From Sphyrna mokarran (lineage: Eukaryota), in contig JAGIQG010000004.1 of assembly GCA_024679065.1 (NCBI GenBank), positions 63,116,001 through 63,180,000 of the forward strand: a DNA stretch of 64,000 nucleotides, written 5' to 3'. Under the pieces are notes generated by a model that saw only the letters and a list, made by a program, of their open reading frames with translations, had not been told where the DNA came from and did no database searches. How positions within the stretch are numbered: position 1 is the first letter of the stretch; each line of letters begins with the position of its first letter. A program made the translations under genes and the position numbers. Below, piece after piece: positions 1 to 64,000 of the stretch.

Positions 1-169
1 CCGATTATTACGTTTCCCACCGACCTGATCCTACTTTAGTTTATCTAGCCCCGTCGACAAATATATGCATTAATTATGTGTATGCATGAGTAGATACAAA
101 CCAAAGTCACGTTAATTACAGGATGTGCCTCACGGGTTGATTTTTTTAAATTTCACACTTAGATGTGTC

Positions 170-440
170 AGGGCTGACACTCCAGATCATTACTGGAGGA
201 GCGTTGCACTGTTGGAGGTACGGCACTGTCTTCCCGTTCAGGTGATGGGCTACATATCTTAAAGATACCCTGCAATGCAGTAGAGTTGCACCGATATTTT
301 GATAATTTAAAATAAACTCATAAATTAACCGGCCATTAATTTGATTGTAGTTTGCGGAAACTTTGCCCTTTGCTATCCCAACATTTCGTCAGCTATCATA
401 CTTCAGAAATATTGAACCAGCCATAAAAGTTTGTGGGACA
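170..440 (+). mobile_element. Decayed DeuSINE-type (SacSINE1-like) SINE
   Basis: gctgacactcca...actggaggagcgttgcactgttggagg resembles the Deu-SINE body; recognised by eye, boundaries approximate. Confidence 0.45.
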
Positions 441-984
441 TTCTCAAGAGTGTCAAATATATTCAAGTTTATTCATTTCATACTTTAAAATAAGTGCTGT
501 TCTAAGTAATTACACACAGATTATTAGGATATTTTGTTTAGGATTTCAATTTGGCCCAGTTCTGCAATCACTTCCCTACCTAGAAAACCTCAGTTTTACT
601 AAATGTGAACAGATTTTCTTCTATATGGAACTGATTTGCCAAACCACCTTCCGTTATTGCGAATGTGGATCTGGCGTGGATAGGAACGTTTTACAAATAG
701 CTATAGGATAGACTTAAATCTAACTGGACCTCTCTGAACTAGAAGGAGAGACAGAGAGAACGAGTGAGAGAGAGAGAAAAAGTACTCTGTACAGTTGGTA
801 ACTCAGAAGATTAATCGAGAACGCCATTCGGCCCCAATCAGGCCAATATTATCGCTTTCAAAAAATCTATGCAATTATTGGCACTGCTTTGCTATTATAC
901 ATTAGTTCTGCAAAAAGTTTCCCTTTCCAAATTCGTGGTTGAATTTGCTAATGTCCTATTTTCAGGAAATAATTAGTCTCGAAG

Positions 985-1365
985 CAAGACGTGTTGGGTA
1001 TCCGAAATTGTATTAAGGTCAACAATTCCCTGGGGCCAGATGGGATCTACCCCAGTTTCTGCGAGAGGTAAGTGAAGAAATATGTGGGACCTTAACAGAT
1101 ATTTTCTCATCCTGGTTGACCACAAGCGAAATTCCTGAAGACTGGATAATGTTGTTCTATTGTTTAAGAAAGAATGTAAGGATAATACAGCAAATTATCG
1201 GCCCTAAGTCTGATGGGAAAGCTTTTGGAACTAAGGAACAAGATATATGCACATTTGGAAGAAAATGGATGAGTCAGTGAGAGGCAACATGGTTTTTTAG
1301 GGGGGAGGTCATGCCTTACCAACTTAATTTAGTTTTTTGAAGACGTGATAAAGATAATTGATGAG
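985..1365 (+). mobile_element. Decayed CR1 ORF2 (RT) fragment
   Basis: Remnants of KSPGPDGIYP, PEDW, QHGF and RSCLTNL with frameshifts. Confidence 0.75.
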
Positions 1366-1409
1366 GCACGGGCTGTCACCTCTCAGGACCCGGATGTGTC
1401 TATTGTCTA

Positions 1410-1735
1410 TGAACACTGCTGCTTCACAGCTCTAGGGACCTCAGTTCTATTTTCAGCTTGGGTCACTGTCTTTATACAATGTGCACTTTCTCCTTGTGTC
1501 TGCGTAAGTTTCCTCCTGGTGCTCCAGTTTATTTCCACAGCCAAAGATGTGTGGGTTAGGTTGATAGGCCTAGCTAAAATTGCCACTTAGTGCCCTCAGT
1601 TGCATAGGTTAGAGGGATTAGTGGGTAAATGTGTAGGTATATGGGAGTAGGGCCTGGGTGGCATTGTAGTCAGTGCAAACTCGATGAGTCAGATGGTCTC
1701 TTTATGTGCCGTAGGGATTCCATGCTTTCTATGAA
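1410..1735 (+). mobile_element. HE1-like V-SINE (decayed)
   Basis: tRNA-like head cactgctgcttcacagctctagggacc, V-domain gtgtctgcgt..tttcctcctggtgctccagttt, ccaaagatgtgtgggttagg. Confidence 0.75.
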
Positions 1736-1816
1736 AGCCAACCTTCCGGGTACATCAAAGAACACAAAGAACAACACAGCACAGAAACAGACCCTTTGGT
1801 CCTAATGGTCCTATTT

Positions 1817-3168
1817 GGTCCGGATAGTGAGGAGCATTGTCAGGCGATGCAGCAGGACATAGATAGGCTGGTAGCTTGGGCAGATAGATGGCAGATGGAA
1901 TTCAATCCTGATAAATGTGAGGTGATGTATTTCAGGAGAAAGAATATAGGGGGGAGGTATATGACAAAGGGTAGACCTATTAAGAGTATAGAAACGCAGA
2001 GAGACCTGGTGGTGCAGGTGAAAAAGTCTGAAGGTGGCAGAGCAGGTAGAGAAGGTTGTGAAGAAAGCATATGGCATGCTAGCCTTTATAGGAAGGGGTA
2101 TCGAGTACAAGATGCTTTTTGTTGCAGTTGTATAAAACGTTGGTTAGACCTCATTTGGAATACTGCGTCCAGTTGCGGTCGCCTTACTACCAGAAGGACG
2201 TGGAGACTCTGGAGAGAGTGCAGAGGAGGTTTACCAGGATGCTGCCTGGTATGGAAGCTCTCAGTTACGAGGAGAGGTTAGGGAACTTGGGACTGTTTTC
2301 CTTAGAAAGACGTAGATGTAGAGGAGATGTAATAGAGGTGTACAAGATTATGAGGGGTGTAGATAGAGTAAACAGGGTTAAGCTTTTTCCTAGGGTGGAC
2401 TCGAATAGCACGAGGCATCACGGGCCTCTACGTCTATGTCTTTCTAAGGAGTGAGGGGAATAAGGTATAATTTGGGTGCTAGCGGGAGTTTTTTTCACAC
2501 AGAGGGTGGTGGCGGTTTGGAATGTGCTGCCAAGTAAAGTGGTGGAGGCAGGTACTCTAGAGTTGTTTAAGAAATACTTAGATGGGCACATGAACAGAAT
2601 GGGAATGGAGGGGTATAGAAAACTGATTTAAAATAGGGATCATGAGGCTTGGGAGTTCCTGGGAAGTGTATGAATAGATGATGATATTGATGTACTTGTT
2701 TTTATCCTACAGATGCTTTGGTCCACCTTGTTGTTTAACGAGGGGCATACACGCAATGAGTCGTGAGAGGCTGCTCTTGGATATTTTTTTCGAGAGTATC
2801 CTAGTGCTTCACGTCGTTAGTGGACGCTTGACTTGATGGGCAACACGACAGCTCAGTGGCTATCGCTGTGCTGTTCAGATACATGGATTTGGGCCTGTGT
2901 CTGTGGGAGTTTGCGCATTTTCCCCGTGCTTGCGTGGGTTTTCTCTGGGTGCTCTGGTTTCCTCCCACATCCCAAAGATGCGCTTTTAGGCTAATTGGCA
3001 AAACAAATTCTCCTTAAATTGTCTCAAATTTGGTTTTTAATCCATAGATCTATAAACATAGACAGGAATCACAGGTAGAGGTGGGAACATCGGGGTGGCG
3101 GCGTGGGCTTATTGGGCCGAAGGGCCTGTTTCCCGTGCTGTTTTGTTCTTTGTTCTTTGTTCTTTGTC
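1817..3168 (+). mobile_element. 5'-truncated CR1 LINE with long 3' UTR containing a V-SINE core
   Basis: ORFs 1796..2281 and 2119..2454 (WQMEFNPDKC, LVRPHLEYCVQ, LERVQRRFTRM); 3' UTR shared with 42130-42725 and 45135-45700; tail (TGTTCTT)n. Confidence 0.9.
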
Positions 3169-3169
3169 C

Positions 3170-6100
3170 TATAAGCCCACACCGCCATTTTAACATTCAG
3201 TGAGTGCCCTCTTCTACCTATGACCTTTGTTTGCACTATGGACTCCACAAATTTAGAAAACTACAACCAGATTGAGGGATGCCTAATTTAGGGACAATTT
3301 ATTAACACCATTATCAACCTATGAGCACGTTTTTGGGGTGTGGGAGGAAACTGGAGCACCTGGAGAAAACCCATGCAAGCATGAGGAGAATGTGCAAATG
3401 CCCACAGACACAGGCCCAACTCCATGTATCTGCACAGCAAACAGTGATAGTAAGTGAATTGTCATGTTGCCCGTCAGCTGGTCCAGTTTAAGTGTACACT
3501 AAGGACATGAAGGACTAGGCAACTCTCCAAGCAACATCCAAGAGCAGCCCTCACACGACCCACCACGTGTACCCCCCTTGTTGGAAACAAAGCAGACGAA
3601 ATCACCTGTGGATTAAGAGAAAAGCATCAATGAACATGCACAGCTTATACAGACATTTATAGAATCCCCAGAAGCTCAAACATAAGACAAGTGAGCCATA
3701 AAAAATGTTGGAAGGCCCATAGGAATCTATTGATTTCGAGGAACATCCTAAGGCTCTTGATCCTTAGTTAGAACTATCGTTTGTATCCCTCCATCTCTAG
3801 TCTGCTCATCTGCCTTAAACAACTCTAGTGTGCCTGCCTCCACTACTCTGCTTGGCAGTGCATTCCAGACCCCCACAACCCTCTGCGTTATCTCACTCTA
3901 ACATCTGAATTATACCTTGCCCCTCTCATCTAAGTTCTTCGTGATTTTTGTATCCAACCTGGGAAAAAGCTTACCACTGTTCACTCTATCTATAGACTTC
4001 ATAATCTTATACACCTCTATTTGACCTCCCCTCATTCTCCATCTTTCTAAGGAGAACAGCCCCAATTTGCCCAATCTCTTCTCATAGCTAAGTCCTTCCA
4101 TACCAGGCAGCATCCTAGTAAACCTCCACTGCACTCTCTCCAGGGTCGCCATGTCCTTCTGGTAATACGGTGACCAGAACTGGACACAGTACTCAAAATG
4201 TGGTCTAACCAACGTTCTATACAACAGCAACATTAGACGCCAGCTTTTATATTCTATATCCTTTCCTATGAAGGCAAGCATGCCATAAGCTTTCTTCGCC
4301 ATCTTCTCCACCTGTACTGCCACCTTCAAGGACTTGTACACTTGCACATCAGGGTCCCTCTATGTTTCTATACTCTTAATAGTCCTACCATTTATTGTAT
4401 AACTCCCCCCTACATTATTTCTTCTAAAATGCATCACCTTGCATTTATTTGGATTAAATTCCATCTGCCATTTCTCTGCCCAATTTACCAGCCTATCTAT
4501 ATCCTGCTATATTGCCTAACACTGCTCATCACTATCAGCAAATCCAGCCATCTTTGTGTCATCTGGAAACTTGCTGACCACACCAGTTACTCCCTCTTCC
4601 AAGTCATTTATGTATATTACAAATAGCAAAGGTCCCACAACTGAGCCCTGCAGCATACCACTAATCACAGACCTCAGCTAGAAAAATACCCTTCCACTAC
4701 TATCCTCTGTCTCCTGTTACCAAATTAGTTCACAATCCATCTAGCCACCTGTCCTTGTATCCCATGAGTTTTAACCGTTTTAACTAACCTACCATGAGGA
4801 GCTTTTGAAATCTCATGGTACTTACTGAAATCCATGTAGACGACATCCACGGCTTTTCCTTTGTCAACCATTTTTGTTACCTCCTCAAAAAATTCTGCCA
4901 GATTTGTAAGGCATAATCTCCCCTTTACAAAGCCATGTTGCCTATCACTCATCAGATTGCCATGCTCTAAACGCGTATATATCCTATCTCTAAAAATCCT
5001 TTCTAACAACTTCCCTATCACTGACGTCAAACTATCCGGCCTATAATTACCCGGGTTATCCCTACTACCCTTTTTAAACAATGGTACCACGTTCACTATC
5101 CTCCAGTCTTCTGGGACCTCACCTGTGTCCAAAGAAGAGACAAAGATTTGCATCAGAAGCCCAGCAATTTTCATCTCTCATCTCCCTAAGCAGCCTAGGG
5201 TAAATGCCATCAGGCCTGGAGATTTATCAGTTTTAATACTACCTAAAAATCCTAACACTCCCTCCCTTGAAATGGATATTTTCTCCAACAGGTCTACAAC
5301 TCCCTCCAAAACATTACCAAACAACAAGTCTCTCTCCTTCATGAATGCTGACGCAAAGTATTCATTCAGGATTTTCCTCATTCCGTTGGGCTCTAAGCAT
5401 AGTTCCCCTCCTCTGCTTCTAAGAGCTCAGTTCTTTTTTCTAATCATTCTTTTGTTCCTAATATATGAGTAAAAATGATTTTCCTTAATCATGACTGCCA
5501 AGACCATTTCATGCCCTCTGTTTGCCCTTCTTAACTCCCCGTTTGAGTTCCCTCCTATTCTCTCTGTATTCCTCCAAACCTTTCTCCACTTCCAATTGCT
5601 TGGTTCTAACATACAAGTTTCTTTTCTTCCTGATCAAGTCCTCAATATCCCTAGTTATCCACAGCTCTCTAATCCTACCTTTTCTATCCATCCTTTTAAT
5701 AGGCACATGCCAGTTCTGCAAACTTATCAGTTGTCCCTTAAAAGACTCCCACATGCCAGATGTGGATTTACCCTGAAACAACCTCACCCAGTCAGTAGCT
5801 ATAAGTTCCTACCTAATTTGACTGTAGCTAGCCTTCCCCCAATTTAGCAACCTCCTCTTTGGACAGCACTCACTCTTTTCCATTAGTATCCTGGAGTAGG
5901 CAGAATTGTGGGCACTACTGGCCATGTGTTCCCCTATTGAAACCTCGACCACCTGATCAGTATCATTCCCCCGAATTAAGTCCAGTATAGCCCCCTCTCT
6001 AGTCAGCCTAGCTACATACTGCCCCAAAATGTGAATGGGGACATTTTACAAATTTGTCCCCGTCCAGCCCCACAGCCCTAGGCACCTTCCAATCCACGCC

Positions 6101-6328
6101 AGGGAGATTAAAGTATTCCACTACAACAACACTATTTTTTCTGCATCTATCCAGAATTTCTCTACATATTCTTTCTTCCACCTCCCATAGGCTATTGGGT
6201 AGCCTATAGTATACCCCCAGCATAGTGATTGCTCCTTTCCTGTTCCTGAACTCCACCCATCGTGGCTCATTTCCCTACTCCTCTAAATTGTCCTCCATCC
6301 GCACTGCTACAATGTGGTCCTTAACAAA
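3170..6328 (-). mobile_element. Older CR1 LINE (EN+RT, disrupted) with related V-SINE-containing 3' UTR
   Basis: Minus-strand ORFs 3910..4347, 4725..5174, 5809..6027 and 6008..6256 carry CR1 ORF2 motifs. Confidence 0.88.
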
Positions 6329-8135
6329 CAACATAGAACATAGAACATAGAACATTACAGCACAGAACAGGCCCTTCGGCCTTCGATGTTGCACCGACCA
6401 ATATAAAATGCAATGCCCCTCCAAACTAAACCATTCCCTTCTCTTCCATATACTTATCAACTAAGCTCTTAAACGTCACCAAACTTGGCGCATCTACAAC
6501 TGCTGCAGGCAGGGCATTCCACTCCCGAACCACCCTTTGGATAAAGAACCTGCCTCTGATATCCATCCTATAACTATCACCCCTTAATTTAAAGCTGTGT
6601 CCCCTCGTGCTAGCTTTTTCCATCCTAGGAAAAAGGCTATCACTGTCCACCCTATCTAAACCTCTAATCATCTTATATGTTTCGATCAGGTCCCCTCTTA
6701 TCCTCCTCCTTTCTAACGAAAACAACCTCAAATCCCTCAGCCTCTCCTCATAAGACCTGCCCTCCATACCAGGCAACATCCTGGTAAACCTCCTCTGTAC
6801 CCTCTCCAATGCCTCCACATCTTTCTTATAATTGGGGACCAGAACTGCACACAATACTCCAAGTGCGGCCGCACTAGAGTTTTGTACAGTTGCAACATGA
6901 CATTGCGGCTCCGAAATTCAATCCCTCTACCAATAAAAGCCAAGACTCCATATGCCTTCCTAACAACCTTCTCGACCTGATTGCCTACTTTCAGGGATCT
7001 ATGCACATACACACCAAGATCCCTCTGTTCATCTAGACTACTAAGAATCCTACCATTTGCCCTATACTCTACACATTTCTTATTTCTGCCATAGTGCATT
7101 ACCTCACACTTTTCCACATTAAACTCCATTTGCCACCTCTCGGCCCAGCTCTGCAACTTGTCTAAGTCCCTCTGCAAACTATAACACCCCTCTTCACTAT
7201 CTACCATCCACCGACTTTAGTGTCATCTGCAAATTTACTAATCCATCCTTCAATACCCTCATCCAGATCATTTATAAAAATTACAAACAGCAGGGGCCCC
7301 AAAACAGCCCCCTGAGGTACACCACTTGTCACTGAACTCCAAGATGAATATCTCCCATCAACCACCACCCTCTGTCTTCTATCTGCTAGCCAATTCCTAA
7401 CCCAATTAGCTAATCACCCTCTATCCCATACATCTGCATTTTCTGCAGAAGTCTTCCATGGGCCACCTTATCAAACGCCTTACTAAAGTCCATATATACT
7501 ACATCAACCGCCTTACCCCCCATCCACCTCTCTGGTCACTTTCTCAAAAAACTCAATGAGGTTAGTAAGGCATGACCTACCCTTCACGAAACCATGCTGA
7601 CTATCCCCAATCAATTCATTTCTCTCTAAATAACTATAAATCCTATCCCTAATAATTCTCTCCAATACCTTGCCCACAACAGAAGTAATACTCACTGGCC
7701 TATAATTCCCTGGAAGGTCTCTCTTCCCCTTCTTAAACAATGGGACCACATTCGCTATCCTCCAGTCCTCCGGAACCCCACCCGTAACCAACGAGGACCT
7801 GAAGATCAGAGCCAGAGGCTCTGCAATCTCCTCTCTTGCCTCCCAGAGAATCCTAGGGTAAACCCCGTCCGGCCCAGGGGACTTATCCAACTTCAAACCC
7901 TCGAGAATATCTAGCACATCCTCCCTATCTATTTCGATACCTTCCAGTTTGCTACCCTGTACCTCAGTGTTCTCCATAACTACATTTACATCACCCTGCG
8001 TGAATACCGAAGAGAAATATTTATTCAGTACCTTTCCAATCTCCTCAGGCTCCACGCACAACTTCCCACTGCTGTCTATGACTGGCCCTAATCTTGCCCT
8101 AACCAATCTTCTATTCTTAACATATCTAAAGAATA
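6329..8135 (-). mobile_element. Young 5'-truncated CR1 LINE, (TGTTCTA)n tail
   Basis: ORFs 6426..6854, 6737..7207 and 7513..8106; tail acatagaacatagaacatagaacattacagc; near-identical to 54129-56550 and 48142-48869. Confidence 0.92.
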
Positions 8136-8429
8136 TGTCTCCTATCCCTAGAAGGTTTAAGTGTTTAAGGCTCAGAGTTATTATAGATTGTCCTTTAAGT
8201 TCCTTTCAGACAAATTTAACACTTCCATCAGCTAGGTTGCAGTAATTCGGATATCATTCATATTGGAACCAATGGTCGAGGCAAAGAGATTGAATGGCAG
8301 GCATTAAGAGAACAGAGAAGAGTGATTAGATTATGTTTTAATGTGATAAAACTTGGATTCCATTGCAAATCTAGGTTTAAATGTTTATTCAATGGATTTT
8401 ATGTCTGTATTGTGGCCAAGCGAAGAATA

Positions 8430-9000
8430 TAGTAACATATAGCACAGTACAGGCCCTTCGGCCCTCAATGGTGTGCCAAGCTATGTCTAAACCCAAGATC
8501 AAGCCACCCCACTCCCTATAATTCTGTTGTGCTCCATGTGCCTATCCAATAACTGCTTGAAAATTTCTAAAGTGTCCGACTCACTATCAGAGCAGGCAGT
8601 CTATTCCACATCCCAACCACTCTCTAAATGAAGAATCTATCTTGGGCATCCCTCCTATATGTCCCACCATGAACCTTATAGTTATGTCCCCTAATAACAG
8701 CTACATCCTCCCGAGGAAATAGTCTCTGCACATCCATTCCATCTATCCCCGTCATCATTTTTTAAACCTCTATTAAGTCACCTCTCATCCTCTGCCCTTC
8801 TAAAGAGAAAAGCCCCAGCTTCCTCAACCTTTCCTCAGAAAACTTATCCTCCAAACCAGGCAGCATCCTGGTAAATTTCCTCTGCACTCGCTTCAACGTT
8901 TCCACACCCTTCTTATGATGACGTGACCAGAACTGAACACAATATTCAAAATGTGGTCTCACCAAAGTCCGGTATAGTTGCAGCATAACCCCACGGCTCT
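8430..9000 (-). mobile_element. CR1 3' fragment
   Basis: ORF 8762..8986 LVRPHFEYCVQFWS...RGDLIEV. Confidence 0.85.
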
Positions 9001-9094
9001 TTTACTTTTCTTACTGCAGAATTGCTTTCAATATATACATATTATGCAAGTGTGCATGCAGTGTGAACCAGAATCATGAGCAAGAGGTTAATAG

Positions 9095-10430
9095 ATAGCT
9101 CTTATCACACAATGGCCATGCTTTGGTTTCCTCTGGACAGAGCAGGAGCTATACCAAACTGTGATGCAATTAGAAAAAATACTTTCTAAGGTGCATCTGT
9201 AAAAGCTGCTGAGAGTCGCAGCTGACATTTCAAATTTCTTTAGTCTTTTGAGAGAGTAGAGGGTTTCCTTAACTATAATGTTGGCATGGGGGGAGGCAAG
9301 AACAGGTTGTTGGTAATCTGGACACCTAAAAACCTGAAACTATCGACCCTTTCTATTTCATCCCTATTGATGTCGACAAGGGCATGTTCCCTTTTATGCT
9401 TCCTGGAGTTGATGACAATCTCCGCCATTTTGTTGACATTGAGGCAGAGATTATTGTTGCTGCTGCAGTACGCCTATCTATCTCATTCCTGTACTCTGTC
9501 TCATCATTGTTTGAGATCCGATCCACTATGATGGTGTCATGAGCAAACTTGAAAATTGAATTGGGGAATTTGGCTATTCAGTTATGGATGCATAAGGAAT
9601 TTAGTAAAGTGCTGAGAACACAACCTTGTGGGACATCGATGTTGAGGATGATCGTGGAGGATGTGTTGCTGCCTATCCTTAGTGATTGTGGTCTGTGAGT
9701 TAGGAAGTTCAAGATCCAGTCGCAGAGGGAGGTGCCAAGGCCTAGGCCACGGAGTTTGGAGATGTGTATTGTGGGAATAGAAGTTGGAGGCTGAGCTGTA
9801 ATGAATGAACTGGACCTGACATAGGGATCTTTGTTATATAGGCATTCCAAAGTTGAGTGCAGGGCCAGAGAGATGGCATCTGCTGTGGATCTTTGTGACA
9901 GTAGGCAAATTATAGTGGATCCAAGTTGTCTGGAAAACTGGAATTGATTTGTGCCATGAATAGCCTTTTGAAGCGCTTCATCATGATGGATGTCAAAGCT
10001 ATCAGCCAGTAGTCATTAAGGCAAGCTGCTTGGTTTTTCTTAGGTACTGGAATGATGATCATCTTCTTGAAGTAGATGAGGACCTCAGATTGTTGTAAAA
10101 AGAGGTTGAAGATATCTGTGAATACCTCTACAGGCTGATCCATGCAGGATCTAAGTGCTCATTCAGGTTCCCGGTTCGAGCCAGTCGCTTTCTGTAGGTT
10201 GACCTTCAAGAAAGCTGATTTGATATCTGCAAACATGGCCCGAGATACAGGTTCAGCCAGGGCTCCTAGGATGAAGGGCATGCTCTTGCTGACCTCTAGC
10301 TCACAACGAGCATAGAATGCATTGAGCTCATCAGTGTGTCCGAGGAGTTCTTTACTGAAGTGTGTCACGTGCTGATAGCTTTTGATGCAGTTTAGTAAGG
10401 AACTCCTTGGTGAAGAATGGATACCACACA
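9095..10430 (-). mobile_element. Rex1/Babar-type LINE RT fragment (decayed)
   Basis: FTDIFNLFLQQSEV...IIPVPKK...[18 protein letters not shown] and [15 protein letters not shown]...PQGCVLS, typical of Rex1. Confidence 0.8.
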
Positions 10431-10829
10431 TGCACACTCTTCCTCATTAGGATTCTGGTGGAACCACCATGCACTGAATATCTTAGGAAAATATAACTTT
10501 CTGTTGAGAGATTTTCCCCTTGCCACATTTCTACTTTCAATGGCCTATTTTCATTCTTCCAACCATGTTGATCTCTAACATGAGAACAGGCTGGAGGTAG
10601 GCTAGACAAAGTAAGGATGGGCAGATTCCCCTCCTAAAGGGGAACCAGATGGGTACTTAAGACAGTGATTCATGGTTTTCATTCGAATTCTAATTCTTGA
10701 TGTTAATTTAATTCAAATTTCACGATCTGTTGTGGTGGTGATGCGAACCCGAGTCTATCAGATCTCTGGATGGCGAGTCAAATGACAATGCCACGATGTC
10801 ATTTCTACCCTATGTAAGGGTGCTGACTA

Positions 10830-11640
10830 GATTATTGAGCTCCAAAATACCAGGGCTGCTGCCAAAATTTCATTGCCTGCTGACTGAAGTTGATGACAAC
10901 GGGACCATTTTCTTGTTTTGGAAGGAAAGGCAACAGAAAGAACGTCGGCGTGGGAGATGAGTCAGACATAACTGAGAGCACTGTCAACAACTCTGGGTGA
11001 GAAATCGCGATTAAGGAAGAAGAAACACATATTAGCAGCACCATTATGGAAAGTCATATCACCGCAATAGATGCTACAAAGATGAACGCACTAAGAGATT
11101 AGGATGGAATCCTCAAAAGACTTGGGTGTGAAGAGCTGCATTCAAGGTAACTGTCGGAGTCGCTGGACTTGTAATGGATACTAGTCGGCAGTCTACCGTC
11201 AAAAATGAAAAGCTGAAATAAGGGAAAGAAATCGTATGAGATGAACAATTTGATAGATTAGTGGAAATTAGAAGTGAAATTGATATTTTTTCCAGGCCCA
11301 GATACGAACACGAGTAGCAATGAAATAATTGTTAATGTACCAGTAAAAGAGTTATGGCAGACAGTCAAAATAGGACTGGAAGAAAGAATGTTCCACATTC
11401 GTTCTAAAAAGACAGGCATAAATAGGATCCATACAAACACTATCACCACACATCTTAGCCACGATCGCCACCATTTACAGTTACATAGTCTTTTTGTCTG
11501 ATACCTTTATAAACTACCACACCAGACCCCCCACCCTCCAACCCTGACAGTATAAATATCGTCCTGTTTTCTATTGTCTTCAGCTCTAACGAACGATCAT
11601 CCATACTCGAAACATTAGCGCTATTCCTTGTAAAATGGAT
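10830..11640 (-). mobile_element. Penelope-like element remnant
   Basis: Minus strand reads INFTSNFH...GRLPTSIHYKSSDSDSYL..SSSHP, matching the PLE RT motif KPTDSHSYLDYTSSHP. Confidence 0.6.
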
Positions 11641-12139
11641 GTCACTGAGTCAATATCTGACCAAACTTGGGTCAGTGAGGATACATCAAACGGATTGATT
11701 GAACAGTGACATGGTTGCTTGATTTGCTCACATAAACCACATATCTCCTTTAGAGGGCAGAGCAATGTACAGGATCTCCTGCAACATGAAAGTACCTCTC
11801 AAAATCGCACGAAACACTACGGCCTATTGTGCAAGTGAGCGCCGACTGCCGTTCCCATTTTGCTTGATTATACAGTCCGGCATGCTGTGCTTCTATAATT
11901 TCAGTGGTGGGAATTGGTTGATATACTAGCTTCCGTGGCAAACTCTTACATTGTCCTATTCTTTTCTTTAGGACACCGTGGTTCTCAACTAAACACTTCT
12001 TTCCTATCTTTATCTTTGATTAATAAATGCAGCATAATCAATGTAACAAGGAGACTAGAGACCCTTTGTCCTTCTGCACATGTAGTCGAGATTAATTTTC
12101 TACAAGGACGATTCGTTCCAAATGGTAATGTTGTGCTTT

Positions 12140-12325
12140 TACCCAGGCAGTGCTCTCTTCCAATGTCAAGGCTCAGGTTCTATTCTATCCTTTGGTGACT
12201 GTGTACTTTGCACATTCTCCCTGAGTCTGCGTGGGTTGCCTCCGGGTTCTCCGGTTTCACTCCACAGTCCAAAGGTGTACAGGTGGATTGGCCATGCTAC
12301 ATGTGCGGGATGGTTCTATGTTTGA
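12140..12325 (+). mobile_element. V-SINE fragment
   Basis: tttgcacattctccctgagtctgcgtgggttgcctccgggttctccggtttc..cacagtccaaag. Confidence 0.7.
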
Positions 12326-12926
12326 ATATACATATCATTAAATTCCTCAGCAGGACAAATCTCCCTTCCCCAAAACGGAAAACAACGGAGGTGTAAAGTA
12401 CGTCAAAGGTCGGCATTACTGATTGCATTTTGATAGTAGAATGGTTACCATTCATTGGACAGTTTATTGCAACATGGTTGCTTTTATGAATTATTAAATT
12501 TAAAAGCGACATAGAGTAACAACATGAACAGCCAGATAGTGTTCTCCATATGATTTATGTGGAGTTTACAGTAGTCTCCCAGTCTATAACGGGAGACCTG
12601 GAATTTATTACTGAATTGATCGGTCACTGTACTTGAAATCTTTCAGATCTGCTACATTATGGTATGACATAATAACCCGTCTCATCTAAAACAGTGTAGC
12701 GTACTGAGGAGTCATTTATTACAGTTCTCAGAATTCCTCTCTAATCAGTCGACAATGAACGCAAATTCTACACCAATTGGTAATGGATGGAATTATTTAT
12801 TTATCTTTTTTTTTTCGGAAAGACTGCCAGCAGAAAACTCCTGGTAAACAGCTCAGCAGAAAGCCTCACGGAAATTGTATACAAAGAGCTACATTTCATC
12901 ACTTTTCCTCAAAGCAGGAGTCCTGA

Positions 12927-13090
12927 GAGGAAGTTGGTCCAACTGAATGTAACTGTGTTCTCTGTGGCTTTTTTTCTGGCAAATGTACAAAAGTTTTAAA
13001 AATTTCACAAAACTTATATGTTCTCGGATGAAAGACAGGATGTCGCGCCTTCATTATGACGTTTCACATTTTCCGCCTTCTTACAAACAA
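12927..13090 (+). promoter_or_regulatory. Putative proximal promoter of gene A (ETS/PU.1-like GAGGAAGT, CRE half-site TGACGTT, TTCCGC, TTACAAACAA)
   Basis: Motifs at 12927-12934, 13057-13063, 13071-13076 and 13081-13090, just upstream of the ATG; three of them recur upstream of gene B. Confidence 0.4.
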
Positions 13091-13136
13091 GCAGTCATTT
13101 CATGGACTGTCTCTCTACTTGATCGAATTGTTCAGA

Positions 13137-13191
13137 ATGTTGGCTAGTGTGACAATTCCGTGCATTACTGTTCTCGGAATCATTTTTACAG
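13137..13191 (+). CDS. Gene A exon 1: signal peptide of VJ-C1-TM-ITIM IgSF receptor (MLASVTIPCITVLGIIFT/G)
   Basis: ATG at 13137, hydrophobic leader, phase-1 donor G|GTATCT, 170-nt intron to V exon; paralogous to gene B leader (VLGII shared, same GTATCT donor). Confidence 0.85.
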
Positions 13192-13361
13192 GTATCTGCT
13201 CATATTATGCTTTGTTTTCTCATTTAATCTCATAGTTATGTATCTTTGTTTTGGTGCAGCATGTTTCATTGTCCTTTACAAATATTATCTGAATCCCTTT
13301 CCTCCTTCTCTCCCTCCTGTAATATGATATCATTATTACATTTTTACATTTTTCCCCATAG

Positions 13362-13682
13362 GTCCCGGTGGAACTTCAGTAAGAGTCACTCAGCTCCCTG
13401 AGAGAATAAACGCAAACATCGGTACAAACGTTTCCTTCCATTGTTCGCTTCCTTTCTTTCAAGACGGCCCACGTGTGAATGTAAACTGGTGGAAAAATGG
13501 TGATAATCAATATCTAACGTCCGGACAAAATGATAGAATAATAACTGGATTCAAGACTAAATTCAGCGGCTTCCTTCGGATAATTAATGTGAATGTGCAG
13601 GACACAGGAGTATACTATTGCATTGTCACGCATCAAGGCAAAACAGCTGGAAATGGAACTGGATCTAATTTAACAGTATGGG
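13362..13682 (+). CDS. Gene A exon 2: V-set Ig domain with germline-fused J-like G strand
   Basis: Acceptor ttttccccatag; 321 nt open: (G)PGGTSVRVTQLPERINANIGTNVSFHCSLPFFQDGPRVNVNWWKNGD...FLRIINVNVQDTGVYYCIVTHQGKTAGNGTGSNLTVW. B-strand Cys, C-strand Trp, DTGVYYC, GxGSxLxV; donor G|GTAAGT, phase 1/1. Confidence 0.95.
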
Positions 13683-14574
13683 GTAAGTATAAAAAATATA
13701 AATAATATCCATCTGACTGAAAATTTCAAACTTCAAAACATAAATTTTGATTTAAAGAATTCAACTTTTCAATTAATTTCAACGATCGGTATGTATACAT
13801 CCGACTTTTACTGGTGATTGCTGCGTGCTGATGTATGCTGCAATATTTCAAAATTAATGATAATGGGGAAATTGTCTGCTAAATGTGTGAATACAAAACA
13901 AATGAAGTTAAAATTTCAGTCTTGGATAATTTGCATATCTCGGCATTAAGAGATAGTGTTGAGGAGCTGATAAAGAGAACGCACATTTCTTATCCTATTT
14001 CATGGTGTAATTCGCCAATGTTGATTGCGGAGGGCTTCTATTCGGGTCAACTGTTCCTCTTGTTGATGATTTATTTCTTAAGTTCATATTTCTAACAGTT
14101 GAATTATACATAATTTGAACCAAACCTTCCTCACCTTTCACCCATCATTTTAGCCTCTCGCAAGCGTGAAATCATCCGGGTCCTTGGTGCAAAGTCTAAC
14201 TAATTTGATAAACTAAACTTCCCAGATAGCTTTTAGATTCAATGGAGTGAAATTCACCAGCAGCGGAACCGCAAAACATGCGAACATCCCAAATTACACG
14301 GTGAGCAATGTTCTTCCGAATTAGAAAATTGGGCGAGATTTTTACTGGATACGAAATCGTTTTCACTTGCGTGTTTTTTTTTATTTGTCCTCATGAAAAC
14401 TGTTTAAATTATAAAGGAAATACCTGTGACACGTAATAATGTCGTCAGATTGAATTGCCACTACAGGTAATGCAATCTAAATAGCTTTCTTCCCATTGCT
14501 CCACGCCAGGTTTACGTCCAACAATGGATTGGAACGCATCGTTTAGCTGGTCATCGAAATCAACGGTATTAAGT

Positions 14575-15130
14575 GTAAACGCGTTGGTATCACACTCTGC
14601 TCTCTGAGCAACGAGAATCTTAAGTTCAAATCCCTCACCTCAGCCCCCTCCCCACCTCCGGCCAGGTGTTGAGTAAAAACATCAACTCTGGCACTCCAGA
14701 AATAATACTCCAGCGTCCTGCACTGCCAGAGGGGCAATTATTTGGATGAGTCATTAAGCCTCGGCCCATACTGTTGCTAAAATGGATGCCGAAAATCCCA
14801 TGTCTCGATTTTGAAGAGCAGGGGGGTTATCCACGGTAATCCCCCAGTTATCTCCGGTATCTAGGCTAATAAGTTCCTTCATCAAGATCACGCAAAAGAC
14901 GAATTGATTACGATCGTACTTGATTTGATTTGGTTCATTACTGTTACACGTATTAGCATACAGTGAAAAGTATTATTTCTTGCGTGCACGCTGCTGTTTT
15001 CGGCAATTTCGTATTCACAGGTTTACTGCCAAATGCTCATTATTACAAAAGTGATAGCATTTCAATTCTTCTGCATTGATTGCTGGGCGTTTGAGACGTC
15101 CTGTTGTGTGAAACGCGTTACCTAACTACC
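14575..15130 (+). mobile_element. Decayed DeuSINE-type SINE in gene A intron 2
   Basis: ggcactccag...ctgcactgccagagggg...ttggatgagtcattaagcc...aaatcccatg..gattttgaagagcagggg. Confidence 0.55.
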
Positions 15131-15156
15131 AGTCTTTATATTCTTTATTGTTCTAG

Positions 15157-15468
15157 TTCCACCAACCCCATTGAAAATTAACCCTCAGCAGCTTGAAACG
15201 GATCCAGCTGCACCGTTGACTGTTCTGTGCACCACGTCTCCTTTTTGCCCGAAGAATATTAGTTTCACTTGGTATAAGGATGGCATTATAACTAAAATAG
15301 GAATCAATACCATCATTAAACCCAGCACCAATGGACTCTATGAAGCTTCCAGCCAGTTGCAAGAGGCGCAGCCTTCCCGGTCCGGAACTGTTTATACTTG
15401 CCTGGTCTTTCACAGTGCGCTCCAAATTCCAGCCATAACCACTCACATTGTCAACTATCCAAACACAG
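15157..15468 (+). CDS. Gene A exon 3: C1-set Ig domain
   Basis: Acceptor ttctttattgttctag; 312 nt: VPPTPLKINPQ...LTVLCTTSPFCPKNISFTWYKDG...NGLYEASSQL...VYTCLVFHSALQIP...PNT. C1 signatures CxxxxF(Y/C)P, W, YxCxVxH; donor G|GTAAGG. Confidence 0.95.
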
Positions 15469-15589
15469 GTAAGGTTTCTGATATAATCACATAAATTTAC
15501 AGTTTTGGAAAACTCAGCCTGTCGGTGCAACCTCCTTGAAAGAACTATCAGATCTATTCCGCCGACAGCAGACTGCCACAACCGGCAAA

Positions 15590-16430
15590 TAGAACATAGA
15601 GAACATAGATCATAGAACATTACAGCGCAGAACAGGCCCTTCGGCCTTCGATGTTGCGCCGACCAATTAGGAAAAAGCAATGACCCTCTAACCTAAACCA
15701 TTCCCTTTTCGTCCATAAACGTATCCACTAACCTCTTAAACGCCACCAAACTTGGCGCATCTACAACTGCAGCAGGCAGGGCATTCCATAACCTTACCAC
15801 CGTCTGGGTAAAGAACCTACCTCTGACATCCGTCCTATAACTACCACCCCTTAATTTAAAGCTATGTCCCCTTCTGCTAGCTTTCTCCATCCTAGGAAAA
15901 AGGCTATCACTGTCCACCCTATCTAAACCTCTAATCATCTTATATGTTTCAAAAAGGTCTCCTCTTAGCCGCCTCCTTTCTAACGAAAACAACCTCAAAT
16001 CCCTCAGCCTCTCCTCATAAGACCTGCCCTCCATACCAGGCAACATCCTGGTAAACCTCCTCTGTACCCTATCCAATGCCTCCACATCTTTCTTATAATG
16101 TGGGGACCAGAACTGCACACAATACTCCAAGTGTGGCTGCACTAGAGTTTTGTACAGTTGCAACATGACGTTGCGGCTCCGAAATTCAATCCCCCTACCA
16201 ATAAAAGCTAAGACTCGGTATGCCTTCTTAACAACCTTATCGACTTGATTGCCAACTTTCAGGGATCTATGCACATATACACCAAGATCCCTCTGTTCAT
16301 CAACACTATTAAGAGTTCTACCATTAGCCCTATACTCTACACATTTGTTATTCCTACCAAAGTAAATTACCTCACACTTTTCTGCATTAAACCCCATTTG
16401 CCACCTCTCGGTCCAGCTCTGCAACTTTCC
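15590..16430 (-). mobile_element. Young CR1 3' fragment, antisense in gene A intron 3
   Basis: Uninterrupted 248-aa ORF 15693..16439 (ORF2 C-terminus) plus (ATAGAAC)n tail, about 120 nt after the C1 donor. Confidence 0.92.
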
Positions 16431-17989
16431 AAACATCAATAACTTTCATTTCCAATTGCCTTTTGGAAATAGCTACAAAAATTATTTCCAGCAAATTTTC
16501 AGGCAGTATGTTCTAAATCTTCTCAATCTCCGGTTAACTCTCCCAAAAGCCCATTTATTATTTGCCAATAGTTTTCGATTCAGAACTATTCGTAAGACCC
16601 ACTTTTTGCAGAGCATATTTTCCCCTAATTAATAATTAGCTGTCATAATTTCTTATGTCATAATTTCAGCTGTCATAATTTTGCAAAATTTCCATTAGAT
16701 CTCACCCTAATATTTTTCTATTCTGTTGAAAAGAATCATAGTTTCGAACCTCGCCATGTAGCCAAAGGTCTTTATCCTTGTTAAACATAGAAAATATCCT
16801 TTGTTATTCTCTCCGAGACATTGGCATTATTACTAATATGAATTGTACACTATACATTTATATGTCTTCCATGTATACAATGGTTCTCTCGCATGATTTA
16901 TTATCTAAAAAGCTTCACTGATCAGCATTTCAACTTCTCACCACCATTTGAAAATTTATAGGTATGTCGGAAATTACATTGCCTGAGGCTATCTACGTTG
17001 ATTTAAGCAAAATACACACTTCATAATTATTTGCAATAAATTGCACTTGCCAATTGTAACACTTTATCCTGTTCTATGAAGTACTGAAGTCTGCTGCTGT
17101 TATCTTAATAATGACCAGTGTTGTAGGATTCATAATCTTCAAATTGTACTCCCATATCATGTAAAGAAATAGTCCTAATGTTGAACCCAGAACCAGTCAA
17201 AAACAACAATTTACCACTGTCGTTTATTACCTATAATTTAGCCAATAATATATCTAAAGAACTACTGCTCATCATATCTCAAGTGGTTATTTAAACATAA
17301 TAAAGTGACCCCTCCTCATTTTTATTTTGGTTCACAATACTTATTTTTCTTATTCATTCACAGAATGTGAATGTCATTGCTGTCGCTATATTGGAACAGA
17401 GTGCGTAGAGGCACAAATAGTTCTAGAAATCAAGTTTTCAAGTACTGCTGCCAAAGGTTGTCGGCGCCACCAGCCTTTTCAGTATCCATCAGTTGTTTCT
17501 TGATATTGTGTGAAGTGAACCAATTTGGATCTATATTAGAACCTGTGATACTGAAGAATTCAGGGCGAGCCCAAATAAATCCTTAGGTCAGATAAACGTT
17601 TTTTTCAATCACTCAATCCTAGTATTTTGCACTGAAAATTCTGTCAGTCCTACATAATTGAAAATGGGGAAATGTGTTTATCTCCTTTGTTTATTATTAA
17701 TTGCCACTGCTATTTTCAATGATTGTGGCAGGACTACAGAGATTAAACCTGAGATTTATTTGTTATGGGATCTCTCAGTTGTGTTTATCGTTTGTTTTGT
17801 TTCACTCGTTGATATGTATCTGAAACTAGTTCTTTAGCATCATTGTTGCTTCTGATATTCCTTCCTGCACTCTTAACTGAATGAGGTTTGATCCCTGGGT
17901 TTGATGCCAAGCCTTGATGTTGAATTTAATTCTGTTGTTAATGAAGCATAATACCCTATGGATGATATGTTCTGAGTTTTTTGAGAATT

Positions 17990-19230
17990 AATTCATAGCG
18001 TTGGATATCATGAGCAATTACCCATTCTTAATTACTATTGTGCGAGTGGTCTTGAGTTGCCTTCTTGGATTGCTGTAGTCCATGAGGTGTAGGTATGTGC
18101 ATGGTGCTATTAGGGAGGGAGTTCCAGGACAATGGACTATGATATAATTCGATGTTAGGATAGGGATAGCTAGGAGGAGAACTTATAGGTGCAGCTCGGT
18201 CTGTTGAAAATCTATCTCATCTAGCATAGTGATAGTGCTAGATAGCAATATGTCAACGGACTTAATCTCCACAAGGACTGCGCCGTGCTCATTTCCAATA
18301 CTGGCATGTACAGATACATCTGTGTTAGATGGTTTGTTCAGGCCAAGATGATTTAGGATATTTTCCCCATATTAACTGCCTCATCATATATTGCCAACCC
18401 AGTCTTGCAGCTACGTTCTTTAGGACTCAATTAGCTCGATCTGAGGTGCTGGTTTCATCACAGGTTTTCCGTCTATCGTTGAAGTCCTGCACCAGGATAC
18501 ATTCTGTGACCTTGCCACATGCAGTTGCTGTTCATTATGGAGGAATACTGATTCATCAGCTGAGGCAGGTGGTAGGGACTGTTATCAGTAGGAGATTTTC
18601 TTGTCCATCTTTGTCTCAATACCATGAGACTTCATGGAGTCAGAAGTGAATAATGAGGACTCCTGGAGCAATTCTCTGTCCTGACTGAATATCACTTGCT
18701 GCCACTTCCGATGTGCCTGCTCCACAGTGGGACATGACATATCCAGGGATGATAATGTCTGGAATATTTCCTTCAAGAAATGATTCGGTGAGTATGACTA
18801 TATCAGGCTGTTGTTTAACTGGTCTGTGAGACACCTTTCCAAATTTTGCTACAAGCCCCCAGATGTTAGTATGGATGACATTAAAGAGTCCATAAAGTTG
18901 ACTGTGCTCTTGTCAGTGCTTAAATCAATGCTGAGTCGTCCATTCGGTTCAAGTCCTCTTTGGCTCCCAAGCAGTTTGTTACAACTCAGTGATTTGCACG
19001 AACATTTCACAAAACATTTAAGAGAGAGCATTGGGCATGCGATTACATGTAAACCAGATCAGGTTTCTTTTCCTAAAGGTGAAGCACATCGGTATTTGTG
19101 ACAAAATTATTCCCAAATTTTAATAATTGAATTTAAACTCCACTAGCTAGCTTAGTGAGATTTGAGCTCATCCCCAATGCATCAACTTGGATCTTTTGTT
19201 GCTAGTGCAGTGATATTATCTGACACGGTT
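17990..19230 (-). mobile_element. Decayed LINE (APE endonuclease N-terminus, CR1/L2 group)
   Basis: SHRPVKQQPDIVILTESFL...IIPGYVMSH in ORF 18640..18834; boundaries approximate. Confidence 0.6.
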
Positions 19231-19581
19231 GGAATGTTTTCTCTTGTAAGTGAGTCCTGCGCTAGGGGAAACAGTTTTAAAATTAGGCGTTGTCCTTTTA
19301 GGACGAAGATTGGGATCTTTATTTTTCTCCTTAAATCATATTAACTCAGAAGGCCATTGAATGTGGATAGATTCTTGTTAGAAAAGAGAATCAAAGGTTA
19401 TCTGGGTAAATGGGAATGTTGACTTCAAAACACAAACGGATCAACCAGAATTAAATTAACGAGTAGGCTTGAGGGGCAAAATGGCCCACGTCTGCTCCTT
19501 TTTCGTATGTCCGTGCCAATACGTAGCCACCTGTATCTTAATACAAATGACTAGAAAGATTGAATGTTTGCTTTGTTTCAG

Positions 19582-19698
19582 AGATTACAGGAGATCAGAA
19601 CACCAAAGTTTTATTGATTTCTGCATTGGTAGGAGGCGGATTCATTCTCCTGACATTAGGTCTCATTGTGAAGCATTGTGTCACGAAGAAAAATAATG
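19582..19698 (+). CDS. Gene A exon 4: stalk + uncharged transmembrane segment
   Basis: Acceptor tttgctttgtttcag; EITGDQNTKVLLISALVGGGFILLTLGLIVKHCVTKKNN; donor G|GTAAGA, phase 1/1; similar length and 3' end to gene B TM exon. Confidence 0.88.
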
Positions 19699-20254
19699 GT
19701 AAGAAAGAATTTCTCCTTTTTACTCATGTAAGCACAACTTTTCAAGAGGGAGGGAGAGCGAGGGGAAAAGTCCTGTTATAGGTGAAGAGGAAGTTGTTTA
19801 CAACTGAACAATGCAAACAATGTCTTGTCGCACAAAAGCAAGGGTGATTGCTGATTATAGCCACTTGTACCAATATTTGGCATACGTGTAATCTTTCACT
19901 GTTGGTTTCATTTATACATATCAGGCAAGAAAGGTCAGTGATCCCCAAAGGCATATCCGCAAATACATAGCAAAAGTCTTGTACACAATATCCTGGGCAC
20001 AACAATAGGCATAAGGTGATATTTTAGGGCATTTGACGAGTGTGACGCACAGCTCCAGGCTCAAAAGACTAATTTTAAAAATGCCCTGAAAGTCAATGAT
20101 TGTCAAGTATCAAAGTTCTACAAAAATGTCTAACCCAACACCAGACATTTGAGAGTCACAAGTAAAACGGCATCATAAGACAATTCAATTTAATGCTATG
20201 AACTACATTTCTTTTTTTTTCAAATTACTTTGTTTCAATTGATTGTAACCTTAA

Positions 20255-22572
20255 TAGGTTGAATAGTTCAGATGGGTGTGCAGGAACATTTCCTGACTCA
20301 ATAAGGCGACAAGAGGTGGGGCCACATTGCACTTGGTACTGAATAATGAACTGGGCCAAATGTTTTATTTATTTGTGGGAGAGCACTTTGGAGATAGTAA
20401 CCACAATTTGATGTCCTTCAATATTGCAATGGAGAGAGATAGAGTCACACGGAAGGGCAAAGTTTATAATTGGGTAGGGGTAATTATGATGCGATTTAGG
20501 CAAGAGTTAGGGAGCATAAGATGGGAACAAAAACTGTCGGGTATGGGCACAAACGAAAAGTGGAGCTTTTTCAAGGAACAAATGCCACATGTCCTTGATA
20601 GATATGTCCCTGGCAGGCAAGGAGGAAATGGCCAAGTAAGGGAACTATGATTCACAAAGGAGGTTGAATGCCTTGTCAAGAAGAAAAAGGATGTAAGGAT
20701 GAAAAAAAAACATCATTTGCGAGTTACAATGTAGTTAGGAATGAATTTTAAATAAAGGGCTTAGGAGAGCTAGGAGAGGGCATAAGAAGTCCGAGGCGGG
20801 TCAGATAAAGGAAAACCCCAAGACTTTTTACCCTTATGTGAGAAATAAAAGAATGACCTGGTTGTGGTTAGGGCCCATCAAGGATAGTAGCAGGAACTTG
20901 TATATGGAGTCAGAAGAGATAGGTAAGACGTTGAATGAATACTTTTCTTTAGTGATCACTAAGAAGAGGTGCCATGATTTTGAGGACGAGTGTATGATAT
21001 AGGCTGATAGGATGGAGGAGTAAATGTTCTGAGGGAAGATGGATTAACAATTTTGAAAAACATGCAGATTGATAAGTCCTCTGGGCCAGATGGGATACAT
21101 CCTAGGATACTTTGAAAGGCAAGGAATGAGATTGCCAAACCTTTAGATTTGATCTTTGGGTTCTCTGCCCACAAGGTTGTGCCGGAGCACTGGAGAGTGG
21201 TGAATGTTTTTACCTCTCTTCAAGAAAGGAAATAGGAATGACTTTGGTAATTGTAGGTCAGTTAGTCTTACTTTGGTGGTCGGTAAATAATGGAAAGCAT
21301 CCTGAGACATAGGATTTATGACCATTTGGAAAGATGCAGTTTAATCTGGGATAGTCAGCACAGTTTTGTGAGGGATAATTCCTGCCTCACAAATTTGATT
21401 GAGAAAGTAACTAAGTGTGTAGTTAAAGGTAAAGCAGTTGATGTTGTATACATGGATTTCTGATAATATTCCCCCGATAGGTGCATGAAGAAAGTAAGGA
21501 GGTGTGGGTTAGAAGGAAATTTGGCCGATTGGATAAGTAACTGCCCCTCCGATAGAGGACAGAGTGTGGTGGTGGAGGAAAAGAAATCTTTTGGAGGCCA
21601 ATTACCAACTGTGTACCATAGGGATTGTTGCTGGGTCCTCTGCTTTTTGTGATTTTTATCAATCAGTTGGTAGAGTGGGCTGAAGGGTGGGTTAGTAAAT
21701 TTGATGATGACACAAGATTGGTGGAGTAGTGGATGAGGTGGAGGATTCTAGTAGGCTTCAAAGAGATGCAGAGCTGGGCAGAAAAGTGGCAGATGGAGTT
21801 TCACCCTGATAAGTGTGAGGCGATTCATTTTGGTAGGACAAACTTGAATGCAGATTACAAGGTCAACAGCAGGGTTCTGAAGAATGTGGAGGAACAGAGA
21901 GATCTTGGGATTCATATCCACAGGTCTCTCTCTCTCTCTGAAGTTGCCACTCAAGTGTATAGAGTCGTGAAGAAGGCTTATAGTGTGTTAGCATTTATTC
22001 ACAGATGATTTGAGTTTAAGAGCCATGGAGTTATGCTGCAAATATACAGGACATTGGTGAGACAACATTTGGAATATTCTGTACAATTCTAGTCACCTCA
22101 CTATAAGAGTGTGGAAACATTGGAGAAAATGCAGAGTAGATTTACCAGGATGCTGCCTGGTTTGGAGAGTAGGTCTTATGAGAAAGGATTGAGGGAGCTG
22201 AGGCTTTTTCTCTCTAGAGCAGAAGAGGATGAGAGGCGACTTGATAGAGTTATATAAGATGATGAGGGGGATAGATAGAGTGGACGTGCAGAGACTATTT
22301 CCTCGGGTGGATGTCGCTTTACCAGGGGCATAACTATAAGGTTCATGATGGGGGATGTAGGAGAGATGTCCGAGGTAGATTCTTTACTCAGGGAGTGGAA
22401 TGCCTGCTGTGATAGTGGTGTTGGACACTTCAGGAACTTTCAAGCTGTTTTGGATAGGCACATGGTCACATCAGAATGAAAGGGAGTGGAATAGGGTTTG
22501 GACATAGCTCGGCACACAATCAAGGGCCGAAGGATCTGTACTATGCTGTACTGTTCTATGTTCCATGTTCTA
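20255..22572 (+). mobile_element. Decayed CR1 LINE in gene A intron 4
   Basis: ORFs 20327..20650 and 21733..22008 with CR1 motifs; many stops; tgttctatgttccatgttc tail. Confidence 0.85.
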
Positions 22573-22627
22573 ATTCATGTAGATACTAAAAATTTCAAAT
22601 GTTGATAGCAAAATATTCACGCAATAT

Positions 22628-22935
22628 GCACAGTGGTTAGCACTGCACCTCACAACTCCAGGCACCCAGGTTCAATTTTGTGCCTGGATAATTGCCTATG
22701 TGGAGTTTGCACTTTCTTCCATACCTGTGTGGATTTCCTCCCGGGGCTCTGGTTTTCTATCTCAGTCCAAAGATGTGCAGGTTAGGTTGATTGACCCTGC
22801 TAAATTGACCTTAGCATCAGGGAGATTAGCAAGTTGCATATGTAGGATTAGGGGAGTCTGACCTGGAAGGGATTGTGATCGGTACAGACTCGAATGACTG
22901 AATGGCTCCTTCTGTGCTGTATGGATTTTATATGT
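22628..22935 (+). mobile_element. HE1-like V-SINE
   Basis: gcacagtggttagcactgc (A box), gggttcaattt (B-box-like), V-domain. Confidence 0.8.
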
Positions 22936-23199
22936 TCCAACAGTGATTTAGTTAATATATTTTTAAGCATTATGGGTATGGCATTAGATTTCTTTTTCTT
23001 TTATTTTGTGTGGAATTTTCCAAATTCTTCAGCCACTGCTAGAGCTATTCACTCAGCAAGTGCTTTTATTGCAAAATCTGCTTTCGTTGCCTGCAATTTT
23101 ATGTTTTTAGAATCGCTGGGTGTAAAATTGTTTATTCTGCCCATACGATTTCCAAAGTAGACTCTTGCTGCACCGCTGGCATCAGAACAACTCACTTAG

Positions 23200-23508
23200 A
23201 AATCATGAAATCCTATAGTGCAGAAAGAAGCCATTCGACCCATCGAGTCCACACCAACCACTATCCACTCACATTCTATGCCCACATATTTACCCACTAA
23301 TCTATGCAGCCCAGGACACCAAGGGCAATTTAGAATGGCCAATCAACCTAGCCCACACATCTTTGGACTGTGGGAGGAAACTGGAGCACACCCACACATA
23401 CACAGGTAGAATGTGCAAACTCCACACAGTGACCTCAGTCGTGGTTCGAACCTAGCTTCCTGGAGCTGTGAAGCAGTAGTGCTATCCACTGTGCTACTGT
23501 GCCACCCT
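23200..23508 (-). mobile_element. HE1-like V-SINE
   Basis: Reverse complement has tRNA-like head (gggtggcacagtagcacagtggatagcactactgcttcacagc) and V-domain. Confidence 0.8.
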
Positions 23509-23628
23509 TCCTATTATCAAACCTGATTGGAAACCAAACCTGTCAATTTATATGTTACATTGAGTCTACAAAAAGTTTATTTCTAGGCTCAGTTAATTGC
23601 TCATTGTAAAGTCTTCAATAATTCCTAG

Positions 23629-23672
23629 GTATGCAGAAATTTGGTGAAAGATGTCATTATTCGGAACAGCAG
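23629..23672 (+). CDS. Gene A exon 5 (predicted): short cytoplasmic exon GMQKFGERCHYSEQQ
   Basis: Acceptor ttcctag, strong donor CAG|GTATGT; 44 nt converts phase 1 to phase 0, which is required to join the TM exon to the phase-0 ITIM exon. Confidence 0.6.
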
Positions 23673-24479
23673 GTATGTTTCTATAATTCATTCTAATACA
23701 TCGCAAATGTTAATATATATAAGTGATGTAATCATTTACGGCAATAAATGTTGTTTCATCCCATCGCTGCACAAATTCATTCGAAGTGACACAATGCGAA
23801 TTCTACATTTAAGTCATTTCCAATAGATCAGAGAAGCCTGAATTGTCTACCTGAATTGTAACTGTATCCGCTGGCTGCGAATAAGCATATTGCATAAAAC
23901 TGAACATCCATTTTACTGAATAGATAAAGAAAAACGCTACTTTATGTCTGTTCACAGCGAGCAATGTGATAACGGCTGTAGAGCATCTATTGACAAATTG
24001 CAAACTGTGTCACATGATTTCATCCGACTTTGATATATTGATTTCAGTTTTCATAAATCCACCTCATCAAAATACGACAGCAGCTAGTATATCCATTAAG
24101 TTTTGCTCCCTCAAGAACTTAAATGGTTGATTAAAGTCTGACGTCAAAGTACATGTACCGTATTTAAATGGCAGGCATCCACACTTTATAGGCTCTCTTC
24201 TGAAATTTATGGATATGCCCATCGCAGGCTCCTCAATTCAGCGAAGTTTAGCAAATCAAGCCTGCCCCAGTCAAATTGAGAGTTAGTTCAAAATGCTGTC
24301 AAAGTTGTCAGTTTGTCTGTAATATTCCTACGCGTGCCCTGGCAATAGAACTGAAATTTGAGATCAATTTGCCATAGTGAGAATAACCAAAAGGAGGTAG
24401 GCAGCAGGAAATTGGCATTCGCTCCCATTGCCTTATCCTCTCATCAAGTAATCCAACTAAGTTTGGAACAATCGCAACA

Positions 24480-26520
24480 TATACAAAGGAAGATCATTAT
24501 TTAAATAGTGATATATTGAGAATTTGGATGCACAAAGCGATCTTAGTGTCCTTGTACCCCAGTCAATGAAAGTGCAGAGACACGTGAAGCAAGCAGTTAG
24601 AAAGGCGAATGGGCTTTATTGCAAGAGGACTTGAGTTCTGAAGTATGGATGTCTTGCTGAAATTATACGATGCATTGGTAAACCACACCTGAAGTATTGT
24701 GTACAATTTTGATCTCCCCGCCCAAGAAAGAATATATTTGCTATGGAGGGACTGCAGCAGAACTTCTTAGGTGGCTACCGGGTTCGGTAGGACTGTCCTC
24801 TTGGGAGAGATTGGTTCAAATTGACGTGTATTCGCTGGAAATTGGAAGGATGAGAGGAAATCTAATTGAAACATATAAAATTCTGACAAAGCTAGACAGA
24901 CGAGATACAAGGGAAGATGTTTTTCCAGTGTCAGTACACAGTATCGAACATTTAGGACTGAAATAAATAGATCTAACTTTACACAAACATAGCGAACTGT
25001 GGAAATTTCTACTACAGAAGGTATGGAAATTTTTGTTAGATTTTAATGGTTTCAACGGATTTAGGGAAAAAGCAACAATGTGGCATTGAGATCGAGAATC
25101 CACATTGAAAACATAGAAACAGAAGCAGGTGTTGGCTATTCAGCCCGTCGAGCCTGTTCCACAATTCATTTTGATTATGGCTGATCATCAAACTTGATAT
25201 CCTGATCGCACCTTCCCCCATATCCCTTGATCCCTATACCAAAAAGATATATCTAATTTCGTTTTGAAAAATCACCCAATCTCTGGCTGAAGGAATTTCT
25301 CTTCATCCCAGTCCTAAAAGATTCATCCCATGTGCTCACATGATAACCCCTCGATCTACACTCCCCACCATGGGGAAAAATCTTCCCGAATCTACCCTAC
25401 CTAACCCTGTTAGAATTTTTTTTATGTTTCTATGAGATCCTTTTTCACTCTTCTCAACCCTAATGAATATAATTTAACTGATTGAGTCTTGCCTCATGTT
25501 ACATGCCTGCTATCTCAGGAATCAGCCTGATAAACATTTTTTGTGCTCTCTCTATAGCAAGAACATTCTTCCTCAGATAAGGATACCAAAACAGCACACA
25601 ATACTCCAACAATGATCAGAGATGCCTGAATTGTCTACCTGAATTGTAACTGCACCTTTTCCTTTCTGAATGTCCTTCTTAAAGATTGAATGACCTTCAA
25701 TGTTTAGTGCCAATTCTTTGTCAACTTGGAATCATGTCTCTATCATTCCAACAATATCATCCCCATTTATATCCATCTGTGCTACTAATTCATCCCTTTT
25801 GTTTTGAATGCTCTGAATGTTAGATGAGCCCTTTTAAAATTATTTGCCCATTCCGACAACTATTCTTGCCATGTTCTTATCTGACTTTGACCCTTGATTT
25901 CTCTACCTATCGCTTTTCCTATTCTATTTGCATTCTTTTTCACTTGAACTTGCTTCCTCCTGTTTTGAATCCTTACTTAGATCCCCATCTCCCAGTCACT
26001 TCCCAATCACTCTAGCAAGAACCAGCCCCCTCCACCGCCCCCCACCTCCTCCCCCAACTAGCAGCCCCCATAAACCCCTCCCTCTCCCTCATCAAGGGAA
26101 CAAGTCCCGGTTCTGGTCATGACCCATCTCTCGATCCCAATGCCTCAGGAATCTGAAACCCTCCATCCTCACACCATATTTTTAGCCGTGCATTCATCTG
26201 GCTGTTTTTACTCTGATTGGCATGTTTCATGAGTAGTAATCGTGTGATAACTACCTTTGGGATCCTACTTAGGTGGATCCCACCTAAGATAGAAGTGAAC
26301 TCTATTTGGATAGAAGTGAACTCGTTGGGATCTTTCAGAAGACTTTGGATCAGTAAATGGGATTTAATGGGATTGAGGGTTATAGACAGGCCTGGTAGGT
26401 AAGGATATGATCGGCACAACTTGTGGGCCGAAGGGCCTGTTTGTGCTGTAGTGTTCTATGTTCTATGTTCTACTTCTCAGCTTGTTTTTAGTTCCCTCTA
26501 TACTGCTTATAGGACCCTTT
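24480..26520. mobile_element. Cluster of old CR1 fragments (+ strand 24480-25090; - strand from about 25110; small + tail 26325-26472)
   Basis: MRGNLIETYKIL in ORF 24697..24966; antisense tail aacatagaaacagaagcagg; WCEDGGFQ (ORF1-like) at 26117..26419. Confidence 0.6.
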
Positions 26521-27744
26521 TTGCCATTGTGATTTGTTGCAACGTGGACCACAATCACTGGCTGTTCACCCTTGATCTTCTTAAATGATAGAGCAGACTA
26601 AATGGACCGCTTGTCCTACTATTGCTCCGTTTCTGTTTTTTATTATTATTATTTAATCGTGAGACATAGCCATAGCTGGCTGGCCAGTATGTATTGCACA
26701 TTCCTAGTTGTCCTCGCTTAGAGGGCAGTTGAGAGTCAACCACATTGCCTGTCGCTCTGGAGTCACCTGAAGGCCAGACCGCGTAAGGATAGCAGATTTA
26801 TTTTCTAAAGGACATTAGCGAACCAGTGGGTTTTTCTGACAATTGACAATGGTTTCATGGTATTTAGTAGATTCTTAACTCCACATATTTTTTATTGAAT
26901 TCAAATTTCATCACTTCCTATGGAGCGTTTTGAATTCAAAACAGTAGTTTGGGTTTCTGGCTTGGTAATCTAGCAATAATACCACTAGATCATCACCTGC
27001 CCCTGTTTATTTTTTTTTGTATTTGCCTTCAGCTTTATTGCATTGATGGAGCCAGCGAATCTAATCAAACATGGAGAAACCTGGTGGAATTAAGGGTACT
27101 ATGTCCACCGTATTTCCAATTTATTATAATGAATAGACAGAAATATGTTGCCATTTAGTCCATGCTTTGCAACACATGCTGTATGCACCATTAAATTACC
27201 CGTACAAGCAACACATCAGGATATCATCCAGTCAATAGCTGAATACAATAATTATTTTTCTGCGATAGATTTTCACACTTGCTTTGTATTTGTATCTCTA
27301 ATTCCATCTCTTCTTCCTGCTTAATTCATCAAAGTCTAGCTTAGTGCAATGCGACGGATATATCTATAGATCAAAAAATACGTAATTAGATAATCATTAT
27401 TATAGATATCAATGTGGATATTGTGACATTGTGGATAAAGTAAAATCTCAAAGTGAGGCTTTATATTTAGTCTGGAATTTTTCTGCCCTGTTGCAATTTT
27501 GACTGTTTTGTCCCACATTGTAACCATTAATTGTAGATTCCTATTTGTGGTTTGTCAGAACATTTGAAGTGATCTGATTGCTGGCCAGATTCCTTTCCTT
27601 CTGTTAATTCAATTCCTGCCAGGCGATCAGTGCTGCAGAAATTTTCCAACTATGCTTAAAGTTGAATATCGTAAAAATAATATCAGTAGATTCCCTATTT
27701 TTGCTCTGACATCCATATGAATTCAACAACGACCCCCATCAATA

Positions 27745-28140
27745 AACAAAGAACAAAACAGCATGGGAAACAGGCCCTTTGACCCAAAGAGCCTGCGCCG
27801 CCATTTTAATATTCCCACTTTTACCCATGATTCTTGTCTATGTTTATGGAAATCTGCATTGCAGCCAATTCGGGGAGACAATTTAGGGACGATTTGTTTT
27901 GCCAATCAGCCTAAAAGTACATCTTTGGGGTGTGGGAGAAAACCGGAGCACCCAGAGAAAAACCGACGCAAGCAAGGGGAGAATGCATCAACTCCTACAG
28001 ATACCGGCCCAATTCCCTGTATCTGCACAGCAACAGTGGTAGTCACTGAGCTGTCGTGTTGCTCATCAACTGGTCCAGTTTAAGCGTACACTAACAAGAT
28101 GAAGCAATAGGCTACTCTCAAAAAAAAATCCAAGAGCAGC
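27745..28140 (-). mobile_element. Stand-alone 3' unit of the V-SINE-containing CR1 family
   Basis: Same unit as 2768-3168 in reverse, ending at ccaagagcagc. Confidence 0.8.
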
Positions 28141-29534
28141 AGTAATTGTGACCCCTCATTTGCTCCTTTATTTCTCTGATTAGGGGATTTCTCAGGATTC
28201 TACTAAGCTCAGCAGAATACTCGGAGAAATCCCAGAGCACTAAATGAAAAAATATCTTAAACTGTTTCTGTTGGTATGCTACTAGCCACCCAGACAAGTA
28301 TGGTCAGAAGTCATTTGTTTGTGGAAGTATGCAGACAGATTTTTGTGTTTTCTTGATGCCTGATCATTAAATAATGTTTGGGCTGAGCACCCAAATGGAA
28401 ATCCGGTAGGTGGAATACCGCCACCACATTTCAATGTTAGGAAAATGCGCCAAATTCTGTTCTCAGCAGTGCATCCAGCAGATTTTCCATTCGGCTCTCA
28501 GCACTGACAATGCTTGAAGCCCAGATGATAAATCTCTGGAGCTCTGATCATCTTTCTACAAACTTTATTTTTGGTAATAAAACTGGAAGAGACCAGGGCA
28601 GAAACACCAAGGTATATTGTGAATTTAGCCTGGACCCCAACTTTTTTGTGATTTGGCAATAATGGGAATATAAGGTGTTCCACAGTAGGTGTGATAGCTT
28701 TTATGAAACAAACTTTATTTAACAACGTAGTTAAAATATGACAAAAAGAATTAACATAACCTTTATTAGATGAAATACTTAAAATGATAACATAAGCATC
28801 TTAGGATTTTTTAAAAATTATTTCCAATGTTAGCAAAACCACAAAGATGTTTGTTTCCTACAGAATCAGTTAGAATCTGCTCTGGTCAGAGATACCGAGA
28901 GAGATTCACAAACAGCAGCCTCCAGAGAGAAATCTGTCTTCAAACAGCAGAAATCCAATGATAGAGACTGAAAAAACACTTCTTGCCTATTTCAGAACTT
29001 CGAAGATAGATGCCTTCAATTTCTGAAAACAGAAAGAGGGCAAAAGAGCAACTGCTATTTTCAAATTCAAACTGCAACTGCCTTCTTTATCCTCTCTGGA
29101 AGCACTGCCCTATCCGCTCCACTTGTCAATTAATGTAATGAATCACTACTCTGAAACCACAGGTAACACATCAAAGAATATTAACAGTACATTAGCTCAG
29201 ATTAAAACAAGGGCTTCAATAGTTAGTAGTAATTGACCTTATGCAGTATCAGGAAGTGACCTGTGAATTGTGAATATTTGGCATCGTAGTTAGAGTTGAA
29301 GCATAAAGCAGTCCCTTCAGAGATACATGACACAAATACATTTCTTAAAGGCTCATTATCGTCGTGAGACTTGTTCTATCTTCTGGGTGCTATTCAATGA
29401 ATAGGACTCTGCTGGGATGCAACGGACAGTAGTGATTTCATTTAATTCTGGATTCAGGGGCTGCAGATTATGGACTTATTCATATCGTTCTGCGGAGGGA
29501 GTGCAGGACAAGATTTGTTTTAATTGTCTTTCAG

Positions 29535-29636
29535 TTCATTCAGGAAGCTGTCGAAATGTTGCCACCTTATTCTGCACCAGATACGACCAAATCCCGAAAA
29601 ACTCCAAGACATCAAGAACAGACACGGTGCATTCAG
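29535..29636 (+). CDS. Gene A exon 6 (predicted, symmetric phase 0/0): FIQEAVEMLPPYSAPDTTKSRKTPRHQEQTRCIQ
   Basis: Acceptor ttgtctttcag (alternative in-frame acceptor gives start 29544), donor CAG|GTAAGA; 102 nt open; resembles the ITIM module of the terminal exon. Confidence 0.55.
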
Positions 29637-29809
29637 GTAAGACGGAGCAAATACGCGGAATGCGTAATTAACACGTGGTCTATGGGCAAATACGTTTAAT
29701 ACTGCTTTACTACTTCTGTCTGCGTTAGCACTGATTCTGCGACATACGCGCTATTATGTCAATTAAAACTCCGTTTGGCTTCAGAGTCACAAGATTGTAG
29801 GATATAGCC

Positions 29810-30019
29810 CAGTAAGAAGTCTACAACACCAGTTTTAAATCCAACCGATTTATTTGATAGGAAACTCGCAAGCTTTCGGCTTTATAGGCTATAAAGGCTA
29901 TAAAGGTTATAAAGCCGAAAGCTTGCGAGTTTACTATCAAATAAATCGGTTGGATTTAAAATTTGTGTTGCAGACTTCTTACTGTGTTTACCCCAGTCCA
30001 CCGTCGGCATGTCTACATC
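29810..30019. mobile_element. Fold-back (inverted-repeat) element, probably Penelope-terminus derived, with 13-bp TSD
   Basis: Arms 29810-29886 and 29908-29984 are near-perfect reverse complements; AGGATATAGCCCA at 29799-29811 and 30020-30032. Confidence 0.8.
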
Positions 30020-30857
30020 AGGATATAGCCCACTCAGAAGACTTGGGAGTAAAGAATAATTTGGCACTCTTGTGCATTACTGAGAGAATTCTGCATTATC
30101 TGAACTACCGTATTTCAAAGGAGACGTTAAACTGAGATTCTAATTACCTAAATTTGCAGCAGATTAGGCCTATTCTCCCTTCAGTTTAGAAGAATGAGAT
30201 GGGGATCTAACTGAAGTGTACACGTTGCTAAAGAAGATCGATAAGATCGAAGTGGAGAGGATACTTCCTCTTGTACGGCAATCTAGAACAAGACGTCATA
30301 CTTTGAAGATAATGGGTAGCAGATTTAAAACAGAGACGAGGAGTCTGTGAAATTCACCTCTCGAGATTTTAATTGGATGTTGGGACATTTACTAAATTAA
30401 AGGAAGAAGTGGACAGGTTTTTAATTCGTAATGGTTTGAAGGGTCATGGTGAACAGGCAGGAAAGTAAATTTTGAGGCTGAGATGAGATTAGCCTTGACC
30501 ATACCAAAGGCCTGAATTACATATCCCTATTCTTAGTTCTTATCATTCTTATGTATGATTCATGTGATTCAATGGCATTATTTCGAAGGGGGGATTTTAT
30601 CCTCTGTGGCTTAGTCAATAGTTTTGTCTCCTATAACTAAAACAAATTATTAAGAATATATTGCTATTTCTAGGATCTTGCTCTGAGCAGATTGGCTGCT
30701 GTGTTTCTTACTTAACAACAGTGGCTAACCGTACCATAACAAGTGTTTGAATGACAGCAAAACACGTCTCGGAGTCGGGAATTTTTTTTTTCGATTCTAA
30801 TGAACTACAATAAAGTAAAATTGAAACTAATTATATTCCCAATCATTGATTTCACAG

Positions 30858-31025
30858 AACAAACAAAGACTACCCGATAATAAGCTGACGTACGCTGCTC
30901 TAGATATAATAGGATCAAAGAAAACTTCAAAGCCAAATCATAAGGATAAGAGCACGGAATATGCTCAGCTAAAGATGGAGAAACAAATAGCAGGAGTTGT
31001 CTACACCGAACGGAAAGCCACCTGA
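30858..31025 (+). CDS. Gene A terminal exon: inhibitory tail with ITIM (LTYAAL) and ITSM-like motif (TEYAQL)
   Basis: Acceptor ttgatttcacag; NKQRLPDNKLTYAALDIIGSKKTSKPNHKDKSTEYAQLKMEKQIAGVVYTERKAT*, stop TGA 31023-31025. Not in the ORF track. Motif pair resembles SIRPa/Siglec tails. Confidence 0.85.
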   Translation, partial: NKQRLPDNKLTYAALDIIGSKKTSKPNHKDKSTEYAQLKMEKQIAGVVYTERKAT

Positions 31026-31959
31026 TAATGGTGTCCAGTACCTAACACATGTTCGTTATGTCTATATCTCAGGACAAGCCAATTATCATGACATCGAAAA
31101 TCGACAAAGAAATAATAACTGTTCGGGAGGAAAATTGTATGGGCTCCATTTTAATAACAGGCAGCCTGGAGCCACGAAAGTGGTGGCTACCCGTCACTGC
31201 TTTAAGAAGCTGTGGATGAAATGGACGGCAAAACCTCAAGTTTTGCTTGAACCGGCCACAGAACTGCAAGACCCAAAATCCGATTGGTGTTGGCATTTGT
31301 GTTTGGTGTTTGCTCTTTATGTTGTCTGAGGTTTGCCCAGATTAGGAAAGGGGTATGATTTAGCGCTCTTTCTGCCCTGATAGACCAGAGCCGGAGGATC
31401 TCAGATAAAGCAATGACAGGGTAACTTGAAACTTGGCACGAACAGCTATCCCTGGAGATAGATATAAATCCTCCTTGGACTGTAGCGCAAAACAGGTAAT
31501 AAGAATAGGCAACAGGTTTTCTTCCTCATTCGATTTTCGATTCTAATGACGTCCAGATGTAAGGATGAGACAGCGTTCAAAGGAAATGTTAATACAAACG
31601 TGCAATGAATGAGCCGGAGAGAAACAACTGATAAAATGTGATTTAGATTACGCTTTGCGCAAATTCAGCTGCTCCCAAGCTCCGTCACACTGAAATCATT
31701 TTCAAATGTAATCAAAATTGACAGATTGATCAGTAACATCACAACAAGATCTCATAGATGTACGATCAGCAGTGATCTTTTTTGACAGATAACTAATGGC
31801 TAGGGCACGAGGAGAACGTTGTTGTTCTTCTTCAGACAATGGAAATCTCATGGATGCTCTGACATAAATCCCTTCCTATCTATCGAACGAATGGCTTGCA
31901 ATTAACTTTCTTCCCTCTCCTGCAGCAAAATATCTGGTGGCACCTAACTTTGTCTGACT

Positions 31960-32490
31960 TCATCATTGTCTCAGCTCATTGGCTGCAGACACATTCAATT
32001 ATGCCTTCGATACCAGAGTAAGCTGTCCTGATTCTTGTAGCTACCTCATATTCTATCCTGTGTAAAATTGAAGTCGTCCAAAACGTGGCATTCCGTGTGA
32101 TTGCTTCCAGCAATATCGTTCTCTTATCATTCCCGTGCTGACTAAATCACATTGGTTCCAGATTTCGTGATATAAAATTCCCCATCTTTGTTTTTAAATT
32201 CTGTCTGACATATTTCTGCAACCTCCAAAAGATCTGAGTTCCACTGATTTCAGCGCCTTCCTTTCAACTCCAGTTACAACTATTGCCTGGGCCCAAACGA
32301 CGGGATTTTCTCTCTCCACTTCTCCGTTCTCTTCCTCCTTTTCAGCTTTTAAAATAGTTATTCAACCTTATGCCTTGGAACAAGTTTTCCTAATTTGACC
32401 TAACTTCTCCACGTGTGGTTTTTGTTATTCTTTGTTTCATAAAGCTCCAGTGAAGCGGCTTGGGATATTCCATTAAATTAAACATGCCCT
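31960..32490 (+). mobile_element. Decayed L2-like LINE 3' end
   Basis: gtccaaaacgtggca...tcattcccgtgctgactaaatcacattggttcc...aaaattc..catctttgtttttaaat, L2 C-terminal pattern; similar remnant at 36170-36720. Confidence 0.5.
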
Positions 32491-33419
32491 CATTGGTGAT
32501 TGTTGCTATGGTGATACCTCTCCCTGCATTTAGTTTGAAAGTTTGTACGAAAATGAATTAAATATGTTTTCAAAGATAGCTAAACGCAGAATTTGAAAGG
32601 AAATCCAAACAGTAGCAACAACCCAATCCAATCCAAAGGACAAAATATCACAAAACAAATACAAATATGTTCGTTTTTCAGAAAAGGTATTTTGGAATTA
32701 AGGTTTTTTACTGAGAAGATAAATACTCATTCAAAATAGGCAAAAGAGGCACAATCTTTAGTTGTATTATTATTTGCATCGATAATAGACTATTGACACA
32801 AGTCTGATGGCTGATTGGTCTTTACTGGCGTTTGTCCTTTTTTAACTTTGGTATTATGAATTTATCTATAACTTAATTTCCAATGTGTCACTGTTATTCG
32901 AGTGTTAATATTCAGACATGAAAAGGATAAAATAGGTTATATAAATGGACGTAGTTCGTTGAGTTTCTTCTTTCATAACATGTATTCTTCTTTATGTATT
33001 CTTCTTACATTATATGAAATTGTCAGGTTGTGTTCTGGCAAAGATAATGTACGTCATATTGCTTTCTGAGACATTTTCATTTTGCAGTTGCTGTACATTA
33101 TATGTGCAGATAATTTATCAACATCGGCATCAAAAAATGTTTAAAAATGTAAAAATGTTAAGCAAAAATCATACAATTGAATAATACGTATCAGCACGAA
33201 AAATCAACTGTGATTTAATTAGGAAGTTAAGGCTACTATTAAAATTTTTAAAGACGTTTATGATGTTGCATAGAATAGTGATATATCCTGGACTGTAAGT
33301 GTTTTGGAAACAATCAAACGCGTTTAAAATGTTAATTTTAAAAGCGAAAAAAATAGATTGTGAGAGCAAATGAGCAAGAAACATAAAAAAAAGGTTTGGA
33401 AGCACTGTTACAAGTGTAT

Positions 33420-34030
33420 AAAACACAAAAGAATAGTTATCGTATTACGAGAGATATAATAAAAGAGGAAGGAGTGTTTGCTCTAGTTATATAGGGCATT
33501 GGTTAAGCCACATGCTGAATACAGTTTACAGTAAGATATAAATGCCTTGAAAGCACTTCAGAGAAGCTTTACTAGATTAATAGCTGGAATGGGTGAGTTA
33601 TCGTTTGAAAAAAAGGAGACAGACAAGGCTTATATCAGCTAGCGTTTAAAAGAGTAAGAGGCGACTTGATTGAAACATAATACCCCGAGGAGACTTGACA
33701 GGGTGGCTCTGGAAAGAATGATTATTCTTGTGGGAGAATCTAAAACTTGGGTCACTGTTTAAAAATAAGGAGTCTCCAATATAAGGCAGAGATTAAAAAG
33801 AAATCTCTCAAAGGATACGAAACTTTGAAATTCTCTTCCTCAATTAAGTGTTTTGACAGTGTCCTTGAATGTCTTATATGCAGCGGTAAGTAGTTTCATT
33901 GTAAGAAATGGGATGAAAAGGTACAAGAGGAAAGACAGAATGTTGTTTCGAGGTTAAAATTGGATCAGCAAACATCTTAATGCATTTTGGGGGAGGGGCC
34001 GAGTTACCCATTTTTGCTCCTAATTCCGAT
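33420..34030 (+). mobile_element. Old CR1 3' fragment
   Basis: Remnants of LYRALVKPH.EY and RGDLIET. Confidence 0.6.
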
Positions 34031-34239
34031 GTTTACAAATTCATCTTAAACAAATACCTGGTTGTCTGTATTCACAGTAGGAAACGTAAGTTGCATATCA
34101 TAAATGAAGGGCAAAATAAGTGCTAAATGCGCGAGAAACCTACGGTTATTAATAACAACAGAGTCAGGGCCTGAGAAAATGAAATGGATTAAAATCCCGG
34201 AGATCTTCACGCCTACATTGGAAAGTTTTAAAAGTCAAA

Positions 34240-34635
34240 TAACAAAGAATAAAACAGCACGGGAAACAGGCCCTTCAGCCCAACGAGCCCGCTCCGCCAT
34301 CTCGATGTTCCCACCTCTACCCGCGATTCCTGTCCATGTTTATAGATCTATGGATTAAAAACCAAATTTGAGACAATTTAGGGAGAATTTGTTTTGCCAA
34401 TTAGCCTATGAGCACATCTTTGGGATGTGGGAGGAAACCGGAGCACCCGGAGAAAACCCACGCAAGCACGGGGAGAATGCGCAAACTCCCACAGACACAG
34501 GCCCAAATCCATGTATCTGCACAACACAGAGATAGTCACTGAGCTGTCGTGTTGTCCATCAAATGGTCCAGATCAAGCGTACACTAACGACGTGAAACAC
34601 TAGGATACTCTCGAAAAAATCCAAGAGCAGCCCTG
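34240..34635 (-). mobile_element. Stand-alone 3' unit of the V-SINE-containing CR1 family (young)
   Basis: Near-identical to 45135-45530 and 63660-64000. Confidence 0.88.
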
Positions 34636-35194
34636 TAGCCAAGTCACGGCTGTAGAGATTCCGGATGCGCTGTTCATGAGTTTTGAAACTTCTCTCGATG
34701 CTGGAAAGGTGCCAACAAGTTGGATGTTAATAAATATAATACCAATAAAAAGTGGAATTGAAGCCCAAGATCAACCATTATCGTATTGAAGAAAATTGGT
34801 AGTTTTCGATGGATCTTATAGTGTACTTCTGTTCTTGTGTTCTTGATCCAGGCTGTATGATACAGCCTGGAATGCAAACATTCCACAGACATCACCCTGC
34901 AGGGCCCTGATTATTTTTGTGGGTCTTACTCACAGAACGAGGAATGAAAGTGTGGTGGCGTCAACTCAGGGTCTTAAATAAATCATTCGGAACTGGAGGA
35001 AATATTTGACTGTATTTCCTGATCTTGTGCAGAGTTTATAAGTATAATAAGCAAGGAAAATGAGAATGTTTAGTTTTGAAACTTGACCAATGCTTTTGGT
35101 GAAACACACTAAGATTGAAGAAATATAGAAAAATAACAGGACAAGAAAAAACAAAGATGATTAGTTGGCGCCTTTCAATATCACGGAACTGCAA

Positions 35195-35310
35195 CCCACC
35201 CTCTCCCACTATCACCTCCCTCTTCCGCTCCACAAACTCAACTCTCCCACCACTACCACCACCACATCCGTCTCCCCCTCCCCCCCCCCCCCCCCCCCCG
35301 CCTCCCCCGC
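35195..35310. repeat. C-rich low-complexity tract with a C run of about 20 nt
   Basis: Directly visible. Confidence 0.9.
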
Positions 35311-38300
35311 GGGCCCCTGCGCTTACACACCCCGGAATTACCCTCAGCCCGAAAAAAAACAAGGAAGCTTTTCAAACAATGAAGTATGCCTGAAGCATTA
35401 TTACGGAACTGTAGAAAACACTTCGACTTAGTTGACCACATCATCTTCTTCAATGTTTCTTCACTTTGTCGAACTAGATTGAATGTTATTACCGTGTTCA
35501 ATTGCTAACTATCTAATTCGTAGCCAGAATATTGCCTGAATTTGACATTTCTTTCCTTGATACCCCCAAGGATCGTCACTTGAATTTACCCTACTTTGAC
35601 TTACATGTAACTCGTCAGCAAAGTCATCCGAAAATATAATTTTGATTTGAACACGTACGCTGGAAATATCCGGCTGGACCTTAGAATTCCAGTTCTCCCT
35701 AATCCCTGTTCTTGCGTGACACCCGGTAGTAAAGAAGCATAAATTACCTTAGGTTTGGAAAATGGAAGCTATTGTCTTGAATCACTATTACAAACGCCAT
35801 TTTCACCCCCGCTCCTGGGCAAATGTCTGAGGCGGAACTGGGCTGGCCACAAAACTTGTGACATCTGGCAAAACATCCATGGCTTACAGAATCCCTACAG
35901 GAGGCTATTCGGCCCATTGACGCTGTGCCCAGGCCCCATCCTGGTAAAGTGCACGCATTTACCCTACAAAGCCCCATGACACCATAGTCATCCTAACCTG
36001 CATATCAGTGCAGAATGGGAGAAGACTGGAACATCCGGGGAAAACCCATGGAGACGCAGGAAGAATGCGCAAACTGAACCTGTGTCCTTGGCGCTGTGAT
36101 TCGACAGTACTAACTATTGAGGCACTCGTTTCGCCCATTAAGATATTTCGCAACGTTGTCCTTACTTCAGTTCATCTTCTGATGAAACAAACCGTCAGCC
36201 ATCGCTCTCTAGACTGTTATAACACGCTCCTAAATATTCTACAATTTTGTACCCTCCGTAAACGCAAGGTCGTCTAAAACTCTGGTCTCCGTGCCATTAC
36301 CCACACCAACTCCAGTTTACCCATTACCCCTATACTAGCTGATCAAACTGTGATTAAACAATATCTCACGTTTATCCTTTTTATCCTTGTTTTCCTTCCA
36401 TGACCTCTCTCTTCCTTATTTCTGTTCTCTCCTTCGGCTCACAATGCTCTGTACTCGCCCAGTTCCGACCCCTTGAACTCCTCCATTGCTCCATCATCGG
36501 CAGCTTTGACTTCGGCTGCTCGAGTCGAAAGGTCGAAAATTGCTTTCATAAATATCTCCTACTGCCTGATTTCCTTTCCTCGATTAAGATCGACGGCAAT
36601 GTTAGTTAAATCTTTCTTCTCAGGCCCTAACTTCGCACTATGTTATTAGTTGTAAATTTGTGTCTAATGCCACTCTTAGAAGACATCTAGGGGTGTTTGA
36701 TTGCGTTGAAGACACTATGTATATAGAGACTGTTTTGTTGCTAACTAGGCTTGTGGGTATAAAAATCATTGTGACTTTAAGGGGCGCATACACTTACATC
36801 TGCACCAGCGGTTTATGAATAGCAAAAATATCGATGTCATCACTCCGAAATGCTACCGCGATAATCTCGAATTAAAAACATCAGACGAATTTCTCTGCAA
36901 AAGCAATAGTGTAGAATAATACATCTGTTACTGCTGGTCTGCACAACTTTTTACGACTTAATCTGACCTTTTACCAAAATGGGATGTGGTTTTTGTTTAA
37001 CTGATAACTGTTGCCCAACATTTATTTTATCATCGCCGTTGACGTATAGATAACAATAGTTTTTAAAACCTCGCTGGCATCAAAAATTGGGCCTATTGCA
37101 ACATAATGGAAACATTTCATATAGCTAGCAACTGTAACCACTTTTCAATGCAGATCTGATAACTCACTTACGTCCACACATCGAGAGTAATTCAATTCTG
37201 TCTGACTTTAAATGAGTTCGTTTAACAGCTTCAAATGTCCATACGAACAATTTTATCGATTAGATGGCCGAGCTGGATTCCAAGGAAAGGGCAGGAATTT
37301 GGAGGAGACGTGTATGGTTATTTTAGTGTAGGCTTTCACTAGACTTCACATGCTCTATGAATTTCAGTACACGATCATTTTCATTTAACATAATCGCATG
37401 AAACAGGTTATAGAATGTCAAAAAATCGATTTATATATATCCCGCCAATTTCTTCTTTTCGTTGCAGAAATCACGCTGTAGCTTTACACATGGAGATCAT
37501 ATTTCGCAGCGAAAATCGAACGGCGTCAGTCAGCCGTCCATTACACATCATTCTCAATTTACTTTTCACTAAAATTAAAGGTGGATGATTGTCCGGTGTA
37601 TAGCTTCTCTGTGCCTGTGTTCGGGCCCCGTCCACGTGCCAACGAAGGTGTGGAGGACGGGACCAGATGGATTGAGTATGTGCCTATAAACCTTTTAAGT
37701 AGGCAATGAGAGAGGAAGCGAATTGTGGTGGCCATATGATGGAAATAAATTGGAGCTCCTAATATTTCAATGCATAAGCGACAACATGCACGTAAAATTG
37801 CTAAGCAACTCCGAGCTTTGGATCAGTGCCCAGTTGAGTGGACAAATCAGATGTCCGGATCAGTATGAGTTTCATCCCCATTCTGTTCGGGTCGATTTCC
37901 CTCCAAGTAACAAAATGGACTACGTACCGCCATTCCAATATCGCGAATTGTCTATTATAACCCAAAGTGAAAATCATTTCCCATTGAAATGGTGCCATCT
38001 ACCCAATTCGATCTCTCTTCATTCTCATTTTCTTTGATCTCTGATTCCATGGTTAAGAACACCAAATAAGCCAGGAATACACAACAAATTAGTCAGAAAT
38101 AAGAACTGGTACGGTTTGTTGTTTTTGAATTGACTGCACAGCTGGCAAAGATTAGACAAAAGCTAAGTACTGCCAATACTGGAAATGTCACGTAGAAGCG
38201 AATATGCTGAAATTCACAGTTTATGCAGCCATAGACAGAAATAGCGCTAACATTTCAAGTGTTTTATTCTGCCTCTCTCCCTTGCCGTAGATGCTGCGAT

Positions 38301-38689
38301 ACCTATCACTCCCAGCTTTGGCCGAACAAAGGGTGCTGATATAAAAAATGTTAACGTTTGAAAAGAAAATAAGTACATGAGTAACATGGGTTAATCGAGG
38401 AGATTCAAAATAATTAATTTGGAGGAATAACAGTTTGGAACTCTCAAATCTACAACTAAATTGGAGGGAGGGTGGAGGGGGTCGGGGGAAGGGTTTGGAA
38501 TGGGAAGTACATTCAGGTACAGTGTGCCTGAGGAACATAGAAAATCTAAAAGACACATTTTTAAAAAAGGAAAGATGAAGGAGCATGAAAAATAATTGAC
38601 AATGAAAGTCAAGAAAAAATGAACATGTTTGGAGTTCCATACTGAGCAATATGATAATCAAGGAGAACTCGAACAAAAAGGTAACTTGC

Positions 38690-41600
38690 ACGTAGAGCTG
38701 AATTGGGTGGACATTCTTCTGAGATCGATAGCTCGGTAGGGAGTGAGTTGGGAGATAGAGTAAGGTTGGATGAGAGGAAATACACGAGGGAGAAGGAGGT
38801 TGCGAGTGGGCTTGGAGTTCTGGAGTGTGTCTGTTTCAATGCAAGGAGCGTAATAGGAAAAACAGATGAACTTATGGCCTAAATATTTGCAAGAAACTTG
38901 GATGTGGTTGCAGTGACGGAGATGTGGTTAAAGGAAGGGGAGCACTGGCAGCTGAATATTCCTTGGTATAAGTGTTTCATGCGTGACAGAGGAGGGTCCA
39001 GAAGAGTTGGGGAAGTGGCGTTGTTAGTTAGAGAGAGCATCACAGCAGTGCAGAGGAGGACATAGAACATAGAACATAGAACAATACAGCACAAAGAGGC
39101 CCTTCGGCCCACGAGTTGCGCCGATCACATCTACCAAGCCACAGACCTATCTATAACCCCCTATCCTATTCGTTTCCATATACTCATCCAGAAATCTCTT
39201 AAAAGACCCCAGTGAGTTTGCCTCAACAACCTCCGACGGCAGTCGGTTCCATTCACTCACCACCCTCTGAGTGAAAAACCTACCCCTGACATCTCCTTTG
39301 TATTTGCTTCTCTGCACCTTAAATCCGTGTCCTCTCAGAGTGACCATTTCAGCTCGGGGAAATAGTCTCTGAGAGTCCACCCTATCTATCCCTCTCAACA
39401 TTGTATAAACCTCTATCAGGTCGCCTCTCAACCTACGTCGCTCCAGTGAGAAGAGTGCCAGCTCCCTCAACCTATCTTCATAAGGCCTGCCTCCCAATCC
39501 AGGCAGCATACTTGTAAATCTCCTCTGAACTTTCTCAATAGCCTCCACATCCTTCCTATAATGAGGCGACCAGAACCGCGCACAATACTCCAACTGGGGT
39601 CTGACAAAAGTCTTATAGAGCTGCATCATTACCTCCTGAATGCATACAATATAGAGGAGTTAGGCATCGAGTCGCTGTGTGTGGAGTTGCAAAATAGGAA
39701 GGGGGTAATTACAATGCTAGAAGTATAGTATAGGCCACCCAACAGCCCGCAGGTAGTTGAAGAAGGCATATGTAAAGACATTTTGGATAGGTGCAGAAAG
39801 AAAAGTCGTTATAGTGGGAGATTTTAATCTCAGTGGGGTGGATTGGAAGGTACCTGGAGCTGGGGGTTCGGACGGGGAGGAATTTGTAAAATGTGTATTG
39901 GAAGGATCATTGGAGCAGTATGTAGCTAGTCCAACTAGAGAGGGGGCTATATTGGATTTAGTTCTGAGTAATGAGCCAGGGCAGGCGGTTGAGGTGGTAG
40001 TAGGCGAACTTGTGGCTAACAGTGATCACAATTCTGTCTGCTTAAGGATAGAGATGGAAAAGGATGTTTGTTGCCCTAAGAGGAGGGTGCTGAATTGGGG
40101 GAAGGCTAACTACAGTTGGATTAGGCAGAAGCTTATTGAAACTGATTGGGAACGAGTTCGAGGGTAAGTCCACGCTAGAGATGTGGGACTCTTTCAAGGG
40201 AATACTGAAAATGTTGCAAGAAAGATGTGTACCAGCTAAGAGGAAGGATGAGAAAGATAGAATTAAAAAACTGTGGATCACTAGGGATATTGAGGATTTG
40301 GTTAGGAAGAAAAGAGAGGCGTATGATAGGTCAAAACAGCTGGGAACGTAGTGAGCATTGGAGGAATATAGAGAGAGTAGGAGGAAGCTCAAAACGGGGA
40401 GATAGAAGGGCAAAAAGAGGGCATGAAATGGTTTTGGCAAATAGGATTAAGGAAAATCCAAAGGCTTTTTACTCCTATGTTAGGAATAAAAGGATGGTTA
40501 AAGGTAAAATCGGATCTCTTAGGGACAGAGGAGGGGAACTGTACTTACAGCCCGAGAGAATGGGGGAGATCCTGAATGAGTACTTCGTGTCAGTATTCAC
40601 AAAGGAGAGGGACTTGTTGACCGGTCCTGTCTCTGAGGGAGCTGTAAATCAGTTGAGGGAAATATCCGTACTGAGGGAGGAAGTATTAGAGCTTCTAGGT
40701 AGCATTAAAACTGATAAATCTCCAGAGCCTGATGTTGTTTACCCCAGGCTACTTAGGGAGGTGCGAGGTGAAATTGCTGGGCCTCTGGCGTAAATCTTTG
40801 TCTCTTCTTTGGACACAGGTGAGGTCCCAAAGGACTGGAGAATAGCTAATGTTGTACCGTTATTTAAAAAGTGTAGTAGGGATAACCATGGATATTATAG
40901 GCAGGTGAGTTCGACGTCAGTGGTAGGGAAGCTGTGGGAGGGGATTCTTACAGAAAGGACATATAGGCACTTAGAGCTTTGTGATCTGATTAGGGATATA
41001 CAGCATGGCTTTGTTAAAGGGAGGTCGTGCCTTACGAACCTGGTAGAATTTTTTGAGGAGGTGACGAAAACGGTCGACGAAGGGTGAACCATTGATATCG
41101 TCTATATGGATTTCAGTAAGGCATTTGACAAATTCCCTCATGGGAGGTTACTTGGAAGGATCAAGGCTAATGGGATACAAGGACAGGTAGCTAGATGGAT
41201 AAGTAACTGGGTTGGTAATAAGAAACAGAGAGTAATAGTGGAAGGGTGTTTCTCTTGCTGGAGGTCGGTCAGTAGTGGTGTGCTGCAGGGCTCGGTATAG
41301 GGACCTCTTCTATTTGTAATATATATAAATGACTTGGGAGAGGGAGTAAGTGGAGTGATCAGCAAGTTTGCAGACAATACAAAGATGGCTGAACTTGCGA
41401 ATAGTGAGGAGCATTGTCAGGCAATACAGCAGGACATAGATAGGCTGGTAGCTTGGGCAGATATAGGGCAGATGGAATTCAATCCTGATAAATGCAAAGT
41501 GATGCATTTTGGGAGAAAGAATGTAGAGGGGAGGTATATGATAAAGGGTAGATCTATTAAGAGTATAGAAGCGCAGAGAGACCTACGGGTGCAGGTCACA

Positions 41601-42725
41601 AGTCCCTGAAGATGGCAGAACAGGTGGAGAAGTTTGTGAAGAAAGCATATGATATGCTAGCCTTTATAGTAAGGGGAATAGAGTTCAAGAGCTGGGCTTT
41701 AATTTTGCAGTTGTATAAAACATTGGTTAGACCTCATTTGGAATACTGCGTCCAGTTCTGGTCGCCTTACTACCGGAAGGACGTGGAGATTATGGACAGA
41801 GTGCAAAGAAGTTTTACCAGGATGCTGCCTGGTATAGTAGGTCTGAGTTACGAGGAGAGGTTAGGAAAATTGGGGCTTTTTTTCCTTAGAAAGACGTAAA
41901 CTTAAAGGAGATCTAATAGAGGTGTATAAGATTATGAGGGGTATAGATAGAGAAAACAGGATTAAACTTTTTCCTAGGATAGACTCAAATAGCATAAGGG
42001 GCATGGGCTTAGGATGAGGGGTGTAAGGTATAATTTGGATGCCAGAGGGAGTTTTTTCACACAGAGGGTGGTGGGGGTATGAATGCACTGCACTAAAGTG
42101 GTGGAGGCAGGCACTCTGGAGTTAAGAGATACTTAGATGGGTGCATGAACAGAATTGGAATGGAGGGGTATAGAAAACTGATTTAAAATAGGCATCATGA
42201 GCCTTGGGAATTCCCTGGGAATTGTGTAAATTGTCGATGATATTGACGTATTTGTTTTATCCTACAGGTACTTCGGTCCGCCTTGTCTAACGAGGGGCAT
42301 ACACGCGATGGGTCATGAGAGGGCTGCTCTTGGATTTTTCAAGAGTAGCCTAGTGCTTTACGTCATTAGTGTACGCTTGACCTGGACCATTTGATGGGCA
42401 ACACGGCAGCTCAGTGACTGTTGCTGTGCTGTGCAGATACGTGGATTTGGGTCTGTGTCTGTGGGAGTTTGTGCATTCTCTCCGTGCTTGTGTGGGTTTT
42501 CTCTGGGTGCTTCAGTTTCCTTCCACATCCCAAAGATGTGCTCTTAGGCTGATTGGCAGAACAAATTCTCCTTAAATTGTCTCAAGTTTATTCTAATGCA
42601 TAGATCTATAAACACAGACAGGGATGACAGGGATCATGTGTAGAAGTGGGAACATCGAGTTTGCGGCATGGCCTCATTGGGCCGAAGAGCCTGTTTCCCG
42701 TGCTGTTTTGTTCTTTGTTCTTTGT
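38690..42725 (+). mobile_element. CR1 LINE with near-complete but disrupted ORF2 and V-SINE-containing 3' UTR
   Basis: CFNARSVIGK, VAVTE.WL, GDFN, SDH, RT motifs; many stops and frameshifts. Confidence 0.9.
39061..39640 (-). mobile_element. Nested antisense CR1 3' fragment inside the endonuclease region of the host CR1
   Basis: ORF 39147..39629 intact, (ATAGAAC)n tail at 39061; host sequence resumes near 39646. Confidence 0.9.
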
Positions 42726-42967
42726 ACTTATACTTGGTATCTGCTTCACAAAACAGGACTTAATACATAGTACGTGTGCTTCCAGTGTACCAGAATGCCA
42801 ACGACTCTAATTGAGTTTGCGGCATGGCCTCATTGGGCCGAAGAGCCTGTTTCCCGTGCTGTTTTGTTCTTTGTTCTTTGTACTTATACTTGGTATCTGC
42901 TTCACAAAACAGGACTTAATACATAGTACGTGTGCTTCCAGTGTACCAGAATGCCAACGACTCTAAT
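42657..42967 (+). repeat. Perfect tandem duplication, 155 bp x2
   Basis: 42657-42811 equals 42813-42967. Confidence 0.92.
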
Positions 42968-44209
42968 CTAATGCTAATTGATCTTGTATTGGGAGGTTTG
43001 CTATGCTATTTCTGAGGGTATTTAAGCATCAACCAATTGCTGTTTATGTGGACTCATATTTAGGCGAGACCAGGAAAGGATACAGATTCCCTTCCCTGAA
43101 GGACAAGTGTGGAATATTGAATTGCAGAAACTTAGTGACAGCATGGTTCCACAGTAGGATTTGTGTGATTTTGAGGGGAACTTGCAAGGAGACATGCTCC
43201 GAAGTGATTGTTGTCTGTAATCCTTTTGGTGATAGAGGTCTTGATTTTGGAAAATGTTGTTGAAATTGTATGGGTTGTCACTGTGTGTGGTGTACCTCGC
43301 TGACACTGTGTGTCTTTTGTGGAGAGAGTGAATGCTTAAGATGGCGATGGATTGCATCAAGTGGATTTTTTTTTAACTGGATGATGTTGATCTTTTTCGA
43401 GTGTTGTTGGAGTTGAATTTATCAAAGCAAGTTGAGAAAATTCCATCATATGCCTGGCCTGTGACTTGTAGCTGCCAGCAGACGTTGCAAGCTATGGAGT
43501 CTGTAATCACCCTCATAACTCCCCATCTCAATTTGCTCCTCTAGCCACAATATTTATATAACTCGACCAATTCTTTTCAGTTCACTGTTGATCTGAATCA
43601 TGATGGAACTGGGGGTCTCCGTGATAACATTGAAAGTCACAGGCAGATACCAAAATTCTCTTTACTCAAGATGTCTATTGTGTGAAGTTGTGTCACGCAA
43701 ATGTTTATTTCTGTTGTGCAGGTCAGGCCTCAGAACCATCCTGCCCTTCCGATTTGGGGAATCAATAGCTTTAGTAACTAAACAGCTGTGCATGTGCAGA
43801 AGTAACGGATTGAGCAGCTAATTATCCAATCTTATGATGTATAGCTATTTCTGAATCGATAGCAGAATCACTGGGTCAATAAATTAGTTCAACGTCATCA
43901 AGGGCAATAAATGGAAATTCATCTTGCAATGAAGGAATTGCAGATCTGGAAGGAAATAAGATACAGGACAGGCATTGACTCATGAAGAACACCTAAGCTT
44001 AGATATTTTAGGAGAAGGCCATAGCTGAGAAAGTTGATAGAGTCTGTTTGAGTAGCTAACAAGAAGGTGAAATATATTGACTTGTTTAGTGTATGGTCTA
44101 CATCGATTTTGATGTAACATTTGGCCAGATCTCAGGTTGACCAAAAGAAACAACCCACTGTATCCAAGGAATAGTGGCGAGTTAATGCCAAAATGGACGC
44201 AGTGGCAGT

Positions 44210-44535
44210 CAACGGAGGGTACAGTGCAGAAAGAGGCCTTTTGACCAATCAAGTCTGACCGAATACATTCCCACTAGACCCTAACCCCATATCCCAATAT
44301 ATTATACCCACTAATCCCTCTAACCTATGCATCTCTGGACACTAAGGGGCAATTTCTTAATTAGCCAAACAACCTAACCCGCACATCTTTGGGAGGAAAC
44401 CGGAGTACCCAGAGGAAACCCACGCAGACATGAGGAGAACGTGCAAATTCCACACAGATAGCGACCCAAGCCGGGAATCGGACCCAGGACCCTCGAGCTG
44501 TGAAGCAGCAGTGCTAACTGTGCCGCTCCACCCAT
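44210..44535 (-). mobile_element. HE1-like V-SINE
   Basis: Reverse tRNA-like head (cacagttagcactgctgcttcacagc...gggtccgattccc) plus V-domain and LINE-like tail. Confidence 0.85.
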
Positions 44536-45134
44536 GTTTGTTTGACTGTTTGACTGCTATTTCTGGGACTGGAGAAATATTTTTCTGTGATGTTCCAAAG
44601 AGTTCAACGTTAACCTATCTGTTGATTGTAATTAACAATGACTTAATCTTAAAAATTGATGGAGGGGGCATAATTAAGAAATTTTCAAGTCTTTGTATGG
44701 TTGATAATGTGGACGAAAAGTTTAAATTGCGGAAAAATCTAAATGGGACGGACAGAGGGCCAGGAAACTGATAAATGGAATATAGATGAAAAATAAGGCA
44801 AAAAAAACACAACAAATAAACTCTTAGTGAGAAACATGAAAAGGAACACAGGAAACCTGAAGAATATGTCCATAGATATCTGAAAGTAACAGAATAGTTA
44901 GGTATGTAGGCTGACCATGGAGGCTTATCAAATATTATCCTTTATATGTTGGCATATCAGGACAGGGAAGTTACGAGACCAGTTACCTTCTGTAGTATTG
45001 CTTAGAGTTCGGCTCACCACAATACAGGAAAGATCGAATCACACTGGAGAGATTGTAGAGAAGTTTAAGAAGATGATGCTCAGAGTGAAAACTTTTAGTT
45101 AAAAGGAAATATTTATTATGTTGATATTGTTTTC

Positions 45135-48100
45135 AAAGAACAAAGAACAAAACAGCACGGGAAATAGGCCCTTCGGCCCAATGAGCCCACGCCGCCACCC
45201 TGATGTTCCCACCTCTACCCGCGATCCCTGTCCATGTTTATAGACCAATGGATTAAAAACAAAATTTGAGACAATTTAGGGAGAATTTGTTTTGCCAATT
45301 AATCTAAGAGCACATCTTTGGGATGTAGGAGGAAACCAGAGTGCCCGGAGAAAACCCACACAAGCACGGGGAGAATGTGCAAACTCTCACAGACACAGAC
45401 CTAAATCCATGTATCTGCACAGCGCAGCGATAGTCACTGAGCTGTCGTGTTGACCATCAAATGGTCCAGGTCAAGCGTACACTAATGATGTGAAGCAGTA
45501 GGATACTCTCGAAAAAGATTCAAGAGAAGTCCTCTCACGACCCATCGCATGTATGCCCCTCGTTAGACAACAAGGTGGACCAAAGCACCTGTAGGATAAG
45601 AACAAGTACATCAATATCATCATCTATTTACACACTTCCCAGGGACTCCCAAGGATCATGATCCCTATTTTAAATCAGTTTTCTATACCCCTCCATTCCC
45701 ATTCTGTTCATGTGCTCATCTAAGTATTTCTTAAATAACTCCAGAGTACCTGCCTCCACCACTTTACTTGGTAGCGCATTCCATACCCCCACCACCCTCT
45801 GTGTGAAAAAACTCCCTCTAGCATCCAAATTATACCTTACCCCTCACCCTAAGCCTGTGACCCCTCGTGCTATTCGAGTCCATCCTAGGAAAAAGCTTAA
45901 CCCTGTTTACTCTATCTATACCCCTCATAATCTTGTACACCTCTATTAGATCTCCTCCCAGTCTACATGTTTCTAAGGAAAACAGCCCCAATTTGCCTAA
46001 CCTCTCCTCATAACTCAGACCTTCCATCCCAGGCAGCATCCTGATAAACCTCCTCTGCACTGTCTCCAGAGTCTCCACTTCCCCCCGGTAGTAGGGCGAC
46101 CAGAACTGGACGCAGTACTCCAAATGAGTCTAACCAATGTTTTATACAAGTGCAACATTAAAGGCCAGCTCTTGAACTCTATACCCCTTCCTATAAAGGC
46201 TAGCATGCCATATGCTTTCTTCACAACCTTCTCCACCTCCTCTGTCACCTTCAGAGACTTGTGCACCTACAGCCCCAGATACCACTGCGTTCCTATACTC
46301 TTAATACGTCTACCCTTCATTATATACCTCCCCCCTACATTCTTTCTCCCGAAAAGCATCACCTTGCATTTATCAGGATTGAATTCCATCTGCCATCTAT
46401 CTGCCCAAGCTACCAGCCTATGTCCTGATGTATCACCTGACAATGTTCCTCACTATCCGCAAGTCCAGCCATCTTTGCATCGTCTGCAAACTTGCTGATC
46501 ACTCCACTTACTCCCTCTTCCAAGTCATTTGTATGTATTACAAATAGAAGAGGTCCCAGTACCAAGCCCTGCGGCACACCTCTAGTGACCGAACACCAGC
46601 GAGAGAAACACCCTTCCACGATTACTCTCTGTCTCCTATTACCAAGCCAGTTACTTATCCATCTAGCTACATGTCCTTGTATCCCATTAGCCTTGACCTT
46701 CTCGACTAACATCCCATGAGGGACTTTGTCAAATGCCTTACTAAAATCCATGTATATGACATCAATGGCTGGCCCTTCATCCACCGTTTTCATCACCTCC
46801 TCAAAAAATTCTACCAGATTTGTAAGACACGACCTCCCCTTAACAAATCCATGCTGCGTATCCCGAATCAAATCACAACGTTCTAAGTGCCTATACATCC
46901 TATCTCTAAGAATCCCCTCCAACAGCTTCCCTACCACTGATGCCAAACTCACCGGCCTATAATTTCCAGAGTTATCCCTACTACCCTTTTTAAACAACGG
47001 TACAACATTAGCTATTCTCCAGTCCTTTGGGATCTCACCTGTGTCCAAGGAAGAAACAAAGATTTGCGTCAGAGGCCCAGCAATATCACCTCGCACCTCC
47101 CTAAGCTGCCTGGGATAAATGTCATCAGGCCCCGGAGATTTATCAGTTTTAATGCTACCTAGAAGCTCTAACACTTCCTCCCTCGGTATGGATATTTCCC
47201 TCAACTGGTCCACAGCTCCCTCAGAGACAGGAGCTGTCAACAAGCCCTTCTTCTTTGTGAATAACGACGCAAAGTATTCATTCAGGATCTCCACCATTCC
47301 CTCGGGCTCTAAGCACAGTTCCCCTCCTCTGTCCCGAAGAGGTCTGATTTTTCCTCTAACCACCCTTCTATTCCTAAAAAACCTTTGGATTTTTCTTAAT
47401 CCTATCCGCCAAAATAATTTCATGCCCCCTTTTTGCCCTTCTAACTCCCATTTGAGCTCCCTCCTACTGTCTCTATATTCCTTCAATGCTGTCTCGGTTC
47501 CCAGCTGCTTTGACCTATCATACGCCTCTCTTTTCTTCCTAACCAAGTCCTCAATATCTCTAGTAATCCACGGCTTTCCAGTCCTACCTTTCCCATCTTT
47601 CCTCTTGGCTGGCACGTATTTATCTTGCAATATTTTCACTATTTTCTTGAAAGAGTCCCACATGCCTAGCATGGACTTAACCTCGAACAACCATTCCCTA
47701 TCAGTTTCCCTAAGTTCCTGCCTAATCCGACTGTAGTTAGCCTTCCCCCAATTCAGTACCCTGCCCCTAAGGCAACAAGCATCCTTTTCCATCTGTATCC
47801 TAAAATAGACAGAATTGTGGTCACTGTTAGCCACATGTTCCCCTACTGCAACATCAACCACCTGCCCTGGCTCATTACTCAGAATTAAATCCAATATAGC
47901 CCCTTCTCTAGTCGGGCTAGCCACATACTGCTCCAACGATCCTTCCAGTACACATTTTACAAATTCCTGCCCATCCAAACCTACTTTCCAATCCACCCTA
48001 GGGAGATTAAAATCTCCCACTATAACGACTCTGTTCTTTCTGCTCCTATCCAAAATGTCTTTACATATGCCTTCTTCAACTACCCGTGGGCTGTTGGGTG

Positions 48101-50680
48101 GCCTATAATATACTCCTAGCATAGTAATCGCCCCCTTTCTACATAGAACATAGAACATAGAACATTACAGCACAGAACAGGTCCTTTGGCCTTCGATGTT
48201 GCGCCGACCAATATAAAAAGCAATGCCCCTCCAAACTAAACCATTCCCTTCTCTTCCATATACTTATCAAATAACCCCTTAAACGCCACCAAACTTGGCG
48301 CATCTACAACCGCTGCAGGCAGGGCATTCCACTCCCGAACCACCCTTTGGGTAAAGAACCTGCCTCTGATATCCGTCCTATAACTATCACCCCTCAATTT
48401 AAAGCTGTGTCCCCTCGTGCTAGCTTTTTCCATCCTAGGAAAAAGGCTATCACTGTCCACCCTATCTAAACCTCTAATCATCTATATGTTTCGATCAGGT
48501 CCCTCTTAGCCTCCTCCTTTCTAACGAAAACAACCTCAAATCCCTCAGCCTCTCCTCATAAGACCTGCCCTCCATACCAGGCAACATCCTGGGTAAACCT
48601 CCTCTGTACCCTCTCCAATGCCTCCACATCTTTCTTATAATGTGGGGACCAGAACTGCACACAATACTCCAAGTGCGGCCGCACTAGAGTTTTGTACAGT
48701 TGCAACATGACGTTGCGGCTCCGAAATTCAATCCCTCTACCAATAAAAGCCAAGACTCCATATGCCTTCCTAACAACCTTCTCGACCTGACTGCCTACTT
48801 TCAGGGATCTATGCACATACACACCAAGATCCCTCTGTTCATCTAGACTACTAAGAATCCTACCATTTGCCCTTTCTATTCCTCAACTCCACCCACAGCG
48901 ACTCCACTCCTACCTCCCCTGTATTGTCCTCCGTCTGCACCACCGTGATGCTCTCCTTAACTAACAACGCCAGTCCTCCACCTCTTCTGGACTCTCCTCT
49001 GTCACGCCTGAAACACTTATACCCAGGAATGTTCAGTTGCACTGCTCCCTTCCTCTAACCATGTCTCCGTCACCGCAACCACATCCAAGTTCCTTGCAAA
49101 CATTAAGGCCCTAAGTTCATCCGTTTTTCCCATTCCGCTCCTCTCATTGAAACAGATACACTCCAGACCTCCAAGACCACTTGGAACCTCCTTCTGCCCG
49201 GTGCATCTCTTCTCATCCAAGCTTACTCTTTCTCCCATCTCGCTCTCTACCGAGCTATCGGTCTCAGCCCCTCCCCCCCTCCATATTAGTTTAAATCCTG
49301 CCGAAATACTCCAGCTAACCTCCCAGCTAAGATATTCATGCCCTTCCCATTCAAGTGTTCCCCGTACCTTCTACACAGCTGCCCTTCTTTCACAAAGACT
49401 TCCCAGTTATCCACAAATACGAAACCCTCTGCCCTACACCAGTCCTTCAGCCACTCATTCAGCTGTAGGATCTCATTTCTCCTGGTTCTGCTATTACCCG
49501 CACCTGGAAGCAGACCTGAGATCGCCACCTTCAAGGCCCTGCTCTTCAGCCTACCCCCCAACTCGCTGAACTGCTTCGTATATCCTCCCTGCACTTCCTT
49601 CCTACATCCTTCTCTCATACGTGAATAATCATATCCGCCTGGGCCCCTCACCCTTCAAAATGCCCTCTACCCGTCCGACGCATCTTGCACCACTGCTCCA
49701 GGGAGGCAGACTACCATCCTGGAGTCCCACCTTGGAGCACAGAAGCGTCTATCTATTCCTTTAACCCTCCCATCCCCCACCACTATCTTCCTTTTAGCCC
49801 CTTTCCTCCCTTTTGAGGTATTCTGGTCCTCGTGCCTTGCCTTTTTTAACCTTCCGCCCTCGATATTTTGGGGGGGCTGCACTGGGACGTCTTTGGACTG
49901 TCTCCCCTCTCCTTTTCCCTTCCTGACAGTAATCCACCTCTAAGGGTCAGGGTCAGGGTCTCCCCCCACCCCCACCCATCCCACCTCCCCCCCCACCCCC
50001 CACCTTAGGCTCCGGGTCCACCACCTTACTCTGCCTTTCTTCCGTGATTGCCTCGTTCTCCCTGACTAAAAATGCATCTTCCAATCGGCGCTCTAGTTGC
50101 TAGAGCCCTCAGATGCTGCAGCTCCAAACACGACGCATACATGGACTTTTGGGAGAGGTCTTGCCTCGAGGAACTCCCACATATGGCACCATACACAGGT
50201 GAGGCATCTTCCCTTAATCCCTGCCATTGTCATGAACACCTCTGGAGGTGTGAATTCCAATGGAAAAACCAGTAGCACACTGCGCCTAAGCCTGCTCTCC
50301 CCTGAGCCCTGCGAGCCAAAGCCCTTATATCTCTCACTCTGCTTCCCTACTCACTCCCCTGCCCGCTCCAACGCTGCCCGCTGTCTACTGCCACTTTCTT
50401 TTTATAATCCCCAGTTTCCTTCCCAGCTAGCCCCAGGACTAACTACAGCAGCAAAAAGCATTCAAAAAGAAAGAGAGAAAAAAACAATTTGAAAAATTCA
50501 CACACAGCCACCAGCACTTCCAAACACTCTGTCCCAGAGAACAATGAGGTGGGTTGCTGATTTATACTCCCCACTCCCTTCCCAGCTAGCCCCAGGACTA
50601 ACTACAGCAGCATAAAGCGCTCAAAAAGAGAGAGAAAAAAAAAAGCAAATTGAAAAATTCACACTCAGCCACCAGCAGGG
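45135..50680 (-). mobile_element. Near full-length CR1 LINE (5' UTR, ORF1 with Cys motif and SGNH-esterase, ORF2 EN-RT, long 3' UTR); inactive
   Basis: ORF1 pieces 50093..50278 (CVWCHMWE), 49667..49882 (IVVGD..VKGIDRRFC...VCLPGA), 49286..49651; ORF2 pieces 49017..49238, 48860..49042, 46410..48158 (582 aa), 46015..46266, 45830..46123. Confidence 0.93.
48142..48869 (-). mobile_element. Young CR1 3' fragment nested in the ORF2 of the full-length CR1
   Basis: TSD CCCTTTCTA at 48133-48141 and 48870-48878; host frame ELRNRKG|AITMLGVYYRPPNS is split here. Confidence 0.92.
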
Positions 50681-51239
50681 CGAAGGCAGTGAGGAGGAAA
50701 AGCGGGAAGATTTAATGTGTACAAAATAATGAGTCGCCTCGATGGAATACGTAGGAAGGTTTTACTATTCTTGGTAAGCAGACCATCTTGATTTGGATCT
50801 ATATCGCCGATCCTTGATTGTCACTGTCTCAAAATCTATAACTTCTGGTTGTATCCACCCCAGGTGCATTACAGCGGTAAAGAAAGTTGATCACCACCAA
50901 TTTTTCTCGGACGGATGAGCAACAAATACTAGCCTTATCAACGAATCTCACATCCCACGAAAGAAAGAACGAAAAGTAGAAAGGGCATGATATTAGTCGA
51001 CTTGCGAAAATGATTAGATGGCAATTGCGGAGCTGAGTGCTTGGAACTCACTTCTTGAAATACTGGTGGCGACCGAAAGCCTCGTTGCGTGAAAAACTTG
51101 GATATGCACTTCACGTAATACAACCTTGAGAATTACAGAACAAGAGTGCAAATGGGGTATGGCTGCAGAACTCTTTTCGGCTTTGTACAGTATAGTATCA
51201 TGAACAGTAAAATAAAGCAAATTAAACTTAAATGTTTTG

Positions 51240-51830
51240 AAATACATCATTCATCAGCTGTGCAGTGCTGGAAGTGCTGAACGTGGGGATAGATGAGGTA
51301 AAAGACAAGCTCGTGGGGAAAACGGGAAGAGTGTACAGAGAACGTAGAATGACGGAAAGTGTAGCTGAGGTAGCTGTGGGAGTCAGTAGGGTTAGTGGGG
51401 CCACAGCAGATTCGCAGTCTAACCCCAGAACTAGAAACAGAGAAGCTGGGGAGGAATCGGTGGTGCATTATATTCAAAGGATGCAGCGGCGGAAACTCGA
51501 AACCAATTTAGTGAAATTATCAAGTTCTGGTTGAATGCAAAATGTGGCATCGAGACAATATTCAGAATACTCACCTACCAGAAAACAGAAATGAAGGAGG
51601 AATCTAAAAGTGTCTGGAACAAAAGAGGAAAGAGGCATAGTTAGAGCTTATCCTGCATAATAAGATCTTGTATGTGACACCAATGGACCAGCTTGAGACA
51701 GCAACGTTTTCACAGCTGCTCCAAGAATGTTTTGTGAAGCCTGAACCCCTAACAAATGGATAAACAGCAAAGTAGATTGAAAAGAAGGATAGAAGCCCCG
51801 CCATGAGAAAACTGGCCCAAAGCTGGGAAT
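51240..51830 (-). mobile_element. Penelope-like element remnant
   Basis: ORF 51247..51477 PTDSHSYLSYT. Confidence 0.6.
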
Positions 51831-52128
51831 CAACATCCCCTCTCCCTGCCCACCATTACCCTTCCCCCCCCCATCCCCCAACAACACCACCGTCCCTCCC
51901 CCGCCCCCACCATGACTTTCTTAACAGGGATATCTGTGCTTTCATGATATATTTTCTGAGAACCTGTCCCTCGCAAACAATAATGCCGAAAGGAGAGAGG
52001 GAAGGCATGATGGGGTAAAGGTGGCGGGAGGCGGGGGCTGGCACGTGGGGATGGGGTGGGGAAGATGTTGTATTTGCACGGAACTCATTTTTTTCGCAAA
52101 CCCTGCGACCTTCTGTTATTGACATTGC

Positions 52129-52243
52129 GGCCCCGCCTATTCTATTCGCATTTAACCACGCGTTCCACCTAATTTATTGAAATCAGTCAACTTTCTGTCA
52201 AACTTCCGCTTTCCAAATGCTCTGTCATTGACGTTACAAACAA
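52129..52243 (+). promoter_or_regulatory. Putative proximal promoter of gene B (GC box, ETS-like ACTTCCGC, TGACGTT, TTACAAACAA)
   Basis: GGCCCCGCC near 52129, ACTTCCGC 52202-52209, TGACGTT 52229-52235, TTACAAACAA 52234-52243. Confidence 0.4.
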
Positions 52244-52423
52244 CGAAAAAGAAAATAAATTAACTTGAGCTGACCGTCCCTATTAAAGTCGTATTCACAA
52301 ATCACCTCGTAAAATAGATCTCGATATTTCATGCAACAGCTCGCAACGTCATCTATCAAAACGGTTTGTCAACGAAACATTTGCAGACTAACAGAGGTGC
52401 ACCTCATCAATAAGCTTTGAACA

Positions 52424-52469
52424 ATGTTTGCGTGTCAGTGCATATGGGTCCTAGGAATTATTTACGAAG
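52424..52469 (+). CDS. Gene B exon 1: signal peptide (MFACQCIWVLGIIYE/V)
   Basis: ATG 52424, phase-1 donor G|GTATCT, homologous to gene A leader; short intron to V exon. Confidence 0.82.
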
Positions 52470-52685
52470 GTATCTTCCACAACAAATTGTTTTCTCATTT
52501 AGAATCTTTTAATCTTGCTTTCTTTTTCATCGTGTGTCCGCCTATATTCCGCCTACATATCTTTCTATGTATCTATCTATCTTTTTATCTATCTATCTAG
52601 CTATGCATCTGTTTCTCTCCCTATCTGTTTACGTTTAACGTACAATTTATTCATATGTAACAACTACATTTTAAATGTTTTATAG

Positions 52686-52997
52686 TTGCTTCCACATGGG
52701 TGTCGCAATTGCCTGAAAGCACCATTTTGATGGCGGGTTCAGATATTACGTTCCACTGTACAGCGAATTCTGTCCAGATTCATTCAGATGTGGATGTTTA
52801 TTGGTGGAAACTTGGCGATGAAACATTTTTACAACCGAATTCTGATGACAGAAAGCGATTCTTTCCTTTTAAAAGCGGAGCGACTTCCTTCCAGATCCTG
52901 AATGTCCGTGTCTCCGACTCCGGATTCTATTACTGCGGAGTGCGAGACGCAGGTAGCAGGATCCTCAATGGAACTGGATCCAGACTTGTTGTGCACG
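52686..52997 (+). CDS. Gene B exon 2: V-set domain with germline-fused J-like strand
   Basis: Acceptor tgttttatag; VASTWVSQLPESTILMAGSDITFHCTANS...VYWWKLGD...FQILNVRVSDSGFYYCGVRDAGSRILNGTGSRLVVH; donor G|GTAAGA; 312 nt. Confidence 0.95.
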
Positions 52998-54128
52998 GTA
53001 AGAGACATGGAACATCTGCTGTTGTACGATGCTATACAGAAGATCAGAGGCAGTTTTGATTAAACAGGGAGATTAACAGGGCAAATTTGTGGGGTTATAA
53101 GGATACGTCGGTGGAGGGATTTTTCTTGGTGCAGACTCGATGGGCCGAATGGCCTCCTTCAGCCCTGTAGGATTCTATAATTCTGTAATCAGTGAATTTA
53201 TTTCTAATGTTAATTTGTGGAAGTCGGGCCTATCACAATATCACAATCCGCATCCATTGTTTGTTATGCATCTATATTCTACATGTTTACCTGTTTTAGT
53301 GCAGGGTTCCAATGCATTATTTAGATGAGGGATTTTACCTAAAAATGCCTATGTGGCAAAAAGAACCTTGATTGACTGACGATATGGATAGACAACAAAA
53401 CATTTTTGTTACGAGGGTTTGTTTTTCACAATTTTATTTCAGAATCCTCAGGTTTGATACTCCTGTGGCACCACCTTCAAAAATTATAAAGCAAAATTAC
53501 TCAAACTGATCGGTATATGAAACCGATCAGTTCGCTACCGATTGAAATTAATTAGAGGGCAAGATTATAAAAAAATGCTGATACCAATGGCGCCTTTCTC
53601 ATCCGGGGTGTTTGACACATTTAGGTTAAACCTTTAAGTAACATGAATTCGAGTAAATTTCAGGTAACTGGAAACACAGCCCCATTCTGATCATGTTTGG
53701 AAATTAGATTTGATACTCACTTGGAATATGAGTGTGGAATCCAATCTGTGGATTTAACAGCGCCACTTCGCGTGGTCAGAACAGATCTATAGTTAATTTT
53801 GCTTCAAGTTAGGATTGAAACAAAAACCTGCATTGTTCGCTCCCCCTTCCTCCCCCCCCCCCCACCCGCCCTCTCCCCCCGCCCCCAAACGCCTTCGCAG
53901 CTCCACGGTTCATCCCTTCAAACGTTTGTTGTTGCCAAATTTGCAGCAATTTCCAATTTTTCACCTTTAAAGTATTGAACCAATTATGATTCAGCTTATC
54001 ATGAGACCAATGTATCACTTGGCCGTAATAATATTTCCCCTTGCTACAGAAATAGAAATCTTAACTCAATCAATTTCAAATAATATTGTTCACATGAGTT
54101 TTGTTTATTTACACGGTGCATAATCATA

Positions 54129-56550
54129 GAACATAGAACATAGAACATTACAGCACAGAACAGGCCCTTCGGCCTTCGATGTTGTGCCGACCAAAATAAA
54201 AAGCAATGCCCCTCCAAACTAAACCATTCCCTTCTCTTCCATATACTTATCAATTAACCTCTTAAACGCCACCAAACTTGGCGCATCTACAACAGCTGCA
54301 GGCAGGGCATTCCACTCCCTAATCACTCTTTGAGTAAAGAACCTACCTCTGATATCCGTCCTATAACTCATACCCCTTAATTTAAAGCTGTGTCCCTCGT
54401 GCTAGCTTTCTCCATCCTAGGAAAAAGGCTATCGCTGTCCACCCTATCTAAACCTCTAATCATCTTATATGCTTCAATAAGATCCCCTCTTAGCCGCCTC
54501 CTTTCTAACAAAAACAACCTCAAATCCTTCAACCTCTCTTCATAGGACCTGCCCTCCATACCAGGCAACATCCTGGTAAACCTCCTCTGTACCCTCTCCA
54601 ATGCCTCCACATCTTTCTTATAATGTGGGGACCAGAACTGCACACAATACTCCAAGTGCGGCCGCACTAGAGTTTTGTACAGTTGCAACATGATGCTGCG
54701 GCTCCTAAATTCAATCCCCCTACCAATAAAAGCTAAGACTCCATATGCCTTCTTAACAACTTTATCCACTTGACTGCCTACTTTCAGGGATCTATTGACA
54801 CATACACCAAGATCCTTCTGTTCCTCAACACTATTAAGAGCCCTACCATTAGCCCTATACTCTACACATTTATTGTTCCTGCCAAAGTGCATTACCTCAC
54901 ACTTTTCCACATTAAACTCCATTTGCCACCTCTCGGCCCAGCTCTGCAACTTGTCCAAGTCACTCTGTAAACTATAACACCCCTCTTCACTATCTACCAC
55001 TCCACCGACTTTAGTGTCATCTGCAAATTTACTGATCCATCCCTCAATACCCTCATCCAGATCATTTATAAAAATTACAAACAGCAGGGGCCCCAAAACA
55101 GACCCCTGAGGTACACCACTTGTCACCGAACTCCACGATGAATATCTCCCATCAACCACCACCCTCTGTCTTCTATCTGCCAGCCAATTCCTAATCCAAT
55201 TAGCTAAATCACCCTCTATTCCACACATCTGCATTTTCTGTAGAAGTCTTCCATGGGCCACCTTATCAAACGCCTTACTAAAGTCCATATATACTACATC
55301 AACCGCCTTACCCCCATCCACCTCTTTGGTCACTTTCTCAAAAAACTCAATAGGTTAGTAAGGCATGACCTACCCTTCACGAAACCATGCTGACTATCCC
55401 CAATCAATTCATTTCTCTCTAAATAACTATAAATCCTATCCCTAATAATTCTCTCCAATACTTTGCCCACAACAGAAGTAAGACTCACTGGCCTATAATT
55501 CCCTGGAAGGTCTCTCTTCCCCTTCTTAAACAATGGGACCACATTCGCTATCCTCCAGTCCTCCGGAACCACACCCATAACCAACGAGGACCTGAAGATC
55601 AGAGCCAGAGGCTCTGCAATCTCCTCGCTTGCCTCCCAGAGAATCCTAGGGTAAATCCCGTCCGGCCCAGGGGACTTATCCAACTTCAAACCCTCGAGAA
55701 TTTCTAGCACATCCTCCCTATCTACTACAATACTTCCCAATTTGCAACCCTGTACCTCAGTGTTCTCCATAGCTACATTTCCAGCACTCTGCGTGAATAC
55801 CGAAGAGAAATATTTATTCAGTGCCTCACCAATCTCTTCAGGCTCCACGCACAACTTCCCACTGCTGTCTATGACTGGCCCTAATCTTGCCCTAACCAAT
55901 CTTCTATTCTTAACATATCGAAAGAAAGCTTTAGGATTCTCCTTAATCCTATCAGCCAACATCTTCTCGTGTCCCCTCTTAGCTCTCCTCAATTCACTTT
56001 TTACCTCCTTCCTGGCTAATCTATAGCTATCCATTGCACTAACTGAGCCTTCAAGCCTCATCCTGACATAAGCCTCCTTTTTCTTCTTAACCAGCAAATC
56101 AACTTTTTTCGTACACCAAGGCTCTCTTACTCGACCATTTCCTCCCTGCCTGACAGGGACATACTTATCAAGGACTCGCAGCAGCTGCTCCTTGAATAAG
56201 CACCACATTCCAGATGTTCCCAGTCCCTGTAGTTTCCTAGTCCAATCTATGCACCCTAATTCTCTCCTGATGGCCTCATAATTACCCTTCCCCCAGCTAT
56301 AACTACAGCCCCCAGCTTCATGCCTATCCCTGTCCATCACTAAGGTGAACGTAACCGAATTGTGGTCACTATCACCAAAATGTTCACTAACTTCCAAGCC
56401 TAACACCTGGTCTGGCTCATTGCCCAGCACCAAATCCAATGTAGCCTCACCTCTAGTTGGCCTATCTACATACTGGGTCAAAAAACCTTCCTGCACACTC
56501 TGTACAAAAACTGACCCCTCTAACGAGCTAGAGCTATAGCTATTCCAATC
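54129..56550 (-). mobile_element. Young CR1 (2.4 kb, 5'-truncated), antisense in gene B intron 2
   Basis: ORFs 55330..56688 and 54377..55333 separated by one frameshift; TSD AATCATA at 54122-54128 and 56551-56557. Confidence 0.93.
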
Positions 56551-56932
56551 AATCATAATGATGAAATACTTCTGAATAGATATGAAAAAGTACTCCTTTG
56601 TTTTTCTATTTGAAATTTGGTATTTTTCCCTTTGCCCAGATGAGTGCAAAATACGAAGCTTCCACAGCATGCTTCTTTCTACAGGCAATATTTATTTGCA
56701 AGACCAAAACCAACCTGAATGTCTTGCGCATTATTTTCTGCTGGTATTATAACATTGTTCATCAGTGTTCGCATATTAATTTAGAATTAGTAATGAGAAT
56801 TTAAGATTGTCGTGATTTAGTTTGGTTCCTGTGACTAAAAACCATTTGATCATAGCCAGGAACACTGGATCTTAATGGAAAATAAGGTACACAAATAGAA
56901 ACAATCAATGTTTTCATTTCGCTGTTCCACAG

Positions 56933-57241
56933 CTTCCCCAGAACCCATAAGACTGATCCCCAAGGTTTTCCGTACCAACTCATCTACTCGAACACTTGTA
57001 TGTGAAACGGCTGAGTTCTACCCAGAGTCTCTCACCTTCATTTGGTATAGAAACGACAGCAACATTGTGACTGGAATCAGCACCATTCAAACGGTGAACG
57101 CAGAGGGAGAGTATAAAGCTTCCAGTAGTTTGGAAATGGCAGATCCAGCCCAGAGCGGTATTGTGTATACCTGTGTGGTGTCTCACCTCACACTGCAGTA
57201 TCCAATCATGGCTATTTACTTGGACTCCATTTCTAATTCAG
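56933..57241 (+). CDS. Gene B exon 3: C1-set Ig domain
   Basis: Acceptor gctgttccacag; ASPEPIRLIPK...TLVCETAEFYPESLTFIWYRND...EGEYKASSSL...VYTCVVSHLTLQYP...SNS; donor G|GTAAGA; 309 nt. Confidence 0.95.
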
Positions 57242-57888
57242 GTAAGATGCCAATCTTTGCACAGATATGGTCGGTAACCGTTTGCTATGTATCCACATTT
57301 ATGTCGTTCAATCCTCTGAACTTAATTACGTTCTTTTAAAGACTGGTTCGTCTTAGAGGTTTGTAAAGCGAATGAAAGTGGGAAAGAGAGCAATCTATTA
57401 CAGATATTATTCATTACCAAATTTCACTCAGATTCAATGAGTTGCCCTTTAACGCAAAACAAAGAAAGACATGGAACGTCTTTTCACTCATGACTTTAGA
57501 ATTTCCTCGTTATGACAAGCTGCTGATACCCTTGTATGGATATTCCGCTTTATAAGACACTCACCTGCACTCATGTGCCTATAATTATCGATATGTTGTG
57601 CCTACCTGTAAAATTCACCTCAATGGAGATGCAAACGATAAATGTGTATTGATTCAATACGAACAGGAAATGTAGTCACTTGATTGTGAAGTCAGAATCA
57701 ATAATAGTACTAGGTCATACGAGTTAGAAGTCTTCTGCTCAGTTACTGAAAAATATTTGCAATATATTTTTTTCCATAGACTGACTGCGTATCACTTCCT
57801 TCGACGGGAAAATTATATTTGGCTATTCATATTAATAGCAATAATTATATTACGTTCGCTGTTTTCACTATCATTATCATTTTCACAG

Positions 57889-58002
57889 ACCCTGGCCACA
57901 CTTCCATTTATCTACAGATTTCTATATATGCAGAAGTTGTATTGATATTTCTAGCCCTGAGCGCTTTCATTATGAAGAGCTACCAACACCGCAAGTGTAA
58001 TG
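57889..58002 (+). CDS. Gene B exon 4: stalk + transmembrane segment containing Glu; downstream exons unresolved
   Basis: Acceptor tcattttcacag; DPGHTSIYLQISIYAEVVLIFLALSAFIMKSYQHRKCN; donor G|GTAAGG. Confidence 0.85.
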
Positions 58003-60461
58003 GTAAGGAGCCAACCAAGTCGCTTAATTTGGATACAAGCCAAGAATGAATCCAGTCGACACAGTAACTCCCACCGCACTGTTTTAACCCAGTATTAGCT
58101 CAAAAACGCAGGTATTCTTTCAAGCTTTTTCCTCTCTGGTAGATATTTTGAAACGACAAATGTGAAAACAAAAATATTTTGATCCGCGAAGTCTGTCGCA
58201 TTGAACAGGCTTCAGACCGAACTACTTCGGACAACTTGCTCTTAAAACTCTCTTCATATTTTGATAGCTGTGACAGATTCCACCCCAGTCGCTGAGCCAA
58301 TCCATAACATTCTAATACGATTAACGATATTCTTTAAAAAAGTCAATCTGTCTTATCTCGCATCGTTAACTGATCCTTCCTTTAAAAATTAATCAGTTCT
58401 TTCTTACGCCGTATCCCATCTGTATACCAAATTTTAATAATATCCATTCATTGGTTTCTGAAATGAGTTATTTACAAACATTTTAGCAGACTAACTATCG
58501 GGCAAGAATAGTCTACCCTCCCACCTATAGTGACGGGAGGCAACGAAGAAACACAACAGGAGGAAAGAAGAGAATCTGATCCAAGAATGGAAATTTAATG
58601 ATATGTGATCTGTTCCTTTGGAGCTACAGTCTGAAACAAATCAATTGTCAATCGAATGAACATAAAGTAATGTTTAAGGAGTAGCGATGTTTTGTTGGTT
58701 ACATTTTTGGTGATGTTTTGAAGTTTGATGCATAAATTGCGTTTTAAGGGCTGAATGCATTTAAGGAATCTTAAGATGGGATTCTCTGCCCTGTGATCCT
58801 CAAGGCGGCATTGGTTGAAGTTCAGTCGGATCATCTTCCCTAGATATATAGTCGGAGTTTATTTAATTTAGGCGCCTTTGGAAATAAAAAAGGGGGGCAG
58901 GCCATGTCGAAGAACTGGTGTGATTTTCTTCTGTATTTCAAAAACGTTGGAAGAACAAAAGAACAGAATTCTCCAATAAGCATATTTGAGTTGGTAATTT
59001 TGTACCTATTGCTAGATGGTTATATGCACTCGAGTTATTGTGTAACATCAACTAATCCTATCTGTCCCTTTATCAGCTTTATACATTTCCAATCCAGTAC
59101 AGAATCGAAAAGATTCCGATCGTAGTTCTGTCTACAATGGCCCGTCAAAACGTCAAGGAAGGTTGAGAGTATAGATGTAACTTGAATCTCCCGTTACATT
59201 GGCCCGTCAAACACTCACAGAGCAGGTACAGGTTTTCTATTGTGAAGCGTTTCAAATAGAGATAGTTTTTAGGAGCTGACAATGTAAAGGTCCGGTACAA
59301 AAACACCACAAACAAAGCTAGCAGCCCCAGAGGAATTGACCTTCTGTTTAAAATAAGGTGAACATGTCTGTTGCAATAAATTGCATGAAGATCCGCTTTA
59401 ATAAATAGTCTACCATTAGACCATTTCTCTACAACCTCCGTCTGGCTCAGTGCTTGCATGAATGCACAATATTAAAACATGATCCTTAACATAATCAATG
59501 GTTCCAAGCACCTCGGCGAATTGTTACCAAACACACTTGGCCAAAGAGCCATGTAAGTCTTGCGAGGAGTGATGAAATATTTTGCAAAGACATGTTCTTA
59601 AGGGTGTCTCGAACGCGGAAAACATCGTTGCATTGGAGAGATTTTAGGATGGAATTCCAGAGCTTAGAGTCTTGGCAGCTGAACGGTGAAGCGAAGTTCA
59701 AGAGGCCAGAATTGGAGGAGCACAAGTATCAGAGATGTATAGAGTTAGAGTAGAAGATAGATAGGGTGGGATAAGGCCATGGAGGAATTTCAAAAACGAG
59801 GTTAATTGAAGCATTGCTTAACAAGGTAAGTTAGTAGGCATCAAGGTGATAATAGAACTCAACATGCCATGTCTTAAGCGATTGGAAAAGAATTTTGGTA
59901 GTCACACATGTACCATGTGGCAGCACAAAGTCACTGTCGGTCCAGTTATGGGAGTCTGAATATTGAGAAAACACCCCTGCATCATTAAAATATCTGAAAA
60001 ATTCATTTGGTGCAATATTCCGCAGCAGGAAATTTCTCCAGAATTAGGACCATCTCCCACTCACATCTGCAATTCATCAACAGAAGAGAGATTCTGGGAA
60101 GCCGTATCCACATTCACAATCAAGTTAAAAAACAAGGACTAGAACAGAAATATTGGAGACCTAAAGAAATGGCAGGCAGAACGAGCAAACTAGAAGTACT
60201 AGTGTGAGCGGTGAATATTGCAAAGGCAGAAGATGAATGATAGGGCGCTTAAGAATGGAAATAATCTCAAACGTTTGCAGAAAGTTACTTAAGAAAGAAG
60301 GCCAGAGCTATAAGATTGAGAGGATGTTGCCCCCTGTGAGGACAACGCAATTTAGAAAACACAATAATTGTTTTTCATGTTTGTTTTATGCATCACTCTC
60401 TTGGAGCTAACTAAAAAAAATTCTAATTCACAGACCAGGGAAGGGATGCCTGAAAGTACTC

Positions 60462-60770
60462 AGAGTCATAGATGTTCACAGCATGGAAACAGGTTCTTTG
60501 GCCCAACTTGTCCGTGCCACCATTTTTTAAACAAAATACTAATCCCAATTGTCCACATTTGGCCCATAATCCTCTCTACCCATCGTACCCATGTAAATAT
60601 GTAAATACTTTTTAAAAGGCAAAATTGTACCTGCCTCTACTGCTACCTGTGGCAGCTTGTTCCAGAGATAGTAGTAGCTCTGGACTACTACCAGAGTAGT
60701 AGAGGCTTTTAAAAGACAAAAGCCTTGTATGAAAAATTTCCCTGTAGATACTTTAATATCTCTCCTCTCT
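60462..60770 (-). mobile_element. LINE 3'-tail fragment
   Basis: agagtcatagatgttcacagcatggaaacagg..ggcccaact...tgtacctgcctctactgctacctgtggcagcttgttccag. Confidence 0.65.
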
Positions 60771-60771
60771 C

Positions 60772-63139
60772 GTCAGGGTTTCATGACTCAGTATGTAGAG
60801 TCAGTATGTAGATAGGCCAACAAGAGGTGAGGCTATATTGGATTTGGTAGTGGGTAATGAACCAGACCAGGTGTTAGACTTGGAGGTGGGTGTGCACTTT
60901 GGTGATAGTGACCACAATTCGGTTACGTTTACCTTAGCAATGGAAAGGGATCAGCACGTACCGATTAACAGTAGTTATAGCTGGGGGAAAGGTAATTATG
61001 AGGCTATTAGGAGAGATTTAGGATGCATAGGGTGGAGCTGGAAATTGCAGGGGCTGGGGACATCTGAAATATGGAGAATATTTAAGGAACAGCTTCTGCA
61101 TGTCCTTAATGAATATGTACCTGCCAGGCAGGGAGGAAGTGGTCGAGTGAGGGAACCATGGTGTACTAAGGAAGTTGAATCTCTGGTGAAGAGGAAGAAG
61201 GAGGCTTATATAATGATGAGACATGAAGGCTCAGTTAGGGCAATGGAGAGCTATAAATCAGCCAGGAAGGAGCTAAAGAGGGAGTTGAGAAGAGCTAGAA
61301 GAGGACACGGGAAGACTTTGGCGGATAGGATTAAGGAGAATCCTAAAGCTTTTTACAAGTATATAAATAATAAAAGATTGGTTAGGGCAAGATGAGGGCC
61401 AGTCAGAGATAGCAGTGGGAAATTGTGCGTGGAGCCTGAGGAGATAGGAGAGACACTGAATGAGTATTTTTCGTCAGTATTCACGCAGGAGAAAGACAAT
61501 GTTGTCGGGGAGAATACTGTGATACCAGGTTGTAGACTGGGCAGGATTGAGGTTCATAAGGAGGAGGTGTTAGCGAATCTTGAGGGTATGAAAATTGATA
61601 AGTTCCCTGGGCCAGATGGGATTTACCCTAGGATTCTCTGGGAGGCTAGAGAGGAGATTGCAGAGCCTTGGCTTTGATCTTCATGTCGTCGTTGGCTACA
61701 GGTATAGTGCCGGAAGACTGGAGGATGGCAAATGTTGTCCCTTTGTTCAAAAAAGGGAGTAGGGACCATCCTGGAAATTATAGACCGGTGAGCCTGACTT
61801 CTGTTGTGGGCAAGGTCTTGGAAAGAATTATAAGGGATAGGATTGATAAGCATCTAGAGAGGAATAAATTGATTAGGGATAGTCAGCACGGTTTTGTGAA
61901 GGGTAGGTCGTGCCTCACAAACCTTATTGAGTTTTTTGAGGAGGTGACCAAAGAGGTAGAGAAGGGTAAGGCAGTTGATGTAGTGTATATGGATTTTAGC
62001 AAAGCGTTTGATAAGGTTCCCCATGGTAGGCTACTGCAGAAAGTGCAGATGCATGGGATTGAAGGTGATTTAGCAGTTTGGATTAGGAATTGGCGAGCTG
62101 ATAGAAGACAGAGGGTGGTGGGTGATGGGAAATATTCAACCTGGAGTGCAGTTACAAGTGGTGTACCTCAAGGATCTGTTTTAGGGCCACTTCTGTTTGT
62201 CATTTTTATAAATGACCTAGATGAGGGTGTAGAGGGTTGGATTAGTAAATTTGCTGACGATACCAAAGTGGGGGGAGTTGTAAACAGCGAGGATGGATGT
62301 TACAGTTTGCAGAGGGACATAGATAGGTTGCAGAGCTGGGCCGGGAGGTGGCAAATGGAATTCAATACAGATAAGTGTGAGGTGATTCACTTTGGTAGGA
62401 ATAACAGGCATATGAAATATAGGGCTAATGGAAGGACCCTTAATAGTGTTGTCGAGCAGAGGGATCTTGGGGTACAAGTAAATAGCTCTTTGAAAGTTGG
62501 CACCCAGGTTGATAAAGTTGTTAAGAAGGCGTACGGTGTGTTAGCTTTTATTGGTAGAGGGATTGAATATAGGAGCCGTGAGGTTATGTTACAACTGTAC
62601 AAAACTCTGGTGCGGCCGCACTTGGGAGTATTGCGTACAGTTCTGGTCGCCGCATTATAAGAAAGATGTGGAAGCATTGGAAAGGGTGCAGAGGAGGTTT
62701 ACCAGGATGTTGCCTGGTATGGTGGGAAGGCCTTATGAGGAAAGGCTGAGGACCTGAGGTTATTTTCATTAGAGAGAAGAAGGTTACGCGGTGACCTAAT
62801 TGAGGCATATAAGATGATCAAGGGATTGGATAGGGTGGATAGTGAGAACCTTTTTCCTCGGATGGTGATGACCAACAGGAGGGGACATAACTTTAAATTA
62901 AGAGGTGGTAGTTATAGGATGGATGTCAGAGGCAGGTTCTTTACACAGAGGGTGGTTATAGCGTGGAATGCTCTGCCTGCAGCAGTTGTGGGCTCGCCTA
63001 CTTTGGGGGCATTCAAATGTTCGGTGGATAGGCATATGGATGATATTGGAATAGGTTAGGTTAGAAGGTCCACTGGCCGGCGCAACATCGAGGGCCGAAG
63101 GGCCTGTACTGCGCTGTAATGTTCTATGTTCTATGTTCA
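60772..63139 (+). mobile_element. CR1 LINE (5'-truncated, few disruptions)
   Basis: ORFs 60838..61395, 61423..61677, 61668..62660 (FADD), 62814..63059; tgttctatgttctatgttc tail. Confidence 0.93.
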
Positions 63140-63655
63140 ATCTTTGCCTTCTAGTTTTAGGCTCCCCTGCCTTTGGGAAAAGATATTGACTACGTAGCTG
63201 ATCTGTGCCCCTCATTATTTTATAGATCTCTATAAGATTACCCCTCAGTCTCCTATGCTCCGAAGAGAGAAGTCCCAGACTATCCAGCCTCCTTATAACG
63301 CAATTCATAAAGTTCCAGCAGCATCCTAGTAAATCTTTACTGCACTTTTTCTAGTTTAATGATATTCTTTCTATAATATGGTGCCCAGAATTGCACACAG
63401 CCAAGTGTGCCCTTAGCAATATCTTCTGCAACTTCAAGAAGACATTCCAACTCCTGTATTCAAAGTTCTGACCAATAAAACCAACTATGCCGAATGCCTT
63501 CTTCACCAGTCTGTCCACTTGTGACTCTACTTTTAAGGAGCTATGAACAAATATCCCTAAATCTCTTTGTTCTGCAGCTGTCCCCAGTGCCCTACAATTA
63601 ATTGCATAAGTCATGCCCCCGTTTAGTCTATCAAAATGCATCGCCTCACATTTAC
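63140..63655 (-). mobile_element. CR1 fragment
   Basis: RRLRGNLIEIYKIMRG and VKKAFGIVGFI motifs. Confidence 0.8.
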
Positions 63656-64000
63656 AAAAAACAAAGAACAAAACCGTACGGGAAACAGGCCCTTCGGCCC
63701 AACGAGCCCACGCCGCCACCCCGATGTTCCCACCTCTACCCGCAATCCCTGCTCATGTTTATAGATCTATGGATTAAAAACAAAATTTGAGACAATTTAG
63801 GGAGAATTTGTTTTGCCAATTAGCCTAAGAGCACGTCTTTGGGATGTGGGAGGAAAGTGGAGCTCCCGGAGAAAACCCACGCAAGCACGGGGAGAATGCG
63901 CAAACTCCCACAGACACAGGCCCAAATCCATGTATCTGCACAGCACAGCGATAGTCACTGAGCTGTCGAGTTGCCCATCAGATGGTCCAGGTCTAGCGTA
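63656..64000 (-). mobile_element. 3' unit of the V-SINE-containing CR1 family (runs off window)
   Basis: Near-identical to 34240-34580 and 45135-45480. Confidence 0.88.

What the first reader, a model, noticed from the sequence alone, without database searches (positions are those of the whole stretch)
13137..58002. Tandem cluster of non-rearranging, antigen-receptor-like VJ-C1-TM receptor genes in a cartilaginous fish
Seen: two same-strand paralogues about 39 kb apart share the exon plan leader / V+J in one exon / single C1 / TM, with phase-1 introns and intact frames, and no RSS splits V from J. Established: V+J+C1 is the plan of TCR and Ig light chains. C1-set domains are largely restricted to Ig, TCR, MHC, b2m, tapasin and SIRP-type molecules. 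Germline-joined VJ or VJ-C1 genes (SIRPs, NKp30, chicken PRARP, Xenopus VJC1, shark UrIg) are discussed as relics of the pre-RAG receptor. Inference: this is a diversified multigene family of innate receptors with TCR-chain-like ectodomains. The two V domains keep framework motifs (QLPE, FHC, VxWWKxGD, DxGxYYC, NGTGSxLxV) but differ strongly in the loops. Whether the family is already described cannot be judged without a search.
Basis: partly seen in the sequence, partly recalled or inferred. Interest (0 to 1): 0.88.

Follow-up and report, generated by a model that had tools for sequence, protein, structure and literature searches.

The report
Shark VJ-C1 inhibitory-type receptor gene pair
Two neighbouring, intact shark genes encode antibody-chain-like surface receptors that need no gene rearrangement; they belong to a large receptor family found across sharks, rays and chimaeras that public databases hold only under automatic names.

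Summary
Two same-strand paralogues (start codons 39.3 kb apart) each have a split leader, a one-exon V+J-like domain, one C1-set exon and a TM exon. All splice sites are canonical, introns are phase 1, and no RSS is present.

Two, perhaps three, cytoplasmic exons end at 31025 with an ITIM (LTYAAL) and an ITSM-like TEYAQL 23 residues apart. Gene B has a short tail without a motif, and its acidic TM residue is not conserved.

Both belong to a family named in 20 chondrichthyan species. Every source name seen is automatic: SIRP-alpha-like, Ig-lambda-like, tapasin-related-like, B7H6-like. A and B are separate lineages that predate the shark-ray split.

The family is not UrIg, canonical NKp30, three-domain SIRP, NITR or germline-joined IgL/TCR. 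It works most like SIRP-type paired receptors. PRARP could not be tested.

No paper describing it was found, but the key shark NCR3, PRARP and UrIg papers were not held. RNA evidence, MHC linkage and a structure model could not be obtained. The scan noted similar clusters elsewhere in this genome.

The parts
13137..13191 (+). Gene A leader exon (split leader, 55 nt, phase-1 donor)
   Evidence: ATG and the donor CAG|gtatct were read.
13362..13682 (+). Gene A VJ exon (V-set domain with the J-like NGTGSNLTV, 321 nt)
   Evidence: (V-set 35.3 bits). It is 78% identical to the Scyliorhinus canicula protein P0151/P0004. No RSS was found.
15157..15468 (+). Gene A C1-set exon (312 nt)
   Evidence: (C1-set 37.0 bits). 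It is 71% identical to P0004.
19582..19698 (+). Gene A connecting peptide/TM exon (117 nt, phase-1 donor). Read-through would stop at 19779-19781.
   Evidence: tblastn with P0036 gave 64% identity at 19587-19700.
23629..23672 (+). Gene A candidate linking cytoplasmic exon (44 nt, phase 1 to 0). Weakly supported.
   Evidence: It scored 19.0, eighth in the sorted list of 63 AG..GT candidates and the best match to the Heterodontus linker. The five higher-scoring candidates at 21556-22306 were not examined further. It has the same length as the Heterodontus P0190 linker and shares G.... GER at the same positions. Its splice sites are strong.
29535..29636 (+). Gene A cytoplasmic exon 2 (102 nt, phase 0 to 0). 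Its first tyrosine-motif pair is decayed (PPYSAP, TRCIQ).
   Evidence: tblastn with the P0036 tail gave 37% identity, E 0.049. Splice sites were read.
30858..31025 (+). Gene A terminal exon. It carries LTYAAL (ITIM), then TEYAQL (ITSM-like) 23 residues later, then VVYTER and the stop.
Evidence: It is 79-80% identical to the tail of the A-lineage Heterodontus protein P0036, against 41-54% for tails of other lineages.
52424..52469 (+). Gene B leader exon (46 nt, phase-1 donor)
52686..52997 (+). Gene B VJ exon (312 nt, J-like NGTGSRLVV)
   Evidence: (V-set 35.5 bits). It is 89% identical to the Mustelus asterias protein P0180.
56933..57241 (+). Gene B C1-set exon (309 nt)
   Evidence: (C1-set 45.2 bits). 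It is 89% identical to P0180.
57889..58049 (+). Gene B TM exon. There is a donor-like GT at 58003. Read-through gives a 14-residue extension and a stop at 58047-58049, as in the Mustelus model.
   Evidence: P0180 aligns at 70% identity over 57846-58043, including the read-through part. Tails of the B lineage are short throughout.
54377..56688 (-). LINE (reverse transcriptase) inside gene B intron 2. It is not part of the gene and is listed because it took all the mapped reads.

Best explanation
These are two adjacent, apparently intact members of a chondrichthyan-wide multigene family of germline-encoded (non-rearranging) type I receptors. The plan is split leader, VJ-type V domain, a single C1-set domain, TM, then a variable tail.

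Shown: the exon plans, the domain types, the family and the antiquity of the two lineages.

Inferred for gene A: it is a long-tailed, inhibitory member. Its V domain binds an unknown ligand. Src-family kinases then phosphorylate the tail tyrosines LTYAAL and TEYAQL, which lie 23 residues apart. That spacing suits the tandem SH2 domains of SHP-1/SHP-2, which would damp activation, as in SIRP-alpha.

Inferred for gene B: it is a short-tailed member with no tyrosine motif and no conserved charged TM residue. It cannot signal alone. It would act like SIRP-gamma (adhesion, decoy or competitor) or as a partner chain.

The family as a whole has the make-up of a paired-receptor family. It holds ITIM/ITSM tails, short tails, and a subgroup with an arginine at the outer end of the TM.
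For: Anatomy and domain assignments.

Family: a profile of the two V exons against 1.84 billion representatives gave 1326 hits at E <= 1e-3. Many of these are 220-450 aa proteins with the same V-C1-TM-tail plan.
- All 46 of 46 hits to P0026 are chondrichthyan.
- 38 of 40 hits to a 36-sequence family profile are chondrichthyan. E-values then jump from 1e-36 to 1e-11 for two teleost FcRL/CD22-like proteins.

Trees: in the V tree the 120 family V domains form a clade (SH-aLRT 99) apart from 18 frog, turtle, squamate, sturgeon and pIgR-like V domains.
- Gene A sits in a clade of 9 (C1 tree, support 97) and 10 (V tree, support 95) rows that hold sharks and batoids.
- Gene B sits in a clade of 8 (support 98) and 11 (support 99) rows.

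Tail: the terminal exon matches the A-lineage Heterodontus tail at 79-80%. The 23-residue Y-to-Y spacing recurs across the family.

Family tails: of 105 V+C1 proteins with distinct tails, 82 have a predicted TM. Of those 82, 36 carry an ITIM/ITSM, 26 have short tails without a motif and 20 have long tails without a motif.

SIRP comparison: the alpha/beta/gamma logic and D1-only splice forms are described in passages of PMC12975943. C1-less isoforms exist in this family too. SIRP-alpha (2wng) aligns over V plus the first C1 in one stretch, 114.8 bits.
Against: - There is no transcript evidence. The four runs laid on 52300-58299 covered only the intronic LINE and gave zero depth on all gene B exons. 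No run held half of the stretch's words.
- The exon joining gene A's TM exon to its tail is only a weak candidate.
- Gene A's first tyrosine-motif pair is decayed.
- The two Scyliorhinus isoforms seen (X2 and X3) of the gene A orthologue lack a TM.
- Ligand, expressing cell type and SHP recruitment are all untested.
- By sequence the ectodomain is no closer to SIRP than to Ig heavy chains or UrIg2.
Confidence: 0.72

Rival explanations
1. The genes are true cartilaginous-fish orthologues of the SIRP family (SIRP-alpha-like and SIRP-gamma-like) that have one C1 domain fewer.
For: The commonest automatic name in the family is 'tyrosine-protein phosphatase non-receptor type substrate 1-like'. SIRP-alpha and SIRP-gamma are the best non-Ig, non-UrIg structures for the family profile, at 114.8 and 102.4 bits. 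The long-tail, short-tail and V-only forms mirror the SIRP family. From recall only, the tail module Y-A-x-L...K-K...T-E-Y-A resembles the SIRP-alpha tail.
Against: Each gene has one C1 exon, not two. IgA1 heavy chain (140.5 bits) and UrIg2 (132 bits) score higher than SIRP-alpha, although multi-domain chains add up their scores. No SIRP V domain is among the best 60 structures for the V exon or the V profile. A 2026 survey groups the SIRP family under Tetrapoda (passage of PMC13262535). No tetrapod SIRP sequence was in hand for a tree.
Confidence: 0.15
2. They are members of the shark NCR3 (NKp30) family, already described by Kinlein et al. 2021, in a form that keeps a C1 domain.
For: The V-only isoform of a Pristis family gene is auto-named 'natural cytotoxicity triggering receptor 3-like', while its full isoform is named SIRP-alpha-like. 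A frog protein named NCR3 is among the nearest non-chondrichthyan V domains, with HH probability 96.4 and 32% identity. Nurse shark has eight deposited NCR3 genes (accession list in PMC12227049). C1-less V-TM-ITIM members exist.
Against: Both window genes have a C1 exon and no basic TM residue. Human NKp30 is not among the best 60 solved structures. A sturgeon 'SIRP-beta-like' V domain scores the same as the frog NCR3. No author-given NCR3 name appeared in the 30 clusters looked up or in the hit tables. PMC12227049 calls NCR3 a 'VJ domain gene' and roots its C-domain tree with MHC and tapasin C1 domains (Fig. 4 legend), which suggests, but does not show, that it treats NCR3 as lacking a C domain. 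The Kinlein paper could not be read.
Confidence: 0.12
3. A and B are the two chains of a heterodimeric innate receptor, like TCR or PRARP-A/B. One chain carries the signalling tail and the other is tail-less.
For: The two lineages are adjacent here and both predate the shark-ray split. Scyliorhinus canicula, Heterodontus and Leucoraja each have members of both lineages. In Scyliorhinus and Heterodontus the two lie on one record. C1-set domains are normally found paired in cis (passage of PMC2785349). V and C1 clades are congruent, so each chain evolves as a unit.
Against: There is no conserved membrane-proximal cysteine and there are no complementary TM charges. FR2 reads WWK and the J-like motif starts with N in an N-x-T sequon, instead of the residues recalled for the Ig/TCR V-V interface.
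Confidence: 0.12
4. They are B7-family/B7H6-like ligands (V-C1-TM) rather than receptors.
For: Several family members are auto-named 'NCR3 ligand 1-like', 'CD276 homolog' or 'butyrophilin-like'. The nearest ESM Atlas clusters are C1-set/CD80-like/butyrophilin-like and OX-2-like, scoring 0.90-0.93.
Against: The G strand has the J-type G-x-G-S-x-L-x-V motif. The ITIM/ITSM pairs are typical of receptors. No B7H6 chain is among the best 60 structures for either C1 exon or for the family profile. CD276 appears for the V profile only, at 47.7 bits.
Confidence: 0.05
5. One or both genes are unexpressed or decaying copies in a birth-and-death cluster.
For: There is no RNA support. Gene A's first motif pair is decayed and its linker exon is uncertain. 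Gene A's C1 has an odd third cysteine. LINEs fill the introns.
Against: All eight core exons are open with canonical splice sites. Both genes have conserved orthologues across sharks and rays, at 46-89% identity.
Confidence: 0.1

Closest known systems
SIRP family (SIRP-alpha/beta/gamma; SHPS-1/PTPNS1)
   Same: Both are germline V domains with a J-like G strand followed by C1-set domains. Both include an inhibitory member with ITIM tyrosines, a member with a very short tail, and V-only splice forms. It is the commonest automatic name for the family.
   Different: This family has one C1 domain instead of two. It is restricted to Chondrichthyes in my searches. No orthology was shown, the ligand is unknown, and gene B has no basic TM residue of the SIRP-beta type.
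UrIg / UrIg2 (non-rearranging shark 'antibodies'; PDB 9dmx)
   Same: Both are chondrichthyan, have a one-exon VJ with a split leader and carry C1-set domains. UrIg2 is the top solved structure for both C1 exons.
   Different: Nurse shark UrIg2 has nine C domains and the epaulette shark model eleven. UrIg also has several (three N-terminal C domains are compared). Here there is one. Per-domain matches reach only 16.8-21.3 bits. No ITIM occurs anywhere in the text of PMC12227049.
[quoted passage not shown] 2019)
   Same: Both are non-rearranging IgSF genes discussed as VJ-type remnants. The title was seen in the reference list of PMC10751288. The V-C1-TM plan and the linked gene pair are recalled, not seen.
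   Different: No comparison was possible. The paper is not in the library and no PRARP sequence was in hand.
NKp30 / NCR3, including the shark NCR3 family
   Same: Both have a VJ-type V domain that does not rearrange. V-only family isoforms are auto-named NCR3-like.
   Different: The window genes have a C1 exon, no basic TM residue and an ITIM tail. Human NKp30 is not among the best 60 structural matches.
NITRs of bony fish
   Same: Both are diversified multigene families of VJ-type receptors. Most NITR members are inhibitory with ITIMs and a minority are activating (abstract of PMC2442602).
   Different: NITRs have one or two Ig domains and no C1-set domain is reported for them in that abstract. 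They are found in bony fish only.

Membership tests
SIRP family | [quoted passage not shown] | tested here: not met
   Each gene has one C1 exon, and no further C1 locus lies in the window. Of the relatives read, only Amblyraja P0025 has two C1 domains, and they are near-identical.
SIRP family | An inhibitory member with cytoplasmic ITIM tyrosines, and another member with a very short tail | tested here: met
   Gene A carries LTYAAL and TEYAQL. Gene B and its orthologues have short tails without a motif. Only the motifs were tested, not SHP binding.
SIRP family | Closer in sequence to SIRPs than to other V-C1 proteins, or orthology | tested here: inconclusive
   SIRP-alpha scores 114.8 bits, against 140.5 for IgA1 heavy chain and 132 for UrIg2. 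No tetrapod SIRP sequence was available for a tree.
SIRP family | Binding of CD47 | not testable with these tools
   This needs a binding assay.
NKp30 / NCR3 | A single VJ-type V domain with no C domain (recalled; PMC12227049 calls it a 'VJ domain gene') | tested here: not met
   A C1-set exon is present in both genes.
NKp30 / NCR3 | A basic TM residue for ITAM adaptors (recalled) | tested here: not met
   Neither the gene A nor the gene B TM has a K or R in its core.
NKp30 / NCR3 | MHC linkage | not testable with these tools
UrIg / UrIg2 | A VJ exon with split leader, followed by several C1-type domains | tested here: not met
   The split leader and VJ exon are present, but there is only one C1 exon.
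UrIg / UrIg2 | V and C domains cluster with UrIg | tested here: inconclusive
   9dmx is the top hit for both C1 exons but reaches only 16.8-21.3 bits per domain. It is absent from the best 60 for the V exon.
PRARP | Sequence relationship to chicken PRARP-A/B | not tested
   No sequence was in hand and the paper was not among those found or held.
NITR | A V domain, or V plus a second Ig domain that is not C1-set, in a bony-fish family (abstract) | tested here: not met
   The second domain is C1-set, above Pfam's cut-off. All close relatives are chondrichthyan.
Germline-joined IgL / TCR chain | A V gene of the Ig/TCR clans, either with an RSS or joined in the germline to a bona fide J and C | tested here: not met
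   No RSS is present. Ig light chains match the V exon at only about 30-32 bits. The genes carry a TM and an ITIM tail. Their V domains form their own clade, although no Ig or TCR V domain was in that tree.
B7 / B7H6 | A V domain without a J-type G strand, plus a C domain, acting as a ligand (recalled) | tested here: inconclusive
   The J-type motif is present. B7H6 is not among the best 60 structures. Atlas neighbours are B7/butyrophilin-like.

The most novel reading that the evidence does not exclude
The A and B lineages are an ancient, linked pair of single-C1, membrane-bound VJ-C1 chain genes, retained since before sharks and rays split. They would encode the two chains of an innate heterodimeric receptor, one chain bearing the ITIM/ITSM tail. 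This would be a living model of a TCR-shaped, pre-RAG-type receptor, distinct from UrIg/UrIg2 and NCR3.
Probability: 0.1. Interest if true: 0.85.

Novelty: new member of a known kind. Interest (0 to 1): 0.55.

Why it matters
Debate on the origin of antigen receptors rests on a few non-rearranging VJ or VJ-C1 genes: SIRP, NKp30, PRARP, UrIg and UrIg2. In the sections and term searches I made of the 2025 UrIg2 paper, only UrIg/UrIg2 and NCR3 are discussed as non-rearranging shark genes. The terms SIRP, ITIM and PRARP do not occur in its main text.

A large, old family with the TCR/IgL-like plan of one V and one C1 on a membrane anchor would add a third class of such genes in the oldest jawed vertebrates. 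The family spans chimaeras, sharks and rays and carries SIRP-type inhibitory tails. It would also give cartilaginous fish a candidate paired-receptor system comparable to SIRP, NITR or KIR.

The value is tempered. The genes are already in RefSeq as predicted models. This window holds just two of many copies. I could not read the papers most likely to have named the family.

Tried and rejected
RNA evidence. The look-up of sequencing runs listed 12 runs, none holding half of the words. Read laying of X1, X2, X3 and X6 on 52300-58299 covered only the LINE at about 54.1-56.7 kb and two short spots. Depth on every gene B exon was zero. This says nothing about expression.

Outgroups for trees. The search for homologous proteins with the C1 region of P0026 gave 9 hits of 63 candidates, all within the family. 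No SIRP, TCR, IgL, B7H6, PRARP, UrIg or shark NCR3 sequence could therefore be put in a tree.

Solved-structure searches with single exons and profiles show only the best 60 chains and are dominated by antibodies and multi-Ig proteins. They could not rank SIRP against NKp30 against B7H6. hhalign of the V profile against a frog 'NCR3' and a sturgeon 'SIRP-beta-like' protein gave the same score. The ESM Atlas gave only generic V-C neighbours.

Linkage to the MHC was not testable. Chromosome sizes alone were judged too weak to use.

The activating-partner reading of gene B's TM glutamate is rejected. The residue is G, T or A in the orthologues aligned.

Germline-joined IgL/TCR is rejected.

The search for gene A's linking exon gave only a weak candidate. 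Five candidates in LINE-rich sequence scored higher against other family linkers and were not pursued.

Literature. Ten searches found no paper describing this family. One search was badly designed and uninformative. Supplements were not asked for. The supplementary files cited in PMC10751288 (S6, S8) and the supplementary table S1 and figs S1-S2 of PMC12227049 may list such genes.


Full report
THE OBSERVATION. I read both loci base by base and checked the arithmetic.

Gene A has a 55-nt leader exon (13137-13191), a 321-nt VJ exon (13362-13682), a 312-nt C1 exon (15157-15468) and a 117-nt connecting-peptide/TM exon (19582-19698). Gene B has the same plan: 52424-52469, 52686-52997, 56933-57241 and 57889-58002. 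All acceptors are AG and all donors GT. All introns between these exons are phase 1, and the frames are open. The two start codons are 39.3 kb apart on the same strand.

tblastn of the four exon translations against the window finds only the reciprocal copy (E about 1e-19). The next best hit has E 0.096. tblastn with the stored relatives of up to 600 aa (189 proteins held) finds no further V or C1 locus.

Pfam gives V-set at 35.3 and 35.5 bits (cut-off 26), with Ig_3 slightly higher. It gives C1-set at 37.0 and 45.2 bits (cut-off 21). The V exons are 41% identical and the C1 exons 35%.

The V exon runs without interruption from the end of the signal peptide through YYC to a J-type G strand (G-x-G-S-x-L-x-V, preceded by N). 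No RSS heptamer or heptamer-spacer-nonamer pattern lies in either V exon. The rest of the window is LINE sequence on both strands.

Both TM exons end in a phase-1 GT.

It reads NKQRLPDNKLTYAALDIIGSKKTSKPNHKDKSTEYAQLKMEKQIAGVVYTERKAT-stop. That gives a canonical ITIM (LTYAAL), an ITSM-like TEYAQL 23 residues later, and a third tyrosine.

This exon is 79-80% identical to the tail of Heterodontus P0036/P0190. That protein falls in gene A's own lineage in both trees. Tails of other lineages match at only 41-54%. So the exon belongs to gene A.

A 102-nt exon at 29535-29636, with good splice sites and phase 0 at both ends, aligns with the preceding part of the Heterodontus tail (37% identity, E 0.049). 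Its tyrosine motifs are decayed in the window, and partly decayed in Heterodontus too.

A phase 1-to-0 linking exon is still required. A candidate at 23629-23672 has strong splice sites, the same length as the Heterodontus linker and a shared GER at the same position. The match is weak: it scored 19.0 and ranked eighth among 63 candidates, behind five in LINE-rich sequence at 21556-22306 that I did not examine further.

With it, the model has 372 codons plus the stop.

GENE B. Its Mustelus asterias orthologue, P0180, is 89% identical in both V and C1. That RefSeq model reads through the GT at 58003 to a stop 15 codons on. The window keeps that frame open to 58047-58049.

Eight B-lineage proteins were aligned, from Mustelus, Scyliorhinus, Heterodontus (three), Heptranchias, Pristis and Leucoraja. 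All have short tails without tyrosine motifs and without a conserved charged TM residue. The glutamate in the window's TM is G, T or A in the others.

THE FAMILY. A profile of the two V exons, searched against 1.84 billion representative proteins, gave 1326 hits at E <= 1e-3, 242 at <= 1e-10 and 13 at <= 1e-30.

Apart from giant multi-Ig proteins, whose many domains add up their scores, the best hits are proteins of 220-450 aa with the same plan. Many carry two to five repeats of a tail module with Y-A-x-L and T-x-Y-A motifs about 23 residues apart.

Names were looked up for 30 clusters and shown in three hit tables. The named family members come from 20 species:
- Sharks: Scyliorhinus canicula and S. 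torazame, Mustelus, Heterodontus, Heptranchias, Carcharodon, Cetorhinus, two Chiloscyllium species, Hemiscyllium and Pristiophorus.
- Batoids: Amblyraja, Leucoraja, Hemitrygon, Hypanus, two Mobula species, Pristis and Narcine.
- The chimaera Callorhinchus milii.

Every name is automatic and they disagree with one another: SIRP-alpha-like (the commonest), SIRP-beta-like, Ig lambda-1-like, tapasin-related-like, NCR3-ligand-1-like, CD276 homolog, MHC class II beta-like, butyrophilin-like, or uncharacterized. No author-given name was seen.

All 46 of 46 hits to P0026 are chondrichthyan. So are 38 of 40 hits to a 36-sequence family profile, after which E-values fall from 1e-36 to 1e-11 for two teleost FcRL/CD22-like proteins. 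Those searches need shared 5-residue words, so distant relatives could be missed.

Many members share one large record per species. At least 20 protein clusters lie on the 99.65-Mb Heterodontus record, with isoforms not separated. The Scyliorhinus canicula orthologues of A (P0004) and B (P0203) lie on the same 198.79-Mb record.

The scan's own notes list further VJ-C1 clusters on other pieces of this genome. I did not check them.

TREES. I extracted V and C1 domains with HMMs built from the window's exons. Proteins over 800 aa and partial domain matches (fewer than 70 HMM positions) were left out, and identical domains were merged. I then built separate quick IQ-TREE trees.

- C1 tree (108 rows). 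Gene A lies in a 9-row clade (SH-aLRT 97) with Scyliorhinus, Heterodontus, Amblyraja, Leucoraja, Hemitrygon and Mobula. Gene B lies in an 8-row clade (support 98) with Mustelus, Scyliorhinus, Heterodontus, Heptranchias, Pristis and Leucoraja.
- V tree (138 rows). The same two groups recur (10 rows at support 95, and 11 rows at support 99). The 120 family V domains form one clade (support 99), apart from 18 V domains of frog 'NCR3', turtle and squamate multi-V receptors, a sturgeon 'SIRP-beta-like' protein and pIgR-like proteins.

So A and B are distinct lineages older than the shark-batoid split, and V and C1 have stayed together in each. The trees are short-alignment quick trees rooted at the midpoint. 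About a third of the rows have no species label. No Ig, TCR, SIRP, UrIg, PRARP or B7 reference was available.

Within each lineage, V and C1 diverge at similar rates. Mean pairwise identity is 60.8% (V) against 63.3% (C1) in lineage A, and 62.2% against 69.6% in lineage B, over 28 pairs each. Across 118 family V domains, variability peaks in the three CDR-like stretches (outgroups and long branches dropped).

WHAT IT IS NOT.
- UrIg/UrIg2. The solved UrIg2 fragment (9dmx) is the best PDB match for both C1 exons, but only because three weak domain matches (16.8-21.3 bits) add up. UrIg genes have several to eleven C domains and a different biology (sections 7, 13 and 16 of PMC12227049).
- Canonical NKp30. 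A C1 exon is present, the TM has no basic residue, and human NKp30 is not among the best 60 structures.
- SIRP in the strict sense. The genes have one C1 domain, not two. SIRP-alpha (114.8 bits, V plus first C1 in one stretch) scores below IgA1 heavy chain (140.5) and UrIg2 (132) with the family profile.
- NITR. The second domain here is C1-set.
- Germline-joined IgL/TCR.
- B7H6-like. This identity is unlikely but not excluded.
- PRARP. It could not be tested.

HOW IT MOST LIKELY WORKS (inference). The family has the composition of a paired-receptor family. Of those 82, 36 carry at least one ITIM/ITSM, 26 have short tails without a motif and 20 have long tails without one.

A short-tailed subgroup has an arginine at the outer end of the TM. 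Examples are P0013, P0168, P0188 and P0139, with P0033 and P0208 read by eye. C1-less isoforms or members exist as well.

This parallels SIRP-alpha (ITIMs recruit SHP-1/SHP-2), SIRP-beta (basic TM residue and DAP12), SIRP-gamma (very short tail) and the D1-only SIRP variants (passages of PMC12975943).

Gene A would be an inhibitory receptor signalling through its terminal tyrosine pair. Gene B would be a non-signalling binder or a partner chain.

C1-set domains are normally paired in cis (passage of PMC2785349), so homo- or heterodimers are plausible. However, the conserved N-x-T sequon at the start of the J-like motif and the WWK framework argue, from recalled knowledge of V-V interfaces, against an antibody-type V-V pairing.

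WHAT COULD NOT BE DONE.
- Transcript support.
- Reading Kinlein 2021, Flajnik 2012 and 2023, Ohta 2015 and 2019. These were not held. Fu 2019 was not among the papers found.

Ten literature searches found no description of the family. In the main text of the 2025 UrIg2 paper the terms SIRP, ITIM and PRARP do not occur. A 2026 survey groups the SIRP family under Tetrapoda (passage). The claim 'not in print' rests on these searches alone.

VERDICT. It is one two-gene sample of a large, old chondrichthyan VJ-C1-TM family that exists in databases only under automatic names.

I file it as a new member of a known kind: non-rearranging VJ-C1 receptors of the SIRP/PRARP sort, organised like paired inhibitory and non-signalling receptors. 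Interest is moderate to fairly high for comparative immunology.

Noticed in passing
window 7513-8106(-), 15693-16439(-), 46410-48158(-), 54377-56688(-), 61668-62660(+): Several LINE copies lie on both strands, inside the introns and between the genes. Four of the five ORFs were scanned and carry reverse-transcriptase domains, and 46410-48158 also carries an endonuclease domain. The 15693-16439 ORF was called a LINE from its similarity to the 54377-55333 ORF and was not scanned. The LINE in gene B's intron is the only part of 52300-58299 covered by public runs.
   Followed up: partly
window 13652-13660 and 52967-52975; family alignment A3: The J-like motif begins with a nearly invariant Asn in N-G-T. 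This is an N-glycosylation sequon at the position where Ig/TCR J segments have F or W (the latter is recalled).
   Followed up: partly
stored proteins P0013, P0033, P0168, P0208, P0188, P0139: A short-tailed subgroup of the family has Arg near the outer end of the TM ([P/H]-R-F-[I/V]-L), and most have D/E-H at the inner end. These are candidate activating members. Neither window gene belongs to the subgroup.
   Followed up: partly
stored proteins P0097, P0105, P0027, P0091, P0081: There are V-TM-ITIM forms without the C1 domain. Some share their tails with V-C1 forms (P0097 with P0090, P0105 with P0093). The Pristis V-only isoform is auto-named NCR3-like, while its full isoform is named SIRP-alpha-like.
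   Followed up: partly
window 15241-15243 (gene A C1 exon): Gene A has a third cysteine in its C1 domain (F-C-P where the family has F-Y-P). The Scyliorhinus orthologue does not share it.
   Followed up: no
window 1461-1529(-), 34427-34477(+), 63846-63902(+): A repeat in the window matches the C-terminal peptide of the Scyliorhinus isoform X3 (P0004). This suggests that the isoform ends in a repeat-derived exon. Isoform X2 (P0151) continues past the end of the C1 domain with no TM, a form resembling read-through of the C1 donor.
   Followed up: no
stored protein P0025 (Amblyraja radiata): This A-lineage member is modelled with two near-identical C1 domains (V-C1-C1). It is either a recent exon duplication or a model or assembly artefact.
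   Followed up: no
window 19699-19781: Read-through of gene A's TM-exon donor gives a 27-residue tail without a motif before a stop. Short-tailed A-lineage models in Heterodontus (P0199) and Leucoraja (P0019) end in a similar way. One gene may therefore make both long and short tails.
   Followed up: no

Follow-up and report, generated by a model that had tools for sequence, protein, structure and literature searches.

The segment 30858..31025 (+ strand) of the 64-kb window, by which we mean the whole stretch of DNA analysed here, was confirmed by splice phase and homology as a genuine terminal coding exon, exon 7 of gene A. Gene A, as predicted from its sequence, is intact, and its seven exons specify a type I membrane receptor with a leader, a VJ domain, a C1 domain, an uncharged transmembrane (TM) segment and a tail of about 107 residues. 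Exon 7 encodes a complete tail module followed by the beginning of a third, and the receptor is likely inhibitory and would recruit SHP-1, SHP-2 or SHP-2L. By its sequence, gene A is a member of a V-C1 cluster of cartilaginous fishes.

The terminal exon and the gene A model

Exon 7 is opened in phase 0 by an AG acceptor at 30856-30857 and reads 55 codons without a stop until it is closed by a TGA at 31023-31025. The HMM of the tail module matched it with an E-value of 4.2e-19, the sole significant match in the window. Three tyrosine motifs are encoded, LTYAAL (30885-30902, Tyr326), TEYAQL (30954-30971, Tyr349) and VVYTER (30996-31013, Tyr363), and Tyr326 and Tyr349 of the 369-aa gene A model are 23 residues apart; an earlier note on this DNA had reported the three motifs and the distance of the first pair correctly. 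LTYAAL, located in frame behind the TM, fits the ITIM pattern (S/I/V/L)xYxx(I/V/L). The strict ITSM consensus is TxYxx(V/I) (PMC12151841), and TEYAQL, with Leu at +3, fails it, so that judging from its residues it is ITSM-like rather than a strict ITSM. Both motifs have Ala at +1 and Leu at +3, the second has Thr at -2, and Ile and Met are found at +5. The C-SH2 domain was reported to prefer Ile, whereas the second motif of gene A has Leu at +3.

The motif pair was compared with chance by searching the six frames of the 64-kb window, and 100 block shuffles, for an ITIM followed 20-26 residues on by TxYxx(I/L/V). One pair was observed against a mean of 0.46 in the shuffled sequences, and at least one pair occurred in 41 of the 100 block shuffles; the motif pair alone in 64 kb gives no significant excess over chance. 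Exon 7 is accepted as real because of its splice phase and its homology, and not because of the motif pair. With tblastn, it was found to be 83.9% identical to a Mustelus asterias RefSeq model (E 1.7e-25), and in models of Heterodontus, Heptranchias, Pristis and Callorhinchus this exon likewise follows a V-C1-TM that is an orthologue or paralogue. Identical residues numbered 46 of 54 in the smooth-hound (Mustelus asterias) and 39 of 54 in the horn shark (Heterodontus). The exon had been described as unannotated, which is correct for the ORF track alone, because the RefSeq models of relatives already include it.

The seven exons of gene A, all on the + strand, are separated by six GT-AG introns, and their phases join into one 369-aa frame with no stop and no net frameshift. 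Exon 1 (13137..13191) encodes the signal peptide, from the ATG to a phase-1 donor, and matched the N-termini of Heterodontus models at 64-68% (tblastn). Exon 2 (13362..13682; Pfam V-set E 1.4e-8) contains the V domain and a J-like G strand, unsplit in one non-rearranging exon which is 78% identical to the catshark protein XP_038663089.1. The C1-set domain is encoded by exon 3 (15157..15468; Pfam C1-set E 3.4e-9; 86% to the Mustelus model), and the stalk and uncharged TM helix by exon 4 (19582..19698; tblastn 71% to Mustelus, E 2.3e-13), which ends in phase 1. The best 19-residue hydrophobic window of the TM has a KD value of 2.43 and no charged residue, as the earlier note had claimed, and the stalk has no Cys, hence no hinge Cys. 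Every gene A exon was matched by family models in tblastn, with the Mustelus asterias model covering exons 3-7 at 71-87%. The same kind of search with family models found no second C1 between 15468 and 19582, in agreement with the claim that gene A has one C1 where SIRPa has two. In the C1 exon (15157-15468), the Tyr of the family F-Y-P motif is replaced by a Cys (Ser in the Mustelus model), and this odd Cys could make an interchain bond.

Exon 5 (23629..23672; 87% to the Mustelus model) is a 44-nt cytoplasmic exon leading from phase 1 to phase 0, with a counterpart segment in Heterodontus models; it has a weak pyrimidine tract and was missed by the automatic exon scan. It is indispensable for the ITIM frame because exon 4 leaves off in phase 1 whereas exon 7 begins in phase 0. 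Direct splicing of the TM exon to exon 7 was rejected as a path to the ITIM, the reading being out of frame with a stop after 7 residues, and the motifs are likewise missed when exon 6 is included without exon 5. The segment 28502-28611, considered as an alternative phase 1-to-0 exon, was dropped as no family protein matched it in tblastn. Exon 6 (29544..29636) is a decayed copy of the tail module, assigned by its homology to exon 7, which can be skipped without a change of frame and has an alternative in-frame acceptor at 29535. Read-through of the exon 6 donor (29636-29699) stays open for 20 further codons before a stop, and may give an alternative short end, as in models of Hemiscyllium. 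Among polyadenylation-type hexamers, ATTAAA (32472) and AATAAA (33458) lie closest. The segment 34001-34099 weakly resembled family V domains in tblastn (E 0.044), but its translation in one frame was unconvincing and it was not taken for an exon.

A paired receptor family with a repeated tail module

The search with the V exon returned 6 proteins among 156 candidates, all of them shark or skate RefSeq models, and the longer isoforms of these proteins include exon 7. Gene A is 63.8% identical to Heterodontus XP_067906080.1 across 369 aa, and it is nested in the family tree as the sister of a catshark model with a support of 100/97. Judging by its relatives, the DNA probably comes from a ground shark. 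The cluster modelled in RefSeq has the exon order, domains and tail of gene A, its nearest models being 64-86% identical; gene A has one intact tail module where many members have two or three. A family profile built from 18 members was used in a word-based search in which 7997 candidates were scored (E <= 1e-20). It matched 66 proteins, 64 with the name of a cartilaginous-fish species (14 genera, from chimaera to rays) and two with species names cut off and accessions adjoining those of Callorhinchus, but, because the search was word-based with 7997 candidates scored, this distribution is not proof of absence elsewhere. No family member was found in the homologue search among proteins of 712-2030 residues, and the V-domain HMMER scan was crowded by multi-Ig giants. 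Among the V-domain matches was P0081 (Vipera latastei), a three-Ig snake receptor with NKp30-like G strands and two tail Tyr motifs. Within a species, matches mostly share the same longest contig (12 in the horn shark and 9 in Heptranchias), which suggests that the family genes form one cluster per species. The RefSeq names of the family are automatic, mixed and inconsistent, loosely SIRP-alpha-like, and a search limited to open-access papers, subscription journals being the likelier venue, found none devoted to this cluster.

Together with 8 longer isoforms or cluster members, the 66 matches gave a set of 74 family models, whose rows are not independent. Sixty-two of the 74 have a TM and 39 have an ITIM/ITSM-like motif; a Yxx(L/I/V) pair 20-26 residues apart was found in 28 of the 62 TM-bearing models (74 examined). 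Variant domain layouts were seen in P0028, P0115, P0121; P0019, P0171 and P0176, some without C1 (V-TM-tail) and others V-C1-C1, V-C1-V-C1 or V-V-C1, and may reflect isoforms, domain shuffling or fused gene models.

The tail of the family is built from an exon-encoded unit of about 37 residues with the spacing Y-23-Y-14, repeated in tandem so that a member has one to three copies. Tyr-to-Tyr gaps in the 74 models (n=131) measured 22-23 residues in 47 cases and 13-14 in 26, and the commonest gap was 23 (35/131). The gene A tail consists of one intact module, one decayed copy and a remnant third Tyr. The decayed copy, exon 6, aligns to exon 7 in DNA, acceptor included, better than any of 1000 shuffles, and in protein only 1 of 2000 shuffles was as good; it has lost the second Tyr, and Pro occupies +3 of the first. 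Compared with orthologues, the end of exon 6 (29610-29636) resembles a short compensated frameshift, two bases in and two out, which as judged by eye surrounds the site of the module's second Tyr. Tyr363 falls 14 residues after Tyr349, the inter-module spacing, and its counterpart in Callorhinchus P0161 lies in a third module that is complete there; the residue at +3 of the third Tyr is P, A, Q or R in the family. Because of this register and of the residues at +3, the third Tyr seen in the earlier reading is present but is taken as the remnant of a third module's first Tyr, and not as an ITIM.

Conservation was followed in the 36 of the 74 models that aligned to exon 7 with a score of at least 60, a selection by alignment score that favours Tyr matches. 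Tyr326 was kept in 36/36 and Tyr349 in 31/34, with L/V/I at +3 of the second motif in 31/34, Thr at -2 in 27/34 and Ala at +1 in 29/34; Val or Ile occupies this +3 position in 14/34 relatives. The spacer columns vary, the best residue being present in 9-11/36 at three columns, as opposed to the conserved Tyr and the residues at -2, +1 and +3. Conservation in orthologues, which had been proposed as a check on the motifs, was thus observed; the ITIM and ITSM-like pair claimed from gene A alone stands as a conserved pair, although the Leu at +3 of TEYAQL departs from the strict ITSM.

An automatic rule assigned an Arg to 13 of 62 family TM segments; it was wrong for three rows, in which the Arg is at the outer edge, and overlooked one. 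Tail motifs were absent in 9/13 Arg rows compared to 14/49 others (Fisher p 0.010), and the median tail was 31 residues with a TM Arg versus 90 without, where neither the counts nor the p-value are independent because isoforms and near-copies are among the rows. In P0051, a member with Arg, an ITIM is present as well. A V+C1 tree was built from 38 rows, 10 with Arg (P0091 and P0142 being unnamed proteins added by eye) and 28 without Arg but with motifs, after 5 of 43 rows had been dropped by the domain-finding pattern. The Arg label changed 9 times on this tree, each change forced by well-supported branches, and shuffled labels gave a mean of 9.0. As the label is scattered like a shuffled one, ends of activating and inhibitory type have been joined repeatedly to near-identical ectodomains. 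The family thus presents, as far as its sequences tell, the pattern of paired receptors, with close ectodomains and opposite TM/tail types in one cluster.

A tandem paralogue, gene B (52424..58002, + strand), has its leader at 52424-52469, V at 52686-52997, C1 at 56933-57241 and TM at 57889-58002, and belongs in the tree to a different family branch from gene A. No cytoplasmic exon of gene B and no tail module downstream of it were found in the window. Its TM exon (57889-58002) carries a Glu within the hydrophobic stretch, where the closest relative, Heptranchias P0191, has Gly. Apart from genes A and B, the window contains only retroelements. Decayed LINE-type reverse-transcriptase sequence, which we take to be CR1-like, occurs on both strands (e.g. 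46410-48164, 54377-56691, 60799-62660) and makes up much of the window, also within the introns of both genes.

The ectodomain and its possible relatives

The ectodomain of gene A had been called TCR-shaped, which is right for the domain order and not for the pairing surface, since the Phe of FGxG is replaced by the Asn of a glycosylation sequon and the hinge Cys is absent. At this position, aligned to Ig lambda, Phe or Trp was found in 0/61 family J motifs and an Asn-Gly-Thr/Ser sequon in 44/61; SIRPa has Ser. A glycan placed there should hinder V-V pairing. The features of a TCR or Ig chain are lacking in gene A, with V and J not split, no Phe/Trp, no stalk Cys and an uncharged TM. An AF2 model of the V exon reached a pLDDT of 90.5, and its structural matches in VIA-align were VNAR (Z 14.3, rmsd 2.0, 98 aligned), CD79b (Z 13.2), NKp30 (Z 12.9, rmsd 2.4, 101 aligned) and PD-1 (Z 12.8), with no clear winner. 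In Foldseek, SIRPa d1 was ranked 25 (E 4.5e-8), tied with TCR, VNAR, CD79b and NKp30; SIRP was not among the 50 matches listed in the wide VIA-align search, which was not counted against SIRP. The top PDB match of the C1 exon, summed over three domains, was UrIg2, a molecule described in PMC12227049.

Known receptors share parts of this design. PD-1, already identified in sharks (PMC12151841, PMC11599192), has an ITIM followed by a TEY-type motif, with a spacing of 25 versus 23 in gene A, but it is a single-copy CD28-family gene with one V domain and no C1. The NITR of teleosts and the MDIR of skate, treated in PMC3031540 and PMC6795676, form multigene activating/inhibitory clusters (PMC3031540); NITR are V + C2/I-type and MDIR are CD300/TREM-like, neither of them being V-C1, unlike the gene A family.

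The cluster might be the SIRP locus of cartilaginous fishes, with gene A as a one-C1 SIRPa orthologue which would bind CD47 and give a 'don't eat me' signal on phagocytes, a reading that we consider possible but doubtful. The likeness to SIRPa extends to the single-exon VJ, the C1, the uncharged TM, the tandem ITIM and ITSM-like pairs, the activating siblings and the short isoforms; mouse SIRPa has eight exons and two C1 (PMC12324903) against the seven exons and one C1 of gene A. When the family profile was run against the PDB, SIRPa also ranked first among non-antibody entries, with 107 bits over two stretches, and the ESM Atlas features of a full-length orthologue were nearest to SIRPa clusters (0.97, 0.96). 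Taken per stretch, however, the V-C1 of SIRPa scored 62.4 bits, below the V-C of Ig lambda (69.4) and kappa (64.1), with UrIg2 at 55.0, and a C1-weighted profile placed B7-H6 (about 60 bits) over SIRPa (53). SIRP was not among the best 60 matches of the V profile, nor among the ESM matches listed for the ectodomain alone; by these comparisons Ig light chains and B7-H6 appear to be at least as near to the gene A ectodomain as SIRP is. The layouts also differ, SIRP being V-C1-C1 where gene A has one C1 exon, and each tail module having its own exon in the gene A family. The activating members of the cluster use Arg, whereas the TM residue of SIRP-beta is Lys. SIRP-beta pairs with DAP12 (PMC12975943), and a 2026 survey places SIRP among the families first seen in Tetrapoda (PMC13262535). 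The single C1 makes SIRP membership less likely, though still conceivable because SIRP isoforms with fewer domains exist. The best reading of these analogies is that the gene A family would work like SIRPa, with SIRP orthology unproven. In the supplement of PMC10751288, reedfish chromosome 12 has nine 'type substrate 1-like' genes together with beta-2-microglobulin and MHC-paralogon-12 genes; these may be bony-fish counterparts or share the same automatic name only.

It is unlikely that gene A is a PRARP/NKp30-type non-rearranging relative of antigen receptors on lymphocytes, with a second motif that would perhaps be a true switch (SAP/EAT-2). PRARP is a V-C1 molecule with an ITIM/ITSM tail, and NKp30 has a characteristic G strand and a TM Arg. 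The single-exon VJ-C1 layout, the NKp30-like G strand and TM Arg of the activating members and the Z-score of the V model with NKp30 agree with such an origin, but this Z-score is tied with those of VNAR, CD79b, TCR and PD-1. NKp30, PRARP and UrIg are cited as MHC-linked in PMC10751288, the first two as VJ genes that lie within the MHC, and the catshark MHC list given there does not contain the cluster. The gene-ID prefix of catshark LOC119970986 and its contig-mates has 0 occurrences in the supplement listing catshark chromosome 13, the chimaera gene-ID prefix of the cluster is absent from the tables of that paper, and the sawfish MHC list of the same supplement has no 'type substrate 1' or SIRP-like name. 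Because the prefix is absent from the chromosome list, the cluster is placed off the catshark MHC chromosome, indirectly, through relatives of gene A. The set of joined-VJ molecules named in PMC11599192 comprises CD79, NITR, SIRP, CD8, NKp30 and PRARP. PRARP, NKp30 (NCR3) and UrIg/UrIg2 are like gene A in their unsplit VJ exon, and UrIg and PRARP in their C1. They are linked to the MHC or to antigen-receptor complexes, whereas the cluster of gene A is off the catshark MHC chromosome; UrIg is moreover secreted and multi-C, and NKp30 is activating and without C1, gene A differing in both respects.

Inhibitory signalling and its meaning for the family

The horn shark isoform XP_067905933.1 has 266 residues in common with XP_067905932.1, followed by 7 residues from its terminal exon in a shifted frame. 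This end corresponds to the TM exon joined directly to the terminal exon, with 8/8 codons compatible compared to 0/38,771 control positions, and XP_067906081.1 diverges before the terminal exon. The RefSeq models of relatives include both the ITIM form and tail-less forms, so that the exon read in another frame, which the earlier note had named as the case against its own claim, does exist, beside the in-frame isoform. Since some isoforms of relatives stop ahead of the exon or use it in the shifted frame, the main product of gene A may be a form other than the ITIM one. We nevertheless regard it as improbable that the exon, though real, is seldom read in the ITIM frame, the main products being tail-less decoys or the gene decaying: the two horn shark isoforms and the decayed exon 6 point that way, but gene A is open across its seven exons, free of stops and net frameshifts, and chimaera, sharks and rays all keep the ITIM frame, which indicates purifying selection on that frame. 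Even less credit is given to the two Yxx-Leu motifs being mainly AP-2 endocytosis or sorting signals. Yxx-hydrophobic is the established AP-2 sorting consensus, and both motifs fit it. Sorting needs neither the fixed spacing of 22-23 residues (47/131 gaps), nor a conserved Thr at -2 with a conserved Ala at +1, nor the paired-receptor pattern, all of which fit binding to tandem SH2 domains.

An inhibitory receptor is the best reading of the VJ-C1 ectodomain, the uncharged TM and the conserved motif pair, and this much of the earlier interpretation is retained; it had missed the repeat module and the paired family. Binding of a ligand by the V domain of gene A would bring the tail near a Src-family kinase, and Tyr326 and Tyr349 would be phosphorylated, phosphotyrosine being required for SHP binding. 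The phosphorylated pair, 23 residues apart, could then be bound by SHP-2, SHP-2L or SHP-1 through their tandem SH2 domains, which would dampen activation signals, including those of sister receptors with a TM Arg. In other receptor families a TM Arg couples to an ITAM adaptor of the FcR-gamma/CD3-zeta type, and that of the sister receptors would be expected to couple to an ITAM adaptor likewise. How strongly the receptor inhibits may depend on how many tail-module exons are intact and also on skipping of the 44-nt exon, which would give a tail-less form. The ectodomain is probably a monomer or homodimer rather than a TCR-like heterodimer, and its ligand would by default be guessed to be a surface protein of self.

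The observation of the single exon is modest, because Ig-type ITIM/ITSM receptors are a familiar design and the models of relatives already include the exon. We rate the design and the exon models as known, and the one-C1, exon-modular, paired VJ-C1 family of cartilaginous fishes as large and little studied. The family matters more than the exon, as a paired VJ-C1 cluster kept from chimaeras to sharks and rays. To our knowledge, few inhibitory NK or myeloid receptors have been defined in sharks. The cluster offers reagents (V-Fc, tail chimeras) to ask what shark leukocytes see as self, and allows one to ask whether SIRP, placed in tetrapods by the 2026 survey (PMC13262535), is older. We tentatively suggest, and with less than even confidence, that cartilaginous fishes have in this cluster their main complex of paired innate receptors, and that it represents the deep branch of SIRP missing so far. 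From a VJ-C1 scaffold that does not rearrange, equally near Ig light chains and SIRP, inhibitory forms and Arg-coupled activating forms would then have diversified, and a tail exon that can be duplicated, together with exon skipping that shifts the frame, would set the strength of inhibition. If true, a self-recognition checkpoint of SIRP type would date back to the ancestor of jawed vertebrates, and the cluster would add a multigene candidate, not linked to the MHC, to the short list of relatives of antigen-receptor precursors.
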